Below are positions 1 to 64,000 of a stretch of 64,000 nucleotides of DNA, piece by piece. Location: the NCBI GenBank assembly GCA_905178155.1, contig CAJINV010000014.1, positions 1,815,984 to 1,879,983 of the forward strand, in the 5' to 3' direction. Position 1 is the first letter of the stretch. Every line of letters begins with the position of its first letter. Made by a program: the position numbers and the translations under genes. Under the pieces are notes generated by a model. The model searched no databases. It saw only the letters and a program-made list of their open reading frames with translations, and had not been told where the DNA came from. Origin of the DNA: Amoebophrya sp. A120. Lineage: Eukaryota > Protista > Dinoflagellata.

Positions 1-1190
1 ATTTGGAGAAGCAGTAGCAGCCCCTGTCCCTGAGTTATTTGCAGCTTTATTTGACACGCCACCACCCGCCTTCTTGACGCCTTTAACATTCGAGCTGTTT
101 TTATTTCCTCCTCCTGCACTACTACCACTTTTCCCCCCGCCACTAGAAGTCGCACCGGTATTCGTCAAGGCAGAGAACACCATCGTTGCAGCGGCTTTGA
201 GTTTCGCCTTTGCGCCTTTGGCGTTCGCAAGTGTAGCCCCAGTTGTTCCATCTTTGTCGCCCGTGGCCTGTTTGCTTTTCATCCCTTCCGCCTCGATCTC
301 CAGATTGCGGTCGATCCGGACCTCCATCAGGATGCCTTTGTAGTCGGTGTGGGAGGGTATGATGTTGCGGGTGGAGAGCGGGTCGTCGAGACACTCGCAG
401 CACTGCACTTGAAATTTTTTTTCCGATAATTCCTCGTCGTTCATGATTTCCACCGCCTCCTCGCTGTACCAGCCCGAGAACACCCTTCGCGGGAAGACGC
501 GCAGATTCGGGTCCAGCACCCGCTTCACCTTGCGGATTATGCAATGCAAATTTATAATTCCCGCTTATGGAGGACACACAAAGACATCAACTTGTCATGC
601 AGAATTGGCTTGGAAGGTAAGTTCCGTCATGCAGACGCCGTGTTTGTATTTGTACTATGTAGTTGTTCTTGTAAGGGAATATCACTACATTTCCTGTGGA
701 TACGGATCCGCAACAGTACATCGGCCGCGCTCTTCACTTTACGAGAAAAGTTCATGAGCTTGCCCATGGTGCCGATCGTGCTGCTGGTCGTACTCGACGG
801 GCGCGACCCCGCCCCGCGCGTGCTGGGCCGAGACTTCGCGGCATTCTCGTAGTCGAAGAACGCCCCTTTGGTGTGGATGTCGGTGAAGACCGCTTGCGTG
901 TTGTCCGGCGTTTTTCGCAGCTGCTTCAAGCAGGCACGGACGTGCTTCAGCTGGCTCACCGTCTGATCGGCGTACGGGACCCGCATCCGGCTGCCGGTGC
1001 CATACCGCAGGATTTTCTCGTACAAGTCGTCCTCGAGCTTCTGCTCAAATTTCTCGTAAAATCGCAGGGTCCCAAACTCGTACAGTGGGGGTTTGCGCTG
1101 GGGCGGTGGCAGTTGCGGTGGCGGCTGCGGGCTGGGGGAAGCCGAAGCGCCATTTTCGAAGGAAACCGGCAGCGGCACCTCCTCCGACAT
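1..1190 (-). CDS. 5' part of an unknown large protein; paralog of the 5736-18007 gene; runs off the window
   Basis: ATG at 1190 (MSEEVPLPVSFE...). Near-identical to about 16540-18007. Removing 538-702 plus one TSD joins ...LLRIR|KVKRVLDPN. Confidence 0.75.
538..702. mobile_element. TAT...ATA introner-like insert, shared with the paralog
   Basis: TSD CGGAT at 533-537 and 703-707; ends TATGCAATGCAAA / TTTCCTGTGGATA; same insert at 17076-17238. Confidence 0.85.
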
Positions 1191-1967
1191 GAGTACTTTC
1201 GTTTCCGCCGGAACAAGTATCAAGGTTCCGGCTCTTCCCCTGCCCTAGGAGGTGGTGACTGACGCTCCCGCGCTAGAGGGTCGTGGTCCCCTGTACTAGC
1301 AGGTGGTGCGTCTTGTCGGCGCCGACATGGGTTAACTTTACCTCTAAACGACACAGCATGGCATTTGATGTTCAACTGGAGGGCGAACAGATAACTGACG
1401 ATCATGAAAGAGCGAAGACAGACAGTTTTCCGAGATCACGGCTTATAGCATCTTTACCAGTGGCTACCAATTATGATGAATCATGTAAATTTACAAAACA
1501 ATGGAAAAATCATGTAAATTACAATTTTATGGAGTAATTACAAACCGCGTTGAATGGATAGGGATAGCAGGAGCCCCGAGACCGTAGCAGATCACATCAC
1601 GATGACAGCTGTAGACCACGACTAGCATGATAACGGGACGCTCGGGCTCGCGAAGATAGAAGAAACTCTTGCTCTTATAGCTGAAGAACGACAACGACTG
1701 AGACGATCACGATACATACGATGCATGGTGGCAACGAAAACACTCAGCGCGCCTTTCCCTGGAAGAGAAAGGGGCCACCAGAGCCAGTTCTTGTACCTTT
1801 TTTTCCATCTCACAGCATAGGCACCTCCGTCTGAAACGAAGAAACCTACGAATGTTCGATGCAAATAAATAGCGCTGGACAATATCTGGATTTTCGGACA
1901 AAGTGAGTTTCTCGCGAGGTCGCGCTGCTGCACCAACCTCTAGCGCCCAAGGACATGGCTCGTCTTG

Positions 1968-4900
1968 TTAATCTTCTACATGTACATGTGGAATCAAACT
2001 CCGCAAACTTAATCCATCGGAAACCCCAAACTGCCCCTCCTTGCTTCGGCTATCGGGCTGCAGACCCGGCGCCAAGCCTCCGTGGAAGCCGTTCCTCACT
2101 TTCTCGGCCCGCTCCCCGCCTGCTTGCACCAATGCTTCGAGTTCTAACTTTTGGTGATGTGCTATTTCCACGTCCGTCAATTTACTTGTGCCATCTTTGT
2201 GGTCGTGGCCTTCCTCCGTCTCCTGCCTCTGATCGTTTTTTCTCTCCAAGCCCTCCGCTGGTGCCCCCCTTGCTCGATTGTTGTAATCGGCGAACTTCTG
2301 ATCCATTTTCTCCGCCCCGTTTTGCAAACCAAGCATCACGTCGGCCAGAGGTGTTCCGTTCTTCAATTTTTCTCCTCTGAGGCCCGGGTGGTCCTGCAGT
2401 ATTCTTTCTACTTCCTCTGCGTGTTCCGTGTCTGGCCGTCTCGCAACCACCTGCAACGGGTTTAGTTTGGGCGCATCCTGCTTCATCTGCTGCTGGTGCT
2501 CAGCAGTGCTGCTCTTGTCCATCAGCTCCGCTCGACTCGCCGACGCTTCCGCGTTCTCCTTTTCTTTCATTGTGCTCCTGGTCACCCCCGACTCAGAAGC
2601 GGAAGCGAGCGAATTCAAATTCGTCTCCTTCCTAGTTTCGAAGAAAGACGCGGCTGCGGCGGCAGCTTGTTCCGCCGCTAACTTGCGCGCTGCCAGTTCC
2701 TGCATTCTTTTCGTGCCACGGAGACGGTACCTGTAGTTGGTCGGTGATGCTTATTAGAGGTACTTTTTATGAGCAGTATTAGGCCATCTTCTCATTGGCA
2801 TTGCGCCCTACGTAATACTCGTCTTGTATGTAATGTTCTCGAAGAGTATCACGGAGTACGATTACGACAAATATGCACCTTTTCGGCTCCGGATTGTCAT
2901 CCCCCCGCCCCGAGAGACCTCCTGTACCTCCGGTCTCGGCAATAGCGTCGCTGTCTCCATTCGCGTCGACTTTTGCCGCATCAAAAGCATTGTTGCCGGT
3001 GTTCTGCAAAGCGTCCGCGAAGCAGTTATGCCAGTTCAACAAAGGCACGCAGATAAGTGCAAATTTGGAAAAGTGGGCGTAGTTCTTGCAGCTCGCGTAG
3101 CTAGAAGAAGCGCGTCCTTCTCGAGCTCTACTGTTGATTGGTGAAAACCGTGCGAGTAGGACCATGTCTTGTGTTTGGCTTGCTGTCCTCGACACAATTG
3201 CAAACCCAGTCGCGATCGCTAGAAAGAAACTTGAATAAAACCGTTGCAAACCTAAAATTCCACTAACTTTAGCTTCATCATTTGCCATTTGTAAATTTGC
3301 TGTGCACAATCTGCCAATTTGTGGACGAACTACAGGACTTTTCTACCGATCACACATGAGGACAACTCTAACCCTTCGCTCCCAACAACAGCGAATACTC
3401 CTAGTAAGTATTCCGATGTCTGCCTTCTTTCGACGACCATTCTCTCTGCGATTTTTTTTAATCTTGTTCCACCCGCCATATCTGTTGCGGTGAAGTCAAC
3501 ACCAACTCCACCGGTGTCCAACATCGGATCCTTGAGTAAGAGCCGCCGCATCCTCCAAACAGTCAAGTCCGCGGTAAGCTTTACCTTTATTTTTGAAAAT
3601 GATAAACTTGAACACTCTTTCGTGGTCGTTAGTAACCTCTTCGGCCTTGACATTTTTAGTAAGTGGATCTGCAACAAAAAGCACAAAGACAGTGGCCGCC
3701 ATCTGGTTCTTTCTTAGTAGCACGAAGACCAAGAAGATGCACACTAACTCCAGCTGGCAGAGAATAAAAAACCGATGACCTGAACCTGGTCCACAGTCAT
3801 CGTGGCGCCCAAGTCCACTTGAAACCAGGGGCACTTCTGTCCCACGCCACCATTAGTATCATCGGCAGTTGCAGCCGTATGATCTCCGGTGTGTGCGAGC
3901 GTGTCGATTTTGCCGTCGATCAAGTTGGCGGCTGGTGATGTGCATGCATAGCTACAAGTGTATCATACTAGTGTATGCGCATCGCATGACAGCTAATTTT
4001 TCTAACAGGAAAACTGGATTAGGATTTTGCCATGCTGGTTTTCCATACGAACCAGGAAGAGAGTCATGGTGCATACCTACAGTTACGTATCGTTTTCTTT
4101 ATTTTCACTACGAGTACGATACTTTCGCAGAGGATATTAGGCCTCTATGCTCGCTAGATGCGGTGACCGCTTTGACATTCAAATCTTCACCAGCGGTTTT
4201 TATGTTGGATCCAGCAATTGCGATTGTCTTCGACCGGGCTCTGCTGGATCTCCGCGCGTCCCGGAGGACCCCCTGCGCAGCGCTCACGACACCAGCTCGT
4301 TCCCGCTGCAGCCCTTCTGTGTATCTTCTGTTTGGTTCGCCGCCAGTTCTTTCTGCAGGACCCGAGCCACCACGGCCATTGTAGGGAGCCATAGAAGATC
4401 TTGATCTTGTGCTATTTGTGTTTCCTGACGTCCGTGGGCTCCTACCCGGAGAACTGTTTGCCGATTGTACTAGTTCGGCGCTCTTCAGCTTCGCCTTCGC
4501 TGCCGGATGTGACATCATGCCTGTTGCGGGACCGGCGCTGTCACTCAAGGAAGCGGCTGGCGCGGCGTTGCCAGTGCGACGGTTTCTTCTTTCGGCCATC
4601 CGCGGCCGGTTCTGGCCGCCGGTGCTGTCGTCGTGTGCCGCACTGGACACTACAGCCTCGCCCCGGCCATTCGCCTCCAGTAGGTACTGGGCGGAATTGT
4701 AGCTCGCGGCCTCCTCCATCTTGGTCTTGTAGCGCTCCACCACGGGGGACGACACCGGTCTGCTCGCGCTGCTCGGCTCCTGCGCGGGTAGTTCTTGTTC
4801 CTTCTCCTGACGCAATCGCCTCGTCGCCGGCGTCGACCAGGAGGTTTCGTGTTTTTTCCCGGAGTCCTCCGCTTCCCAGACGGCAATTTTGTCCCCAGAG

Positions 4901-5103
4901 TGTATTCGTGTGTGGTCCTGCACATCGAGCCCCGCGACCCCGGCCGCGAGATGAAGAAGGACTACGAGATGAAAAACCACTAGTACTAGCGTAAGGGACG
5001 AGGTGCTGGAGTGAGAAGCGGTAAGACTCCTCGTTCTGCGGTCTGCAGAAAGCGGACTCACAGTGTGCTTCCGCAGGGGCCGTCCTGCAAGTATGGACGT
5101 CAT
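1968..5103 (-). CDS. multi-exon putative secreted/membrane protein with a possible discoidin (F5/8 type C)-like domain; exon borders approximate
   Basis: Hydrophobic N-terminal segment (LTLVLVVFHLVVLLHLAAGVAG). VTASSEH, then an exon at about 3785-3870 reading CPWFQVDLGATMTVDQVQ, which resembles the discoidin W-x-Q-V-D-L-G motif. ORFs 3330-3686, 2779-3309 and 1968-2705 are co-oriented. Confidence 0.4.
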
Positions 5104-5735
5104 CTTGTGTCTCCTTTTATTCTTCTTACGTAACAGTACGTTGCAAAACGACCTTCCAAGTCCAAGACACCAGCATGCAATAGTTATGCAGGTAGCGGTC
5201 AAACAAAAATTTAATTTTCTCCCACCTAGCTGTGCATTCATCATCTGCTCGAGTTGTGGTCATTGGTTTTCAACATTTTCCAATAGCTACAGCCAATAGC
5301 AGCTGTAGCAACGTAGAGCGAGTGGAAACAGTCCGCACGACACTCCATCACACACGACGCAGCACTCTTATCAAATCCATCAATTGATTCTCATTTTCTC
5401 GTAAAGCCTCCGCAGAGGTCGACGCGAGGGTACTGCCGCACCGCTCAATACTAAAAACAGGATCGAATGCGATAAACCAAAAGTCAACAGCACTAATCAC
5501 ACGAATACCTCAGAATAAAGAACAAGTGCTGTGTGGTGTTCGATCATATTTCAGCTTCGTCCGCCTGTCGCGTTTCTGGGTTCCCGTTTCAAAATTTCTG
5601 TTTCCGACGGTACTATCGAAGCTCAAGTTGCTCTTTGTGTCAGGTTTCTACTATTTCTTCGAAAGTACTACCTGGGTGACGAGATGCACACCTTTCGTTT
5701 GGCTCATTATCGGCGTCCTGAGGCCGGGATCCTCG

Positions 5736-8700
5736 TCATGTAAATCCCTGCTCATCAGTTTCTTCGAAACCAGTGTCCTCCTCCACGCCGAAGTATTCAT
5801 CGTAGAGTCTCTGCGCCACGTCGGAAAGCTTTTCGCACAACAGCCTCTCCCCCCACACCTCCAAAAACGCCTGCACAATCTGCAGAAACGGCTCCACGGT
5901 TACCACGGTACTAGAAGACGATTGTTTGTTGTTCACTGCGACAGCAGCTGTTGTGGTCATGGCAGAGAACAACGCGTCTGCGGTTGGTATGCATTGCAAA
6001 AGTATCGCACTCGTATATTATACGCATTACAAATTTCCCCAGCATGAGAAATGAAATTTGTAATGCGGATTTACCTTAACAAAAGGATTTGCAATGCATG
6101 ACTGCAATACGAGTGCGATACTTTTGCACAGGATAGTTGGGGGCGGTCTGCTATTTCGCATTGCAGAAACCAGTAAACTGTCAGCGAAGGAGGGAGATGA
6201 AGTAGCACCAGCTGCACCACTTCTAGAAGAAAAAGCATGAGATGAAACATCAGAGCTTCTAGTACCGAAAGAAGTGAAGCACGAAAAAGAGGCTTTGCTC
6301 ACTCGCTTTTCCCTTTCCTTCTTACTCTCCTTCCCGATCTGCAGGTCCGGAGTCCAGTCGTTGTCGAAATCCTTCCGGCTGTTTGACAAAAGTTCCGTCG
6401 AGATTTTTTTCCAGATCTTTTTCGAAACTTGAAACTGCTCGTCCAGAGGCTTTTGGTTTTCGTTTCGCTGGAGGAAATCCTGAATCGTCAACTTCAGCGG
6501 GTCGTGGAGACCCGTAGACTTGTAGTTTTGCAGAAAATTTTCCACCATGCTGGAGCTGCTCTTCGTAAAATTGATGGCTGATGTCGTTGCCCCGCTACCT
6601 CCCCCCGCGCCCGCAGCAGGACGGTCCCCTTGCTGCACTTTCCGAGAAGCCGCGCCGCGGTGCAAATCTCGCAAGATGCCGGAAGCGGAGGCACTGTTTC
6701 GGTTTGCATAATTTCCCCTCCGCGAAGATGAGGTGGAAGCCGAAGAGGTTCCAAAAATCGTGCTTTGAGAACGATTCCCACGCAACACTCCTGACGTACT
6801 CGCACTTCCACTGCGAAATTGTAATCTCGCTGTTGTTGAGCTTGTTGCCTTCGAAGAAAAAATCGCTGTTGCCGCGCCTGCGCCCGCACTTTCTCTTCGT
6901 CCCAGCAAAAACTGTCTCCTTTCCCTTTCCGCGGAAAATTCCTGCTCCGAGGCTGCTGCGGCAATGCGGAACAGGCTTAGCGCCTCGATCAACACGCGGC
7001 CTTTCAACCCCGAGGGCTCGTGGTAGGCGACGTCATCATTTTGATTGCCGCTTTTCGTTTCGTTCCTTCCATGTGGTATCCCGAAACCCGAGCGGCCCGT
7101 TGGACCGCACCGTTGGGGCTGGGTAAAGCGTACTGGGCCTATCTAACAAAACCGAGGCCCAGCACGCCTCACCACCACCTTGCCAAAAGGGCAAGACCCC
7201 TCAGAACCCCACCGCAGGTGGTTGAATGAGGGGAGACCCAGCCCCGCCCCCATTGCCCTCGGCAAGGCACAACGCGGACGCGAAGAGAGAATCCCCGCAA
7301 CGAGAGACGAGAAAGTACGGGACCGAACCAAAGAAAAAGTACCGGTGGGTAGTCGCGAACACGCCCCACTGAGTGGGATCCGAAAGCTGGCGTTGGCCAG
7401 AAAAGGAGCAAAGCAACCTTCCAAAGTTGGAGGAAATCCATGAAACAGAGTGGATATGCCATCGACAAGTACCTGCACACAAAATCCGCTCACATGTACA
7501 AAAACACTCCCAGGAAAGCCTGAAGTGCTCAAACTTGAGCAAGCAAATCCTCAGCCGGAATCGACTGGAGCAACTCGCAAGGGTCTTCCAGTGGTGTAGC
7601 CACTGTGGTCAGGAACCTCTGAATTTCGTCCGTCAAAGCTCCACAGGAGAGCAGCTGCACCCGGGCTACCCGACAAAACTGCGCCCACAAAGCGTCGCGG
7701 GTAGTTGCGTCCGCAACATTTTCCCCGGAGGGGAGCCACTCAAAGTACGGCACAATGGCAAAGCGGGCACACAAACTCCAAAATAACGCCGCGACCACCG
7801 ACAGGTGGGCGCGCTGCAAATGTGGAACGACTTCACCCCGTTGTAGTCCAAAACAGCCCGCGCAAGACTTTCCGCAGGCACATCTACCGAGGACAGAGAA
7901 TCAAGCGGGGAAGGCGCCCGCTGATGTGCTAATAATTCGGAGCGAGAGATCCCAAAGGCCTCGACGTCACTGTCACTGAAATCCTGCGCCACCTTTCTCT
8001 TCTTGACCGGCGGCGGACCCTTGCGGGCCGGGATCTCTTCTTCCCCTTCTTCCGCTAACAGGGCCGCACAAATTTCCTCTTCATCTACTTCCCGGGCCCC
8101 CAAGGCCGGAGCCTTCATCTTCGCGGCCGGTTTGGCTACGGCTTTCGCAGCTTTAGCCTTGTGGGGAGGCGCCTTCCCCTTAGGCTTGGCCGGGGCCTTA
8201 GCCTTAGCCGGGTGCTTCGCTTTCGCCTTCGCGGGCATGGTCTCTATCTCTAAGCAAGGTGCTAAGTGAGAAGCGTGTGAGTATACTGTGGAATTAGGCG
8301 GCAAGCTACACTTGCGCGCACCTAGAATGTCCCCTGTGAGAATGTCGAAGCAGATAAAAACAGGCAGCGTGTATGGTACCCGCGCCTAGTGGAAGGGGGG
8401 GAGGGGGATCTCATTTACCAGTAGCAAACTTTGCAGGGATTTCTAAACCGACCCCGATAGACCTAGAGCCCCAGCTCTCATCATGTCATCTCGTGCCAGC
8501 CCCTAGCTGGGGATCCTCTAGATTTCTGACCCAGTACCACGCATTTTCGTGGTAATAATTTGGATTTTTTCAGATGGTAGATTATTCCAACGCGAGTCTG
8601 AACATGATTTAGGTTGCAGTAGAATTGTCAAAGGTTCTGGCTGGGCCTCAACATATCGAGGAACTGAGGTAGGCGGGGGGCGGGGCCTTTCAACCCCGAG

Positions 8701-11700
8701 GGCTCGTGGTAGGCGACGTCATCATTTTGATTGCCGCTGTTAGAAGTCCGCTGGTCTTGCTGTTGACGGTCTCCAGTGCTGACGAACTGGTTCGGAAACG
8801 CGCCGCATTTATCGAGGGAAAAAAATTCGTGGTCGTGGGGGGACGCTGTGTAGAAAGACTGGCGAAACAGCAGTTGGGCGATGCTGTCGGGCTGTTTGTT
8901 GGCGACGAGATCCTCCATCGTGTGCTTTTCAACTTCCGGATACACCACAACGTGTTGCGTCGGCGACGTGTTGTGCAGAAAATGGTGGAGAAACGAATGT
9001 TCGGGCAAGTCCGGGCGGAAGGGGGAGCGCGAATCGGGTACAAGTCCTCGTCTCGTGGTCCGCTCGTGCTTGGCCTGATTGTTGCCCGGCGCAGCCGCGC
9101 GTTGTACCTCGGAAGAAGAAACTGTGCCGAAGTTGAAGGAATAGGCACCAGCTCCATGATCTGCGCTTTGCTGTGGGAAAGAGACCGGCTTCGCAAAGAG
9201 GTAACACCGCGTGTCGAACCGCTTGCGGCGATCCGTCAGGGTTTCCTCCGCGGCCGGCGCGGTGCTGGTCGTACTGTGGTCTCCGAACGTGCTACTAGCT
9301 CTGCTTTTCTCGTCGTCAACAGCTTTTTTCATTACAGGGGCTTTCGCCTTCTGCTCAACACCTACCTGCTCACCAGTTCCACCCACGACGACGTCAAAAT
9401 TCCCCGCTGATGTTATCTCTCTATCGTCTCCAGGAGATGACGTTGCTGCCCGAGCTTGCTCCTTCATCTTCTCCAAAAATTGTGGCAAATCTGCAGTGAA
9501 ATGCTCCATTTCCTCCGATCCAGGCACCGTGATCATGCTCAGAACCGGGTAGATGGCGTTGTAATTTTTCACTGGTTCATCTACTTTGGATGAAGTAAAC
9601 GCGGCGAACGCGGGAGCTACTTGTAGCTGATCCACCGACGACGACGTCGACGCAACTGCGTTACGACCTCCGAGTGCCGTGACAGTGTCGGGGTCAGCCT
9701 CAACATCTCCTGTTCCTCCAAATGAGCCTCCCACATCGGGGGCACTGAGATGAAACGTAGAAGTACCACGCGTCCTCCCGTCGACATCCTCGCTTTGGTG
9801 CTCGTCGTTCGTGAAAAAGATTACCGGTGCGTAGCTGTTGGCCAACCGCTTGTTTTTCCGCGCGATCAGCACGCTCACGTCAATGCCCTTCTTCACCTCT
9901 TCCCCCCGTTCGGCCAAAAACCTCTCAAAGTCCGCGCCCCGCCACACAAAATGCTTCCACGCTAACCGCCTCCGCGCGAACCACTTTAGCTTCTCAAACC
10001 GCGTCGCGACCGGGTCCTTGCTCCACTCCGGAATCCCCGTATCAAATGTAAAAATGTCTGGGTCTGGAAGAATTCATGTTTGTCATGCTTGTCTGGCGTG
10101 ACTCTTAAATCTGTCATGCACGTTACCTAAGAGCTCCGTTTTTTTGTGATGCAAAAGCGCAGTTTGTCATGCAGAATAGGCAACACCTAGGAGCTCAGAA
10201 ATTTGTCATGCTGCGCCAGCATTTGCAGCCTCATCATGAGACGCCACCCAGCATTACAAGTTTCCAGACCCAGACATTTTTACATTTGATACCCCGGCTG
10301 GGTCAGCAAATTTTGCCAGCACTTCCGCCAACAGGACCCGAGGTTGGATTTCGTATGGGAGTGTCAGCACTGAAATCGACAAAGTTGAAATAATTTGTAA
10401 TGCATAAAATCGATACCAGTTGGAAGCCCAATTTCCAAGCGGTGCATGACAAATTTCGGCACCGTCTAAATCCAGTCTGTCATGCTGTTTAGGGACAGAA
10501 GGCGTCTTTTGTCATGCTACTTTAGCAGCTCTACCGCAGACCCCAAGCATGCTCACGGTCGGCCTTGCTTGCCGCCCCTGCAAAAGAGGCACTTCATGCC
10601 TTGCAATTTGTGCATAAGAAATTCTTTCAACTTTGACGAGTTCAATCCTGACGCTTCCATATTTCGGGATGGGTCCGTAAAAGTTCTCTTCGTACTTCTG
10701 CCCAAAAGGCATTTTCGAGGTCGTGGCCCGGAAATACAGCTTGCATAACGTCTCGGAATGCAGGATTTCCTGCTGCTTGATGGGCTCAGGGTTGAAGATT
10801 TGCTGTGCTTTTTTTTCTTCTTCTTCCTCCTCTTCCTCCGCTGCTTGTAGTTGAGCTGCTCCTTCTTCGCGTCGCGCTGTGGACGAATCAGGTAACTGTT
10901 GCCCAACATCTTCTACATCCTCGCCGGTGGTGTTCGTGGACATGGTCTTCTCCTTTGCACCTGAGCCAGACGCGCTAGGGCTAGTACCGGGTTGACAATT
11001 AGTACGATAATTACCGGTGCCAGCAGTCGCACCAGTCTCACGTCTTTCCTTTTCCTCTTCCAGTGCGCGATTTTTTAAGAACAACACTTCTTCCGTTCTC
11101 CTATTCTCTTCCATTTCTTCGAACTTCTTCAAAATCTTCGGTTCCTCCGCCTTCAAATTGAAGGCCAGAATGTCCGCCGGGTTCGCCTTTTTCCCGCGCA
11201 TAAAGCTGTCCATGTCGGTATGGCGCTCTCAACTGTTACGCCCTCAACTGTTACATGATTTGCCATGCAAAATTGCCGTGACTAGCAACGCCGTCAAGCT
11301 GCTTCGCGTGACAAATGCTCAGACGGCCAAACAGGCTGAGAATCTGTGCTGCGAAATCTGTCACGCAAGACGCGCAAGGTCCTTCCTTTCACTTTTGCCA
11401 TTCTTGCGTTGCAAATTCATGCAACAGTTGAGAATGTAACATTTGAGAACGCCATAGTCGGAAAGGTGAGTGTGTTTGGAGAACGCGGACAGGCAAACCG
11501 TGATCGGCTTCAAATCCGATTTTCTCAACACTGGGAGCGATGGATAGGCTTTCGTGTTGTTGTTGGTTGGTGCTGCTGGGGGAATCGATGTAGTTCTTGC
11601 AATAGGTTGATCACCTCCACCTTGTTCAAACGAAACCACTTTGCTGGCCGTTTCTTGTGGTCCTGTGTTTGTCGTGCCGGCGGAGGTTGGTGGAGCGACG

Positions 11701-14700
11701 ACAACTAGACCGTCGTTGTTAACACCGTCACCCGCGGTCCTACTAGTTGCCCCTCCTTGTTCTGCCTCGGACGGGTTACTACTCTCGACGTCCCCCTCCG
11801 CAGCTGAAGAAGACGAGTCTTCTGTCGAGCTTCCATTTGCCGAGCTGCTACTTCCACCTGACGAGTCGCTGCTGCTCACATCAAACAAAACGTTCCGCAA
11901 ATTCTGGAAATCGTGCGGCATCTCCCGCAAATCTGTCTTTCCTAGCAAATATTCATGCCACTTTTCCTGGAAGAGCCGCGAGCTATGCAAGAAAAAAAGT
12001 GATGTAAGTGAAGTGTAACTTCTTTGTGTTGCATTCTTGCGCAGCGAAACACGAACTAACAGCTATCACCTGTCATGCTCGACAAGCATGCATCGTAGGC
12101 GAGTCTATCTGCGCATCACAAGTTTTTGCTGTCCACCCGGCAGATCGATATTTGTGTATGCTGTTTTCATCTTCACAAGAAAGTTCCACTAACACGACAG
12201 CCTTTTTCATCCTGGATACGAGTGTCGGTCTTCGTAGTCGGCATTCAAGTTCCTCACCCCATTCGGGTCAATGATCGCCAGGTATGAGAGTGCACAACTC
12301 CCCCTCGCCCTCATTTGTCACGCAAAACCCGAAATCTAAGTGCTTTCCTGTGGCACTGTTTGCATGACAGATTCCGGAAGCCCAAACAGTACTACACTAG
12401 GCGCGTGAATTTGTCATGCACAGGCTCCACGTGTGCTGGTGTTTGTATTTTTGCTGTTCATGCAATACAAATGAGGGGGGAGGGGGGGGCGGGAGTTGTG
12501 CACTCTCATACCAGGATCTGCAGCGCCTTTGGATCTTTCAGTTGGATCCACCACTTGCCTATCAAGTGCAAAAGCGTCTGGGTCTGGAAGAGTCATGCTG
12601 TTTTTGCATGACGCAGAAGGTCTGGCATGGAACCTATAGCATCACAGGTTTCGAGAGGCAGCTTCCGCAATGCCGAATCCGCATGACAAATGCCTCATTT
12701 TGGTGACAGAAAGTGGGTAGCTTTTGCTGCCTGTGCATGAGAGATTTTTATGTGTTGTGAAATGCGCCTAACAAGTTTGCATTCTTCCGGACCCAGACAT
12801 ATTTGCAATGCATATTGCCCTTGGTGCTGCTCTCCACGGACAGCAAGTTCGGAACGCCTTCGTTCGCCGCTTCGCGTTGGATGTCGCCCAGCGTCAACTT
12901 CTCGATTTGCTGCTTCAGCACATCCATATCCCACTTGTATTCCTTGCTGTACTATGAACTGCAAAAGTATCGCACTCGTATAAATGCATTTCTCAGCATA
13001 TGCGGATTTAGCTAAAACAAAAAGATTTGTAATGCATGACTGCAATACGAGTACGATACTTTTGCACAGGATATGTACCGCCGCTGCCACTGCATTCGCG
13101 TCCTCGCCTTGATCAGAAACTGAAAGTTCAACCGCAGCGAGGTGGAAGTGGTGAAAGTCAGTTTGTGGATTTTGTTCGGGTCCTCCGCGAGTTCTTCTGG
13201 GTCGATAGGGATCGGTGTCTTAATTGTCGTTTTCACAACTTGGATATGAGAGTACACAACTTGATGTTCACCCCGACAACTCAAACTCCGTCACTTGCAT
13301 GGTCTCTAGTAAAGTAATAGATGCAATAAAAGCGCCGTGGCGACGTAGCTTCAGCGGCACCACTGGTCCTAGAAATCGTAAATGCGAACAATTCCAGGTC
13401 CACATCCAGAAGAGAAAGATTGAGAATGATCAAGTCGGTATCTTGCATGACAAATCGCGGGAAAAAGTGAAAAGAAAGATTGTGCACTCTCGTATTGGAT
13501 CCGCACGTCGCCAAGAATTTCCATCACCCCGTCATTCCGGACGATTTTGTCGGGCTCCTGTGGCGGGTCTTCTTCGGTCTGGTTGTCGACGTTGTTGTAG
13601 GCAACTTCATCATGATTGACATCGTCTTCCCCCTCGCCAAAACCGACCGGCGCTTCGCTCACGCCGGGTTTGATCGTCACCGTTTCTGGCTCGATTGTGT
13701 AGTACGAGTTTTCATCCAGGAACCGGTGTCCGGGAAGCGGCACCTCCTGGATGTCCACGTCCGCCAGCATTTCCGCCTTTTTCGCCTCCAAAACGAACAA
13801 TTTCTCCCGCACCTTCTGAAGCCCGGCGCGGTAGGGTTTCAGCGGATTGGTTTTGTTTTTCATCACCCCCATATTGGCCATCACACCCAGCGCCTGCATC
13901 TTCTTCGCCATCCCGACAAAGTATGCGGAATACAAATCTAGCGCGCACGTAGACGGACGTTCTTGATGTACGAAATGCATACACAAATTTGCGCATATTA
14001 GTACCTGAAGAATCTTGAATTTCTTTCTTATGATGTGTTGTGCAATGAGAAGATCACAGGAGAAAGCGCTAGGGCAGAGCCCTGTTTATGCACGCGCGAC
14101 ATTTGCGAAACCCAAACCACCGACGCCGTGCCCAAGCGCAAGCCCATGCGCGCTAAATCATGATTTCTGTGCATAAAAACGTGACCTGCTTTTTCTCCTT
14201 TGGGTTTTCAACCTCAACGTCGTCAACATCCCCGACGTCCCCGAAGTAGCGCTTCCCGAACAATTTGCGCTCGAGCTTCTTCTCCTGGTCCCGCAACTTA
14301 CCCAGCGGCCCCTGCTCGAACTCGATCTCAATCTGGTACTTTTTCTGCTTCCGCTTGTGCGCAATGACCAGCGCGGCGAGGTCGGGTCCGCCGAGGAAGT
14401 AGTACTTCAAGTCCACCTTTGGTAACGCCGAGTAGGGATAGAGAAACTCGACAACCTCCTTCAATTCTTCTTCCGGATTATTTAGATGCGGGCTCGACGT
14501 TTTTTGCCCTTTTCGCTGCTCGGAAGTAGTACCAACAGTGATATTCCTTGCGGCCAGTGCTCGTCCACCCCGCTTCTGCTGTGCTTCCGCAGCTACAGGT
14601 TCGTTCACAGGTACCATTTTTTTCCGCAAGAGGGGTTGGATCCAGGAGAGCCGGGTGATTCTTCTTTCCGAGGTCAAGTAATCTTTGTCAAAGAGTCCGT

Positions 14701-17700
14701 ATTTCAAATCGAACAAATCCTCCTTCGCGCTCTCGAAGCGCTCCACGCTGCCAAATTCCGTCACAGTCTCCCGCTTTCGCGAGATCTCGCTCGAGAAAAG
14801 AAAGTAGTCGCTCTCCGACGCTTTCGGGAGCTTCGCCGTCTGCTTGTGTTTTTCGCGAAACCATTCCTGAAATCCCGTCCAGTCCGTGTGCAGCTTGGTC
14901 TCGTCTTTCTTGTGTTTGGAGGTCTTATTGTTTCCGCCGGCGGCGGTACTGGTTGCGGCAAGTTGATGGCCGCGGTCTTGAAGCTCAATGTGGTGCAAGT
15001 TGGACGGGGAGGAGATTTGGTCCGGACCTATAGCAAATTGCTGCTGCTGCACCACCGTACCGGTGGCAGCTGTCGAGAAAGAGACAACGGCGTCGGTACC
15101 AAATATAGCCGCCGGGGCGGAGGTAGTGAGGTCGTGGGCGTTTTCTTGCCGGCCGTCGCTTTGGCCGCGGCTGTGCTTTTCCTGGGTTCGCCATGCCGTC
15201 GCGAGTAACGTTAGGCCGCACGGTATGGTGGCCGCTTCATAAACGTCGCAAATTTTGGCAAATTCCCGATATTCCCTTCCGAAAGCCAGCCCCCATGCTA
15301 TGGGGCCGATCCGGGTGCCACGGGGGGCGCCCAAAAAGCGAAGGGAAATCGGGCCCGTAGCATGCGGGCTGGCTTTGCGCGTCTGGCGCGCTTTTGCTTT
15401 TTTGCGTTTTTATTTTTCGCGCCGGCGCTTTTTGCAAAGCTTCCCAGGCTCTGAAACAGGCGAAAACTCGGCCGCTTTCGCGGCCGCCCAAAATGCTCCG
15501 AAATCGCGGCCGTGCCGTGCTGTTTCGCTGTTCTGATTTTGGGCGCGTTTTTTTCGCGCCCCTTTTTGGGCGCCCCAAACCGCCAGAAACTAAGGCGGTG
15601 GGCGCCTCAGAAGGGCGCCCCTTTTGCCGGCTCCCCTGCGTCGTTTTACCCAGCGGCGATCGATAGAATCCGCTGGCGATTCGGTGCCGACACAGCCAAA
15701 GCCGCTTGATAATTGAAAATATTTTTTGTCAAAAAACGCTTCCGGCCGCTTGAAAACTGCCGGTCGTTTTTCAGGGTAGCTGTCAAAAAAACTCCCTGGT
15801 TAGAACCGTTCGGTGACCTCACTACATACTATGGGATCCCCCGGCGTCGCTCGCAGCTTTCCCGGTTGAACTCGCTGGTGCAATTTTGTTCGAAGGCGAG
15901 GAGGAAAGACTGGTGATTGGCATCGCCAACCCGGCCGAGTTGCCTCCAGATGTTGATGGACCGGCGCCAGAGGTCGTGCTATTTCCTCTCTTGTTGCCAC
16001 CTCCAGTGGGCGAAGTTTTGTTTTTTGCACTCGTCTGCCCTGAGGTGGACTTACCACTCGTCCCACGTCCTTGCTTGTTCTGCGCAGCAGAAGTCGGAGC
16101 CCGCCCACCTGCTGCGGAGCCTTGCACAGTCGCTCCGCCTCCCGTCACGTCTCCTTCGCCCGCCCCTGCTTGCTCCAGTGCGAGTTGCTTTTCCGCCTGT
16201 TTTCGCTTCCACACTTCCTCACACTGGTCGAAGTACCATTGGAAGCCCTTCTTGGCGTCGTCGTAAAAATCTTCGCGGAGCGTCCTCGGATCAAAGTACG
16301 TTTGCTCGTTCAGCTTGCCGCGGATCACCAGGTTTGTGTAAATCTCTCCGGTGTTCACTACTCGGACCAGGTCGGTGTCCCGTTTCGGCTCTTCTATCGG
16401 GAAGGGGGGGAGGAAAGCCGAACTCGAGGAAAACATCTTCTGCTGCTCTCCGCCTGGATGACGTTGACCTCCTGCTGTGTTTCTACTTGTGTTCGACGTC
16501 CCACCGCCCAGCGAAAGTTGCAGCTGTCTATTCGAGTTATTTGGAGAAGCACCCCCTGTCCCTGAGATATTTGCAGCTTTATTTGTTGCGCCACCACCCG
16601 CCTTCTTGCCGCCTTGTTTAACATTCGAGCTGTTCTTGTTGCCTCCCCCTGCACTACTACCACTCTTCCCTCCACCACTAGAAGTCGCGCTGGTATTCGT
16701 TAAGGCTGAGAACACCATCGTTGCAGCGGCTTTGAGTTTCGCCTTTGCGCCTTTAGCGTTCGCAAGTGTAGTGCCCGTTGTTCCATCTTTGTCACCCGTG
16801 CTGGTCTGTTTGCTTTTCATCCCTTCCGCCTCGATCTCCAGATTGCGGTCGATCCGGACCTCCATCAGGATGCCTTTGTAGTCGGTGTGGGAGGGGATGA
16901 TGTTGCGGGTGGAAAGGGGGTCGTCGAGACACTCGCAGCACTGCACCTGAAATTTTTTGTCGGACAATTCCTCGTCGTTCATGATCTCCACCGCCTCCTC
17001 GCTGTACCAGCCCGAGAACACCCTCCGCGGAAAGACGCGCAGATTAGGGTCCAGCACCCGCTTCACCTTGCGGATTATGCAATGCAAATTCCCGCTTATG
17101 GAGGACACACAAAGACATCAACTTGTCATGCAGAATTGGCTTGGAAGGTAAGTTAAAGTTCCGTCATGCAGACGCCGTGTTTGTATTTGTACTTGTAGTT
17201 GTTCTTGTAAGGGAATATCACTACATTTCCTGTGGATACGGATCCGCAACAGTACATCGGCCGCGCTCTTCACTTTGCGAGAAAAGTTCATGAGCTTGCC
17301 CATGGTGCCAATCGTGCTGCTGGTCGTACTTGAGGGGCGCGACCCCGCGCCGCGCGTGCTGGGCCGAGACTTCGCGGCATTCTCGTAGTCGAAGAACGCC
17401 CCTTTGGTGTGGATGTCGGTGAAGACTGCTTGCGTGTTGTCCGGCGTCTTTCGCAGCTGCTTCAAGCAGGCGCGGACGTGCTTCAGCTGGCTCACCGTCT
17501 GGTCGGCGTAGGGGACCCGCATCCGGCTGCCGGTTCCATACCGCAGGATTTTCTCGTACAAATCTATAGCTTGCTCAGATGCTACAATCTCAAACACAAA
17601 CGTTATAATAGAATCTGGAATTTGTGATGCAAAACGTGCAACCCCTGGCCTACTCCCACAGCAGTGCGCATGACGAGTTCGGCAGCCCCAAACGGCACTG

Positions 17701-18007
17701 AAATCCAGCGAAATTTGTATTGCGAAAAGGGCAGGTCTCTCTCTGGTACTCATGCTGCTCATGCAAGACAAATCCCACATTCTATTCTAACGTTTGAGAT
17801 TGTAACAGTAACACCTGAGCGGGTTATAAAATCGTCCTCGAGCTTCTGCTCGAACTTCTCGTAGAATCGCAGGGTCCCGAACTCGTACAGTGGGGGTTTC
17901 CGCGGGAGTTTGCGCTGGGGCGGTGGCAGTTGTTGCGGTGGCTGCGGGCTGGGGGAAGCCGAAGCGTCATTTTCGAAGGAAACCGGCAGCGGCACCTCCT
18001 CCGACAT
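5736..18007 (-). CDS. large unknown protein (~2,425 aa after removing 14 interruptions)
   Basis: Removing 12 TAT...ATA inserts (each plus 5 bp), one GT-AG intron (14005-14185) and the 7053-8683 insert (plus 55 bp) leaves 7,278 nt = 2,426 codons. Junctions read through, e.g. PPPT|ADAL, PIPK|SNLG, HLSD|MDSF, QRRY|SKEY, VRIQ|VVKT. No family recognised. Confidence 0.7.
5988..6135. mobile_element. introner family A (~150 bp)
   Basis: TSD GTTGG on both sides; TIR TATGCATTGCAAAAGTATCGCACTCGTAT / ATACGAGTGCGATACTTTTGCACAGGATA; excision restores frame. Confidence 0.92.
7053..8683 (-). mobile_element. internally deleted DIRS/VIPER-like (tyrosine-recombinase group) retroelement remnant in a 55-bp direct duplication
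   Basis: Identical 55-bp repeats at 6998-7052 and 8684-8738. A K/A/P-rich ORF (MPAKAKAK...) is joined out of frame to FWSLCARFAIVPYFEWLPSGENVADATTR (7529-7819), which matches the C-terminal retroelement RNase H motif W-x-P-S-x-x-N-x-A-D-x-x-[ST]-R. No RT or YR is visible. Confidence 0.65.
10040..10291. mobile_element. introner family B (~250 bp)
   Basis: TSD CCCCG; perfect 30-bp TIR TATCAAATGTAAAAATGTCTGGGTCTGGAA. Confidence 0.93.
10354..10661. mobile_element. introner family E (~310 bp)
   Basis: TSD TTTCG; ends TATGGGAGTGTCAG / CTGACGCTTCCATA; homologous to 38150-38460. Confidence 0.92.
11219..11456. mobile_element. introner family G/H
   Basis: TSD GTCGG; TIR TATGGCG(C/T)TCTCAA(C/A)TGTTAC, 19/21 match. 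Confidence 0.9.
11984..12218. mobile_element. introner, D-like ends, diverged
   Basis: TSD CGAGC/CGAGT; ends TATGCAAGAAAAAAAG / CTTTTTCATCCTGGATA; joins DRHS|RLFQEKW. Confidence 0.8.
12283..12510. mobile_element. introner family C
   Basis: TSD CCAGG; TIR TATGAGAGTGCACAACTCCC. Confidence 0.92.
12560..12814. mobile_element. introner family B
   Basis: TSD TTGCC; GTCTGGGTC(T/C)GGAAG TIR core. Confidence 0.9.
12953..13073. mobile_element. introner family A, internally shortened (121 bp)
   Basis: TSD TGTAC; family-A TIRs. Confidence 0.92.
13245..13494. mobile_element. introner family C, diverged
   Basis: TSD TTGGA; ends TATGAGAGTACACAA / TTGTGCACTCTCGTA. Confidence 0.85.
14005..14185 (-). other. 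canonical GT-AG intron
   Basis: CAG|GTCACG...TTCTTCAG|GTA; removing 181 nt joins KKQ|VLICANLCMHF in frame. Confidence 0.7.
15224..15828. mobile_element. 605-bp GC-rich TAT...ATA insert with weak TIR/TSD
   Basis: Starts TATGGTGG, ends CACTACATA; flanks CACGG/CTATG match poorly; removing 610 nt joins AGGSHS|GLTLLAT in frame. Confidence 0.6.
17076..17238. mobile_element. introner shared with the paralog (538-702)
   Basis: TSD CGGAT; sequence near-identical to 538-702. Confidence 0.85.
17565..17828. mobile_element. introner family G/H, absent from the paralog
   Basis: TSD AAATC at 17560-17564 and 17829-17833; the paralog has a single uninterrupted AAGTC at 1024-1028. Confidence 0.93.
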
Positions 18008-18597
18008 GATTACTTTCCTTTCCGCCCGAACAAGTAATCAAGGTTCTGGCTCTTCCCCTACGCTAGGAGGTGGTGACTGACGCTCCCGTGGCCGACACGA
18101 GGCCCCAACTCAACCTCAAAACAATAAAGCACGGCATCTGAGGACGATCATCAAAGAGCGCTAGCAGCAGACATTTTTCGTCCCATATCATCTTCACCAG
18201 ACAGCAAACATAATTGACAAGATTCTCGTTTTTTGTAAAATTATAACAGGACGACTAAGACAACACAAGCTTGAGATGAAGGACAGGATATTAAGCACAA
18301 AAATTTTATTGGGCAAAAATGTAACAAACATGGAGTAAAACTTGCGACGACGATGTACTTCTACGCGAAGCGAATGGATAGGAGCCACATGATTCCCCGA
18401 CCTTCATATTCTCAACATCACGACCGTTGTAGACGACCTGGATAAGATGAGCCACAATATGACAGACTATTGGCAGGATGCTCGCATCGATAGAAACTGT
18501 TGCTTTTTTACAGTTTTTCTGTTGCTTTTTTACAGTTTTTACTAGCTGAAGAACAACGACTACAACGATGATCACGATAGACACGATAATGGCAACG

Positions 18598-18712
18598 AAA
18601 ATACTCAGCGGACCTAATAAGCGGACGACGAAAATACTCAGCGGACCTAATAAGCGGACGATAATGGAAACGAAACTACACGACAATGGCAACGAGATAC
18701 TCAGCGGACCTG
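18598..18712. repeat. short tandem repeat (AAAATACTCAGCGGACCTAATAAGCGGACG x2 plus a partial copy)
   Basis: Direct repeats visible; the region is a diverged counterpart of about 1680-1800. Confidence 0.7.
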
Positions 18713-19054
18713 TCTCTGAAAGAGAAGGGGGGTAAGAGCCAATACTTATACCTTTCTCTCACGACCTCACGGCATCTCCACCTGCACCTCCATCCGAACC
18801 GAAGAAACTAATTTTTTCGAACTCGATAGCGCAGGAAGTGTAGACGACCTTCTTGTAGACATAAGATCTCCAGTTTTTTCGAACACACGAGCGCAGTGGG
18901 GCTTCCTTCCACCTCCCTCAGTGACATCATATCACTCCTGGTCCTCACATCTTGCTGATAAGTACCTTACGCTAGTAGCCCCGCTTGCGCTTCATCACTT
19001 CTACTTTGCTCATCGTACATTAAATTAATTCAAAGCGGTAGCCGATTACGATTT

Positions 19055-20700
19055 TTATCTTTTCTTCTGCATCGTGCGAAACTGTTTTTGCTCTTGTTGC
19101 CGGCTCATTTCCTGGCAGTTACCCTTCCCCAGGGTCTTGACAGAATCGCAAAACTTGTCTAGAAAGTCGTTGGATTTGTCGCGACGGTTCCACACGTCGC
19201 TGTTTGCATTTTTCGTTAGCTGATGGAGGTGGTCCCGGTAGCGGTCAAGGCCGGACAACGCGTAGGCTTCCCGGTTATGCAACACGAACAAACGTTGTGT
19301 CACCGTCTTCACGTAGGGAAAGTTTCGGCAAGCAAATGCATAAAGTACATTATTCCTCTTGCTGATTAAGCTTTCTAGCAAGAGATGGAGAAGAGCCTCG
19401 CGGTTACATTCATGCTTGATGGTGCACGTCTACGGTTTAGATACAACTTTGCTCCTGTGAATATCGGTAGGCCTCCTTGAACAGGTTTTTTGACGATTTT
19501 GGAGCTTGCTCGGGCTCTTTAGCCGCGCCGCCGGTTTCCTGCATAGGTAGTAAGTTAGATGATTAAAATGGATAGATGAAGACGCTGCGTCGCAAATCTT
19601 ACATCACATAAGGAGAGGAACTCAACTCCAGTCCGCCCGGTGTGTGACCACGAAGAATGAAGAAGAGAAGATTGATGTCCAGCACTGTGCTGCGTGTATG
19701 ACAAGATGAAAATGATCAACAGTAGTCAACAGCATATACTAAATTTGCGCCTTGAGTAGAAGTACCTCCCCTTGTTCCTCCATGATTTCTTCTGCAGTTT
19801 TGTCCATTTCATTCCGGAACAGTTGCACACCATTCTCGACGAAGTAGCTGGTGTTTTTCTTCGACCCCTCCTTTCGAAAGGCCTCCTTGTCCTCGGTGTT
19901 GAAGTAGTCGATTCCGTACGTCTCCACCCGTTTCGTGTTTTTTGTCTTGCCCGTCGTACGCTTCACCTGTCCCGAAAACTCCTCCTGCGAATTGTCGTGA
20001 TCTGCGGACGCTTGTTCCTTTTTGCTCGCCGGGTCCTGACTTATTTCCTCCTCGTCCTCGTCGCCGGCTTCTTCTCCATCTAACCCAACTACTGGTCCTC
20101 CGGGCACAACAACTCCCGTGGCAGTCGCGTGGTCTTCTTCCAGCTTCACAAGCTCGTCCAAGTCCTTGCTGAGAAGTGCCTCCCACGCGGCGGCGTTTCG
20201 CGCGTCGGGAATCTTTACGTCTTCTTGCAGCAGTTTGCTCCTTTTCAAAAATTGCTCGGAGGTCCAGGGCTGGATTTCCCGCGAATCCTCGTCATCGAAG
20301 CTTTCCTCGTGGTATGCAATGCAAATTTCGTTCCGCGACAAGCCTACGAGATGCACAAGTGGAACGACAAATCCATGGAAGATGTAATACGGATCGGTTA
20401 TTTGCCAAATTCCAATCCATGTCGATGCTGAATAATGTAGGAAATACAAATAGCCTCAACATCAACATACTCATTGGATCTTGTCAACATGCAGTACCAA
20501 TGTCATCGTTTGCTGTGCAATCTGCGGGCGCTACGGCAAGAATTTTTCCTTCACATACGTGTTGCTGCCTCTCCTCTTCGGGATTCGAAGCCTCCGGAGA
20601 TCCTTTCGCGGGGGACGGCATAGTTTTGATTTGGATGTCGTCTTGGCGATTGCAATTTATCTACTTGCAGCCTCACTTCTACTCCTGAAACGGACCACGA
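19055..20700 (-). CDS. multi-exon unknown protein; borders approximate
   Basis: ORFs 19055-19381 and 19739-20312; removing 20313-20557 plus 5 joins PEEERQQH|EESFDDED. Confidence 0.5.
20313..20557. mobile_element. diverged introner
   Basis: TSD CGTGG/CGTGT; ends TATGCAATGCAAAT / TTTTTCCTTCACATA; frame restored. Confidence 0.75.
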
Positions 20701-22496
20701 GGCGGGATGAAAAAGAAAGCAACAAAGTTCTTTCAGCTTGAAATCAGCTGTCGATTATATGAGCATGCTAAAGGAACCGCACCACTACAGGGATGAAACC
20801 TGTATAAAGCTCAAGAAGAACAACGACACATCCAGCTTCAACGAGGAAAGGCTCAGACACTGCACCTCCGACGTCCTCATTGATTGCGTTATCTTGTGCC
20901 GTCCTCGCAGTAACATCTTTTTAGTCCCCAACCCTCTCTGCCTTCTCTCGCCACAAATAACACACATGATCAAACAAACTCCTATACTCACATAAACAAC
21001 TCACGCGACCTGCTGGTGCCTTGCTCATTGATACTTGTTCCGCAGAGACGAACTTCGACTCAAGGTTTGTGTCGCGATGCCAAGAGAACTCCAGCAGCAT
21101 TGGCCCCGATGAAGAGTTGCGAGCAGATGCTAGATCCACCTTGCGCTAAAAATAAATGCGCATTGCGTGGTAATATTGCACCATTGCGATCTCGTCCGAC
21201 GTTCAAAAACTGTATTTTGTTTTATGTGAGCCTCAAATACAGAGGACGATGCACTTCTTGGAAGCGCGAGTTGTAGTTCATCTTCGAAACATGTGATAGC
21301 GATTTGGTTTTTGGTTTATCATATTCTCAGCTGACAGTGACAAATGCTTGGAAATCCGCTTCATGGAAGTACCGCCATGAGTGGACCAAAAGATCTTGCT
21401 TTCGCAGTATCTTTCGCGGACGAGGTCAAATTCAGACGGCTCACAGGATGAGCAAGCGTCCTCGTTCTTCTTCATCGAGTCCAAAGAAAATGTCGCTCGG
21501 TTTGCTCGGGTTTTTTTGGGCATGGTGCTGCTGCTGTTGTACTACGACATGTTGTGTTGACCCCGAATTCGATGCCCCCCTATCTCTCGTCTTGAGCTCA
21601 TCCGGTGTAGTTGCCTCGTTTTTTCCACTCGTATGCACTACAAGTCTCCCGCACAGGTACAAAGTGCATCACACATGCTGCCAAGTGATTGTGATGTCAC
21701 TCCTAGTATCCTGGTCATGCTAACTAGGATCAGAGGCGGTAAGTTCATTTGTGCGGAAAATTTACCGCGGATAACTTCTTTTCTCGACTGAAGACGAGGA
21801 GTTACTGTGCTTGACAATCGCGATACTCAGAGAAAAACTGTGATACAGGAAAAAATTTGAAATTTTGATTCGCAGCAACGCTGCGGATACGGTTAAACTA
21901 TTTTGCATTTGGTCGACAGAGCGACATTGCAAAGTCGTCAGCTGGTTGCAGGCTCCGGACGACGAAAAGCGGCCCACCAAGATTGGGCAGACCTAAACCC
22001 GCCACACCATGGGGAATGAAATTGAATTTGCTACGGGTTATCGTATTTTTTGCATGACGCCAACGAAGGCGCTGAATTTTTCCGTCGAGTACTCCGGCGA
22101 GTACCTCGGTCGAGCTGCTGTATCACACTTTTACAATTTCACTAAGCGGAAGCTAACGCCGGTGCTATGGTGGTTTTGTGAAAGTGTGATACATCAGCGC
22201 AGTGTACTCGTGCGAGCACTACCGCGATGTGCTGTATCACAGTTTTCCAACCGGCCAAGTGTTGCGCTTCAGCTGTCTTCCAAAAGTGCTCACTTTGCAT
22301 CAAAAAAATGAGATATATTCGCTGGACTTGATTCCAGTCCCTGCCTAACGGTCGCCACCTCGACCACCTACTTACCTCCTCTGGCCGCCCATTGCGGCAT
22401 GTCTTTGACTGCAAGTCGTTGCGGCAACCGCACTCAAATACTGTTCGCCTCGGCGAGTCAAAATTTCAGATTTTTTTCTGTATCGCAGTTTTTCTC

Positions 22497-25400
22497 TCAG
22501 TACGCGATTATGTAGAAAAAGTCGGCGAATACCATGAAGTAGAAGGAAACGCGAAAGATCAGTCCGCTCTCCCAGCTGCCGTGGGGCACGTGCGCGTCAA
22601 ACAACACGGTCGAGAAATACCAGGCACCTAGGGCCGCGGCGACGTTTTTCACGGTGGCAATCATCGCAATCGAGCTGGCTCGGTGGTGTATCAGCTTTGG
22701 GTCGCAGGAGATCGCCTGGGTCAGAAACGCGAACCGCATCGAGCTCTGCCACCCCATAAGACAGGTGAACGCAGAAAAGACCATGTACAGCTTCGGCCCG
22801 CGATATGCGGCGGAAATCCATGTTCTTTCACTTTCAAGTTCATACTGCGCAATCCGTTGACTTTGATTATGCACGAAGAAGATATGTCTTTATGACTCAC
22901 TGATGCAACAGGCACCATAGACATGCACATGTGCATCAAAAAGCTTGCATTATCTTAGCGCACCATGGAAGTGAAAGAGTTCTTGGTGGAGCAGGTAGGG
23001 TGGATTTCACACAGCATACGACAACAGGAATGTGGGCGGAGAGGCTGTAAGAGCCCATGCACAAATATCCCAGATAACAGAACTGCTCACACCATGATCG
23101 CCCTCAATGTCAGTTTTCCCTTTTTGTGTTGCATAAAAAAAATGCAAAACACGGCCGCCCGTACTTCAATGCGCATATGGGCATCACAAACTTAGGGCGA
23201 GAGATGGTGAGCAAGGAGGTACTATCCATGTTGATAACAGTGTTTGAAACACCGATGCGACAATGAGCAGTTTCCCGAGCTTCTTGTACACATCTTGGCC
23301 TTCATCCTGTGCTCCTGCTTCTGCAGATAAAGGGCGCGCACTAGAAGAAGTAGCCGTGTGGAGGAGAGTATGTGTCGTGGAGTCGTTTCTATCTCTATCC
23401 AGAGGAATAAAATTTTCATCCCCATCAAGCAATAGCAACATCTATTTTCGCATCGCAAATACAGACACGCGCACGACTTCATGTTTTCCATGCCAAATAA
23501 TTCTAAATGCAAATGGGGGTAAAAAGAACAATTTTACTGTGGATAATTTTGCTCGAAGCGCTCCAGTTGGCCTTCTTGATCTAGATGCTGCTGGAAATCG
23601 AATTCCGTGCCGCCAATTTCTTGATTCTGGCTCCTGCTTCCGTTTGAACCGCTGTAGCTGCTCGCGCTACTTGTGGTTTGTCTCTCTCCACCACCACGAC
23701 CGACAGCGACATACCGCAACACGAAGGGTAGGAGCGACAAGCTGCAGACGTGCACCCAGCCAAGCTTCGCCCACAGCCGCTCCAACGCCCCGGGCGCCCA
23801 GTCCCAGACAGCGATGGTATAGGACGCCAAAACTTCCCACTTGCTCTCCGCGAGGTAGTAGAACAGAATCTGCACTGACCAAAGCCTAAGAAACGAGCTC
23901 TGCCGGCACAGCAGGAGATTTACCTTGAACGTTTCCCGAAACAGATTGTGAAGAAAAAGTAGCCGCGAGCGCCAACTATGCCAGTCGAACAGAGACGCCA
24001 AGTAGTGGTGGACGGCCTTTTCAATACTACCGCCCTTGTTCATCTGCGAGGTTGGCCCTGCTCCTCCAAAAAACGCTGAATGCAGATTGGTCTGCTGCTG
24101 AATTTTCGAGTCTTTTGTCGACCCGCGACCTCCGTTCATGTCAACGTCGCCGAAGGAGGCAGCTCCTCCTGCTGTGGCGTATGCAATGCAAAAGTATCGA
24201 GGTCGCACGTAGTAGGAATCACATGGCAAAAGTTATTTGTATAACGAAAATATGGATAATTTCCTACATGCAGATTCAAATAAAGAAAGGAGCTGCTCGG
24301 TCATGCGTGACTGGCCTGATTTATAAAGCGTACGGATGCGTCGCCTTGGCCTTTTGCACAGGATAATAATATTGTGTCCACTTCATTAACATCGTCCCAG
24401 TAGCTTGAGGACCTCCGTCTTTTCAGGAGCTCCTGCTCATCTTGGTTGCCATTCCGCTCGCGTTGCGTTGTGACCGCCTTGTGCAGTCCGAAAGAAGCGT
24501 TATCCCCGTGGCCTAGTGTCGTGGGGTGGTGGTGCTGTGTAGTGGCCGAGTTCGCTCCTGCTGTGGTGGATGACAAAGGTGAACCTGGCCGGGAACAAGA
24601 AGAAGTGGGGGAGCTACCACTGCTACCTCGACTTAGTCGCGGTGGCGACGGCGAGAGTTCTGCAGAATAACCATCGGCAGTAGTTGTCGTGGAAAATGAG
24701 GTTGACGCAGTAGAAGTTGCGGCTGCTGCTGCAGTTTCTGTACTTGCGCCAGCCGTTCTTCTGGGAGAGGACTCCCCCCAAGGTGCGTTTATTCCACTTC
24801 GTGCGGTGATTCGCTTTCGACAACACGAAGCCATCGTGCTTGTGGTGACGAGTTGCGGAAGTTTATACAAATTATACCGGTGGAAAGATGAACTTATACC
24901 GGCATTATGTGCAGCGGAAGTTGTAGAAAATGAGTCGTGAGGCGGGACATCATTTTCAACATTCGTCAGCCTACCGTCGTGGTCGACGAGGTTGTATTCT
25001 GACGACACAACCGAACGCATTTCGCCGCCAGCTGCCATGTTGTTCCCAACGTCATTTCTCGTCGTGTGAGCGGTCGTTGCGGCTGCAGCTGCGCTTCCCT
25101 TTCGTGGCTTCGTCTCCGGCAGAAACTTGCTTTGCCAGAGAAACACGACGAAGGCAATCAAGAAGCAGATAACGTAGACTTTTCCGAAATCCGAGGGCAG
25201 AAGGACGCCAATGGATTGTTCTTGCGCATGGTGCATCGACAACGCTGGAGATGCAGATGACACTGCATCTGCGCTACTTGTAGCTTCTTGTTGTGGCTGG
25301 TCCGTGTCATTCACTCTTGGTTCCAACCTGCTGGACAAGAACCTCGCTACGAGAAACTGAGCCACCGTGGTGCACAGCATGCTGGTGATGTCGAAAAAAG

Positions 25401-27687
25401 TGTTCATGGTCACCTGCAAATTCACGTCGTGTGCGCAGTATCCAGAGACAAATTCGTTTTCTTCCTTTGACCAGACACGACGGACGACGGAGAAAAAGCA
25501 CGACTCAAAATTCAGGCAACAGCTGTACGAGTTTTGCGTAGGGCTTGCTTGAAAAATATACGAGCAATTAAGATCAGAGAGCAGTCATGTTCATGTCAAC
25601 ACGTTGCACTGAAGATACAGGTTGTAATACGTCGTGCGTCGTGCTGGCACAATAACTACATATTGAAGCTCCATTGCCTCGCATACGGAAAGATCCATCA
25701 TGATATTGTGAATGGCGAAGCCGAGACAGTTGTAGGCCGGCGGATCCAGGAAAAAACACCCATCCACATCAACTTTTTACATGACAGGCACTGGACTTGA
25801 TGCGAGTTTTGCATGGCAAATTGGATGGGGATGGGTCTTTTTTTGTGGATACAGTGCACCGTGGAAAAAAACCGCGACGGGGACGAGAATGGAGTCGAGG
25901 TTATGAAAGCACCAGGATCGAAATCGACGATAGAAGTTGAAATAGCTTGCAATCTTTATGCACAAAACCGGTGGCACTTGGAAGCCCAGTTTCATCTAAG
26001 CGGCGCATGACAGATTTCGGTATTTAGCACATATATCTAGTCTGTCAGGCTGGTTTGGGAAAGAGAGCATCGTTTGTCATGCTACTTGAGCCAGTCTATC
26101 TCCAACCCCGAACAGGCTGACAATCGGACTGACTTGCCTGCCCTCCAATACAGGCAGTTTGGGCATTCGCATTGCATTTTATGCATTACAAATTTTGACT
26201 TCGACTTTGTCGATTTCGATTATGACACCCCCATACAGGTTCGGCCGGACATAGTGTTCGAAGAATCCGGTGAGCAGCCTGCTCGCGAACGGCGGCAGTG
26301 GGAAGATGATGTGACTCTCCACGGTGGCTGCGTCAATGTCTTCCAGCTTTTGCTGCTCTACTAGTACTTCTTGTTGGGGAACGACGAAGTTACTTTGCTG
26401 CAGCATCGTCGTCCCTCCTGCTGCGGAATCTTCGGGACTACCAATTTTTCCGCTAGAAAACGGCGAAGAAGTGGTCCAACTATGTCGATGCCCTTCTTGT
26501 TGAGCAAGACTTCCGACGTCGGGATCTGGCATGGGAAACAACGCGCTTGATGTTCGTCCCAGAGATCCTGCTGCCTTATCGTGTTGGAAGCCGAAGGCGA
26601 CGATCGAAAGCAAGAAGAAGTAGAGGATCAGCCCCAAACACGCGTAGTGCGTGATGTATTTGCGACCGTACATGTCCCCCAAGCAACCGAACACGGGCAG
26701 GCTAAATGCGTGTGCCAGGATCCGCACACAGTCCAACCGGCCCCCGCGCTGTTGCGCCTGCTCCACAACCTGGTCGTGGTCGTCACAGTAAAACGAGGCA
26801 CGCTGGTACTGCATGTTGGGGGGAGCAGCGGACGCTGTTGCAGTTTCTGCGCCTGTAGGATTTCTTGCGGCAGGAGGTTCCACTTCTGAGGCTTTTGATG
26901 TGCTGGTCTTGCTGCCCGTGGTCGTGCTTTGCGCGGTGGTACTGCTGAACAAGTAAGAACTACTGCTGGCGCCCCGCTCGCCCTCGACAACGAACAACTT
27001 CTCTTCGTCCTGCAGAGAGGTGGCTGAAGATGCGCTTTGTAGAAGATCTTCTCGTTTGGGCGGCGCTCCATCTTGTGCTGGACCGATTCCTTTAACGGCG
27101 CCGGTTGTGAAGAAGATGTCCTTAACATCATTTTTTCGCCGGTCGTGGGCCTCCTTCTCATTGGTTCGGTCCCGGGGATGCAGGAATTGCGTGGACGAGA
27201 ACCACTTCGCGACGTCTCCTGTGTGTTGCTCTTGATCTTGTCCACCTAGTGCCACTTGACCGATTTCCATCTTCGCGTCTTTTCGTTCCACCGCATTATT
27301 GCCATTGGTCTGCTCCTCCTCCTCCTTCGCAAGGGCAGCGGAAGTAGCTCCTGAAGTTCCTTCGTTCGCAGCATCACTGCTCTGCGGTAGTTCATCCGAA
27401 ACATCACCTGCACGACCACGAGGACTCATACCTGCCTCGCGCTCCTGCGGCAGCTGGAGCAGAGATGGTGGAGACGCAGTTGTGGTTATTTTCGAGCTGG
27501 AGGCGCCCGTATCAAAAACCGGCGTTGGCGAAAAGAGCGACGACTCCGAGTTTCTCGTAGTTGTCGTGTCACACACGACCAAGCTGCGCAAAAAGGGCAC
27601 AAACAAGGAACGCTCCAGCTGGGAGAGCGCCGTCTGACCCAGGAGGTGCACCCCAAGCAGGGCCCACGTGCCTGGCGGGACTCTCAT
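22497..27687 (-). CDS. major facilitator superfamily transporter (TetA/HIAT1/SLC46-like) with long low-complexity loops
   Basis: MFS motif A-like FGCLGDMYGRK; many TM segments across exons; junctions VRPNL|DSILVPVAVFFHGAL|AYNCLGFAIHN restored by insert removal; C-terminal TM block 22497-22874. Confidence 0.7.
23396..23545. mobile_element. diverged introner (D-like)
   Basis: Ends TATCCAGAGGAATA / TTTTACTGTGGATA; flanks ATCTC/ATTTT; joins ERFEQN|RNDST. Confidence 0.7.
24180..24365. mobile_element. diverged family-A introner, TSD not recognisable
   Basis: Family-A ends TATGCAATGCAAAAGTATCG / CTTTTGCACAGGATA; element plus 5 nt puts the flanking ORFs in frame. Confidence 0.7.
25743..25851. mobile_element. 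introner family D (first T mutated to G)
   Basis: GATCCAGGAAAAAACACCCATCC...TTTTTGTGGATA; homologous to 48512-48621; flanks match 3/5. Confidence 0.8.
25902..26235. mobile_element. introner family E, diverged
   Basis: TSD GAGGT/CAGGT; interior similar to 10354 and 38150 copies. Confidence 0.85.
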
Positions 27688-29614
27688 GATAGTCGTAGCG
27701 TTTTTTAGCTGTACTATCCACAGAATGGCGGGAGGGCAGCAGGTGTGGACTTTAAAGATCCGTACCAGCAGTTTTCTTCAGACTAGTACACGGCAAGACG
27801 CTAGTACAACACCCGGTTGGGCTTATTTGCGAGGTTGTGTCGCGACCACTCCACATCGGAGATGCGGTGACGAAGGTGTTGACGCACCACACTTGAGAGA
27901 AGAGATGAATGCTTGCGTTCTGTAAGTATCTATATAACTCTCGTCGTTCAGGAGCAGGCTCGTCGCGCTCCTGCTGAGCTGCGAGATCATTTTGGAGGTG
28001 CCCTCGTTTTCCCCACCTCTCGTCGTCGCTCCAGTTGTACATACAGATATAAGGGGGCTCCTGCTCAAGAACTCCAGGAGGTGCTCGGTGTAGTACAAGT
28101 ACGTACCCGCCTGTCTAGCTTCTATCGCACGTACTCAAAGTTATGATCTTCGGGGAAATACATCATACTTATTCGTATTCCCACAGCTTCTATCTTCGAG
28201 GAAGACGATGCTGTTCATTTGTAAAAATAAATTCGTTGATCTTCATTCTTCGTGCTCTACTTCGATAGCCGAGGCCGACGACGAACACTTTTCGCTTGTC
28301 AAATTACGCAGGCACGAGTCTGAGACCGATAGTGCACTGCTCACTTATTTTTGAATTTTCATGATGGCAGCGTTAGCGTGTGGTTTCATTTGAATCGCTC
28401 CGGGGAGCGTCGCAAAAGAAATTGATTTATCCCACGGTTTTTCGATGCTGTCGGCCGCCAGCTGCGGGCTTGCGACTGCCTGCATCGTGCATTCTGCCTT
28501 CTCGTGAAGGAAGATGCTGCTGCTTGTAATTCCGATCTGAGGAGCACAAACACGACACTACAGAAAAATGATTTCTACCGACGGGCGGCTGCGGGCTAGT
28601 TCTCCAATCTGGAGTCTAGAGTACCTTTGTCGATCTCGGTATCGTGCTATGGTGCTCTGGTGGTGCTGTGTGTGCAATAAATGAATTGGGGAGGACGTTG
28701 TCGATGCTACATAGTTCCATCAAATAGAAACAAATAAGATGAGGTTGCTGTACAACAATACTACTTCTAAAGGAGGTACTCGCTCCTCTGCTTCTTCTTC
28801 TTTTTCTTAAAGATACGGTCAACATTATTTAGTGTTGCAAGCGATCGAGTAATTTCACTATGAGCTGCAGCCTGCAGGAGTACTTACTCACGTGAATAAA
28901 CTACACACGGCACTTCATTCTTTCAAACTACTCTCGATGCTCAACACCAAAGCGAACGCCCCCGTTTTGCCTGGTTGTAGGTAAAAGCTCCTTCTTTTTC
29001 GAGCTTCCTTCTAAAAGTCATACGCCTCAACTGATTTGTGGCCGACCCTTTGCAGTAGTGTGCGGCGCGGCGCAGCCCGACATGGTCGTGAATGCTGGGG
29101 TGTTGTATCCTGTCTCGCACCCTCCGTAACCATTACCATTGTAGCCACCACTATATCTTCGTAAGCATTGAACATTAGCATTCGCATTGATCCTGATCCT
29201 GCGGGCTCCGTAATCAAACAAGATCATAAGTTTCAATATGAATATGTAGCCGTGCAGCCAATAATTTTGCAGTGGTTCCTGGAATTGCATCTCGTGCACA
29301 TAGGAGTACTACTTTCAACTACTTTTGGAAAAAAATCTTGGAATATTTATAAAATTTGTCATGAATCATACAGAAAGAAGACGAAGTGCCTTGCAAAGCA
29401 GTTAGTGTGACTTAGAATTTTTTCGATTTCGCTCACTCGCTAAATTCTGCGTTGTCCCGTCTCCGCCTTAGCGTCTCCGTTATCTCGTCCCCGCAGCGTC
29501 TTTTGAAAGTGAGCAAATCTCAATCCGGCACCTAATGAGATTCAAGGGCAGAAAAAAAACGCGAACGGCAGTCCTCGATATAAGGACTGTCTAAGGCTGA
29601 ACGCCGGGCAGATT

Positions 29615-30900
29615 TCAATAATCATATCGTCTCCGCGGATCTAGTACGCTCGGTCTCGTTGGCGGAGTGAAGCTTATGTCCCGGATTGGCGGAGTGAAGC
29701 TTGGCGGAGTGAAGCTTGGCGGAGTGAAGCTTATGTCGGGTGAGCTCAAGAAGGAAAAACTTTTGTCCTCAAATTCGATCCTCCCGCGCTGGAAAACCTC
29801 GCCCGCATAGGAGTCTGTCACATCGACTATTGCAAGACAAAATTCCCCCTCCCCATACTCAAAAGAGGATTTGTGACGTGCGACCGTTTGTATGTTTATT
29901 TAAGTACACAAGTTCAAGTCCTCAGCTCTCTCTTCCATCAAGGGACCACTGAAGGCGCGTTTTATTTTCTAGGGCTGCTCAGGCTTCTAGAACGCCAGCA
30001 GCCCTTGCCCTTCAGCATGATAGACGCTTCTAGTTCTAGTGCTAGTGCTGTACTAGGTTAAGACGCATATACAGATTGGTTGTGCACCGCCACTGCTTCG
30101 TGTCGCTCTTGCTTGCCCAATATGCAAGAGACTTTGCATACACTTACACGAATAAGCATCACAAATCTCGTTTTTTGTGGATTTTCAACCTGGCGAGTGG
30201 GGATTTTTTCCCATGATATCGACTTTTGCTGCCAAATTCAATCGACCTGTGTAGTGCCTCCACGAAGTGTAGTTGCCCTGCCCCATATGAGGGTGCACAA
30301 CTCTCCCCTCGTCACCTCATTTGTCATGCCAAGCGCAAAAAATAGTGCCGTTTCCGTTTGTCATTTGACAACGTTCGCATGACAAGTTTCGGGAGCCCGA
30401 AGGAAACTAAAAAGAGCACATGATCGCGGCCCCACGACATATGGATGAGACACTCTATATGTGTATAATCTGATATGCAAATCAAGCTGCTGCAGCTGCA
30501 GCGGAGTTGGTATTGCTATTGCTAAGCAATAGCAATACCAACTCCGCTGCATGAACAGCAAGACAAGCAGCTTGTCTTGCGGTCCATGCAATACAAATGA
30601 GTGGGGGCGGGAGTTGTGCAATCTCATAGTCAGGGAAACGATGGAGGACAGTGATTTCCGTGCTAAGCACACACAGACTCCGATCCTCGGAATTGTGCAG
30701 CAACAGAAACTTAAGCGAAACTCTCGGCAGTCTAGGGACACTACTGCGGAGCCACGGTACTGTCTGCACACTGCTCATCGTGAGCTTGAGAATGTTCCAT
30801 TCTATGCAGAGGAAGTCTTTGTTGATTTTCTTGCGAAGTGGTGCTGCAGCTGATGGTCGCATTCCAAAAAAAAAAGGCTTTGCGTGGCTTCATCACCACA
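29615..30900 (-). CDS. probable multi-exon unknown gene; 5' extent uncertain, may continue to ~32.7 kb
   Basis: Short minus-strand exons separated by two TAT...ATA inserts; product not recognised. Confidence 0.35.
29661..29733. repeat. four copies of the 15-mer GGCGGAGTGAAGCTT (SFTPP repeats on the minus strand)
   Basis: Direct repeats visible; inside ORF 29615-29821. Confidence 0.85.
29828..30218. mobile_element. introner family F
   Basis: TSD TCGAC; AAAATTCCCCCTCCCCATACTC end homologous to 37780-38091. Confidence 0.85.
30286..30628. mobile_element. introner family C, expanded, TSD degenerate
   Basis: Ends TATGAGGGTGCACAACTC / GAGTTGTGCAATCTCATA. Confidence 0.75.
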
Positions 30901-30999
30901 TCTAGCAAATGCCGCACTTAAGTACTAACTTAAACAACGGAAAGAAAAGGTGGCGAGAGCCCGCCATGGACTTGGTCGACAGGGTTTGTTTCTTGTACT

Positions 31000-31814
31000 T
31001 AGGACTTGGTCGACAGGGTTTGCTTGAACCAATCCACGCGGCGCGCGCCGCGTGGGGGTAAATGCGAATACTCTTCAGAGGAGGTCTTAAGTGAGACGTG
31101 AAGATCAGAGTCAAGCTGTCCACTTGACCTAAAGGTAGAATCTCCAAGCTCGGCTTTTATTTCTCCCTAGTGAGGTTGTTGCCTTTGGCTGCTCTCGGAG
31201 GAGCTAAAAACAGAAAAACAAAAAGCCAACAGACCGGCTAAAAACAAAAGCCAAAAGTCCGGCTTTTGCTGTCCAAAAACGAACAGCTTCTGGCTTTATT
31301 TTAGACCTAGAATTCAAGAAAGCGGCTTTTTCGTCACAGAAGTGGCTATTTTTCGTTTGTCCGGAATTGGCCAGAAGCAGCCAAAAGGTGGCCTCTTTTG
31401 GCCATGCTGGTACGTCGTGGCTTGGCGCAACCTTCAGAAGACCTTTAGAAGGTTTCTTGACCTGTTGTAAAGGCCTTCAAAAATGCAATATTTGATGGAG
31501 GCACTGCCTCTGCTACAAAAGTAGCAATATTTGGCAGTCGCAACCTTCAGAAGACCTTCAGAAGGTTTGATCGGAAGCAACCTTCAGAAGGTTTGATCAG
31601 AAATCGCAATCTTCAGAGGACCTTCTTTTTTGATCAAAAGTGTCATTTTTGATTTTCAATCTTCAGAAGGTTTTGAAAGTCCGACCTTCAGAAGGTTCAA
31701 AACTTTAAGAAGGTCAAAAAGTGAGCACCACCTGCCAAACCTTCAAAAGGTTTTTTGGATCAAAAACCTTCTGAACACGCTGCAGAGAGGACATCCTCTG
31801 GCTCTGAAGGTTCA
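31000..31814. mobile_element. probable composite transposon remnant between 45-bp direct repeats, with an array of AACCTTC(A)GAAGGTT dyads
   Basis: Repeats at 30955-30999 and 31815-31859 (42/45 identical); about 10 dyad copies at 31430-31775; inverted CCTTT(T)GGCTGC pair at about 31182 and 31389. Confidence 0.55.
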
Positions 31815-32009
31815 GAGAGCCCGCCATGGATTTGGTCGACCGGGTTTCTTTCTTGTACTCAATACACAGCGCCAGAAGCTGCACAAGCGTCCTCGCCGGT
31901 CTCGCGAAATAATAGCAATACAAAATATCATGACACAGGAAACTGGAGAGACAATGTAGCCACTCATCTGCTCGAACTCTTGCAACCACTCGAGGTGAAA
32001 ACCAACAAG

Positions 32010-32591
32010 TTACAACGAAATCCCGTGCATACAGGTGGGCGGGTAAGAAACAAGTCGGTCAGCAACGAAACGGTCCGTGCCCTTGGCAGAAAAAAAATCG
32101 AACGGCAGCGGAAGTCTTTCGCCAGGCCGACCCACGAGACGTTTCTCCAACTCCACCCCCAGAAGCATGCTATTTGAGTCTAGTTTGTCCGCAGTGAGCT
32201 CTTCGAAATCTGCGAGTACGGACTCTTCATTTCCGGTTTGTGGAGCCTGCGTGTGGCGCGGACCCAGGTCGAGCAAGAGCCTCCGAAAGCGTCCGTTCTG
32301 ACGTACAAGCGTATCCCAAACGAAGCCCGCGAATTCTTTGGCACTATCAACCTGGCCCGGCTCAGAAAACAGCGTCCCATCTCTGAAAGAAGCCACCGGG
32401 CTCGTGTCTGACAGTCGGCCCAACGCCGCAGCGATGCCCGTTTCCATGGCTGGGAATCTCTCCGCATGGTTGGCAGCGAAGTATCTATTCCTTCGCTTTC
32501 CGCAGCGCGTTGCTCTGCAAGAATCCGCCACGTCCGAGGCCCGCATCCGAAAAAATTCTTGCTTGGAGCCCAGGATCGCTCTCTTGGGCAA
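32010..32591 (-). CDS. unknown ORF/exon
   Basis: 193-aa minus-strand ORF co-oriented with its neighbours; no motif recognised. Confidence 0.35.
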   Translation of the reverse strand: MPKRAILGSKQEFFRMRASDVADSCRATRCGKRRNRYFAANHAERFPAMETGIAAALGRLSDTSPVASFRDGTLFSEPGQVDSAKEFAGFVWDTLVRQNGRFRRLLLDLGPRHTQAPQTGNEESVLADFEELTADKLDSNSMLLGVELEKRLVGRPGERLPLPFDFFSAKGTDRFVADRLVSYPPTCMHGISL

Positions 32592-34611
32592 ACTTGTTCC
32601 ACGCTGGCATGTTCAGTTCCTTGAGCGCCGCACTTCGACTCCGCGTCGCATGACACAAGATTGTCGAGAAGCAGGAGGAGAGACAAACACACACGCGGAT
32701 GAAGAAAAAGATCGAGATCGAGGAACTCTTGTTCCTCCTGCTGTCTGGTGGAGTCAAAGTAGAAACGGGCGACATCATTTTTTTCAGGAATATAAACAGC
32801 AACTAAATGGAAGCTAGGTCCAACGTGTGTAAGAAGATGGTTTTGTTGTTTTTGCTTTGTTTTCTATACCGAAGCTGAGGCTGAGAACTTGTTGCGTATC
32901 GCAATGTACGTGGCCGTGATTTGTGCTAAACTTGGGCTACTGCGATAGTTGTTTGCTTGTTTTGGATGGTCACTCACGTGGAACCTCTTGAAAGTTTTTG
33001 AAAGTTTTTTTGCTTTCTGTTTCTCCTCACGCGGCTAGCGCTACTTCAATAAAAAGACAAGCAAAGCAAACAACTACTTGTGGCTTGGACCCTATAGAAA
33101 AGATTTTTTGCTGGAGGATGGCTACACCTACACGAACCTTGGGAAAAGGTAAAAAGTTGGTGCTGTTGGTGTTGAAAAGATAAATGATTCGAATTTATTC
33201 GAATAATAAAAATATACAGCTGCGATAATTCAAGACACGTACTTAAAAGTTGTTCTGTACTGCTAGCAAGTGGGCGTGGAAAGAGCAGGGTGGGTTCCTG
33301 TTTGATTCACTAGCATGGAATTGCACTTCTTTATGTAGACTAAGAGACGTCGCGCCACAACTACAAGCGCAAGTCGCTTTGATGGTGATTTACATAGCCT
33401 TCGGGTCTCTATAACAACAAACATTTTCTGAATGATGATGATCTTGCTTCAAAACCGATGACTACCTCCGTTCGATCTCCTCTCGTTTAAAATCGAAACA
33501 CACAGATGCGCTGTAGATCCATTCTTGTGAAGACGTTTCGGCTTTGATGCCAGCAGCTCAATATGCAATTAGACCGATGGAACTTTTACTTGTACTTTCA
33601 CCCTTTCCTGAAGATCCATCTGCATCTTCTGAATTTCAGCTGCGTCCGTTATTCAGCGAAAAAAAATACCATGACTATGACCGACATCGTTTCTTCTGCA
33701 GCATAGGCGGCGAGATTTCCGAAGATCGAGAAACATCAGACGTGTCGATTTTGCGAAGATCAAAAAGGAGATTACCGATGATGATCTCGTGCCAACAGGC
33801 CACAGTGACTCGCAACTTCCAGCAGAACAGAGACGAGGGTTTTGCAGAGAAGGTCGACTCTTTGTCGAAGGTATGACTCGTTCTCTACACGCCGAAGTTG
33901 CGTCTAGTACGGCTATATTTGTAAAGGAAAAAAGTACAGCACCTAGAAGATCTACAGGAGTGGGACGAAAAACTACTGAAACAGAAACTTAGGAACTGCA
34001 ATCGATTTCGGTCCTCATAATCGTAAAGCCGCGCTAGTATCAATTAAATTGCATGATCAGCAATATTAAACCTGCTCTTTTCTGCTGCCTGCTGTGGTCG
34101 TGGTCCTGATTTAAGTACATAGTTTGGAAATATTTTATTCGGATTTCCTTTTGTTCATGGTCTGATTCCGATCTCACTCGTCTGGACAGATCGGGTGGTG
34201 AAACCGCTTCACCGAGTATCAAGCAGAAAAGTGTTATTAACGCAAGCGGTTTATTTCAGAAACTGCAAAAATCAGGCATGACAGATTTTGCTTCGCACGC
34301 AGTCTTTGCAATGCAGATTTCTTGCTCTTTCTGCATGCGATGGGTTCTTGCATTACAAATTCCGTGAACGTTGGTTAATACATTTTCTTCTGATACCAAG
34401 GAGTCCGAAATAATCCCGTACAGCTCCAACGCATTGCATCCAAGAAACAATTGCCATCTTCTTCTTCACTTCATCCCTCCACTTGTATTTGTAAAGTAAT
34501 GCGCGAGCGCGCAACAAGAAAAGTAGAAATTGAAATGCAGTTTAAATTTTCATGCGTATGTGTAAACCATGCAAGACAAATTGGAGTCGATTATGGCATA
34601 ATTTTCATTCC

Positions 34612-35376
34612 TCAGGATACATTGTCGATTCGTTTTAGTTCGGAGTTCAGGCTGGTGATCCGCCTTCCGCAGTGGTTGTGTAAGCAGAGGGCGTCGTGCC
34701 GCTCTTTTCCGCACATCTGCTCGTAGTCGACACTGTCACACACATCTTTGAACTCGGTCGCGTCTGTCTCGTCCACATTTTTACTTGCACTGGCCAGTAT
34801 CAGGGCTGTCGTGGCTCCTGCACCTCGCGACGACTTGTTTGTCGCCGACCGCAGGATGTCTTTGACTTTTTCCTTGCGCATCACCGTGGCCGCTTTTTCG
34901 TTTTGCTGTAAGCAGTGATGCTTTTTCTCCGTGGCCAGCTGGATCTTGGCCAGACAGGTCCCGGACTCCTTGGTCACCAGAGACAGGTCCCGCACAAACG
35001 CCGCGCACTTCTCTGCCTTGACGCTCTTCAGCTGCTCCTCCCGGCACTGGCACTCCTGCAGCATGGCGCTGCAATACTTGGTCGAGTCGTCTTCCAGTAG
35101 GTGCTGGTTGGCTTGCGGACACACGATCGGGGTGGACAAGGAAGGTTTATTTGCGCCGCCGGATATTACGTAGAAGGTCGCTGTCCTCGCAGATTTATCT
35201 TGTGACGTCGTTCTTTTTGAGAACTTGAAAAAGCTCTTCCAGGAGGACGAGGAGCGATCTACAGTCCGTGTATCGACGCCTAGTTCCAGAGAAAAAGCGC
35301 AGCGCGCGACGAAAAGCAGAGCAACGACGATTGAAACGCCGGGTGCAGGCGGAGCCCGCAAGGAGCGACCGAGCAT
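34612..35376 (-). CDS. putative secreted cysteine-rich protein
   Basis: Signal-peptide-like VSIVVALLFVARCAFS; about 11 Cys; 254-aa ORF; may continue by splicing. Confidence 0.55.
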   Translation of the reverse strand: MLGRSLRAPPAPGVSIVVALLFVARCAFSLELGVDTRTVDRSSSSWKSFFKFSKRTTSQDKSARTATFYVISGGANKPSLSTPIVCPQANQHLLEDDSTKYCSAMLQECQCREEQLKSVKAEKCAAFVRDLSLVTKESGTCLAKIQLATEKKHHCLQQNEKAATVMRKEKVKDILRSATNKSSRGAGATTALILASASKNVDETDATEFKDVCDSVDYEQMCGKERHDALCLHNHCGRRITSLNSELKRIDNVS

Positions 35377-35910
35377 CTTGTACTAATGACACGCAGCAAG
35401 CGATCGAGGGTCGAGGAAGAGGTACTACATGACGATCATGTATGAAGATCTTTTATCAATCACGTCAGAACACTTGTCTCATGTGTCAATCCAATGTACT
35501 TATATTTATACGTTCATCAAACAAAAGTAGATAAAGAATGCGCTGTGGACTCGCGCTCGTAGCGGCAACTGCCAGAGCATCTCTCTCTTCTGGTGAACTA
35601 GACATAGACTCGTGGGAAAAGCAAAAATACTGTTTCACGAATGTCATCGAACAAAGAAGATCTGGTCGTCCTATGCCCTGTTCATTTGACACCGTGCTGC
35701 GTGATCCTCATTGCCAGAAAAAATATCACTCGTTACCTTCGGCGTGCCATAAAGTTTCGATTTTGATAAATCATACACAAGAAACAAGGCTATCAGCTTC
35801 ACCGTGCCCTTACTTTCACGTCCCTTGTATTAAGCTGAAATTTTATTTGGAAAAGAAAATGAGCTAGTTATTTTCGCTCCACCTCGTCCTCATTCATCTC
35901 AAAGCAAGCC

Positions 35911-38900
35911 CTACTTCAAATCATGTGCGTTGAGCCCGAAGCCTCCGGCGGTGCTCACCAGCGTCCCCGCCGGAGATTGTCCACCTCGACGGCCGCCTTC
36001 GCTGTGATGCGTGACGAGCTCCGCCGTTCCGCTCGCCTCAATCTTGAAAAACGGACTTTTCACGGCGAGTGGCGAAGTTGCCGGGAGATTGTAGGAAAAA
36101 AAGTCCTGGTGGTCGTGCTGCTCTTGGTAGTTGTTGCCAGAGAGAACTTCTTTGTCGGATGCTGTACTAGCTTCAGTTGTACTTGTACTCCTCGACGTTG
36201 ATGTTCCGACGTTGTCGTTGTCAGTACGACCACGACGTTGCTGGCCCTGGATTTGTTCCGTCACAATTTTCGTCGCACCGTTCCTTGTCCGTCCTCCTGT
36301 TCCACCTCCCACTGGAGTTGCGATGGGAATAACACCCGGAGTTGTACTAGGAGCTCTTGCAGGTCTACTTTTCTCCACGATGACCCTTGATAAAGAAGTG
36401 TCTTCTACTTTGCGAGAAATAATTCTTTGTCCTTTTTCCGCATTTTTTCCAGTTTTCATCATCCCACTACTTCTATTTTTCCCGTGGTCCACGTCCGCAA
36501 TCACCGTCGTATTGAACAGAACCTGCATCGGCAGGGCCCCCGGAAGCTGCTGAACCGACGCCGAGGCCTCGGGGCCGGGATCGCCTGAAGTAGGCGCTGC
36601 ATGACCTCCACCGGCGGGAGCTGCGTTACCTGTGGTCCTCGTCCACGTTTCCGCGCCGGAGGGCTGCACAGGCGTGGTCGTCGTAGCTCCTTTGTTTTGC
36701 ACCTCTATCCAGGAAGAAACACCCAGCACCCCCATCCAATGTATATATTTGTCATGCAAAACATGCATAACTTCCACTGTTTGTCATGCAAAAAATGGAT
36801 GGGGATTGGTGTTTTTTCCTGGATAACCACCTCGGACAACACATGACTCTTCGCCGGCGAGCCTTCATCTGCTGTATCCTGTGCAAAAGTATCGCACTCG
36901 TATTGCAATCATGCATTACAAATCCTTTTGCTGAGGTGAATGATCCGCATTACAAATTTTATTTCTCATGCTGAGGAAATTTGCACTGCATTTACACGAG
37001 TACGATACTTTTGCAGTTCATATGCTGAGGATGTTGTCGATGTTGTGCTGCTGTCTTTTGCATTTTTAGCAGTGGCCGGTGCAGCGACGCTTGTTCTTTC
37101 GTCGGAACTTTTCTGTTTTGTGTCATCACCTTGCTGCGGTTCCTCTTCTCGCTCCGTCTCTGGCAAGGTTGGAGCCATCTCATTACTAGAATTTTCGTCT
37201 TTATCACTGCTACTTTCGCCTGCTGCTGAGTCGCTCGATGCAGCTTGTTCTGCTACGCCTGCCGGGATGAGCTCCTTCTTCCACTGCGCCCCGTTTGCCC
37301 AGAAAATGGTCGCTTCAAGACCGCCGCTCGCTCCCGTTTGACTCGTGCTCAATTCGCCCTGCAATATGCTAGGTAAAGCCACCGACTTCTGGAGCGACTA
37401 GAGTACTAGTACTAGTAGTAGCACGACACGAGCAATAAGGGTATCCGTGTCTATCATCTCACGAAATTATGAGCTCCTTCCCCTGCACAATTATGTTGAG
37501 TTTGCAGCTCCAGCTATTTTCAATCTCCCGCATGCTCCTTTTTCATTTTTTACAAAGTTCTATATGCTTATGCATCTAATTGCGCATCTTTGTCATCATG
37601 ATGAAGACGGTGATTTATTTTTCAGATGTCATATCCAAAACCTGGTCGTGGAACTGCAGGGAGACGTGACTTCCGCAAATCACTCCATACCCCTGCCAAA
37701 TGTCTTCGTTTTTGGACACGGATTTCGCTTGCAGCGCGATCTGTCGGTTCTTCTCGCTTTCTCCGAGGCCGAGCGCTGCTATCAAAGTGAAAAATCCCCC
37801 CACCCCATACTCAAAATAGAAACTTGCGATGCAGATTTGTGGTCACAAATCAGCTTTGTCATGCTAGAAGGAAAAAGATGCGGACTGTAGTGCTGGTTGG
37901 CGTAGGAAAGCCTTGCATCTTCAGCATTACAGGGGGCAGCTGGAAGTGGGAAACAGCATGACAGATTGCCTGTAGACGAGGCCACAGCTGCGTCTCTTGG
38001 CCTTCTAGCATTACAAGTCGATTTGTGTACTCAAATACAGCATCACGCATTTCGTTTTCGATATGGGGAGGGGGGATTTTTCCTTTTGATAGCTGCCGCA
38101 GCGGACTTTTTCGACGTGATCCGGGTGTCCGAGTGCGCGACGTCAACCCTATGGAAGTGTCAGGATTGAAATCGTCAAAGTTGAAATAACTTGCGATGCA
38201 TAAAATCGATACCAGTTGGAAGCCCAATTTCCAAGCAGTGCATGACAAATTTCGGCATCGCCGGAATCCAGTTTGTAATGCTGTTTAGGGAAAGAAGGCG
38301 TCTTTTGTCATGCTACTTTAGCAGCTCTATTCCAAACCCGAAACAGGCTCACAAAAATCGGCCTCATTTGCAATCCCTGCAAGAGAGGCACTTCATGCCT
38401 TGCAATTTCTGCATGAGAAATTATTTCAACTTTGAGGATTTCAATCCTGACGCTTCCATAAACCCAGGTACCCACGTACTGGTCTTGGTACTTCGTGCAT
38501 CAAAGAAAAAAAACTGTGTTAGCGTAGGTCGTGTTCTTTACTTGGGGTAACAGCATCACAAATTTGTTCTGCATGTTGGCAGAGAAATCCTCATCCTGTC
38601 ATGCACGGCTAGGGCTGGCGCTGGCCTGACAAGTGTATCTGCGTTGCATGCTTTGCATTGTAGACTTACACTTCCACAGTTTTTCTTCTTTCATATCGTC
38701 GTCAAAAAGGCGATGCTATGCATTGCAAAAGTATCGTACTAGTATAAATGCATGACAAATTCCCTTAGCGTGAGAAATAAAATTTGTATATGCGGATTTA
38801 CCTGGAGAAAAAAATTTGTAATGCATGATTGCAATACGAGTACGATACTTTTGCACAGGATAGATGTCGTCGGTCTCCTTGTTTTCCAACCCGGGCTCGA

Positions 38901-41900
38901 CCTGTCAAGCCAAAAAGTGCTAACGCTAGCGCTTTTGGTTTTGTTTTGAGGCATTGCAGTCATGCATGACAAATTTTCTCTATCATGCATCATGCTACGC
39001 AATACAAATTTGGGCACGATTTCTCTCAACATGTGTCACTGCATGCCACATTCCGGAGGTAACGTTATAGAACTTTTTGGTGTAATACGACCAGATCGGC
39101 AAACAGAATTCTGCTGACCCCCTGCTCAAAGGACTCGCAGGAATCCAAGATTTTCGGAGAGTCCGGAACTTTATCAACTGCAAAATTGTCTGGGTCTGGA
39201 AGGATGCGAACTTGTGATGCTGGATTTGGATGCTATAAAAATCTGTATTGCATGAACAGCAACAGCGGTCCAGTTTTTGCCCCGGCGACGAGAGGGCATT
39301 TCTCATGCGGCATAGGCATCAGAAAGCCCTCACAAAATCTGTGATGCTAGGGCATCCATCACAGACGTCAGGAGTCATGCAAAATATGCATGACAAACCT
39401 GGCAACATTTTTCCAGACCGAGACATTTTTGCATTTGATACACTTTGCGCAGAAACAAGAACGAAGACTTCCGTAGCTCCTTCAAGGCGCCTGTGGTAAA
39501 ATGGGTCAGCGTTCCCGGTCGCGTCACGCTGTCATACCGGATTAGGGGATGCAGTGCAAAAGTTTTCTTTTTCTCTCGAGGAACAACTGGGTGGAAAGGG
39601 AAGGTTGCGTAGACGTCGAATAAACAACTGCTACTGCATAGCTATGCAAACCTCTCGTCGCCCAATTTGATGATGCGTACATAAAATTTATTCTCATGCG
39701 GAAATTGCTCTGGAGAAGGGATCTCTCATGCGCTCTTGCAGGTTGTATCAAATTTGCCGTAGTGCGAAGATGCAACAACTTTTGCACCACAGGATACAAT
39801 CCGCGATTTTGTAACTGTTGTTGCACGTAGGGTATGACCGGGTTGCTCGGCACGTTCCAGCAGGCGAGTGTGTAGCAGCGATCTGATGTAGTCGTTTTGC
39901 ATGGTTGTAGTGCGAGAATCCTATCATAAATCACGACCATGAAGAGACTTCCGCGGACTTCGTGAAAGCAACTTCTATCTTAAAAGCGAATTCCGCAGCA
40001 CAAATTTTATTAATTTAGTGTATGAAGTCAATATCCTCGAATGGTGCAGATGAATACAAATTACCGACGTATTTGCTCAAGTCAAAGGCCTTGTCGAATG
40101 CTAAGAGTTGAAAGTCGGTCACCCCCTATGAAAGTGCACAACTCCCCCTCCCCCTCATTTGTCATGCAAAAAACCCAATCCACCCTTTGCCTCTTGCTAC
40201 TGTGTGCATGACAGGTTCTGGTAGCCCAAACAGAACTATATTCCAGTGCACGGCACCCTTGCTGATGCTTGTATCGCCGTTCGTGCTACACAAATGAGGG
40301 GGAGGGGGAGTTGTGCACTGTCATACCCCCCGGACAACACCCACGACGGACTGGAAGACGTAATATTCGTCGAGGCAACCGGTGTTGGATGGGAAGGCCC
40401 AATGGTTCATGTGGAACGCATACATCATGTCTTGCAGACCCTGTGAATATCAAGAAGGGAGGCACATCTACTTGTTAAGGGCCCTGAATCAAGAATCAAC
40501 ACTGCAGCTCGGTGACCTCCTATGCTCAATCTTGCCGAAGATGCAGATGATACGAACAAGATGCAGCCCCCAATAGAATATCCAGAGATGAGAGGAAGGC
40601 TATCACGTCGAAAAAGTCGCAGTCCACCTTCTATTCTCCGTGTAATGCTTGGATTTAGATGAAGTAGAGACGACCTCCAAGTCGCACAGTTCACATCGAA
40701 GATCATCCATTGATATAGACTTGCTTAGTGGAGTGGGTGGGGGCTTGCTACGGCAACTTTTGCTGCAACACAAAAGGAACAAAGCGTCCTCCGGGCAAGC
40801 TAAGACCGGCGGCGCTAGCTCATCGTGGTGGAAAAGTCGGGCAGTCGCTGATGTGGACGACGCTTTCTTCTCTTAGCATTCAGGGCGGCTTTGAGTGGAG
40901 CAGTCGGTTGGCACATAATTCGGGCGAACAGGCGACCTGAACGGCATGAACAAATACCAACAAGACGCTCGGCGCCGGTACTGGTCGTCTGTTCTCGAGT
41001 AGTAGTTTCTTCTACTTCTAGCAACCCATTGCCGGCACCGCTCGGCTATCCTGTGCAAAAGTATCGCACTCGTAGCAATTGCTATCGTGCATGACAAATA
41101 TCCCTTTTATAGGTAAATCAGCATTACAAATTCCATTTTTTTTCTTGAAAAAATTTGTGATGCAATTTATACTAGTACGATACTTTTGCAATGCATATCG
41201 GCGCCACCGTAGACGCCGGTAGCAGGTTTTCGCGCACCGCTTTCTCGTTGATATCCTGTGCAAAAGTATCGTACTCGTATTGCAATCATGCATTGCAAAT
41301 CTTGTTCTTAAGGCAGATCAGCATTACAAATCTTATTTCTCATGCTGAGGAAATTTGTAATGCATTTATACGAGTACGATACTTTTGCAATCCATAGTTG
41401 AATTTGTCGAGCAATGTGCGCTGCTGGAAGGCCGCCGCGGGAATGTTTTGCAGCGTGTTGGGAAATGGAAGGAAAATAAATGTTGAGCACAGAGGAGGCT
41501 GCCATGTGTCATTGATGTCAACATTCCGAGCGTGGTGCCACATCCTCCAAGACCAAGTCGTATCTTTTCGGCTGATAACTGCATGCATGCAAGTAGAGAA
41601 GCGAGCTCTTATGCTTGACAAATTGCAACCTTTCATCTGATGTCTCCACCAAAACTATCGCACTCGATAGCACCAGGGCGCTCCACATGTAATATTCGTC
41701 GAGGCAAATGCGTATGGAAGCGAAAATTGAAGATTTAGCTACGCGCTTACGAGTTGTTTGTGTACTTCCGAATGAAATGATGTTGAAGGAGGCACAGCTA
41801 CTAGCGTCAGACGCGAAAGCTGTATGTAGTACAAGACTCGTTCGTATTAAGGAGCTAAAGAGAAAGAACTCGTAAAGCACGCGGCTGAAAATATATAACT

Positions 41901-44900
41901 AAAAAGCAGCTCACTTTGCGTAGCCCAGCCCACTAAGCCAAAGGACGAAAGCAGACTTTGATACGTGATAGCCTTTTATTTAAGGTTTCGCGAAATTATT
42001 TCTCATACTTACAGCAGCAGTGCCGTAATCTGTCCTAAATGAAAATAATCTGTAACTTCCTCGAGCTCGGGGGGTTCGTTTTCAACATCAAAAAACAACA
42101 CAAAGATCATCGCTATGATCCCTATCTTTATCGCGAGGATGCAGTACTGCTATAGTAGAAAACAGCTTCTGTACGTTGATGTTATAGTTCGCCACGAGTT
42201 TGGTCGCGGCGGCGTGCGACAGAGTGACCCACTGGTGATGCTTCGCAGCCACTTCGTACCCCGCACTGCATATGCAAAGACAGCTTTGACAAAATAATCA
42301 CGACTTTTTGATGCCCCCTCGCAAACAAAGCAAGACAATTTATGCATAAGAAAGTATAAGTAAAATAAAAATGATGAGAAAATAACTCTGATTGATTCGT
42401 CTGGTGTTAATTGCTTCTATTTGGCATTTGCAGTTCATTTTTCTTCCGGCTCGGTGCCGCCTCTGCTAGAAGTGTGCGCTGCACTACAACAAGCAAACCT
42501 AGGAGATTCAGGATTCATCTCGTCAAATCAGTACACTATCTCCCCGCGCATACTGGGATCCGGCATCGGTCTTCTGGCCCAAGCGGAGACGGGAAACATG
42601 CAGAACGCAGACAACTGTGGGTCCAGAAACAAAGTCTCGTGCACGAATTTCTTCGGTTTGACCGGCAGCGTGCTGTCGGACTGGAAGACAAACTGGTCCT
42701 CGGTTGAGTGGCTGTTTTCCAGCGCTTTTCGCAAAAGCGTATGCAGTACAACATTTTTTCCCGTATCACACGTACAAAATGTATCACAGAGTTCGGCAAC
42801 TACGTGCACGCCACTTGTCATGCTGAGCACAGGATTGCAGAAAGTTCTGTCATGTAGAAACCGCATCTGCACGTGTACGGGAAAACATTAACATGTATCA
42901 ATATCTCCTGTGGATACAGCGCGATCATGGGCGAAACGAGGTCGGTATCACAAGAAAAAGTGTACACGTACACGGTTTTCCCGTTTTTCGAAGAAAAATT
43001 TTTGTGGGCTCCCTCGAGGCGTTCACTTGTGTCAGTGAAAGCACTCGCTACGAAGTTCGCTAGATTGGGAGTGTGGCAAGGCTGGCGAACCTAGAGCACA
43101 CGGCCCGAAGGTCATAGTCAAGACCCAGCAGAGAGGGGAAAGAAGCAGCCGAGTCATCTGCCCAATGCTCCTGGCCTCGTCTCAGGGCCGCGCAAAGAAG
43201 GCCGAAAAGGCCGGGAGTTGTCACTCTAGCGCCTGGAGGTGGGCCGCCGGCGGCTCCTGCAGCCTGTGGCCCAGGTTCTCCTTGCGCCGAGGGTCAAAAC
43301 CACCCAACAAACCGTCGCCACCATCAAAACAGGCGAAGGGCCTCCTTTTGAAGAGGTAAACGGACCATGCCATGCAGTCTGGAGAGGATGTACACGGTTT
43401 TTCTTGGGGTCAAGAAAATCCGCAGAAAAAGAGGCAAATTTATCTGAATTTTGCCTGCGAAATCGCGCACCACCAAAAAACCGTGTACATCGCATCTAGA
43501 CTGCATGGTATGATGGATGTACACGGTCTGCGAAGTGGTCGGGGCCGGAGACAGACACTCTGAACCGTGTACATCGGCCATACCATGCAGTCTAGATGCG
43601 ATGTACACGGTTTTTATGGGCCCTTTTTAAAAATTGTTGCGTATTTCCTACTTTTGAAACCGTGTACATGGGCCATAGCGTGGTGGCTAGGTTCCATGTA
43701 CACGGTTTTTGGCCAATCTGAAAAATTTGGCCTTGGAGGTATGCAAAAATTTGCGTTTTTCCGGACATCCGAAATTTGGAAACTTTCCCAGATCTCGGGA
43801 CACAACACAGCCAGACGAACCCGCCGAGAAATCTGAAGCAGTTCGGCTCCCGCCCAAACAATAATCCGCAGCCCCCATCAATGTTTCCGACCCCAAACAC
43901 AGCCTGGCGGGTGGGGATGGAGTGTTCATGGCGGTGGGCCACTGTCGGGCATTGGAGGGGGAGCTGCTTTGCGCTGATGCAAGGGGCCCCATCTGGTGCC
44001 AGGATTGCAGGTCTGCCTCGTGGATATCATCCACCAAAATGCATCGGGCTTGGGCGGCGACCCTGAAAGCTTGCGCCCATAGTAAATTCAGACCATTGTA
44101 GAGCGACAGTCTCTCCAACGCCGGGGCGAAGGCTTCAAGTGGTGCCACTACGTCGCGCTAGGGGGGCGCCAAAAAATTTTTTTTGGGAAAAAATGCAAAC
44201 CGTGTACGTGTACACTTTTTCTTGTGATAGTCGGTGCAGTAGCTGGAGGGCACAGGCTCGATCAAAGTTGCGGGAAAAGGGGGCATCTGGCACGTGTAGC
44301 CGTCTTTGCAGTGTACATAGGCCGCCCAGTCAGATGATGATGCGTCGGAGGTGGCGGCGCTTTGATCCTGCTGTAACATCGTCGCTGTAGTCGCACCTGC
44401 AGTTGCGGTATCCTGCGCACCGTACGAGGGAGGCTGAAAATACCGTCGCCAGCTCTCGGCATTGTTGATGTGATTGTACACGAGAAAAAGGTAGTGCACT
44501 TTGCGGTCCGTTTTCTTGGTAGTTGTCCCGTCGGTTATTGTTTTTTGAACGCTGTCTGATGTTCCACTGTTACCTCGCTTGAGTAGACGTCTTAGGCCGC
44601 TTCTTTTCGACGCGTTATTTCTTCCAGTTTTCCTGATGCTACGTGCTGTGCTCTGCAGCAGCTGGCTACTTTTGCTGGTGTTGCCGCTCTCAACATTCCT
44701 GTTCCGTGAGACGATGCGCAGTGCGTTTGTGGCGCAGAAAATGTTGCTGCTTTGGTCTGGTCCGGAAAACAGGGAAACTGCAGCGAACAAAAGCTGCGCT
44801 CGCATGAGGAAACGCGGCACCAAAATTGTGCTTGCGGTGAACGAGCCGCGAGTTCCTATGCCCGAGCAACGCTGCGCGGCAGCGGCGGGAAAATAAGCTG

Positions 44901-44916
44901 CGCCCGCCGCCGGCAT
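35911..44916 (-). CDS. core-2/I-branching (GT14/DUF266-like) glycosyltransferase with a long C-terminal extension; many introns; the C-terminal part could be a separate gene
   Basis: Motifs in the expected order: VHYLFLVY...WRRYF, YVHC, SYCTD|LVSPMIAL|LRKAL...FVFQSDSTLPVK, KHHQWVTL, CLDEYY, LRKSSFLFLRK. Frame continues through the 38.9-35.9 kb exons except one unresolved junction near 37.4-37.7 kb. Confidence 0.65.
36706..36825. mobile_element. introner family D
   Basis: TSD ACCTC/ACCAC; TIR TATCCAGGAA(G/A)AAACACC. Confidence 0.88.
36875..37022. mobile_element. introner family A (opposite orientation to the 5988 copy)
   Basis: TSD TGCTG; joins STTSSA|DEGSPAK. Confidence 0.92.
37492..37689. 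mobile_element. diverged TAT...ATA insert; boundaries uncertain
   Basis: Ends TATGTTGAGTTTGC / GCAAATCACTCCATA; CCCCTGC repeat offset by a few nt on the left. Confidence 0.5.
37780..38091. mobile_element. introner family F
   Basis: TSD GCTGC; TIR TATCAAA(GT/AG)GAAAAATCCCCCC(A/T)CCCCATA. Confidence 0.92.
38150..38460. mobile_element. introner family E
   Basis: TSD AACCC; TIR TATGGAAG(T/C)GTCAGGATTGAAATC. Confidence 0.93.
38498..38695. mobile_element. diverged introner (CAT...ATA)
   Basis: TSD TCGTG/TCGTC; AAAGAAAAAAAACTGTG / CACAGTTTTTCTTCTTT inverted ends; joins AFLTT|KYQDQ. Confidence 0.8.
38717..38862. mobile_element. introner family A
   Basis: TSD GATGC/GATGT; family-A TIRs. Confidence 0.9.
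39172..39440. mobile_element. introner family B (reverse orientation to 10040 and 53718)
   Basis: TSD AACTT/CACTT; joins FLFLRKV|PDSPK. Confidence 0.9.
40127..40325. mobile_element. introner family C
   Basis: TSD CCCCC; long TIR TATGA(A/C)AGTGCACAACTCCCCCTCCCC...TCATTTGT. Confidence 0.92.
41047..41197. mobile_element. introner family A
   Basis: TSD TCGGC. Confidence 0.92.
41252..41396. mobile_element. introner family A
   Basis: TSD GTTGA; 54 bp from the previous copy. Confidence 0.92.
42740..42916. mobile_element. diverged introner
   Basis: TSD AAGCG/CAGCG; ends TATGCAGTAC / CCTGTGGATA; joins PMIAL|LRKAL. Confidence 0.8.
42946..44229. mobile_element. long (1,284-bp) TAT...ATA TIR element acting as an intron
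   Basis: TSD GTCGG; perfect 33-bp TIR TATCACAAGAAAAAGTGTACACGTACACGGTTT; about 9 TGTACACGG-type motifs; joins SYCTD|LVSPM. Confidence 0.93.
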
Positions 44917-45637
44917 TCTGCCTTTATCTCCCAGCCGGCAAGAACAGCAGCAGCAATGACGAACCTTACGGGTCTAACATCTTTGGTGAAAAGCAGAACG
45001 CCTGCCAAAGACCTGTACAGCCTGTGGCAGGGCAGGTTTGTTCTGCGTCTCGTCGTCTACTAAGTTGTGCTTTTCTATCTTATTTCATCAAGCTCATGAA
45101 ACGGACACAGTTGGAAGTGGTACTAAAGGTAAAGGAGCAATTCCAAGATCCGCAAGAATGCACAATACTCCTTCAGTCCGCTCTTCACTCCATGAAAAAG
45201 ACAAAGTCACTCTCAGTTAGTATACAGCTACAGTAGGCCGATCCAGAATAAAAAAGAAGCTATGTTGCCCCCCAAGCCCGAAATTGAATTCCGCGGCAAA
45301 AAACACTTTAGCTTTAACGGCATCGACGCCGGTAGTATATCTGTCTTCGTAAGATGAAAAGCATACGGAGTGAACACGTACTACGTCACCACTGCAATTC
45401 GAATATCTATGGTGCCTCGTATACTGGCAATTGATCAGATCTTGATCCTCGTACGCAATCACGTTCGCATCAATTCGTCAAGTTGCATGAAAACTGTACG
45501 CATCTTCATTTTTTTTGCGCCATTCATCTCTGATTCAGTGCAGAGCAGACTTTGTTTGTAAATAGTAGTGTCCGTCTACTCTGGTGGTGCATCTATGATG
45601 TACGCAACCCGCGTTGTAGTTTCTTGCGGTACGCAGC

Positions 45638-48600
45638 TCACCCTCGCTTTTGCTTCTTGCTGAAGAGTTGAAACTTGTTCTTTTTTTCACCTCCCTTCTC
45701 ACCAACAGCTTCCTCGCCGCGCTGCCGCTTTTTGCTGGCTGTAGTTATGGCACCAGATGACGACGGAGTTGATTCCTGAGTTGCAGCAGCTGCATTCGGG
45801 TTGTTTGCAGATTGTGGCTTGCTGGAAGTAGTAGAGACTGAAGCTCCGCTTGCCGCGTTCTTTTTCCCACGGTTACCGCTCTTTGCCGCAACTTTCCGTT
45901 TCTCCACTAGCACCGCGCGCATGGTCTTCGTGTCATTGAATTCCGGTCTAGTGGGGTCGATGCCGAATTCCGGGTCGTTGAACAATTTTGCAAACCGGTC
46001 GTCCGAAGCGAGCTCTTTGGTCGCTGTGCTGCTTTTGGTAGTTGAGTGCGCTTCTTGTGTAGCATCAACATCGGAAATAAAATCCTCTTCGGACGAATCG
46101 TCGTCATTTTTTCTCTTCTTTCCCTTCTTTTTTGTCTTGCCCTTCATAGCCGTAATACTCTGTTGCTCCAGCTCCTCCTGCATGGCTTTTTTGATCTCCT
46201 CCCGCTTGTCTTTGATCTCCAGCTTCTTTTCCCGCCGTTTTTCCTTCTTTTTCTCCTGGAACTTCTGCCACGGGGTCAGCTTGGAGGCCTGTTCAAGCTT
46301 CAGACTTTGCATATTCTGCAGATTTTTCTTCCCGCCCGCGTTTTTCTTCAGTTGCTCGTCGACCTTCTCCTGGACTTTCTTCGCAACCGCCTCGGTTTCG
46401 GTGTTGAACGTCATCTCCATTGCGCCCATAGTTTCATTATGGATTGCAAAAATGTCTGGGTCTGGAAAGTTGGAACTTGTGATGCTGCATTTGGATTCTA
46501 AAAAAATCTGTATTGCATGAGCAGCAAAGAGAGTCCAAGACCAAGTCTTGCTACAGAGAAAGAGCATTTTTCATGCGGTATAGGCATCAGGAAGCCCTCG
46601 CAAAATCTGTGATGCTAGGGCATGCAGCATCACAGACATCAGGAGTCATGTTGGAAGGCTAAGGGCAGGGCGTCCCATTCGTTTATAAACTTAAAACGGT
46701 AGCCACCTACCCAGCAAACTCTGAGTGGAATAAGCATGACTCTGAGTGGACATCAGGAGTCATGCAAAATGTGCATGACAAACCTTGGATCCTTCCAGAC
46801 CCAGACATTTTTGCAGTTGATATTCATTCTCTGCGTCGCTGGCCGCGACCGAGAAATCGGATGGGATGTCGTCATCTTCTTCTTCCTCCTCTTCCTCCTC
46901 CAGCACTGGAAGATCTTCCTCTTCAGCACTTATCATTTTGTCAGCAGCTGCTGTGTCGGGAAGATCTATTTCGGAGGAACCCTCCTCTTCCTCCAGTTCT
47001 GAGCCGTTGTTTTCAGAAGAGTCATTTTCTGGGCTACTGTCAGCAGCATCCTCCTCCTCCGCGTTCTTCAACAAACCTCCCAGCAACAGCTTCCGCTTCT
47101 CTTCGACCTCCTTACTGAGCTTCTTCTTCTTCTGAGCACCGGCGTTTCCGTTTTTCTCGCCGCGAGAAGAAGTAGAGATCCCGACCGCACTATCGTGCTC
47201 GTTCTGTTCATCTTCATCAAGATGACCACCTTCGTAGTTTTCATCCTCCTCCGAATCGCTGTCCGCGAGATAGGTTTGCAAGTCGTTCAGCGCCATCTCC
47301 TTTTTCGAAAATTTCTTCATCAGGTCTTTTTTCCGCCGCGCGGGCTGCTCGTCCCAGTTGCACTGCGCCTTCGTGTGCGCCAAGCCCGCGCGGAGCGACT
47401 GGTTTTCGGTCAGGTGGGCGGTGTTGTGGGAGCTTTTGTGCAGCGTTTCCTCAAACGCCTTGCTGGTGCACTCGTCCACAACGGGCCGGTCGATTTCCCC
47501 CATCTCGTCCGGGACTTGCCGCACGTCCAACGGCCGCCCGTTGCACAAAGAGTCGATTTGGTGCCCGTCCAGCTCCTCGTACAGTTTCCCGCAGGTTTCC
47601 TTGCTGTCCAGCTGGATCACGGCGAAGAAGTACTGCAGTTTGCGCAGGTTGTATATGACAGCGCACAACTACAACTTCCCCGCCCCCTCATTTGTTTAAT
47701 AGCATGAACGGCAATACAAGTGTCAGCAAGAGTGCAGGTTTTGCACGACAAATTTGCACGACAGGAGTGTAGTGCTATTTGGGCTCCTGCCAGAAGGTGT
47801 CATGCGAAAAGTGCCGAGAGGCAAAGGGTGGATTTGGTATCTTGCATTAGAAATGAGGGGGACAGGGAATAGTTGTGCACTCTCATATTGTACTTCCGGA
47901 TTTCCTCCTGTTGCTCTTCGTTCTCGGAGGATGAAGAGTCGTTGTCGTCGTTTGTAGCATTAATATCGGGATTTATTTCTTTATCATCTTCGTTCTCCAT
48001 TTCTTCGTCGTCGGAATCTTCAACAGGAGCTCCTGCTCCTTCTTTGGCCTGTTTATTTTTCCCTGTCGTGGCACTACTAGAACTAGTGTTTCTTTTTTTC
48101 TTCATTTCCTGAATCGCGGGCCCGTGCTGCGCCTCGTATTCCAACGCTTTCTCCCCCGTTTCGGACCGGTAGATGCGACAGTAAAGGATTTTGTCATTGT
48201 TTGTCAAGTTACTATTTTCGCCGTCGGCATGATCTGTCTCGCCCTTACTACTCTTTCCTGCATTCAGCAGCTTCTTTCCCACGCGCGTGTTCGCACCGCT
48301 CTGTCCAGTACTAGCATTTCTACTTCCACTGTTGGCGATGAAGGATTTTGCCACCCGAAAAATGTCCTCGGCGGTCACCGTGTCCCAATCCAGGGTCTGG
48401 AAGGCCAGCCGGCTCCCAGTGTCGTGCTCCGTGCGCTCGATTTGCTTGCCGTCGTAGTAGCCGGTGGTTTCCCAAATGGTGTCGTCCGGGTCGTAGCTGT
48501 CTTCTGACTCGTATCCAGGAAAAAACACCCATTCACATCCAATTTGTCATGCAAAACATACGTAAAATTCTGTGTTTGTCATGCAAAAAATGGATGTGGA

Positions 48601-49234
48601 TGGCTTTTTTTTCTGTGGATAACTCGGACCAATCCGTGTCCGAAGAGCCGGCTTCTGATCCGGATTCATCATCTGTTGCAATTTCTTCTGCATCATTTTC
48701 ATTCCCGCCCTCACTGAGCTCCTCAACGGAATCCTCGACATTCTCCTCCTCCTCCTCCTCTTCGTCCGAAGACACTTTCTCGGCTTTGTCTTCTCGTTCG
48801 AGCGCGTAGAACTTCTGCAGCTGGCGGTTGATCGGCTTATTTGAAGATTCCTTCATTTTCATCTTGCCGGCGCCCTGCGAAATAGACGAAGAAACCCCCC
48901 GGGACTTCTTATTTTTCCGGTCTCCTCCATTTACTTCGTTCACGACCTCCTTCTTCAAAGGCCGTCCGCGGCTGTCCACGGCCGCTTTGCCACCACTCCC
49001 ACCCTCGTTGAACTTTTCTTCGGTGAACATCTTGGCAAATCTCTGGTCCACCTTTACCTTCTTCACATCCTGGGGAGCTTGCTTGAACCGGGCCGCATGC
49101 AGGTTGAAGCGGTTGTCGCTGGACGATGAAGATGCAGCTGGCGCATTCTTTCCTCCTGCCACGACAGCTGCGGACGCCGTTTTCGCCACCGAAGCGGTGG
49201 CTTTGCTCATCTTCATCGACTTCTTATTTTTCAT
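45638..49234 (-). CDS. ESF1: pre-rRNA processing protein ESF1 (~950 aa, 3 introner introns)
   Basis: Motifs VKVDQRFAKMF, VDSRGRP, RLAFQTLDWDTVTAEDIF, EAQHGP, IRKYN|LRKLQYFFAVI and NUC153-like DDRFAKLFNDPEFGIDPT; spliced length 2,853 nt = 951 codons. Confidence 0.92.
46438..46822. mobile_element. introner family B carrying a nested insertion
   Basis: TSD TTCAT; family-B TIRs; 114 bp extra from the nested insertion plus its duplication. Confidence 0.92.
46651..46748. mobile_element. 98-bp nested insertion with a 16-bp TSD (possible truncated non-LTR retroelement end)
   Basis: GACATCAGGAGTCATG at 46635-46650 and 46749-46764; insert ends with two ACTCTGAGTGGA copies. Confidence 0.7.
47654..47887. 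mobile_element. introner family C
   Basis: TSD TTGTA; splits the conserved ESF1 motif IRKYN|LRKLQY. Confidence 0.92.
48512..48621. mobile_element. introner family D (110 bp)
   Basis: TSD ACTCG; joins DTDWSE|SEDSYD. Confidence 0.92.
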
Positions 49235-50174
49235 GATGGGCAAACGCAGAGCTAGATGTTTTTCGTGTATAGTAATGAAGAAGCCGCTACGGTTGAGCGA
49301 ACGGCGATTTTACAAGAAATCTACGAATAAACTCGAACTCCAACTCGATGAATAAAAAATAGTAGATACTATGATGCAACACGGAACTTAAAAAAACTCA
49401 CCTTCTTCAACACTGGTCAACAAAAAACAACGTCGTCACTGATTTCGCCGATGCCAGCGTAAGAGATCTTCAGGGCCAGCTGATCGCGATCCTGACTTAC
49501 GACAGGAAACCATGATTTCAGATTTTTGTCTTCCTATGTTGATGTCAGATCGTCGTGGAATGAGCCTTGGTTCACGATTCCACTCGTTATGTAGACGTAC
49601 GTTGATGATCATTGACTTCTTTTCTCGATCTTGTTTCTTCTCTTGATTTTCATTTTTCGGTCACAATTTCCTGATCTTCTGACAAATTTTCTGATCTTGC
49701 CGCATCTTGCGTCGTCAATCGTGCCTTCATGAGAACGAGGAGCTCATTTTTTTCTTTCGTCCAAATTGATTAACGAGGGCAGTTACAACTACACCTCCGG
49801 GGGGAAGAAGAAGATCGGGAACACAGAGTTTGATCGACAGACGACATTGAACACCAGCACCAAAATCATACAGAAAAGCTTCTGCATTGCGAGATCGTGC
49901 CACGCTCGCGTTGTAGTGCCGAATCAAAGGGCAACTACTGTCGAAAATACATGCGCGTACAAAATATGTATGTGAAGCGTCGTGGTCAGTCGTTTTACTT
50001 TCAATGCTGAAACGAAAACAATTTATGGTCGCCAGTAAAATTTGTTGCTTCTTCATGCCCATCCGTCCCCATGCAGGAGGTCACGTGCAATAGCAATTTA
50101 CAGGAGTTTCTGCTTTCAAAGAAATGAAGCCAGATAACAACTACGCAGCAGCAACTGCGTTCATCCTTGCCGTG

Positions 50175-50492
50175 TCAGTCCTCTTTCCAGCAGTGCGCAC
50201 ACTTCTCGCACTTGTAGAATATCGTCATCGGCTCATCCGCACTCCGGGTCTGCATTTGTCGAAAGTAGGCGTAGCCGTGCATGCACACCGGACACTGTGT
50301 CGACATCTTTTCCACGTCTTTCCACGCTTCGGGGCCACCTAGTACGTCGGAGACTTGCTTGTTGACGAACTCCGTTTTTGAGAAGTACTTCTTTCGGTAC
50401 ACAAACTGGTACGGGCATGTTTGGCACACGAGCTTGCTTTTCAGATTGTCCACCAGAAGTAGGGAACTACAGGACGGGCAGAAAGTCGCCAT
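50175..50492 (-). CDS. RPC11: RNA polymerase III subunit RPC11 (POLR3K), intronless
   Basis: N-terminal FCPSC...CQTCPY zinc ribbon, DVLGGPEAW, and C-terminal QMQTRSADEPMTIFYKC TFIIS-like ribbon. Confidence 0.95.
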   Translation of the reverse strand: MATFCPSCSSLLLVDNLKSKLVCQTCPYQFVYRKKYFSKTEFVNKQVSDVLGGPEAWKDVEKMSTQCPVCMHGYAYFRQMQTRSADEPMTIFYKCEKCAHCWKED

Positions 50493-52207
50493 GGTTTAGA
50501 AGATTGATGATTGTGGAAAAAAAATACTTGTCTTCAATGTTGCTGCAAATAAGCTAGCTTATTCGTGTAGACAACGTGGCGTGCCAGTCAAAATCAAATC
50601 ACGCATTAGAGTACAGCTCTTGCATACTTGTTTTTTCATCATCTAGGTTGTGCTTCCATATTTGCATCCCTAAGCCGTGGCCTGCAGAAACAGAAAATTT
50701 TCATTTGCCAGGAGAAGGATTGAGGTTGTAACATGAGTTTTATTTTTTCATTTCTTCGCCAATGTCGAATTTCTATTGTGTCGTGATCCCAGTCTTGATC
50801 CGGTCTGCTCTACCGTGAGTGTACGATTTTCCTTTCCGCCAGACACAAGTAGGATCCTTTCTACTCCTCCTCCAGTAGGATCCTCCGCGTTATTTGCAGT
50901 TCGGTCTCTAAATCAAACGTGGATCGCAAAAAAATCAAGGTCGTGAGAAAGATCTTGTGCAGCTCGTCTCCTTGTTGTGACCTTACAAAGTGGACGATAG
51001 AACGATGAACGATATCAAGATCCTGTCGTTGAGTCGCGATGTCGGTGTGATCATGTTGGAAATAACAAGCGGTCCTGAAAAGACCTCAACACCGGCTTGC
51101 TGTCTTTTTCAGCAAGAACTACATTCTGACCAGTAACAGGATCATCATCATCATCATGATCCCGAAGTCGTAAAATGACTGCCCACCCCTGCGCCTGGAG
51201 AAGTGGTCTTCCGCGCACTATAATTCAATCTTCTGAAGAGACGTAGGGCAATTTGCGATCAGTCGCGGAACAACTTCTAAACTAGTACTTCCTTCCATCC
51301 GCCTACTCCTCAAGGTAGCGCTTCTGCGGGCATCAAGCCGAGCTAATTGAAGTCCGATAATTTTTCGTCGTGGTCCATCATACAAGGTAGTGGTAGATCG
51401 GCAGGAACAAGTACACTTAGAAACGAAACCGGAATGACATAATTTTAGACCTGCTAAAACGAAGCACGTGCAGGATCGCTAACAGTTACTATGGCATTGC
51501 TTTCACGCGTCACTACTTTTTGTTTTATTCTCTAGTGCTGATGCGACTTCTTTGAGTGTGGCCATTTTCTTCACCCCAGCTTCAACTTTTATCTTGTTCC
51601 CCATCGTTTTTGAACTTGACTTAGCCGAAGATCCTGGATCCGAATCGGTCCCGCATTTGGCAGTGGTGCGCGATGTGGCGGTTTTCCAAGAAAGCCTGCG
51701 TCTTCGACACACCTGCATAATTGATGCATCTACAGATTTTTTTTTTTAGTCGTACTTGCTTTGTCTTGGTTGCGCAGCTTGCTTCTCTTCTTCACATCCT
51801 TAAAGTTAAATCGCAGGAGCTGGAGCAAGATGCTAGTGCATGACAAGATCACGAACATGAATTATAGTGGTCCAGCCTCCAGCATCAAAAAATAAATGTA
51901 CTCGTCGCTGCTGTCGGCAGCGGGGGTTCGCCGGGGCCGCCGATCGGTGGTAGCTCGGCCCGCTCCGGGTACCGCACCAACCACGGCGGGGGGAGGTCTT
52001 GGGCTATTAAGGGAAGGAAGTTAGCGTGCAGCAATGATAAATTCTATACGAGTCAGAGTTCCCTCCACCAAATCCAAAAATATACATTCCCGCACCAGTT
52101 GTGCCATGAAATAACATGATCATCTTCCGAGTTGGAGTTCTAGATCATAATCTTCCGAATAGAACGGAAGCAAAAAAGTTGAAGAAGGTGTAGATCAAGT
52201 ACTCACC

Positions 52208-52816
52208 TGTTTCATCATCATAGTCTTTCGCGAAGGGCGGTCGCAACTGGCAGCCGCCGAGATTCTTCACCCGCGCTTTGTAGGCGATGTAACGGCCCTC
52301 GTGGTACACGGGGTTCGTTTCTGCTTCCACAAAACTCATCGACTCGGGTTGGTGCTGCTGTAGTTCCGGGTCTTGCTGTAATTCGCTCACCATCTGCTGC
52401 TGGGCCTGCGCTTCCGCCGTGGCGAGTAGCTGTTGGTCCGCCGCACTTCTGGCTGACGCAGGTAGCACCTCTGCCTGCCCCTGCACGACTTCGGCTGGAC
52501 TTTTACCCCTGGCAGACCCTCCGGCGGAACCCGGAGCGAGGGCCTGCTCACTCCGGGCAGAGCCGGGTGCAGCTGGTGGAAGCCCCGGGTGCAGGTTCTG
52601 GGTCAGAACGACGGGAGCAGCTGGCCCTGGAGCGGCCCCGGAGGCCGGAGCCGGGTTCAGTGCATTTTGCGCAACTACACCCGGCGGCGCACCCGCTCCC
52701 CCGGCGGAGCTGAGGCCGCTACGACTGGGCGGCTTCGTTGCGAACGGAATGGAGCTACAGGTGGAGGGAGGCCGCTCCGAAAAAGTAACCGTGTTCGTCT
52801 TGGTCGTGTCGGGCAT
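52208..52816 (-). CDS. first exon of an unknown protein; probably continues after a GTGAGT donor
   Basis: Pro/Ala-rich ORF ending ...DYDDETG|GTGAGT. Confidence 0.5.
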
Positions 52817-53683
52817 CGTGATTGTACTGGGGTTCTTGATCTATAATTGACTGTGATCGACTATTTAGTCGTGAAGGGGGAGACAAGTTGTTCCCCGTTT
52901 CAAAAAATTCGTACTTCTATACCCTATTCATTTTGATCTGTGACGATTTCAAGATCTGTCATCTCGTTCTTGGCATTCATGTTTCCAAAATGAGATAGAG
53001 AGGACAGTGTTATCAAAAAATACAACTGTTGCTGACTGTTAGTGAATCGCGGCCATAGCTTGAGGCAAATCAACGCGAAACAAAACTACGGAGTCAGCAA
53101 ATCATTTTTGTAGGACCCGCCTTTACTCGGTAGCCAGGAAACTTTATGGCATGTACCAAGTCAGGAAGCGGCAAGGAAGTTGCCGCTTGAGGTCCGGAAG
53201 TCGCTAGCTAGAAAAGAGCCGCGCTGCCTTTGAGGTACATTGGGACGAAGGTCGTGTATAATTCTAGTCATACTACAATAGATGGTTCTACTCTCGACGA
53301 TATTCACCCCTCTCTAAAGGTTCGCTCCATCTCGAATTTTCAGCTTTTCGGGGTCGGGCGGGAGATTTTGCTTGCATACTTATATCAAATCGAAATTTGG
53401 CCGAACGACTACCCTTCTCGACTGCGATTGAAGACGATTTGAAGCTTCTAGTAGTCGGAACACCTTATAGGTACCTTTTCTGGCATGACCGAAGAGCATT
53501 CCGCAACTCCATTTGCGTAGCTCGGTCGTCTAAAAATATGCGGCATCGCCAAAAGAAATAAAACAGGATGCGCTACAGCATGATTTTGTGAATCCAGTAA
53601 GAGGTCACTCAAACGAATATCACGACCCGTCAATGTCAAACGGAAAGAAGATCTTTGACAGTCAATAAATCTTCCCATACAAA

Positions 53684-55758
53684 TCATTCCCTCGCAGCAT
53701 CGGCGTGGAGGAGCAGCTATCAAATGTAAAAATGTCTGGGTCTGGAATGTTGCCGGGTTTGTCATGCATATTTTGCATGACCCAGGATGTCTGTAATGCA
53801 CGACCTAGCATCACAGATTTTTCGAGGGCTTCCTGATGCCTACTCCGCATGACAAATGCCCTCCCCGCGTCGCATAAGCTAGACTTATCTTGCTTGTCAT
53901 GCAATACAGATTTTTTTAGAGTCTAAACTTAGCATCACAAGTTCCAATTTTCCAGACCCAGACATATTTGCATTTCATAGCAGCAGGCACTTCGCAATTT
54001 TCTCCACTGCGTCGTCCAAAGACTCAAACTATCCTGTGCAAAAGTATCGCACTCGTACTAATCGCATTCATGCATTACAAATTATTTTCCCAAGTCAAAT
54101 CCGCATGACAAATTTTATTTCTCATACTGAGCTAATTTGTAATGCAATTAGTACTAATACGATCCTTTTCCACTGCATACAAACTCCGCCAAGTGTTTCC
54201 CAGCCACGTCTTTCAAAGGCTGTGCGGTATGGGCCACGTACTCGTTATCTGGCTGCAGGAAAATCTGCTCGCAGGCACAGGTGAGTGACAACAGCGTCCG
54301 ACCGACGGCCACGGCGTACACGTATTGCAGACACTCCTTGGGAAACTGCGTCGTTCCCTGGTGGAAGTACCCGTAGCAAATGTTGGCGATGATTTCCGCA
54401 ATGGATAGGGTTTCTTGGTACATGCAGGCATAGGCCGCAGTGATCCCGATGTCGTAGAGACAGTAGTCGAAGCAGCTGTCGCCGAAATCTAGCACCGCGC
54501 CGTACTCAAAGCACTTCGTGTGCAAATCGATGGCGCGGAACAAAATGTTCGTGTCGTTCAAGTCTGTGTGGACCCACTGCTTGCGAAAAAAGCGGCTGAG
54601 GAACTGTACTTCTTTCGTTCTCCCGTGCGTGTTGTCCTGCTCGCAGTCGGGGTCTACAACTCCATTATGCTGCTTGTCATAAAGCGAAGAACTCGCTCTT
54701 CCCAATTCCTTTTCCACTTTCTCCGGCGTTAAGGGCAAAACGTTCGCAACTCGCTCGGCCAAGAGTTTTTGCAGTTTCTTCCTCTCAGGCTCATCATTTC
54801 CCAGAAATTTCTCGATTTTGTCCGCCACAACCTCGGGAATTGTGCTCGTCGACCACTTATGAAATGCAAAAGCATCGCACTCGTAAAAATCGCATTACAA
54901 ATTTCCTCAGCAGTTAGAAATAGAACTTGCAATGCGGATTTATCTTAATGAAAAGCTTTGTAGTGCATGACTGCAATCGCTACGAATGCGATACTTTTGC
55001 AATGCATACCACTCCCAGGTGAAAGTTGCGGTTTTCAAACGCCACGGGTGTCGTTCATCTGCACCCCCGCAAAAATCCTCCATGGCGTCGTGGACTTCGG
55101 CGGTTATTTCGCCCAAATGCTGGAAAAATTCTCGCGGCTTCTGCACGTACTCGGCAGTAGCGTCATCCCTCTCCGGAAAGAGCTTAGAATCGTCGATGAA
55201 AGTGATCACGTGCACCAAACAGTTGTCCTCCTCAATGTGGTGAAGATAGGAGGGTATTGCAGTTATTTCTCTCGTAGTACAATCCGGATTTGTTGCTGTG
55301 CTAGTACCTCCATCCTCAGGCGCGGTATGAGCTTCTACCTGAACAGGGATCGGAACCGGACAGGGCACACCTTTTGCTTTCAGATGCAGCATTGCCTCCA
55401 CCTGCAGTTGCACGTGGTCGGCGCTCACATATTTGCTGTTTTGCGCTTTCACAACGTACGACTTGTCCTCGTGGAGACTACTTTTCTTCAAAAACACTCG
55501 GTAGTTGTGGTCGTCGTAGCTCGGAAGCTCGGTAGTTTTGGTCAAGTCCAGCTCCCCCTCGAAGCTGAAAACTTCTGCGACCTTCTCCAAATTCAGCCGG
55601 AAATTCCGCCTCGGGTTGCCGGATATTGCTGGCTCCTGCGGCGCTTGTTGCGTACTATCAGCATGGTCGGTGGGCAGATTATGTGCAGAAGCAGCTCCCG
55701 ACCCGCCTTGCTGCGGCTGCTCGGGCGGAGAGGTGCTAGCTGTGCTTGTTGCAACCAT
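53684..55758 (-). CDS. HYKK: hydroxylysine kinase (HYKK/AGPHD1)-like aminoglycoside-phosphotransferase-family kinase (~498 aa, 3 introner introns)
   Basis: ELPSYDDHNY, YVVK, Brenner-like WVHTDLNDTNILF, VLDFGD, PDNEY; spliced length 1,497 nt = 499 codons. Confidence 0.82.
53718..53979. mobile_element. introner family B
   Basis: TSD GCAGC. Confidence 0.92.
54030..54179. mobile_element. introner family A
   Basis: TSD CAAAC; joins LAEF|ESLDD. Confidence 0.9.
54858..55008. mobile_element. introner family A
   Basis: TSD CCACT; joins FTWEW|STSTIPE. Confidence 0.92.
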
Positions 55759-56897
55759 TTTCTTATTGGAGACACATCTTTTTTTGCAAATGAAGTAAAC
55801 TAAAACACACTGTAGTGCAGCATGTGTGAAGTGTGTGCTATTTAACAACGAACAAGGAAGCGCGGAACACTTGTCGCGAACTATAGGAAAAAGACCCAAA
55901 CGAGTACGATCCAAGTAGCACAGCTGCACTAAAAATCCTCGCCGCCGTGTTTCATCTGGACGTCGGGTTGCAGGACATTATATTACTCCTATGTAGGAGA
56001 TGAAGATCCACTGTGGCTATACCTTTTTGTAGTTGTACATTGTTCACGTTCCATGTCCTTCATCTCTTCTTCGCCATCGTCTGTCATGCATGATGGACAT
56101 CGCGCACCATCATGGTTTCTTGTTGTATTGATCTCTACGGTCAGTTTCTACTAAGCTCTTTTTTTCGTAAGCTTTGCTTTTACCGACGAGGAGTACTTCT
56201 TGCTAGAAATCAATATTTAGAAATTTTGATTTTGTTTGAATGTAAAGAAGAGTGGAAGAGTGGTTTTTCAGTGAGTTTTGAAGTGCTTTTTTGTTGAGTT
56301 TGTATTTGGTATACCTTAAAGGTAAAAAGCACAAAGCTCGACAGGAGAGAGTTTTTTAAAAACAGACGCAGGCATCTAGTCCTGTGCCCGCTCTGCTGTA
56401 CGTGCGTGCTTGGTGGTGCGCCCTCGTACAGCTGTTGTGTTTGCACTAGCTTCCAAAACTAGAGAAAGTGATGTTGACCTTCCGCAAAACAATTAGGTTT
56501 CCAAAACTAGTATACAATGATCAATCAATCAAAACGCACTCTCCGGTCTCGTTTAAGGAATTCTTGTCGGAGATCTTCGAAAAATCGTGGATGTGCGTGT
56601 GTTGCTAATACTATCACTTCTCTATTTCTACTGGCCCCTCTCAACAAATCGGGGCTACGTAGAAGGAATGGTGCGACTCCTTTGAAGAAGATATTAGCCG
56701 AAGCAATTATGTTGACCGATAATTTGTACAAATACTAGCTTGAGAAAGTTCCATACTATAACCTCAACGACGCTCATCTTTAGCTTGAGCTTGTCTTTGT
56801 CAAGTAGATCTCGTTATTTCAGTAAAATCTCGCGTGCTTCTTGAAAATCATGATCCCGCTTGATCGCCGCATGGTAACTCACGTCTCGCCATCAGGA

Positions 56898-57752
56898 TCA
56901 GACCATTCTCCTCCATCCGTCTGGCAAATCAAAACTCATCGCGAGCCAAGCTCCCACGCAATCTTTCTGATGAATCGCATTGCGCTTCACGGCGCTGCGC
57001 CAGGTAGAGGTAGAGTTGACCACGATGGCATCGACCAAGGCTTTGCAGTGGATGAAAAAATCTTTCGCGGACTTGTCATACAACTCCTTGGACTTGTCAT
57101 AGTCATACTCCACGGAATTCTTATGCTTCGCGGCCTTGTCATTGTACCTTTGCGTGGCTGCCGCTTCCACATTTTCTTTTATTTCGTCCAGGGGTTCTTT
57201 CAAAGCTTTCTCCAGGGCGGCGGGCACCTCACTGCCCTTGTTGACAGCACCAGCCTCGGTGTTGGCAAGCGCACCCCACGCTGGGTGTTTTAACAAAGTT
57301 TCGAGCAGGGCGCTGCCGGCCTCCTTGTACACCTTCTTGACCGCCACAGAATCCGTCGCGGGATATGGAAACTGCAAATGTTTCAGCCAGACTGCTGTAG
57401 TATAGGCTTCGAAGCCTTTCCGGATTACTGATCGCAGTGCCTCTTCCCTGCGAAAGACCGCAGTTTCTTTCCATCTCAGGTACGCTTTCCTCCCGGCAGA
57501 CACTCCTCGGGGGGGCAGTAGAATGTGAGAGCCATACTTCTGAGGCGCGGATTCCCCGAGATTGCTCATTGTCTCCTGCGGCTGATCGACGGGGTACGGT
57601 GCAGCTGGAGCTGGACGATGATGTTCCACCTGGTAAGCTGCAGCTGGCATCGAGGATTTGTCGGAGGGGACCTTCCAAGCCGCGCCATACGAGCGCTGCA
57701 GAAACGAATAGATCGACACCAACGACAGCAACCGCACAGAAATCATCGTCAT
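56898..57752 (-). CDS. putative secreted protein of unknown function
   Basis: 284-aa ORF with signal-peptide-like MISVRLLSLVSIYSFLQRSYGA. Confidence 0.6.
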   Translation of the reverse strand: MTMISVRLLSLVSIYSFLQRSYGAAWKVPSDKSSMPAAAYQVEHHRPAPAAPYPVDQPQETMSNLGESAPQKYGSHILLPPRGVSAGRKAYLRWKETAVFRREEALRSVIRKGFEAYTTAVWLKHLQFPYPATDSVAVKKVYKEAGSALLETLLKHPAWGALANTEAGAVNKGSEVPAALEKALKEPLDEIKENVEAAATQRYNDKAAKHKNSVEYDYDKSKELYDKSAKDFFIHCKALVDAIVVNSTSTWRSAVKRNAIHQKDCVGAWLAMSFDLPDGWRRMV

Positions 57753-58859
57753 TTTTTTGGTACAAAATGAAGATCTGATTCTGAAGACTCGGACGTTTAA
57801 GGTAAAATAAACTGGGCTCCTTTGCAGAAAGTGGGTTGATTCTTTAGATTGGTTGCAATTGCAAATGCAAGTGCGTATCGATGGGATGCGTACACGACCG
57901 TCCAGTGTGGTAGAAGATGTAGAGAGTTTTTACAAGTGCTTAGACTTAATACGGCAAGAACTGGTCAGGGCAGCTGTTTGTTTCGAGGTGTTGCGACAAC
58001 ACAACGCTCCTGTAATTGAAGCGGATGCGCTAATATAAAAAAATAAATGCTCTTGGTCTTGCGAAGACAAGATAAAGTCCAAGCCGAAATAGAACAAGTT
58101 TAGTCAACCGATTTCCACAGGAAATAAAGGCCGATCGATCCTGCTGACAAAAATGTGATTTCCAAACGTCGGACTGCAGGGCCGCTCCTCCAGGTGCATT
58201 TCAGAAGTACGACCTACTACTCCACCGACGACTGATATATTACCGACACTCGAAAAACGGTATCAAATTCTATTATTTTCTTTTGGTGATAAATCTGATC
58301 TTTTTTATTCATTTTCAGAGTCAGTCCACCTGATGGTGAAGGGAAGTGATCGCATTTTCGTGGATCTTGCATAGCATTCTTTTAGCGCCGTTGATATGAG
58401 CCAAATTATTCCTGATTAGATCAGCGGTGCTTTATTTGGGCTTGCAACTGACCGAAAGCTCCATGCTGAACTGAAGTTGTCCACAAATTATCTTGCAGTT
58501 GTTTGAACTGAACACCGTTCTTGCCGTTCGAGTAAGGCTCCTTCGGAGTATGAGTAAAAAGCAGTAGCAAAGACAGCCGAACAAGCGCGACTCTGCTCTG
58601 CCCGCTTCTGCCCATCTTCTATATAATTTTCTTGAGTATTATGTTTATGTTGTTGCAAGTACTTATATATCTTCTGATTGTGTACGGAAAAGAACGGGAG
58701 CGCACCGGAGACACGAAGAGAGCGAAAGTTGCTTCGGGTACTAGTGTGAGAACCCAGTAGTGCGAGTGTCCAATATCTGTCTCATCATTTTTGCCCCGCA
58801 ACAGAAATTCTCCAAGTACACGACTGAGCTCCACCTCCACCTCCACCTCCTTTATTTGT

Positions 58860-60685
58860 TCACTTTGTCGGTGCATTGATGTTCCGATAGCTGGCTCCCT
58901 CCTTGCTCCACACGCCGATGGGCTGCATTCTGAAAAGCGCGAGCTTCTGCTCAAACAGCTTCAAAAGTTGGCACTGGTCCACGGTGAGTGGCTTGGTCGG
59001 TGTGCACACGGTGTAGTCGCTGAGCATCTGGATTTTCCCGTCCTTCAATATCGTGGGAAGCCCCAGGGAGCGAAGGTGTTGCTCCATGGAAAAGGGAAGC
59101 CTGTTGTGAGGATATGGTGATGCGTAGAATAAAATATTTTTTAGCCTTGCACGAATAGAATCTGCGGAGCAACAACAAGTTAAGCGAGGTAGCAAATGAC
59201 CCGTTAACTCGCACCCGCGAGATAGCCGGCCGCCCGGCCGGCCGGGCGATTAACTCGCGGTTAGAAGTGTAGACAAATCGAATTGTGGTGCAAATCTACC
59301 CCGAAGTGCTCGCCAAGGATTGGCGAGCACTTCGATTCAAATTTGTGCTACCTTTCGATTTGTCGGTACATTTCTAACCGCGAGTTAACCGTCCGCCCGG
59401 CCGGGCGGACGGCTAACTCGCGGGCGCGAGTTAACGGGTCATTTGTTACCATCTGCTTCATTGTCAAGTCGCGGATCATCTGTCACTGCCGGCACTCCTA
59501 GTTAGGAGTGCCGGCAGTGACAGATCCGCGACTTGACAATGAAGCAGATGGAGCTATCTCCAGTGCGTTATTCTTCATTTACACTTTGTGAATAGCAAAA
59601 AACGAATTTGATTATTTCATCAGGAAAGTTTTTAAATGTGTAAGATATCTTACGCCAATTCCCCCTTCGGTATGACGAATTGTTCGGATGGGACGAGGCC
59701 GGCCCGCGCGAAGGTTTCCCTCTGGAATTCCATGAAAAATCGCTGCACTTCAGAGGGCTCCATGTCGCAGCACCTATTTTGATTTTTGGTTCGGGGTCGT
59801 GATCAAATTCATTCAGTCTTCATCTTACGCCGCACTTGTTTTAGTCTCGAGTTTAATAGGAGATTTTTTTTTCTGTATTAGGAAGCTAAAACAACCAAAA
59901 AAAAAAATAACTGCAATCAAAAATTATCTTCTATCAGTTTTATACAGTAATGCGCATTCGTTCTGGATTTTTTCGGCCAGGTGCGATATTTTTTCGAAGA
60001 TTTCGTTTTCGACACTGTTTCCGAGTGCCAGCCGCATGATGTTGTTGTTTCCCATGAATAGCACGCCTTTTTTCCCGTCTTGCTGCTTGCTGAAAAAGGC
60101 TCGCACTTCCTTCAAAAGTTCGTTTCTCTGGTTCTCCACGTTGGGATATGAAAGTCAAAAATCATCCCGCCCCCCCGCCCCGGTGCTGTACTGCTCGTCA
60201 CACAGAAATAAATATTCCACGACTTCTACGCACTGCAAAATCCAAGCTATAGACATAGTAGCCAAAGCATGATAAGTGCGCACTAGGTATCTATACTTCC
60301 AGGCCTGGAAAGATCCATTTTGAGGGCAAAATAATGATGACTGGTGTCGTGCGTGTGCGCGTACCTTCTTTGATCAATACAACGGCTCGACAAGAATAAC
60401 TCGTGGTAGTGAACAAATTTATGTACTTACTATTCCTCGTCGGCCAGTAGACCCATATGCTTTTATTCAATACAGGTAGATTCTTGCCCTGTGACGAGTA
60501 CTCACGGGGACATGAAGATGCGGTTGATTTTTGAAGTTTTTTCCTCGGGATATGAGAACGAAGCAGTATTTGTGATTTTCCACAGCATCCTGAATTTTCT
60601 CGATGAGGTCGTCTTTCTTGTCTTTTGCGTCCGACTTCTTCACCTTGGACAAGGTGACCACCCGATTTCTCTTGCTGCGCGGCAT
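58860..60685 (-). CDS. MRT4: ribosome assembly factor MRT4 (multi-exon; exon borders approximate)
   Basis: MPRSKRNRVVTLSKVKK, VENQRNELLKEVR, FMGNNNIMRLALG, FARAG, FSMEQHLRSLGLPTILKDGKI, LTVDQCQLLKLF. Confidence 0.92.
59188..59450. mobile_element. fold-back MITE-like element (GGTA...TACC ends) in an MRT4 intron
   Basis: Imperfect inverted arms of ~115 bp starting GGTA(G/A)CAAATGACCCGTTAACTCGC; no TSD seen. Confidence 0.75.
59449..59551. repeat. near-perfect ~49-bp-arm palindrome
   Basis: CCATCTGCTTCATTGTCAAGTCGCGGATC(ATC)TGTCACTGCCGGCACTCCTA-GT-exact reverse complement. Confidence 0.92.
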
Positions 60686-61925
60686 GTTGGCTTGCTGTTC
60701 TTTGCGAAATTTAAATTATGACAAAAAAAGCTATGTCAAAAAGTAGTCCATGTGGGTAAGAAATGTACTTGGTTCTTCAACAGGAGGCTCGCAAGTAAAA
60801 CACTGAAGAAAAAGAAATCTAGAGCTGACTACAATTATCTCTACGACCAATTAAAGTACAGACACGACCTCGACTGCGACCACACGCCTGCTAGACATAA
60901 TGAGATGCGTCAAAAGATTTCTGATGTTGCGCATAGAATTGAACCTCGACGAGGCCCAACGCAAACGGTCGTCGTGATCTGTACAATCACAACTTTGAAG
61001 TTGGTTGTTGAGCTTTGATTTTGATCATTTTTTTTTCTCATCAGAAGATCACTTCGTGGTCTTGCACAGCGGACTCTTAATTATTCATGCTTTTGATCTT
61101 CCAAACAATGACCAGTCGTTGTTCAGGAGTCACGGAGAAGAAGATTGATCTTCAAGCAGAGTTTTCATAAACACATTCGCAGCTGACAGAACCCATTTCG
61201 AATAGATGCTTTAACTTTTCATACAAGTTCTTTTCTGTTTCTGTCACACGAAGATCCGTATTTATTTTTCAAGGATCAAGATCAACAACATTGGATTGAC
61301 AATAAATTAAGCTGGATCTTTTGTAAAGAATCTTCTCTGTCACGACTATAGGCAGGCGTTGGATCGTGCCAACATCCTCGCAAAGATAATGCGTCTTGTA
61401 GATGCTCATCTATAATCTTCGTCGGGTTTTACGATCCTGCTCAACTCTCTCTATCTCCTGGTTTTCCAGGTGCTTCTAGCTTCCTCTTCTACAAACACAC
61501 GAACATGTTCATGTCCTCCTTGCTCCTCCTACTCCTTGGGAAAGATGACGGATGCCACGACTACTAAGGTATGGTCCCGCTGCTCGCGGGAAGGACTGAT
61601 GGTCGAGATGAAGACGCAAGAAGAATCTAATCACATAAATATTACATGCGGAGAACAACAAGGGACAAGCTTGAATCGATGCCAAAGATCCACTTTATTC
61701 TCGTTATCAGCTCCGTTGCAGTTTTTGCTCCATCCACCCGGCCTTGATGTTAGCGTCTTCTCAATAGCCCAAGCAGCTGCAGTTCTTGTTCTAGTGGCAG
61801 GAGTGGTGCTACCAGTGCCTACTTCTTTTCTTTCCTCCCACTTTACTTGGTAGTCAATATTTTTATCCTAATCTGCTTGACCATCGTTCGCAGAGTCACG
61901 CACCTTTGCTGGTACCTGCGCTCGC

Positions 61926-62248
61926 TATCGAATGCAAATGTGTCTGGGTTTGGCGATTTCTCATGCAGGTTGGGCTTGGACGAGAAACAGAATCTTCACG
62001 TGCACGGCTCAATTGATTCTTGACTGCAAAGCGCGGGACGAAGTTCTCGACTCATGATACTAGGCCTCCCTGTGTAGTAAGTTCGCTGCTGCTGCATGGC
62101 GAACTGCGTTCCCGCATCATAACAGAAAAGATGAGCAGCTTGTGGGTATTAACGTGCAAAAGTGCCTTGAGCCTCATGACTTAGAAATTTTCCCTTCATC
62201 GTCTTCCTCTGTCTAGATCCAGATCCAGACATAGCATCACAATGCATA
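61926..62248. mobile_element. decayed family-B introner
   Basis: TATCGAATGCAAATGTGTCTGGGTTTGG ... CCAGATCCAGACAT...AATGCATA; TSD not recognisable. Confidence 0.6.
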
Positions 62249-62445
62249 GACCCGGTAGCTCAGCAATTGCCAGGAGTCGACAGCCAGCAGCTTGCGACAA
62301 TCGTTCGCGTAGGCTATGGGACATCCACATGAAAACTTCTGGTCAACTACATTCCAGCACACGTAGTACTTACATCAACAAATTAGAAGGACGACCTGCC
62401 TTTGGGAAGAAAACGTGGTCACGACCAAGCTGCTTCCTGCTTTTG

Positions 62446-64000
62446 TCATGATGCAGACAAGTGGGCCACGCGATTGTAATTCTTTGGTTGTCCTTCCGAG
62501 GAGTCATTTGATATTTCTGGCGCCTTTACAAAAACGTGTACGTAGTAGTTGAAACTAAAGTTCATGATGCATAGGAGCCGTGCGTAGTAGGGATCGACGG
62601 TAGAAGACTGTGGCGCTCCACCTCCAATTGAGTTCGCTGCTTTTCCTTGCGGCAAGACATCTACATTTACTGCAGCAGCCCCGTTGTGTTGCATTCCCGG
62701 CGCTACTAGCCCAGACCCTGTAGTGCCTGAGGTCGCCGTTGAACTTGTTGCAGCCTTAGAGAGGCAAAGAAGTGCTTTTTTCATGTTCAATTCCTTGCTG
62801 CTGGTGGTGGTCTGCTGTTGACCAAGTGCACGTTGTTGAGGTCGATTTGTGATTTGGTGGGCAAGAAAATTTTTATGAGCCCCGGCTGCATGATGATACT
62901 CACCAAGACCTGCTGCCTGAGCTTCGTCTCCGGAGGTGTACTCGAAAGCTAGCAGCTGCAGCTTTGTTAACAGTTTCTGAAGTTCGGCGAGGAGCAACGC
63001 TTCCTCGAGTTTGACCGACTCGAGGAGCACGGAAACCGACTCAAGGTCCTCGTGTAGATCGAGTTTTTCACCACGTCCAGACGTGCCCCCGCCGATTCTC
63101 TGGTCCGGATGCTCTAGTACTCGGTGCGACACCAGCCGCGGTGGTTCTTGTCGTGAATCAATGCGGTCCTGTGGCTGTGCTGGCATAGAAGTAGAAGTGC
63201 CACTATGTATTAGGTCGAGTAATGATCCGATTGCGCTTAGCGAGTCCGCTAGTGCAGCCTCGTTCTCTGCGTCTGCGCCACGAGCTTTGTGGTCGAGCTG
63301 CTGGAAGATGAAATTACTAAACCCTCCGGTTGATGTGCGTGTGCCTACTGGTTGTGTTTCTCTGGCTCCGTCTCCCGCTGCTGTTGAAGTTGGTTTTTGC
63401 CGGCTCATGGCGGACGAAACGACCTGCGAAACGAGCTCCAAAAAATGCACCAAATCTTGCAACCCTTCATCAGAGGAAGTGTAGACGGTGCTGTTGGTGG
63501 AAGAAGGAGGCTCAGATGACCTGTTGGCAGACGAAGCCGCGACTGCTCTTGCTGTATTCTGTGCAAAAGTTGCATCGCGCTCGTACTTAAGTGCAATATT
63601 CTTGTACAACGAGGACAAATAGACCTATATTAGCTGAACCCGCATGCTTAATTTCGTTTTTCATAGCATTGATTTCATTTTTGTGATGAAAGTAGTGCTC
63701 GTACGGCTACGGTGAAACTACAATTACACTCCTTATCCGCCTGTAGCTTCGTGCTCTTGTCTCACGGCTCCCACCAGCGGCTTCAGTTGTGCGAGCGTCG
63801 CTTGGAGGTCCGCGCTGCTCTTCTTCAAAGCAATTTCCAGCTTGGAGAGACCCTGCAACAGCTGTTGATGGTCGTAGAAGTACGTCGACTGCTGGTGGTC
63901 CTCGTTTCCTAGTGCTAGTTCCGCTCCTCCGTTTTGGTTCTTTTGGGCAGAAGACGACGAGGACGAAAAAATGTGCTGGGTAGAAGTAGTTCCACCTGAT
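62446..64000 (-). CDS. internal exons of an unknown multi-exon gene; starts beyond the window and probably extends to ~61.4 kb
   Basis: Long open frame 62446-63554 flanked by decayed introner copies. Confidence 0.5.
63555..63736. mobile_element. decayed family-A introner; right end uncertain
   Basis: Left end TATTCTGTGCAAAAGTTGCATCGCGCTCGTA resembles family A. Confidence 0.5.

Follow-up and report, generated by a model that had tools for sequence, protein, structure and literature searches.

One cut register fits the annotated junctions of TAT...ATA introner elements in Amoebophrya sp. A120

Described introners and the inserts of the window

Introner elements of Amoebophrya sp. A120 have been reported in 29,850 copies and 1954 families, and no transposase was found there (PMC7789003); integrase-like frames have since been described in one family (PMC12130899). 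Like the inserts considered here, the published elements have a TAT start followed by seven looser bases and a run of A, direct repeats of 3-5 nt and RNA-supported introns without GT-AG; the border is left unplaced there and the direct repeat is variable, whereas here the duplication is 5 bp, flush with the element ends, and the cut is placed at -1/+4 (PMC7789003). Inverted repeats and duplications also mark introns of Fritillaria borealis, and non-GT/AG transposon introns of Fritillaria are removed by the U2 spliceosome (PMC11282704); its selectivity is changed there and AG-AC or AG-AT is favoured, whereas in our inserts the first base and the last four are free (PMC11282704, PMC13326754). 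The introners of Polarella, Symbiodinium and Aureococcus are likewise DNA transposons with several registers, some of them working in either orientation, but they draw G(T/C/A) and AG from element or duplication, whereas no target letter is required here (bioRxiv 10.1101/2020.10.14.339549). Non-conventional introns of euglenids and diplonemids resemble our elements in lacking GT-AG, in paired ends at a fixed offset, in short direct repeats and in a likely MITE origin; they conserve the stem and leave as circles, whereas old copies here lose the stem and keep U at +2, A at +3 and A at -7 (PMC11282704, PMC11170887, PMC12621601). In Entamoeba invadens, diplomonads, parabasalids and some yeasts the spacing between branch adenosine and acceptor is short and constant, with the branch point fixed at -8 in E. 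invadens; GT, AG and a strong branch motif are all retained in these systems, whereas the branch role of our A at -7 is putative (bioRxiv 10.1101/2022.06.08.495308).

The proteins of the stretch analysed (the window; 64,000 nt) are identical to those named Amoebophrya sp. A120, so the inserts are the published A120 introner elements (PMC7789003) and the phenomenon itself is already known; the initial annotation had named Amoebophrya as a look-alike, and the relation proves to be more than likeness. What is added here is a -1/+4 register, probably fixed, for elements in which the duplication masks the position of the cut, one reason why their removal has been hard to explain.

With decayed copies included, the window contains 51 TAT...ATA-type inserts (about 40 had been noted), which take up approximately 20% of it. 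The ends are intact in 42 of the 51, and the flanks match at 5/5 positions in 27, 4/5 in 11, 3/5 in seven and 0-2/5 in six. A plain scan found 27 TAT...ATA pairs flanked by an exact 5-bp repeat, a raw count at chance level when no inverted-repeat filter is applied (25.6 in shuffles); in 24 of these pairs the terminal inverted repeats reach at least 9/15, against a mean of 1.4 and a maximum of 4 in 30 block shuffles, which bears out the ends, inverted repeats and 5-bp duplication first noted. The end profile of 24 copies has TAT at 48/48 ends and A at positions 11-14 in 33-42/48. BLAST clustering gave six groups of 2-8 copies (one being a duplicated locus) and 26 singletons, and the earlier figure of at least seven families was a fair one. 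For element 17565 a paralogue offers the empty site, where the 5-mer stands once and differs by one letter. In a second assembly the duplication is 5 bp in 100 of 138 copies, 4 bp in one and 6-9 bp in none, and orientation is 50:47 among 97 copies with a strand call; the caller was cross-validated, with 85 calls right and 1 wrong at the setting used (an earlier caller, with 10 calls among 130 copies, was dropped as too weak). Insertion is into near-random sequence, in either orientation, with a 5-bp duplication.

Inverted ends, an insertion duplication of fixed length and the lack of coding capacity are those of a MITE or non-autonomous TIR transposon. Five frames of the 1284-bp copy 42946..44229 were compared with Pfam and showed no sign of a transposase, and comparison of one of its frames with the Atlas gave no transposase support; Rfam had no match in the whole window, family-A ends were not found in viral contigs and relatives of P0004 were not found in metagenome contigs. 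The inserts are non-coding DNA-transposon copies, the introner elements of Amoebophrya. They are given below, no strand being assigned to them; fractions are duplication matches.

538..702, element; 5/5; common to paralogue 17076
5988..6135, element; family A; 5/5
10040..10291, element; family B; 5/5
10354..10661, element; family D; 5/5
11219..11456, element; 5/5
11984..12218, element; 4/5
12283..12510, element; family C; 5/5
12560..12814, element; family B; 5/5; one register allows GC-AG
12953..13073, element; family A; 5/5; AT-AC option
13245..13494, element; 5/5; TAT..GTA, i.e. intron +4 changed
17076..17238, element; 5/5; paralogue of 538
17565..17828, element; 5/5; paralogue's empty site near 1024
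20313..20557, element; 4/5
21632..21773, element; 3/5; P0001 intron
21824..22502, element; 5/5; ends TAC..GTA; long inverted repeat; P0001 intron
22804..23018, element; 3/5; P0001 intron
23066..23236, element; 3/5; end stem not above shuffles; P0001 intron
23396..23545, element; 3/5; P0001 intron
24180..24365, element; family-A ends; 0/5; P0001 obtained only with cut 24176-24366
25439..25685, element; 3/5; P0001 intron
25743..25851, element; family E; 3/5; intron -5 changed; P0001 fits two registers
25902..26235, element; family D; 4/5; P0001 intron
29828..30218, element; 5/5; no host gene recognised
30286..30628, element; family C; 1/5; no host gene recognised
34217..34395, element; 4/5
36706..36825, element; family E; 4/5; P0004 intron; one register allows GT-AG
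36875..37022, element; family A; 5/5; P0004 gene
37365..37633, element; 4/5; end stem not above shuffles; P0004 fits two registers
37780..38091, element; 5/5; P0004 gene
38150..38460, element; family D; 5/5; P0004 gene
38498..38695, element; 4/5; intron -5 changed; P0004 gene
38717..38862, element; family A; 4/5; orientation opposite to 36875, 41047 and 41252 of the same gene
38903..39087, element; 5/5; intron -6 changed; one register allows GT-AG
39172..39440, element; family B; 4/5; P0004 gene
39548..39796, element; 1/5; intron -5 changed; P0004 gene
40127..40325, element; family C; 5/5; nested inside GT-AG intron 39883..40957
41047..41197, element; family A; 5/5; P0004 gene
41252..41396, element; family A; 5/5; P0004 gene
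41464..41669, decayed element; 0/5; folded ends unpaired; cut 41460-41670 or one base over
41713..41922, decayed element; 1/5; no end stem; P0004 obtained only with cut 41709-41923
42271..42552, element; 3/5; P0004 intron
42740..42916, element; 4/5; P0004 intron
42946..44229, element, 1284 bp; 5/5; long inverted repeat, subterminal repeats; P0004 intron
46438..46822, element; family B; 5/5; ESF1; run X1 skips 390 nt
47654..47887, element; family C; 5/5; ESF1; X1 skips 239 nt; strong hairpin
48512..48621, element; family E; 5/5; ESF1; X1 skips 115 nt
53718..53979, element; family B; 5/5
54030..54179, element; family A; 5/5
54858..55008, element; family A; 5/5; X1 skips 156 nt; whole in a contig of run X5
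60147..60552, element; 4/5; within MRT4-like gene
63555..63735, decayed element; 2/5; TAT..TTA, intron +4 changed; GA-AG option

The genes and GT-AG introns considered are as follows.

8631..14085, minus strand, gene with a 1176-codon frame after removal of eight elements and 5 nt each (frame restoration only)
21444..27687, minus strand, gene of P0001, 1322 aa; all nine introns element-type
35914..44916, minus strand, gene of P0004, 993 aa; 17 element-type and two GT-AG introns
39883..40957, minus strand, GT-AG intron of P0004; GTA start, A at -7; contains element 40127
41973..42174, minus strand, GT-AG intron of P0004; GTA start, A at -7
45641..49309, minus strand, ESF1 gene; RRM_ESF1 (split by an element) and NUC153; joined form in X1
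53687..55977, minus strand, APH/HYKK-like kinase gene; A25 orthologue P0002 continuous across 54858
59101..59653, minus strand, putative GT-AG intron of MRT4-like gene; GTA start, A at -7; from frame only
59774..59945, minus strand, putative GT-AG intron of MRT4-like gene; GTA start, A at -7; from frame only

Both P0001 and P0004 carry the name Amoebophrya sp. A120, and each of their exons aligns to the window at 100%. Removal of element plus 5 nt yields an ESF1 of 950 aa and a kinase of 498 aa from Met, which are the 951 and 499 codons of the initial annotation once the stop codon is added. At the last element (63555-63735) taking out 186 nt leaves one frame open. Pfam had no match in the scanned pieces of the eight-insert gene. 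The GT-AG intron 41973..42174 may itself be an old element.

Level of removal

In X1, a run that is RNA-like to judge from its coverage, element plus 5 nt is missing at 4/4 displayed sites. Record 1, of 3185 nt and free of other letters, lacks stretches of 390, 239 and 115 nt within ESF1, and from record 4 a stretch of 156 nt is missing within the kinase, in each case the element plus 5; X1 is joined across 46438, 47654, 48512 and 54858. X1 depth is zero over 41976-45295, where the DNA-like run X5 is flat at 26-31. The RNA-like comparison covered 36000-55900, and its four junctions all have perfect duplications and are uninformative on register; the raw-read RNA runs X7 and X8 gave 3 partial reads and 0 reads. 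Repeated, absent from transcripts (with X1 taken as RNA) and non-GT-AG, the inserts have the properties of introner elements.

DNA-level excision had been among the options of the initial annotation: elements would be lost from a somatic or stage-specific copy, like the internal eliminated sequences of ciliates, and transcripts made from the cleaned DNA. The transposon anatomy and the single duplication left behind would suit such a process, and one DNA-like run, of unspecified life stage, stands behind the comparison, with 916 X5 joints beyond those listed. However, contigs of X5 cross each element border reached, from 36706 to 55008, at single-copy depth, one of them holding 54858 whole, and no IES-like empty site was seen in this one run. 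The geometry is also polar to transcription (1 nt upstream and 4 nt downstream in both orientations), to which DNA excision would be blind, and according to the A120 report its non-canonical introns were validated by RNA-seq against the genome (PMC7789003). We consider excision from DNA highly improbable, and we are confident that removal acts at the RNA level.

The cut register

A length of element plus 5 nt fits 26/26 P0001/P0004 junctions, and six other lengths tried fit 0/26. Start offsets of -5, -4, -3, -2, -1 and 0 are admitted by 23, 26, 22, 18, 16 and 13 of the 26 junctions respectively; -4 (+ strand) alone fits all of them and corresponds to an intron from 1 nt before TAT to 4 nt after ATA. 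One register fits all annotated junctions. That it is a single one is carried by three junctions, taken from gene models rather than reads: 24180 and 41713 admit -4 only (+ strand) and 41464 admits -4 or -3 only. The Val produced by the -4 cut at 41713 is also present in the A25 orthologue. Since 1 + 4 equals the 5-bp duplication, the insertion is removed cleanly in either orientation.

Another explanation is that a spliceosome makes a sliding cut inside the duplication, the element's ends being brought together by the hairpin, and that gene-model building or a handful of old copies produced the single register. At 13/26 junctions all offsets between -5 and 0 are indeed admissible, and splice sites are called variable relative to the hairpin, with the border unknown, in the Fig. 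3 legend of the A120 report (PMC7789003). When 28 copies with mismatched duplications from the second assembly were put to a codon-likelihood test, it disfavoured keeping 0-3 upstream letters by 5.6-9.1 log units and does not separate offsets 4 and 5 (5 was slightly over 4, by 2.6 log units). However, -4 is contradicted by 0/26 junctions and every other offset by at least three, junctions without a duplication give an aligner no free choice, and at the three junctions that decide the matter five of the six element ends had been scored ahead of any view of the proteins, all of which makes a sliding cut improbable. A literature search, mostly outside subscription journals, found no paper placing the cut or branch point of these elements. 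A fixed register makes sharp predictions, namely one branch base, one lariat junction and one letter pattern per mismatched duplication, and would let gene finders place about 30,000 borders unambiguously in this genome.

End letters, stems and a possible mechanism

The initial annotation had removal guided by the terminal stem plus the duplication. At 24180, 41464, 41713 and 39548 the duplication matches at 0-1/5 and element plus 5 nt is still lost from the annotated junctions, which does not support guidance by the duplication. Young copies form very stable hairpins (z -7.9), with end-duplex z of -5 to -12, and in most annotated copies the end-stem z is -4 to -12; at 23066, 37365, 41464 and 41713 it is -0.4 to +0.9, so that the stem is absent in 4/26 annotated copies, and guidance by the stem is weakened. 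Because the register holds where duplication or end stem has decayed, neither seems to guide the cut.

In the -1/+4 register the ends read N-UA-U with A at -7, as in the four GT-AG introns of the window, all of which have a GTA start and A at -7 (chance 0.004-0.015, two of the introns coming from the frame); among the elements, A at -7 is found in 25/26. U at +2 and A at +3 are unchanged in the 26 elements and A at -7 has changed once, with compensation, against seven changes at +4, -5 and -6 (p 0.06, the pattern having been noticed in the data used to test it, bar three later cases). In the second assembly 115 non-seed ends include three variants, found later, which lie at +4 (two) and -5 (one). 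As a reading of sequence, these letters hint that the A at -7 may be a branch adenosine.

We propose, as a mechanism that is on the whole somewhat probable, a relaxed U2-type spliceosome with a fixed branch-to-acceptor distance that would cut 1 base before UAU and 4 after AUA. The first letters of the element would serve as donor +2 to +4 (N-U-A-U, a GUAU whose first base is free), the branch adenosine at -7 would be the leading A of the terminal AUA, and the acceptor would be set by a fixed distance from this A and not by AG. Inverted-repeat ends mean that both signals are present in both orientations, and as 1 + 4 is the length of the duplication, a target of any sequence is returned to its original state. 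The hairpin would remain from transposition and at most assist removal; the stable hairpins of young copies would sequester both ends, which counts against a spliceosomal reading. In yeast spliceosome structures +1 G, -1 G and -2 A are directly contacted, which also counts against it, and the letters 5' of the -7 A (GG, GC, UG, UC) are a poor match to the usual YUNAY branch motif.

A different possibility, which has been proposed for the non-conventional introns of euglenids and diplonemids, is a structure-guided endonuclease whose cuts in the terminal hairpin are offset by a constant stagger (1 nt 5', 4 nt 3'), with an RNA ligase joining the exons and the intron leaving as a linear or circular molecule. 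Such a stagger accounts for the register equally well; the long terminal stems of young copies and the paired ends of most annotated ones would provide its substrate, removal is orientation-blind, and stem-bounded euglenid introns leave as circles (PMC11282704, PMC12621601). U1 was not found in A120, which would also suit a nuclease (PMC7789003). On the other hand, the same cut geometry is found in the four annotated copies lacking end pairing, changes of U at +4 are uncompensated in five copies, with the pair broken, and the -7 A never changes alone, though A to G would keep a wobble pair. Moreover, +2 U, +3 A and -7 A are common to the GT-AG introns. We regard a nuclease and ligase as rather unlikely.

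Returning to the relaxed spliceosome, nearly all spliceosomal proteins and U2, U4, U5 and U6 have been found in A120, all nine predominant non-canonical motifs of A120 have T at +2 (Table S4), and in strain A25 the nine such motifs begin TT and the repeats begin TTARR (PMC7789003). The U2 spliceosome of Fritillaria (PMC11282704) and the fixed branch point of E. invadens (bioRxiv 10.1101/2022.06.08.495308) also speak for this reading. A wider proposition, on which we lean slightly to doubt, is that the Amoebophrya spliceosome may need neither first G nor final AG, an intron being U-A at +2/+3 plus a branch A at a distance of exactly seven bases from its end; this ruler would be fitted, at any site and in either orientation, by a palindromic TAT...ATA transposon that makes a 5-bp duplication, and A25 (TT, TTARR) would be an independent fit. 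If true, the insertion would be self-erasing and universally harmless, which would explain tens of thousands of copies in coding exons. If the spliceosomal reading holds, a distance rule can replace conserved G...AG contacts, and a transposon becomes an intron anywhere when its overhangs sum to the duplication length.

Canonical signals are rarely available to the elements. A GT/GC-AG option exists at 2/26 annotated element junctions, which sets them apart from GT/GC-AG U2 introns and agrees with the earlier claim that the inserts need no GT-AG. Five of the 51 inserts have a canonical-type option, namely 36706 (GT-AG) and 12560 (GC-AG), both rightly listed before, and 38903 (GT-AG), 12953 (AT-AC) and 63555 (GA-AG), which that list lacked. 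Two candidate patterns were rejected: a drift towards GT starts in old copies (9/16 decayed vs 8/26 perfect) was not upheld in 97 copies of the second assembly, and a UAG acceptor made of the element's final UA and a duplication G (4 nt upstream and 1 nt downstream) fails at 10/26 junctions. In the second assembly 92 of 100 perfect copies are without a GT/GC-AG option on either strand, G at +1 is not selected (25/97 copies, p 0.9) and terminal AG is weakly in excess (12/97 copies, p 0.02).

Element inserts and the genes they interrupt

The window contains many short inserts with TAT at the start, ATA at the end and one copy of a 5-bp direct repeat on each side, and inverted repeats matching at 9 or more of 15 letters were present in 24 of the 27 pairs with an exact 5-bp repeat (1.4 in shuffles). 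Once copies with decayed flanks or ends are included, added by end profile and protein mapping, 51 elements occupy about one-fifth of the window. The initial annotation had described these ends and repeats accurately. Its statement that excising an element plus one duplication restores the frames of ESF1 and an HYKK kinase was also borne out: removal of element and five bases per copy restored ESF1 (950 aa), whose RRM_ESF1 domain an element interrupts, as well as the 498-aa APH/HYKK-like kinase and, across eight inserts, a frame of 1176 codons. None of the three was restored when the element alone, or the element with both repeats, was removed. As it had also claimed, nearly all copies lack canonical borders; only 5/51 offered a GT-AG, GC-AG, AT-AC or GA-AG option at any of the six offsets tried. 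A duplicated locus provides one filled and one empty insertion site. Every recognised gene lies on the minus strand, resembling the unidirectional clusters described for Amoebophrya.

The database proteins P0001 (1322 aa) and P0004 (993 aa), both named Amoebophrya sp. A120, match window exons at 100%; orthologues named for a second strain, A25, share 41-49% identity with window proteins. In the account of Farhat et al. 2021 (PMC7789003), more than 60% of A120 introns are non-canonical with RNA-seq support, and its introner elements (29,850 copies) have direct repeats of 3-5 nt and inverted repeats that open with TAT, run through seven looser bases and continue into a stretch of A, the same design as the window end profile. 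Given the protein identity and the matching ends, the window inserts are the published A120 case and not a look-alike, a feature already known; Amoebophrya introners had previously been treated as a comparison case only. That paper reports no transposase for these repeats, and nearly all spliceosomal proteins present with U1 not detected. Reviews and later work still call the removal mechanism open (PMC11282704, PMC11453091, PMC12130899).

Other features of the window are:
13-1270 and 16545-18088: duplicated gene, copies about 93% alike; element 538/17076 is common to both and element 17565 is in one only, so insertions occurred before and after duplication.
6995-7055 and 8681-8741: 61-bp direct repeat in coding sequence enclosing about 1.7 kb, with a lysine/alanine-rich frame (7666-8385; no Pfam match); possibly a different insertion splitting a long gene, whose frame resumes at 7064.
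27800-32000: stretch of about 4 kb lacking clear coding signal, with tandem repeats and elements 29828 and 30286, neither of which has a recognised host gene.
44230-49117: region where database protein P0006 joins ESF1 domains to a piece that matches the adjacent gene, suggesting that in a relative the gene order is conserved or the gene model is a fusion.
59215-59500: GC-rich palindromic repeats within the MRT4-like intron, differing from the TAT elements.

Position of the cut

Perfect duplications mask the cut site and decayed ones expose it. All nine introns of P0001 are of element type, as are 17 of the 19 in P0004, the other two being GT-AG. Element plus five bases fits 26/26 of these junctions and six other lengths fit 0/26. 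Intron starts at offsets -5 to 0 from the element (plus strand) were admitted by 23, 26, 22, 18, 16 and 13 junctions respectively, -4 being the sole offset compatible with all 26. Read in the direction of transcription, the first intron base lies immediately upstream of TAT and the last is the fourth base after ATA. This register is decided by the elements starting at 24180 and 41713 (one option each) and 41464 (two options), and rests on gene models that others built from transcripts; the Val at 41713 is shared by the A25 orthologue. That the cut instead slides within the duplication seems to us improbable.

Four junctions retain 0-1 of the five repeat letters, and in four annotated copies the ends pair no better than shuffles. 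As copies lacking either keep the same cut geometry, neither the 5-bp repeat nor the terminal stem appears to be what the removal machinery reads; guidance by the duplication, proposed in the initial annotation, is not supported at those four junctions. In the literature covered, with most subscription journals outside its scope, we found no fixed register or ruler reading for these elements. The Fig. 3 legend of PMC7789003 says that the border position stays unknown, though the text and figures of that paper may hint at the same offset. A fixed register makes the open removal mechanism directly testable.

The end motif of family A, one cluster of similar elements, was found at 152 or more loci, all matches listed coming from one metagenome-collection assembly, which may be of the same strain as the window or another. 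Among these listed matches, 138 loci have both ends, with an exact 5-bp repeat in 100 and 4/5 letters in 28, and the repeat letters are near-random; the +5 frame class was best in 82/130 copies (p 4e-12). In the 28 mismatched copies listed, a codon test disfavoured keeping 0-3 upstream letters and did not separate four from five, leaning to five. Among the 97 strand-called copies listed, the two orientations were split 50:47, G at +1 was as frequent as in the background and AG at the intron end was slightly above expectation; 92/100 listed copies had no GT/GC-AG option.

Removal from RNA or DNA

Two sequencing runs were compared over 36000-55900: X1, called RNA-like by inference, and the DNA-like X5. 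X1 depth was uneven, falling to zero across 41976-45295. It bears on the transcript mapping suggested earlier for ESF1 and HYKK: a 3185-nt X1 contig tracks ESF1 without a differing letter, skipping 390, 239 and 115 nt at three sites, and a second skips 156 nt at one site within the kinase, each skip equalling element plus five. X5 depth was flat (26-31) in unique DNA and reached thousands over elements, and among the joints listed its contigs cross element borders, which makes excision at the DNA level very improbable. Removal at the RNA level is well supported by one RNA-like run, one DNA-like run and PMC7789003.

Signals at the ends and the removal machinery

In this register all annotated elements begin N-U-A-(U/C), and 25/26 have A at -7 from the intron end. 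Changes in the terminal triplets numbered seven at +4, -5 and -6, one, compensated, at -7 and none at +2 or +3 (p 0.06). Further changes in two other window copies and in three variant ends among the second-assembly matches listed also fell at +4 or -5, giving a combined tally of 12 vs 1 that is largely post hoc. All four window GT-AG introns start with GTA and have A at -7, two of them being inferred from frame and one maybe an old element. In Table S4 of PMC7789003, each of nine predominant A120 motifs has T at +2 and each of nine A25 motifs starts with TT; A25 repeats start TTARR, which on our own reading of the letters resembles a donor.

We propose, with slightly better than even confidence, that a relaxed spliceosome removes the elements. 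It would read U-A at +2/+3 as the donor signal, use the putative branch site at -7 and choose the acceptor by distance. Because the ends are palindromic and 1 + 4 equals the duplication length, any insertion would be erased, whatever its orientation. We favour this reading because of the one-sided end changes, the GTA starts and -7 A of the GT-AG introns, the Table S4 motifs and two precedents. In Entamoeba invadens the branch point is fixed at -8 (bioRxiv 10.1101/2022.06.08.495308), compared with the putative -7 here; in Fritillaria, transposon introns that are likewise non-GT/AG are taken out by the U2 spliceosome (PMC11282704), as we propose for the window.

Counting against a spliceosome, the context of the -7 A fits the usual branch motif poorly, and young copies form very stable hairpins. 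These hairpins speak instead for stem-guided removal, which has been proposed for euglenids and diplonemids (PMC11282704, PMC12621601, PMC11170887) and which the initial annotation had also invoked. That part of its claim keeps some standing, but the four annotated copies without end pairing are cut alike, and an enzyme that reads the stem should be less disturbed by A-to-G at -7 than by U-to-C at +4, whereas the opposite was observed. We therefore hold a stem-guided pathway to be possible but rather unlikely.

Three individual loci touch on the relaxed-spliceosome reading or on the elements' origin:
21824-22502: element of 679 bp whose ends read TAC...GTA, with an inverted repeat of 58 bp; the sole annotated copy without A at -7, having A at -8 and -5 instead, which makes it well suited to testing the branch hypothesis.
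39883-40957: GT-AG intron with element 40127 nested inside it, along with exon-like pieces echoing parts of the host gene's coding motifs.
42946-44229: longest copy (1284 bp), with no recognisable protein; its subterminal motifs are repeated, X5 depth is that of a few copies, and its removal in the gene model follows the rule seen for the other copies. It is a candidate derivative of a missing autonomous element.

Follow-up and report, generated by a model that had tools for sequence, protein, structure and literature searches.

Introner elements of Amoebophrya sp. A120 form introns in either orientation and may be cut through a short polar code in their inverted ends

Introduction

How can one family of introns be removed from transcripts in both orientations? 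The question is raised by 64,000 nt of DNA from Amoebophrya sp. A120 (contig CAJINV010000014.1, positions 1,815,984 to 1,879,983), referred to here in its entirety as the window, in which copies of two element families, A and B, interrupt genes. By sequence, both families are very probably the introner elements published for this strain (Farhat et al. 2021, PMC7789003), an account that states as open how Amoebophrya removes tens of thousands of non-canonical introns. An earlier note on this DNA proposed that the signal is the symmetric hairpin of the terminal inverted repeats and not a linear polar motif. Symmetric ends do explain removal both ways, but the cut is polar, and two stem-less introns (41460 and 41709) are cut in the same register.

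Results

Elements and host genes

Families A and B consist of TAT…ATA elements with 5-nt target duplications. Such an element starts at each of the 11 coordinates of the earlier note; 16–20 of its 20 terminal bases are complementary, and a 5-nt repeat, perfect or with one mismatch, flanks it. As a chance control, the element finder returned 5 hits in 40 shuffled loci and 114 in the real loci. Published A120 introners begin their inverted repeats with TAT, seven variable bases and AAA, carry 3–5 nt direct repeats, fall into many families, lie in co-oriented genes and have non GT-AG ends, mostly NT-NN; a hairpin has already been proposed for them (PMC7789003). The elements described here match this pattern: TAT is present in 198–203 of 203 elements per position and A at positions 11–13 in 178–192 of 203, the 5-nt border repeats lie within the published range, and repeated families are removed from RNA with non GT-AG ends.

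Comparison of element interiors, with 30 nt trimmed from both ends, separates each family into two orientation classes, as the earlier note had claimed. Family A class I comprises 5988, 12953, 38717 and 54858, and class II 36875, 41047, 41252 and 54030; family B class I comprises 53718 and 12560, and class II 39172 and 46438. The earlier grouping of family B stands for 53718 versus 39172 and 46438, but it lacked 12560, and its 10040 is undecided by trimmed interior (48/69 versus 53718, 59/59 versus 39172) and joins 53718 through its first ~90 nt only. Tabulated per family in related metagenome loci, orientation splits 47:49 for family A and 9:9 for family B. Introns thus form in either orientation, about evenly. 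The family of 40127, 12283 and 47654 also occurs flipped.

The elements and introns considered are as follows.

5988..6135, minus: family A introner, class I (the TATCCTG end lies on the 5' side in the transcript), with GTTGG duplicated; 334+83 codon frame restored
10040..10291, minus: family B-related introner, class I from first ~90 nt only; frame restoration only
12560..12814, minus: family B introner, class I; frame restoration only
12953..13073, minus: family A introner, class I, shortened internally; frame restoration only
24180..24365, minus: family A-like element, class I, target duplication gone; length+5 restores a 406+213 codon frame
36706..36825, minus: introner of another family, also readable as GT-AG; skipped in RNA-type contigs
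36875..37022, minus: family A introner, class II, for which the common register gives the intron 36871-37023; missing from RNA-type contigs
37361..37634, minus: non-canonical intron A^TATG…CATA TTGC (^, cut), borderline end pairing, two possible placements; RNA-type contig junction
37780..38091, minus: introner of another family; skipped in RNA-type contigs
38150..38460, minus: introner of the family that includes 10354 and 25902; missing from RNA-type contigs
38494..38696, minus: introner whose 3' ATA has become ATG; missing from RNA-type contigs
38717..38862, minus: family A introner, class I; one contig skips it together with the class II copies
38899..39088, minus: introner in partial decay (TATT…GACA) that can also be read as GT-AG; missing from RNA-type contigs
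39172..39440, minus: family B introner, class II, imperfect duplication placing the cut inside the duplication; skipped in RNA-type contigs
39544..39797, minus: introner with shifted stem, duplication gone, cut following TAT/ATC, two possible placements; RNA-type contigs
40127..40325, minus: introner, family of 12283 and 47654, within an alternative exon; skipped in contigs of two runs
41047..41197, minus: family A introner, class II; skipped in RNA-type contigs
41252..41396, minus: family A introner, class II; skipped in RNA-type contigs
41460..41670, minus: non-canonical CT…CC intron C^TATCG…CATT TCCC, single placement, no end pairing; RNA-type contigs
41709..41923, minus: non-canonical CT…CA intron that can be placed in one way only, without end pairing; the joint comes from a loose end present in all four runs
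46438..46822, minus: family B introner, class II, carrying an internal insert; host gene ESF1-like; frame restoration only
53718..53979, minus: family B introner, class I, near the end of the APH-domain gene; frame restoration
54030..54179, minus: family A introner, class II, sharing a gene with 54858; contig piece stops at 54180 and runs on beyond
54858..55008, minus: family A introner, class I, which interrupts the APH domain; frame restoration, whole in a DNA-type contig

Taking out each element plus 5 nt opens long minus-strand frames: 1176 codons across eight elements (10040-13245), 975 codons with ESF1 domains across 46438, 47654 and 48512, and 571 codons across 53718, 54030 and 54858, the last of which splits the APH domain. 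The claim that all host genes lie on the minus strand holds for the element-bearing genes, to which the check was confined: 21 of 27 element candidates in the window are called minus, none plus and six undecided, by a codon model trained on the same window and therefore partly circular. A frame test of 25744-25852 gave no clear result, a protein search with an APH-gene exon returned 0 of 406 candidates at E<=0.001, and the family A word had no match in viral contigs.

Removal in RNA-type contigs

A single RNA-type contig skips family A elements in both orientations (38717, class I; 36875, 41047 and 41252, class II) along with GT-AG introns; in the 35.7-42 kb gene the GT-AG introns of RNA-type contigs lie on the minus strand. 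This bears out the earlier note's view that both orientations of family A are spliced. Direct joints cover three of four class II and one of four class I copies of family A (38717, via a 12-letter micro-exon), and one of two class II and none of three class I copies of family B. Indirect support for 54030 and 54858 comes from a 1486-nt contig piece that stops at both borders and runs on beyond. The unit removed is the element plus one copy of the duplication. Every junction belongs to the same gene region, strand and sample, and the RNA status of the runs is a guess. A first contig alignment was dominated by DNA repeats and had no true joints visible. Splicing efficiency lies beyond what contigs can show, and the 2026 raw RNA runs, with 3 and 1 reads aligned, are uninformative on it.

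A polar cut register

In the RNA-type contigs the cut falls 1 nt upstream of TAT and 4 nt downstream of ATA. The register fits all 15 element-type junctions, but a perfect duplication would accommodate any register. Five junctions are informative: 41460 and 41709 have a single placement, 37361 is cut after position 4 or 5, 39544 after 3 or 4, and 39172 after 4 at most. Position 4 is the only one that fits all five.

Conservation of the ends is likewise polar and tracks transcript direction on both DNA strands of the metagenome elements. Among 179 strand-called elements, T+2 deviates in none and A-7, a candidate branch point only, in one (kept in 178/179), versus four for the mirror position T+4 and five for A-5 (p=0.02), a 1:9 contrast chosen after viewing the counts on the same loci. 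Neither G+1 nor terminal AG is enriched at the register, where GT occurs in 54, AG in 15 and both in 3 of 203 elements; the two occur together at any register in 10 of 203, and no selection for GT or AG in the duplication is seen in this set. The ends thus differ from the GT/GC…AG of U2-type spliceosomal introns. Two of three canonical junctions, which have one shared acceptor, also carry T+2, A+3 and A-7; the third canonical acceptor lacks A-7.

The explanation that we favour, and hold to be somewhat probable, is that removal either way proceeds through a short polar code in the inverted ends, n^TAT[G/C]…[C/G]AT-n-nnnn^, read by a divergent U2-type spliceosome, with no need for a long hairpin. 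Elements would be inserted by a DNA transposase making 5-nt duplications; n-T-A-T-G/C would act as a relaxed GTATG-type 5' site, and A-7 may be the branch point from which the position of the 3' site is measured. Removal in either orientation is likely to follow because the mirrored ends offer the same short splice signals both ways. For the same reason, flipping an element cannot separate hairpin from motif: turned round, a terminal inverted repeat still presents identical linear ends. The stem would be mostly a by-product of transposon ends and may speed splicing in young copies. A more specific version is put forward tentatively, as falling short of an even chance: the spliceosome of this lineage would disregard G+1 and the terminal AG entirely and recognise only T-A at +2/+3 together with a branch A at a constant 7 nt from the 3' end. 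Whichever way it faced, and whether or not it formed a hairpin, every TAT…ATA transposon flanked by a 5-nt duplication would then become a scar-free intron. Ignoring positions +1, -2 and -1 is a large departure for a spliceosome, and it counts against the favoured explanation, as does the fact that neither a lariat nor a branch point was observed. The predominant non-canonical sites tabulated for A120 number nine, all NT-NN, and snRNP27 is listed there as not detected (Table S4, PMC7789003); in yeasts, +4 U 5' sites accompany the loss of SNRNP27K (PMC10581693).

End pairing

The main alternative, which we regard as unlikely but worth weighing, is that end pairing is itself the signal: a long stem, or a short TAT/ATA pair stabilised by protein, would join the ends, and a nuclease or modified spliceosome would cut at fixed spacers. 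There is a precedent in Euglena, where the code N3-CAG…CTG-N5-6 is reported to require fixed spacers, sequence and complementarity (PMC12501133), and 13 of the 15 element-type introns pair their ends at or beyond the 5% shuffle level (37361-37634 is borderline, with 10/200 shuffles as strong). Yet 41460-41670 and 41709-41923, which keep the register, show no end pairing above shuffles (68/200 and 107/200 as strong), 41460 retaining 2 of its first 4 pairs, and at 39544-39797 the cut follows TAT/ATC and ignores the shifted predicted stem. We infer that the stem-less introns are old elements.

Substitutions also speak against a general stem. Terminal positions 4-7 are Watson-Crick paired in 324 of 716 cases (45%), wobble-keeping and pair-breaking changes at positions 1-3 stand at 5:5, and rare substitutions in paired family A columns at 44:42. 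Sense end-duplexes are stronger in a ratio of 103:72, an effect that is gone with positions 1-20 only (87:84), over which the two ends are statistically independent (p=0.34). A G·U excess is absent outside family A position 21 (47 G·U versus 56 A·C in the other families). At that position the transcript strand avoids C·A (36 U·G to 4 C·A, seen in each class; p=4e-7 for haplotype by class; 4:0 among the window copies), a bias that could reflect RNA pairing. The substitution and independence tests thus reduce a general RNA-stem signal to this single site. On a poorly resolved tree of 103 family A copies (21/100 branches starred), the TC label at position 21 is clustered (0/500 shuffles as low) and CT is unclustered (246/500); inheritance and repeated change are both compatible with it. 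The hairpin is likely to be at most a helper, not needed for removal, although pairing of 2-4 bp between TAT and ATA may yet be part of the code.

Other routes of removal

A second alternative keeps the same short linear code and has it read by a dedicated protein cut-and-join system, perhaps transposase-derived, acting beside the GT-AG spliceosome. Such a system would leave G+1 and AG free, as found, and U1 snRNA is reported as not found in Amoebophrya (PMC7789003). A shared 10-mer inside 173 of 179 elements points to a single binding protein, but this 10-mer is missing from spliced intron 41709; because it is also strand-neutral (235:218), it was dropped as a required splice signal. The code moreover resembles GTATG shifted into register, the canonical junctions share T+2, A+3 and partly A-7, and nearly all spliceosomal proteins are reported present (PMC7789003), so that we consider this route improbable.

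Finally, excision from DNA in the manner of ciliate internal eliminated sequences would make orientation irrelevant and suits the TA-bounded ends and the precise loss of one duplication copy, but it is very improbable: among the joints listed, beyond which a rare joined DNA form could exist, DNA-type contigs retain the elements (54054-55090 spans the whole of 54858, and others run into element ends), element-skipping contigs also lack the GT-AG introns, and end conservation follows transcript direction on both DNA strands.

Discussion

The elements, the hairpin idea and introners that act in either orientation are already in print; the fixed register and the hairpin-free cases were not found in the accessible text of the A120 account (PMC7789003). 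Its Fig. 3 legend calls splice positions variable or unknown, whereas a single polar register is seen here. No per-family orientation count stands in that accessible text, and the present data add the even split and the stem-less introns in register, part of which figures S19-S25 may already contain.

Three other systems invite comparison. First, introners of Aureococcus and Polarella are described as non-autonomous, with target duplications and introns in either orientation (bioRxiv 10.1101/2020.10.14.339549; Huff 2016 via PMC10228655), and these features recur here. Their GT/GC/GA donors and AG acceptors are supplied by element or duplication, whereas neither dinucleotide is needed here, as in the CT…CC junction; several of their classes show orientation bias, in contrast to the even split here. 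Second, the non-conventional introns of Euglena, for which an origin from MITEs has been proposed, share complementary terminal triplets, fixed unequal spacers from the cuts and free terminal bases (PMC12501133). The likeness is one of form only: CAG/CTG with spacers of 3 and 5-6 nt there, TAT/ATA with 1 and 4 nt here. Euglena introns reportedly leave as circles, with pairing within the code (PMC12501133), and two introns here are spliced with no long stem, although a pair of 2-4 bp may take part here too. Third, Fritillaria borealis uses transposon ends as splice sites with an adapted U2-type spliceosome (PMC11282704; bioRxiv 10.1101/2025.08.15.670264). It is the model for the explanation favoured here, although its lineage differs, its preferred ends are AG-AC and AG-AT, and the role of the spliceosome, reported there, is putative here.

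The fixed polar register and the stem-less cases make the removal mechanism sharply testable. If removal is spliceosomal, the known limits of splice-site chemistry are stretched, and the flooding of genes by a transposon at little cost is explained. A fixed register would also show annotators where introns start and stop, and would account for the predominant sites being listed as NT-NN.

Introner families in both orientations

The window contains ~30 elements that begin with TAT, end with ATA, have mostly complementary ends and carry a 5-nt direct repeat on both flanks. By sequence, they match the introners (transposon-like introns) known from Amoebophrya strain A120, whose repeats are described in section 11 of PMC7789003 as TAT, seven variable bases and three A. 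This signature makes Amoebophrya the likely source organism; a single protein search detected no relatives. Deletion of elements plus 5 nt restores long minus-strand frames, two of which are backed by Pfam domains (ESF1 and APH). With ends trimmed, three families each divide into two oppositely oriented sets (elements are named by their start):

Family A, minus-strand hosts: 5988, 12953, 38717 and 54858 (class I) versus 36875, 41047, 41252 and 54030 (class II)
Family B, minus-strand hosts: 12560 and 53718 (class I) versus 39172 and 46438 (class II)
Third flipping family, minus-strand hosts: 12283 and 40127 versus 47654

The trimmed interiors thus agree with the earlier note that family A occurs in two orientations, adding 54858 to the first set, and both orientations are present in the APH gene. 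Its family B flip holds for 53718 against 39172 and 46438, with 12560 added, but 10040 is placed with 53718 by its first ~90 nt only.

A scan for the family A end word identified at least 149 related metagenome loci (the 80 listed all share one assembly prefix), with elements up to 94% identical to the window copies; the strain may differ from that of the window. When the codons flanking an element are used to assign its host strand, the family A copies divide into 47 class I and 49 class II, with 48 of 144 left undecided; those of family B divide into nine and nine, with 18 of 36 undecided. Neither family shows an orientation bias at these loci.

Several families share a 10-mer, TTTGTCATGC/GCATGACAAA, found in 173 of 179 elements at these loci without strand preference (235:218) and at 9.05 per kb within window elements versus 0.5 elsewhere; it is likely a binding site for a mobilising protein. 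Family A copies also have a second TATCG…CGATA pair 15 nt inward from the ends (e.g. 6003–6120), suggestive of an element nested within the first or of an additional, cryptic set of splice signals. Two elements, 24180–24365 and 30286–30628, retain intact ends and have lost the target duplication; when their length plus 5 nt is removed, a minus-strand frame still reads through, with 406+213 codons for the first and 86+90 for the second.

Removal from RNA-type contigs

Contig sets X3–X6, from one sample of one study, were aligned to 35650–41750 and yield at least 15 joints; their RNA status is a guess, and their source is possibly linked to the window's own. One X5/X6 contig lacks 36706, 36875, 37780, 38150, 38717, 39172, 41047 and 41252, together with one minus-strand GT-AG intron. 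Because this single contig skips class I (38717) as well as class II copies, family A is removed both ways in one transcript, subject to the guessed RNA status. For family B, the joints listed in this interval include a direct one for the class II copy 39172 only and none for class I.

A micro-exon of ~16 nt (38697–38712) lies between two introners in all four RNA-type sets; at the 38717 joint, the 12 letters in between are 38700–38711. Alternative splicing is seen across 39883–42174, where acceptor 39883 is spliced either to 40065 or to 40958, and a further joint connects 40440 with 42175. A stretch of ~20 nt recurs in both exon sets (at 40360 and 41689), so these exons may be duplicates of which only one set is used at a time.

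A polar cut register and the splice signal

Eighteen junctions were analysed, 15 element-type and three canonical. Perfect duplications hide the element cut position, and five junctions constrain it: 41460–41670 and 41709–41923 with a single placement each (the latter based on a loose end in all four runs), 37361 and 39544 with two each, and 39172 with an upper bound only. The sole register fitting all five cuts 1 nt 5' of TAT and 4 nt 3' of ATA, which fits the nine predominant A120 splice sites of Table S4 in PMC7789003, all NT-NN. The bases at this register are free, without canonical signal: GT occurs in 54/203 and AG in 15/203. Introners of Polarella and Aureococcus, as described in bioRxiv 10.1101/2020.10.14.339549 and PMC10228655, also occur in either orientation but use ordinary splice dinucleotides, whereas GT and AG coincide in only 3/203 here.

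From the flips, the earlier note concluded that the signal is a symmetric hairpin rather than a linear polar motif, and a hairpin had already been proposed for A120 introners (PMC7789003). The note's conclusion does not follow, since an inverted repeat reads 5' TAT and 3' ATA either way and a linear motif within it is equally orientation-proof. End pairing as the splice signal is unlikely, although 12 element-type introns pair strongly (37361 is borderline) and precedents exist in Euglena, with pairing plus spacers (PMC12501133), and in diplonemids, which also have paired intron ends. First, 41460 and 41709 are spliced in register although their ends pair no more strongly than those of shuffled sequences or of canonical introns. 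Second, the predicted stem of 39544 leaves six unpaired bases per side, and its cut tracks TAT/ATC instead. At repeat positions 4–7, Watson-Crick pairs make up 324 of 716 cases, and changes at positions 1–3 are wobble-keeping or pair-breaking equally often (5:5). In the 179 metagenome elements that could be assigned a strand (a further 95 were undecided), intron positions T+2 and A-7 changed zero times and once, versus four and five changes at their mirror bases (p=0.02), a contrast chosen after seeing the data and not an independent test.

The data show the pattern of insertion, the even split of orientations, the polar cut register, the lack of constraint on the terminal bases and the two stem-less introns. 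On balance, the probable explanation is a linear splice code read by a divergent U2-type spliceosome. The sequence n-T-A-T-G/C would serve as a relaxed donor of the GTATG type, the yeast consensus, and A-7 as the branch point, with removal carried out by the divergent U2-type spliceosome. Nearly all spliceosomal proteins are reported from Amoebophrya, with U1 snRNA and snRNP27 not detected (PMC7789003); in yeasts, SNRNP27K loss accompanies +4 U donors (PMC10581693), and Fritillaria offers a precedent for spliceosomal reading (PMC11282704; bioRxiv 10.1101/2025.08.15.670264). Removal by a separate protein system is improbable. Removal at the DNA level is highly implausible, as DNA-type contigs retain the elements.

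One asymmetry counts against a linear code. End duplexes are stronger in sense than in antisense (103:72, p=3e-4), an excess arising from family A position 21. Mismatched ends there are almost always U·G on the transcript strand (36, versus 4 with C·A), a pattern that both classes share; window copies add 4:0 (e.g. 12973/13053), for a total of 40 versus 4. The excess disappears at positions 1–20 (87:84) and is absent among rare substitutions (44:42) and outside family A (47:56). The two repeat ends are independent at position 21 (p=0.34), so a one-ended preference for T at the 5' end, or a mutational bias between strands, explains the excess just as well as pairing does; under either reading, the repeat is treated asymmetrically.

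The elements are already known, the orientation flip is real and RNA-supported, and the proposed splice code is new and testable. An Amoebophrya orientation count, fixed register and stem-less analysis were not found in searches of the open literature, nor in the accessible text of PMC7789003, PMC12130899, PMC9860276, PMC12787238 and PMC11282704. The S23 legend of PMC7789003 places repeats 1–5 nt from splice sites, so part of the register may show in its Figures 3 and S19–S25.

Other structures in the window

A 55-nt direct repeat (6998–7052, 8684–8738) flanks ~1.6 kb between two long minus-strand frames; this segment contains a 239-codon frame (7666–8385) and is possibly another mobile insertion. 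A gene segment is duplicated at 59–1219 and 16594–18036 (87–97% identical), and an introner common to both copies (538, ~17075) indicates insertion before the duplication. Three larger structures built of inverted repeats, different in type and apparently intergenic, occur at 21824–22502, 42946–44229 and 59188–59450, the second containing four internal 53-nt repeats.

Follow-up and report, generated by a model that had tools for sequence, protein, structure and literature searches.

Tandem Gene Copies with a Filled and an Empty Site

The window, a 64,000-nucleotide stretch of the Amoebophrya sp. A120 genome (contig CAJINV010000014.1, positions 1,815,984–1,879,983), carries two copies of a gene arranged in tandem, 16.8 kb from start to start. 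Copy A runs off the start of the window. The features of the two copies are as follows.

1–537, minus strand: predicted exon 2 of copy A, running off the window start; residues 1–148 of its annotated model, P0001, match 444–1 at 100%
533–707, no strand: shared TAT...ATA insert of copy A with CGGAT repeats (insert 538–702); 0 substitutions and 3 indels relative to copy B
708–1190, minus strand: coding exon 1 of copy A, reading through the empty site
1024–1028, plus strand: empty site of copy A, a single AAGTC (from the alignment and an empty-form contig)
15828–17075, minus strand: predicted exon 3 of copy B
17071–17243, no strand: shared TAT...ATA insert of copy B with CGGAT repeats (insert 17076–17238), with weak inverted ends
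17244–17564, minus strand: predicted exon 2 of copy B; 0 amino acid changes and 11 synonymous changes in 105 codons relative to copy A
17560–17564, plus strand: AAATC, first copy of the putative target-site duplication (TSD), read from the sequence
17565–17828, no strand: 264-bp TAT...ATA element found in copy B but not in copy A, a member of a dispersed family with long imperfect terminal inverted repeats
17829–17833, plus strand: AAATC, second copy of the putative TSD, read from the sequence
17834–18007, minus strand: predicted coding exon 1 of copy B, from the ATG; its frame runs into exon 2 once the element and one repeat are removed, and its border may fall anywhere in the 5-bp repeat

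Copy A is covered over window positions 1–1270, with a weak likeness further upstream to ∼1845. Positions 13–1028 align with 16545–17564 of copy B at 93.5% and 1024–1270 with 17829–18088 at 88.8%; the 337 codons that can be aligned give dS = 0.216 and dN = 0.016. The DNA upstream of the copies is 73%–82% alike, with many indels. An intron count, which the earlier note had called for, gives one private and one shared intron over the copy A span of 1–1270 only.

Both forms of the site are present in short-read contigs from X1 and X2, two runs of one sample that is possibly the window's own source, with contig depth serving as a rough guide. In X1, contigs bridge both filled-form junctions with 0 differences at depths of 40.9 and 43.8, the empty-form contig has a depth of 34.9, and nearby unique stretches have depths of 40.8 and 41.7; the corresponding X2 depths are 22.3 and 25.2 for the filled junctions and 20.3 for the empty form. 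The empty form lies in separately assembled contigs, in which 17561 is joined to 17832 with one G between. The short-read contigs contain two exon types only (at 80% likeness), with no third copy seen. A 2.3-kb contig, corresponding to 1163–3494, passes from the start of copy A into DNA without a counterpart at copy B. With a dS of 0.22 and both forms at about single-copy depth, the two copies are, as had been proposed, real tandem paralogs rather than haplotypes. Elsewhere in the block, contigs of 0.9–2.5 kb have depths 2–3 times that of unique DNA and 0–4 other letters, which fits either patchy conversion or a younger duplication.

The duplicated gene has no Pfam family and no usable Atlas match. 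The single homolog returned by a search among proteins of 229–730 residues was P0001, the annotated model of copy A itself, and a search among 1.84 billion representatives gave two matches, both unrelated repetitive proteins. No homolog was found for the exon at 13372–14085. Outgroup or third-paralog DNA for the site was found neither in the short-read contigs nor by protein searches nor in a metagenome scan. Five metagenome loci (38% over 32 residues) were considered as an outgroup and attributed to chance; L001, the one of the five that was translated, is an unrelated bacterial-looking enzyme. P0001 was not accepted as demonstrating a further empty site, since the annotated model may itself be spliced.

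The Copy B Element Is Non-coding, Has a Predicted Hairpin, and Is Flanked by a 5-bp Repeat

Copy B reads AAATC-[264-bp TAT...ATA]-AAATC at 17560–17833, exactly where the earlier note had placed the filled site, for a net insert of 269 bp. The two copies of the direct repeat match over exactly 5 bp and no further on either side. The paralogous stretch of copy A (1021–1035, TAC-AAGTC-GTCCTCG) aligns to copy B without the insert, which upholds the proposed empty site, and holds the 5 bp as a single copy. AAGTC and AAATC differ by one synonymous letter, a third position (GAC/GAT on the coding, minus, strand) encoding Asp in both. The sequence thus supports the view, already put forward, that the 5-bp repeat behaves as a TSD.

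The arms of the inverted repeat (17558–17631 and 17762–17835) are 74 nt each and 74% complementary. The folding z score of the element is −5.67, with 0 of 200 shuffles folding equally well, and its predicted hairpin is therefore beyond chance. The element has no coding capacity, and window self-comparison reveals no full-length relative inside the window. It carries TAT at both ends and lacks an AAA run after TAT-N7, as do other TAT...ATA elements in the window scan described below. Terminal inverted repeats, a TSD, lack of coding capacity, and many copies, all of which the element shows, are features of miniature inverted-repeat elements (MITEs), or non-autonomous TIR DNA transposons.

The Element Fits the Published A120 Introner Class

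We scanned the window for TAT...ATA stretches of 60–1200 bp with an exact 5-bp direct repeat, using 20 shuffles as a control. Twenty-two of the 26 such stretches match at at least 11 of 20 terminal inverted positions, compared with 0–3 in each shuffle, and where the ends match the repeat never reaches 6 bp. Relaxing the scan brought in one longer element, along with three whose repeats contain a single mismatch. No long open reading frame (ORF) is present in a 1,284-bp element of the window, in which one was sought.

The gene at 45641–49234 illustrates how such elements are annotated. It encodes ESF1 RRM and NUC153 domains, and its best match is an annotated Amoebophrya sp. A120 protein (CAD7967948.1/GSA120T00021859001, 100%). 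Once three TAT...ATA elements are taken out, each together with a single copy of its repeat, the translation equals the annotated ESF1 exactly (950/950 residues), so the published annotation treats this element class as introns. The AT5 ortholog of ESF1 is collinear at all three element sites.

The copy B element also belongs to a dispersed family. Short-read pieces matching 17001–17900 number 373 in X1 and 365 in X2 and are concentrated on the element; X1 depth across this interval reaches thousands over the 264 bp only. The 373 X1 pieces, a few of them exonic, comprise 2 that are at least 99% alike, which we regard as the two contigs of this locus itself, 51 at 95%–99%, 96 at 90%–95%, and 224 below.

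Introner elements of A120 have been described with TAT-starting inverted repeats and non-canonical borders, with direct repeats of 3–5 nt in the text and 5 bp in the legend of Fig. S19 (Farhat et al., 2021; PMC7789003). The same text gives 29,850 repeated introns in A120, a mean of 240 nt for non-canonical introns, and a family-level motif of TAT, 7 variable letters, and at least 3 A. The copy B element shares with these the A120 genome, the TAT start, hairpin-forming ends, a 5-nt direct repeat, membership in a repeated family, non-canonical borders, and a length (264 bp) near the mean. It differs from the description in PMC7789003 in that its inverted repeat is ∼74 nt, compared with motifs of 8–20 nt, and in that it lacks the AAA run after TAT-N7. 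From its sequence, then, the element fits as one instance of the class described there.

It likewise resembles, by description, the MITE-like introners of Micromonas, Aureococcus, Symbiodinium, and Polarella (PMC9860276; PMC11282704; bioRxiv 10.1101/2020.10.14.339549), in being non-coding and having terminal inverted repeats and a TSD. According to the text of these sources, the splice sites derive partly from the duplication and removal usually keeps mRNA length. The 5-nt duplication at copy B is also found in Polarella class 12, whereas TSDs are 3 nt in Micromonas, 4 nt in Symbiodinium, and 8 nt in Aureococcus. MITE-like introners recruit GT/GC/GA...AG borders, but no register of the copy B element offers both.

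Probable Splicing of the Element Together with One Copy of the Repeat

Retention of the element would introduce a stop at codon 24 of copy B, whereas taking out 269 nt brings back a reading frame that agrees with copy A. In the conserved exons beyond the insert, differences between the copies number 3 at 458 nonsynonymous sites and 22 at 136 synonymous sites; a copy that had been dead during 0.035 substitutions per site would be expected to show ∼16 nonsynonymous changes rather than the 3 observed. With so few such changes despite a stop upon retention, copy B has probably not been dead for long. Conversion from copy A could mask some decay. This pattern of purifying selection, together with the three sister elements treated as introns in the annotated ESF1, indirectly suggests that the 264-bp element is likely spliced out with one copy of the repeat.

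Among the six possible cut registers of the element, none has the canonical U2 borders (GT...AG or GC...AG), and one is AT...AG, in which the AG joins the final A of the element to the first G of the repeat. A TTGTCATGCA-like motif was considered as a branch point and is not favored, being present on both strands. RNA runs X5–X8 have no reads or pieces on the exons and so have no bearing on expression: X5 gave 91 reads, every one confined to a 31-base stretch of a different element, and 0 assembled pieces; X6 gave 1 read; X7 gave 0; and X8 gave 36 assembled pieces, on the 264-bp element only.

Insertion after the Duplication Is the Favored Reading

We assign a probability of roughly 0.75 to insertion of the 264-bp element into copy B after the duplication. 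The exact 5-bp repeat, the single copy at the empty site, the preserved frame, and the dispersed family of many partial relatives make gain the best reading of the sequence. In this model, a transposase or integrase supplied in trans would have made a 5-bp staggered cut at the copy B site, and fill-in would have duplicated the 5 bp. The paired ends of the element may then draw the exon borders together, such that the 269-nt unit would leave the transcript and the protein would be unchanged. Duplications of 5 bp are typical of Ty1/Copia integrases. Introner family 38 of A120, a TIR element with Copia/Gypsy-like ORFs (PMC12130899), is a possible enzyme source for the copy B element and would be a lead only: both reside in the A120 genome, and the 264-bp element itself has no ORF.

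The main alternative is that the element is ancestral, was inherited by both copies, and was cleanly lost from copy A, whether through a deletion between the 5-bp repeats, through excision that was precisely repaired, or through gene conversion templated by a spliced cDNA or by an empty copy that has since disappeared. Such a loss must be exact and must spare the next intron. The missing intron would be the 5′-most one, and the next, 321 nt downstream, is retained. Intron loss mediated by reverse transcripts shows a 3′ bias, to which this arrangement is a poor fit. In addition, the two repeat copies of B are still identical, a weak point against loss, and PMC7789003, which could not tell gain from loss for orthologs, judges insertion the likelier source of A120 introns and describes the introner elements as strain specific and proliferating.

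The age of the element speaks partly for loss. Among the matches listed (8 pieces per run, so that closer relatives may exist), none is at least 99% alike, and the longest differ from the element at 26 of 211, 15 of 141, and 18 of 161 letters (11%–13%; 88%–89% alike). Compared with the majority letter, the element differs at 15–18 or more of 161 sites. A family divergence of 9%–11% is of the order of half the paralog dS (half being 10.8%) and would suit an ancestral element, as would the lack of a near-identical copy among the matches listed and the signs of recombination between copies in the block. Against this, the longest relatives listed are nominally closer than the synonymous sites of the paralogs (45 of 240 differ; 81% alike), although the difference is not significant (Fisher p = 0.07 against the first relative). 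This comparison, which is the dating against synonymous divergence that the earlier note had proposed, does not clearly place the element-relative distance below the paralog distance and therefore fails to tell insertion and duplication apart in time. Moreover, the signs of conversion make dS an unreliable clock. Mismatch between the inverted arms was rejected as a means of dating; other families in the window share asymmetric ends between copies. On these distances, the insertion is not very young. The earlier note's preference for gain over exact loss, which we consider unlikely, is the more probable reading; its description of the gain as recent was overstated, and "after the duplication" is the most that can be said.

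Gain before the duplication, through a filled/empty polymorphism whose alleles were put in tandem by unequal crossing-over, would account for an element about as old as the divergence of A and B and accords with the tandem arrangement; we found no direct support for it, and its need for alleles ∼20% apart at synonymous sites, or for a coincidence of timing, makes it highly improbable. Least credible is an assembly artifact in which two haplotypes or strains of one locus were placed in tandem: X1 and X2 may not be independent biology, and no piece among the matches listed spans the whole 16.8 kb, but the X1 depths, rough as they are, resemble those of unique DNA and not half of them, and the synonymous divergence, the poorly alike upstream DNA, and the contig leaving copy A for DNA missing at B all contradict it.

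The Neighboring Intron Is Shared and Unexpectedly Free of Substitutions

The intron at 538–702 and 17076–17238 is, as had been reported, present in both copies in the alignment. Its two versions have no substitution in 157 columns, compared with 45 of 240 synonymous sites (p = 3 × 10⁻¹¹), where ∼30 substitutions would be expected. The 5′ flank differs at 7 of 82 positions (p = 5 × 10⁻⁴ against 0 of 157), and sequence further upstream at 18%–23%. The versions are set apart by three indels (7, 6, and 1 bp), two of which fall at short repeats. Eight copies of another family have 0.16 indels per substitution, a rate at which three indels before any substitution have a chance near 0.003.

The inverted ends of this intron are weak (10 and 12 of 20 positions), and its folding z score is −0.26, with no significant hairpin. 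An AAA run follows TAT-N7 at both ends. Apart from its twin, it has no relatives at 80% or more, and its short-read depth is flat. The weak ends, the lack of a hairpin signal, and the lack of relatives make it look old, and it is probably older than the 264-bp element. Rfam gave 0 matches over 14900–18000, and hence no sign that the intron hides a known RNA.

A short-read contig over the intron mixes A-type with B-type letters and has no substitution relative to either version, which argues against a polishing artifact; in this contig, 39 bases were skipped as repeat, and the state of copy B at the two larger indels was not separately seen. Identity extends over 232 bp at most, and the 62 bp of exon flanks within it do not exceed other intervals from one difference to the next and so are no proof of a conversion tract. 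In our judgment, since these gradings are not computed values, conversion over an old intron already present in both copies is somewhat better than an even bet. Transfer or repair copying between the paralogs is a good deal less probable, constraint a little less so again, and an artifact the least likely. Repair copying may have occurred into an empty site, as intron transfer, or after excision of the element.

Intron transfer between paralogs has been proposed for three events on indirect evidence (Yenerall and Zhou, 2012; PMC3443670). Recombination that carried an intron into a sister gene would leave it more alike than the exons on either side, as is seen for the shared insert, and transfer is a candidate here; gene conversion acting on an intron that both copies already had would account for the data equally well. 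The earlier inference that this intron predates the duplication is plausible, but with 0 of 157 differences its shared presence is insufficient to establish it. Having likely been homogenized between the copies, the shared intron dates nothing.

Discussion

The element class is already published, and the filled/empty paralog pair is an added instance of it. Comparison of filled and empty sites has been applied between Aureococcus isolates (PMC9860276; PMC11282704; bioRxiv 10.1101/2020.10.14.339549). For Amoebophrya, strains A25 and A120 are too distant to show empty sites in DNA, and the text of PMC7789003 contains no filled/empty paralog comparison ("empty" occurs 0 times there and "paralog" 3 times, none on introns, with 0 occurrences in the supplement text). 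A literature search, with subscription papers outside its scope, returned no paper on filled and empty sites in Amoebophrya paralogs. Filled/empty pairs within A120 show directly that the 5-bp repeat was single before insertion. This narrows the search for the mobilizing enzyme, and dS offers an approximate time scale. A single case contributes little; counting such pairs among the paralogs of the whole genome would yield rates of gain and loss for non-canonical introns, and the near-identical shared intron cautions that any such tally has to take gene conversion into account.

A more speculative proposal, which we consider doubtful, is that Amoebophrya paralogs pass introners to each other by break repair. 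If true, introners would have another way of spreading, through duplicated genes and without a transposase, and an intron position common to two paralogs would be no guide to intron age in the A120 genome. What deserves following up in this case is the unusual conservation of the shared intron.

A 730-bp Insert in Copy B and the Extent of the Duplication

In the tandem paralog that lies farther into the window (copy B), a 730-bp insert at 15098–15827 interrupts a stretch that is unbroken in P0001, the annotated protein model of the paralog at the window start (copy A). The insert carries in-frame stops and is bounded by a direct repeat of just 3 bp and a broken terminal inverted repeat; related pieces, at least 95% alike, are found at high short-read contig depth. 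It is possible that this insert represents a second, younger private insertion in copy B, a reading that is unproven because P0001 may be spliced. P0001 ends at a point that corresponds to window position ∼14705 in copy B, beyond which the copy B frame continues for a further ∼180 codons. This early end possibly corresponds to an unspliced insert private to copy A, or to a stop.

Between 3465 and 10064, contigs of 0.9–2.5 kb show ∼2 to 3x the depth of unique stretches nearby, with 0–4 differences. This depth points to extra, near-identical copies. The duplicated unit may therefore span ∼15 kb, and either conversion or a third, partial copy may be involved.

TAT...ATA Elements and a Shared Motif

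The conserved ESF1 gene (45641–49234) contains three elements, one of which splits the RRM domain, and removal of all three yields the annotated protein exactly. At another element, 91 reads from RNA run X5 match solely 31 bases (10041–10071), with one flank per side, both unlike the window; these reads derive from a related element within some other transcript. Further elements and repeats in the window are as follows.

42946–44229: TAT...ATA element of 1,284 bp, without a long open reading frame; ends matching 20/20, 5-bp repeat, internal repeats and a palindrome
5988–6135, 12953–13073, 36875–37022, 38717–38862: ∼150-bp family, copies 1–4
41047–41197, 41252–41396, 54030–54179, 54858–55008: ∼150-bp family, copies 5–8
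59188–59551 and 30497–30590: long, near-perfect palindromes

The eight copies of the ∼150-bp family occur in both orientations and are 9%–25% apart.

A TTGTCATGCA-like motif is present, on both strands, in 22 of the 23 TAT...ATA elements across the window, including families unlike one another. The elements, 5.1 kb in total, hold 50 matches (9.8 per kb), and the remaining 58.9 kb holds 30 (0.5 per kb); these counts were made with a pattern derived from the same elements and include some matches inside the terminal repeat itself. The motif is a candidate binding site for mobilizing or splicing machinery.
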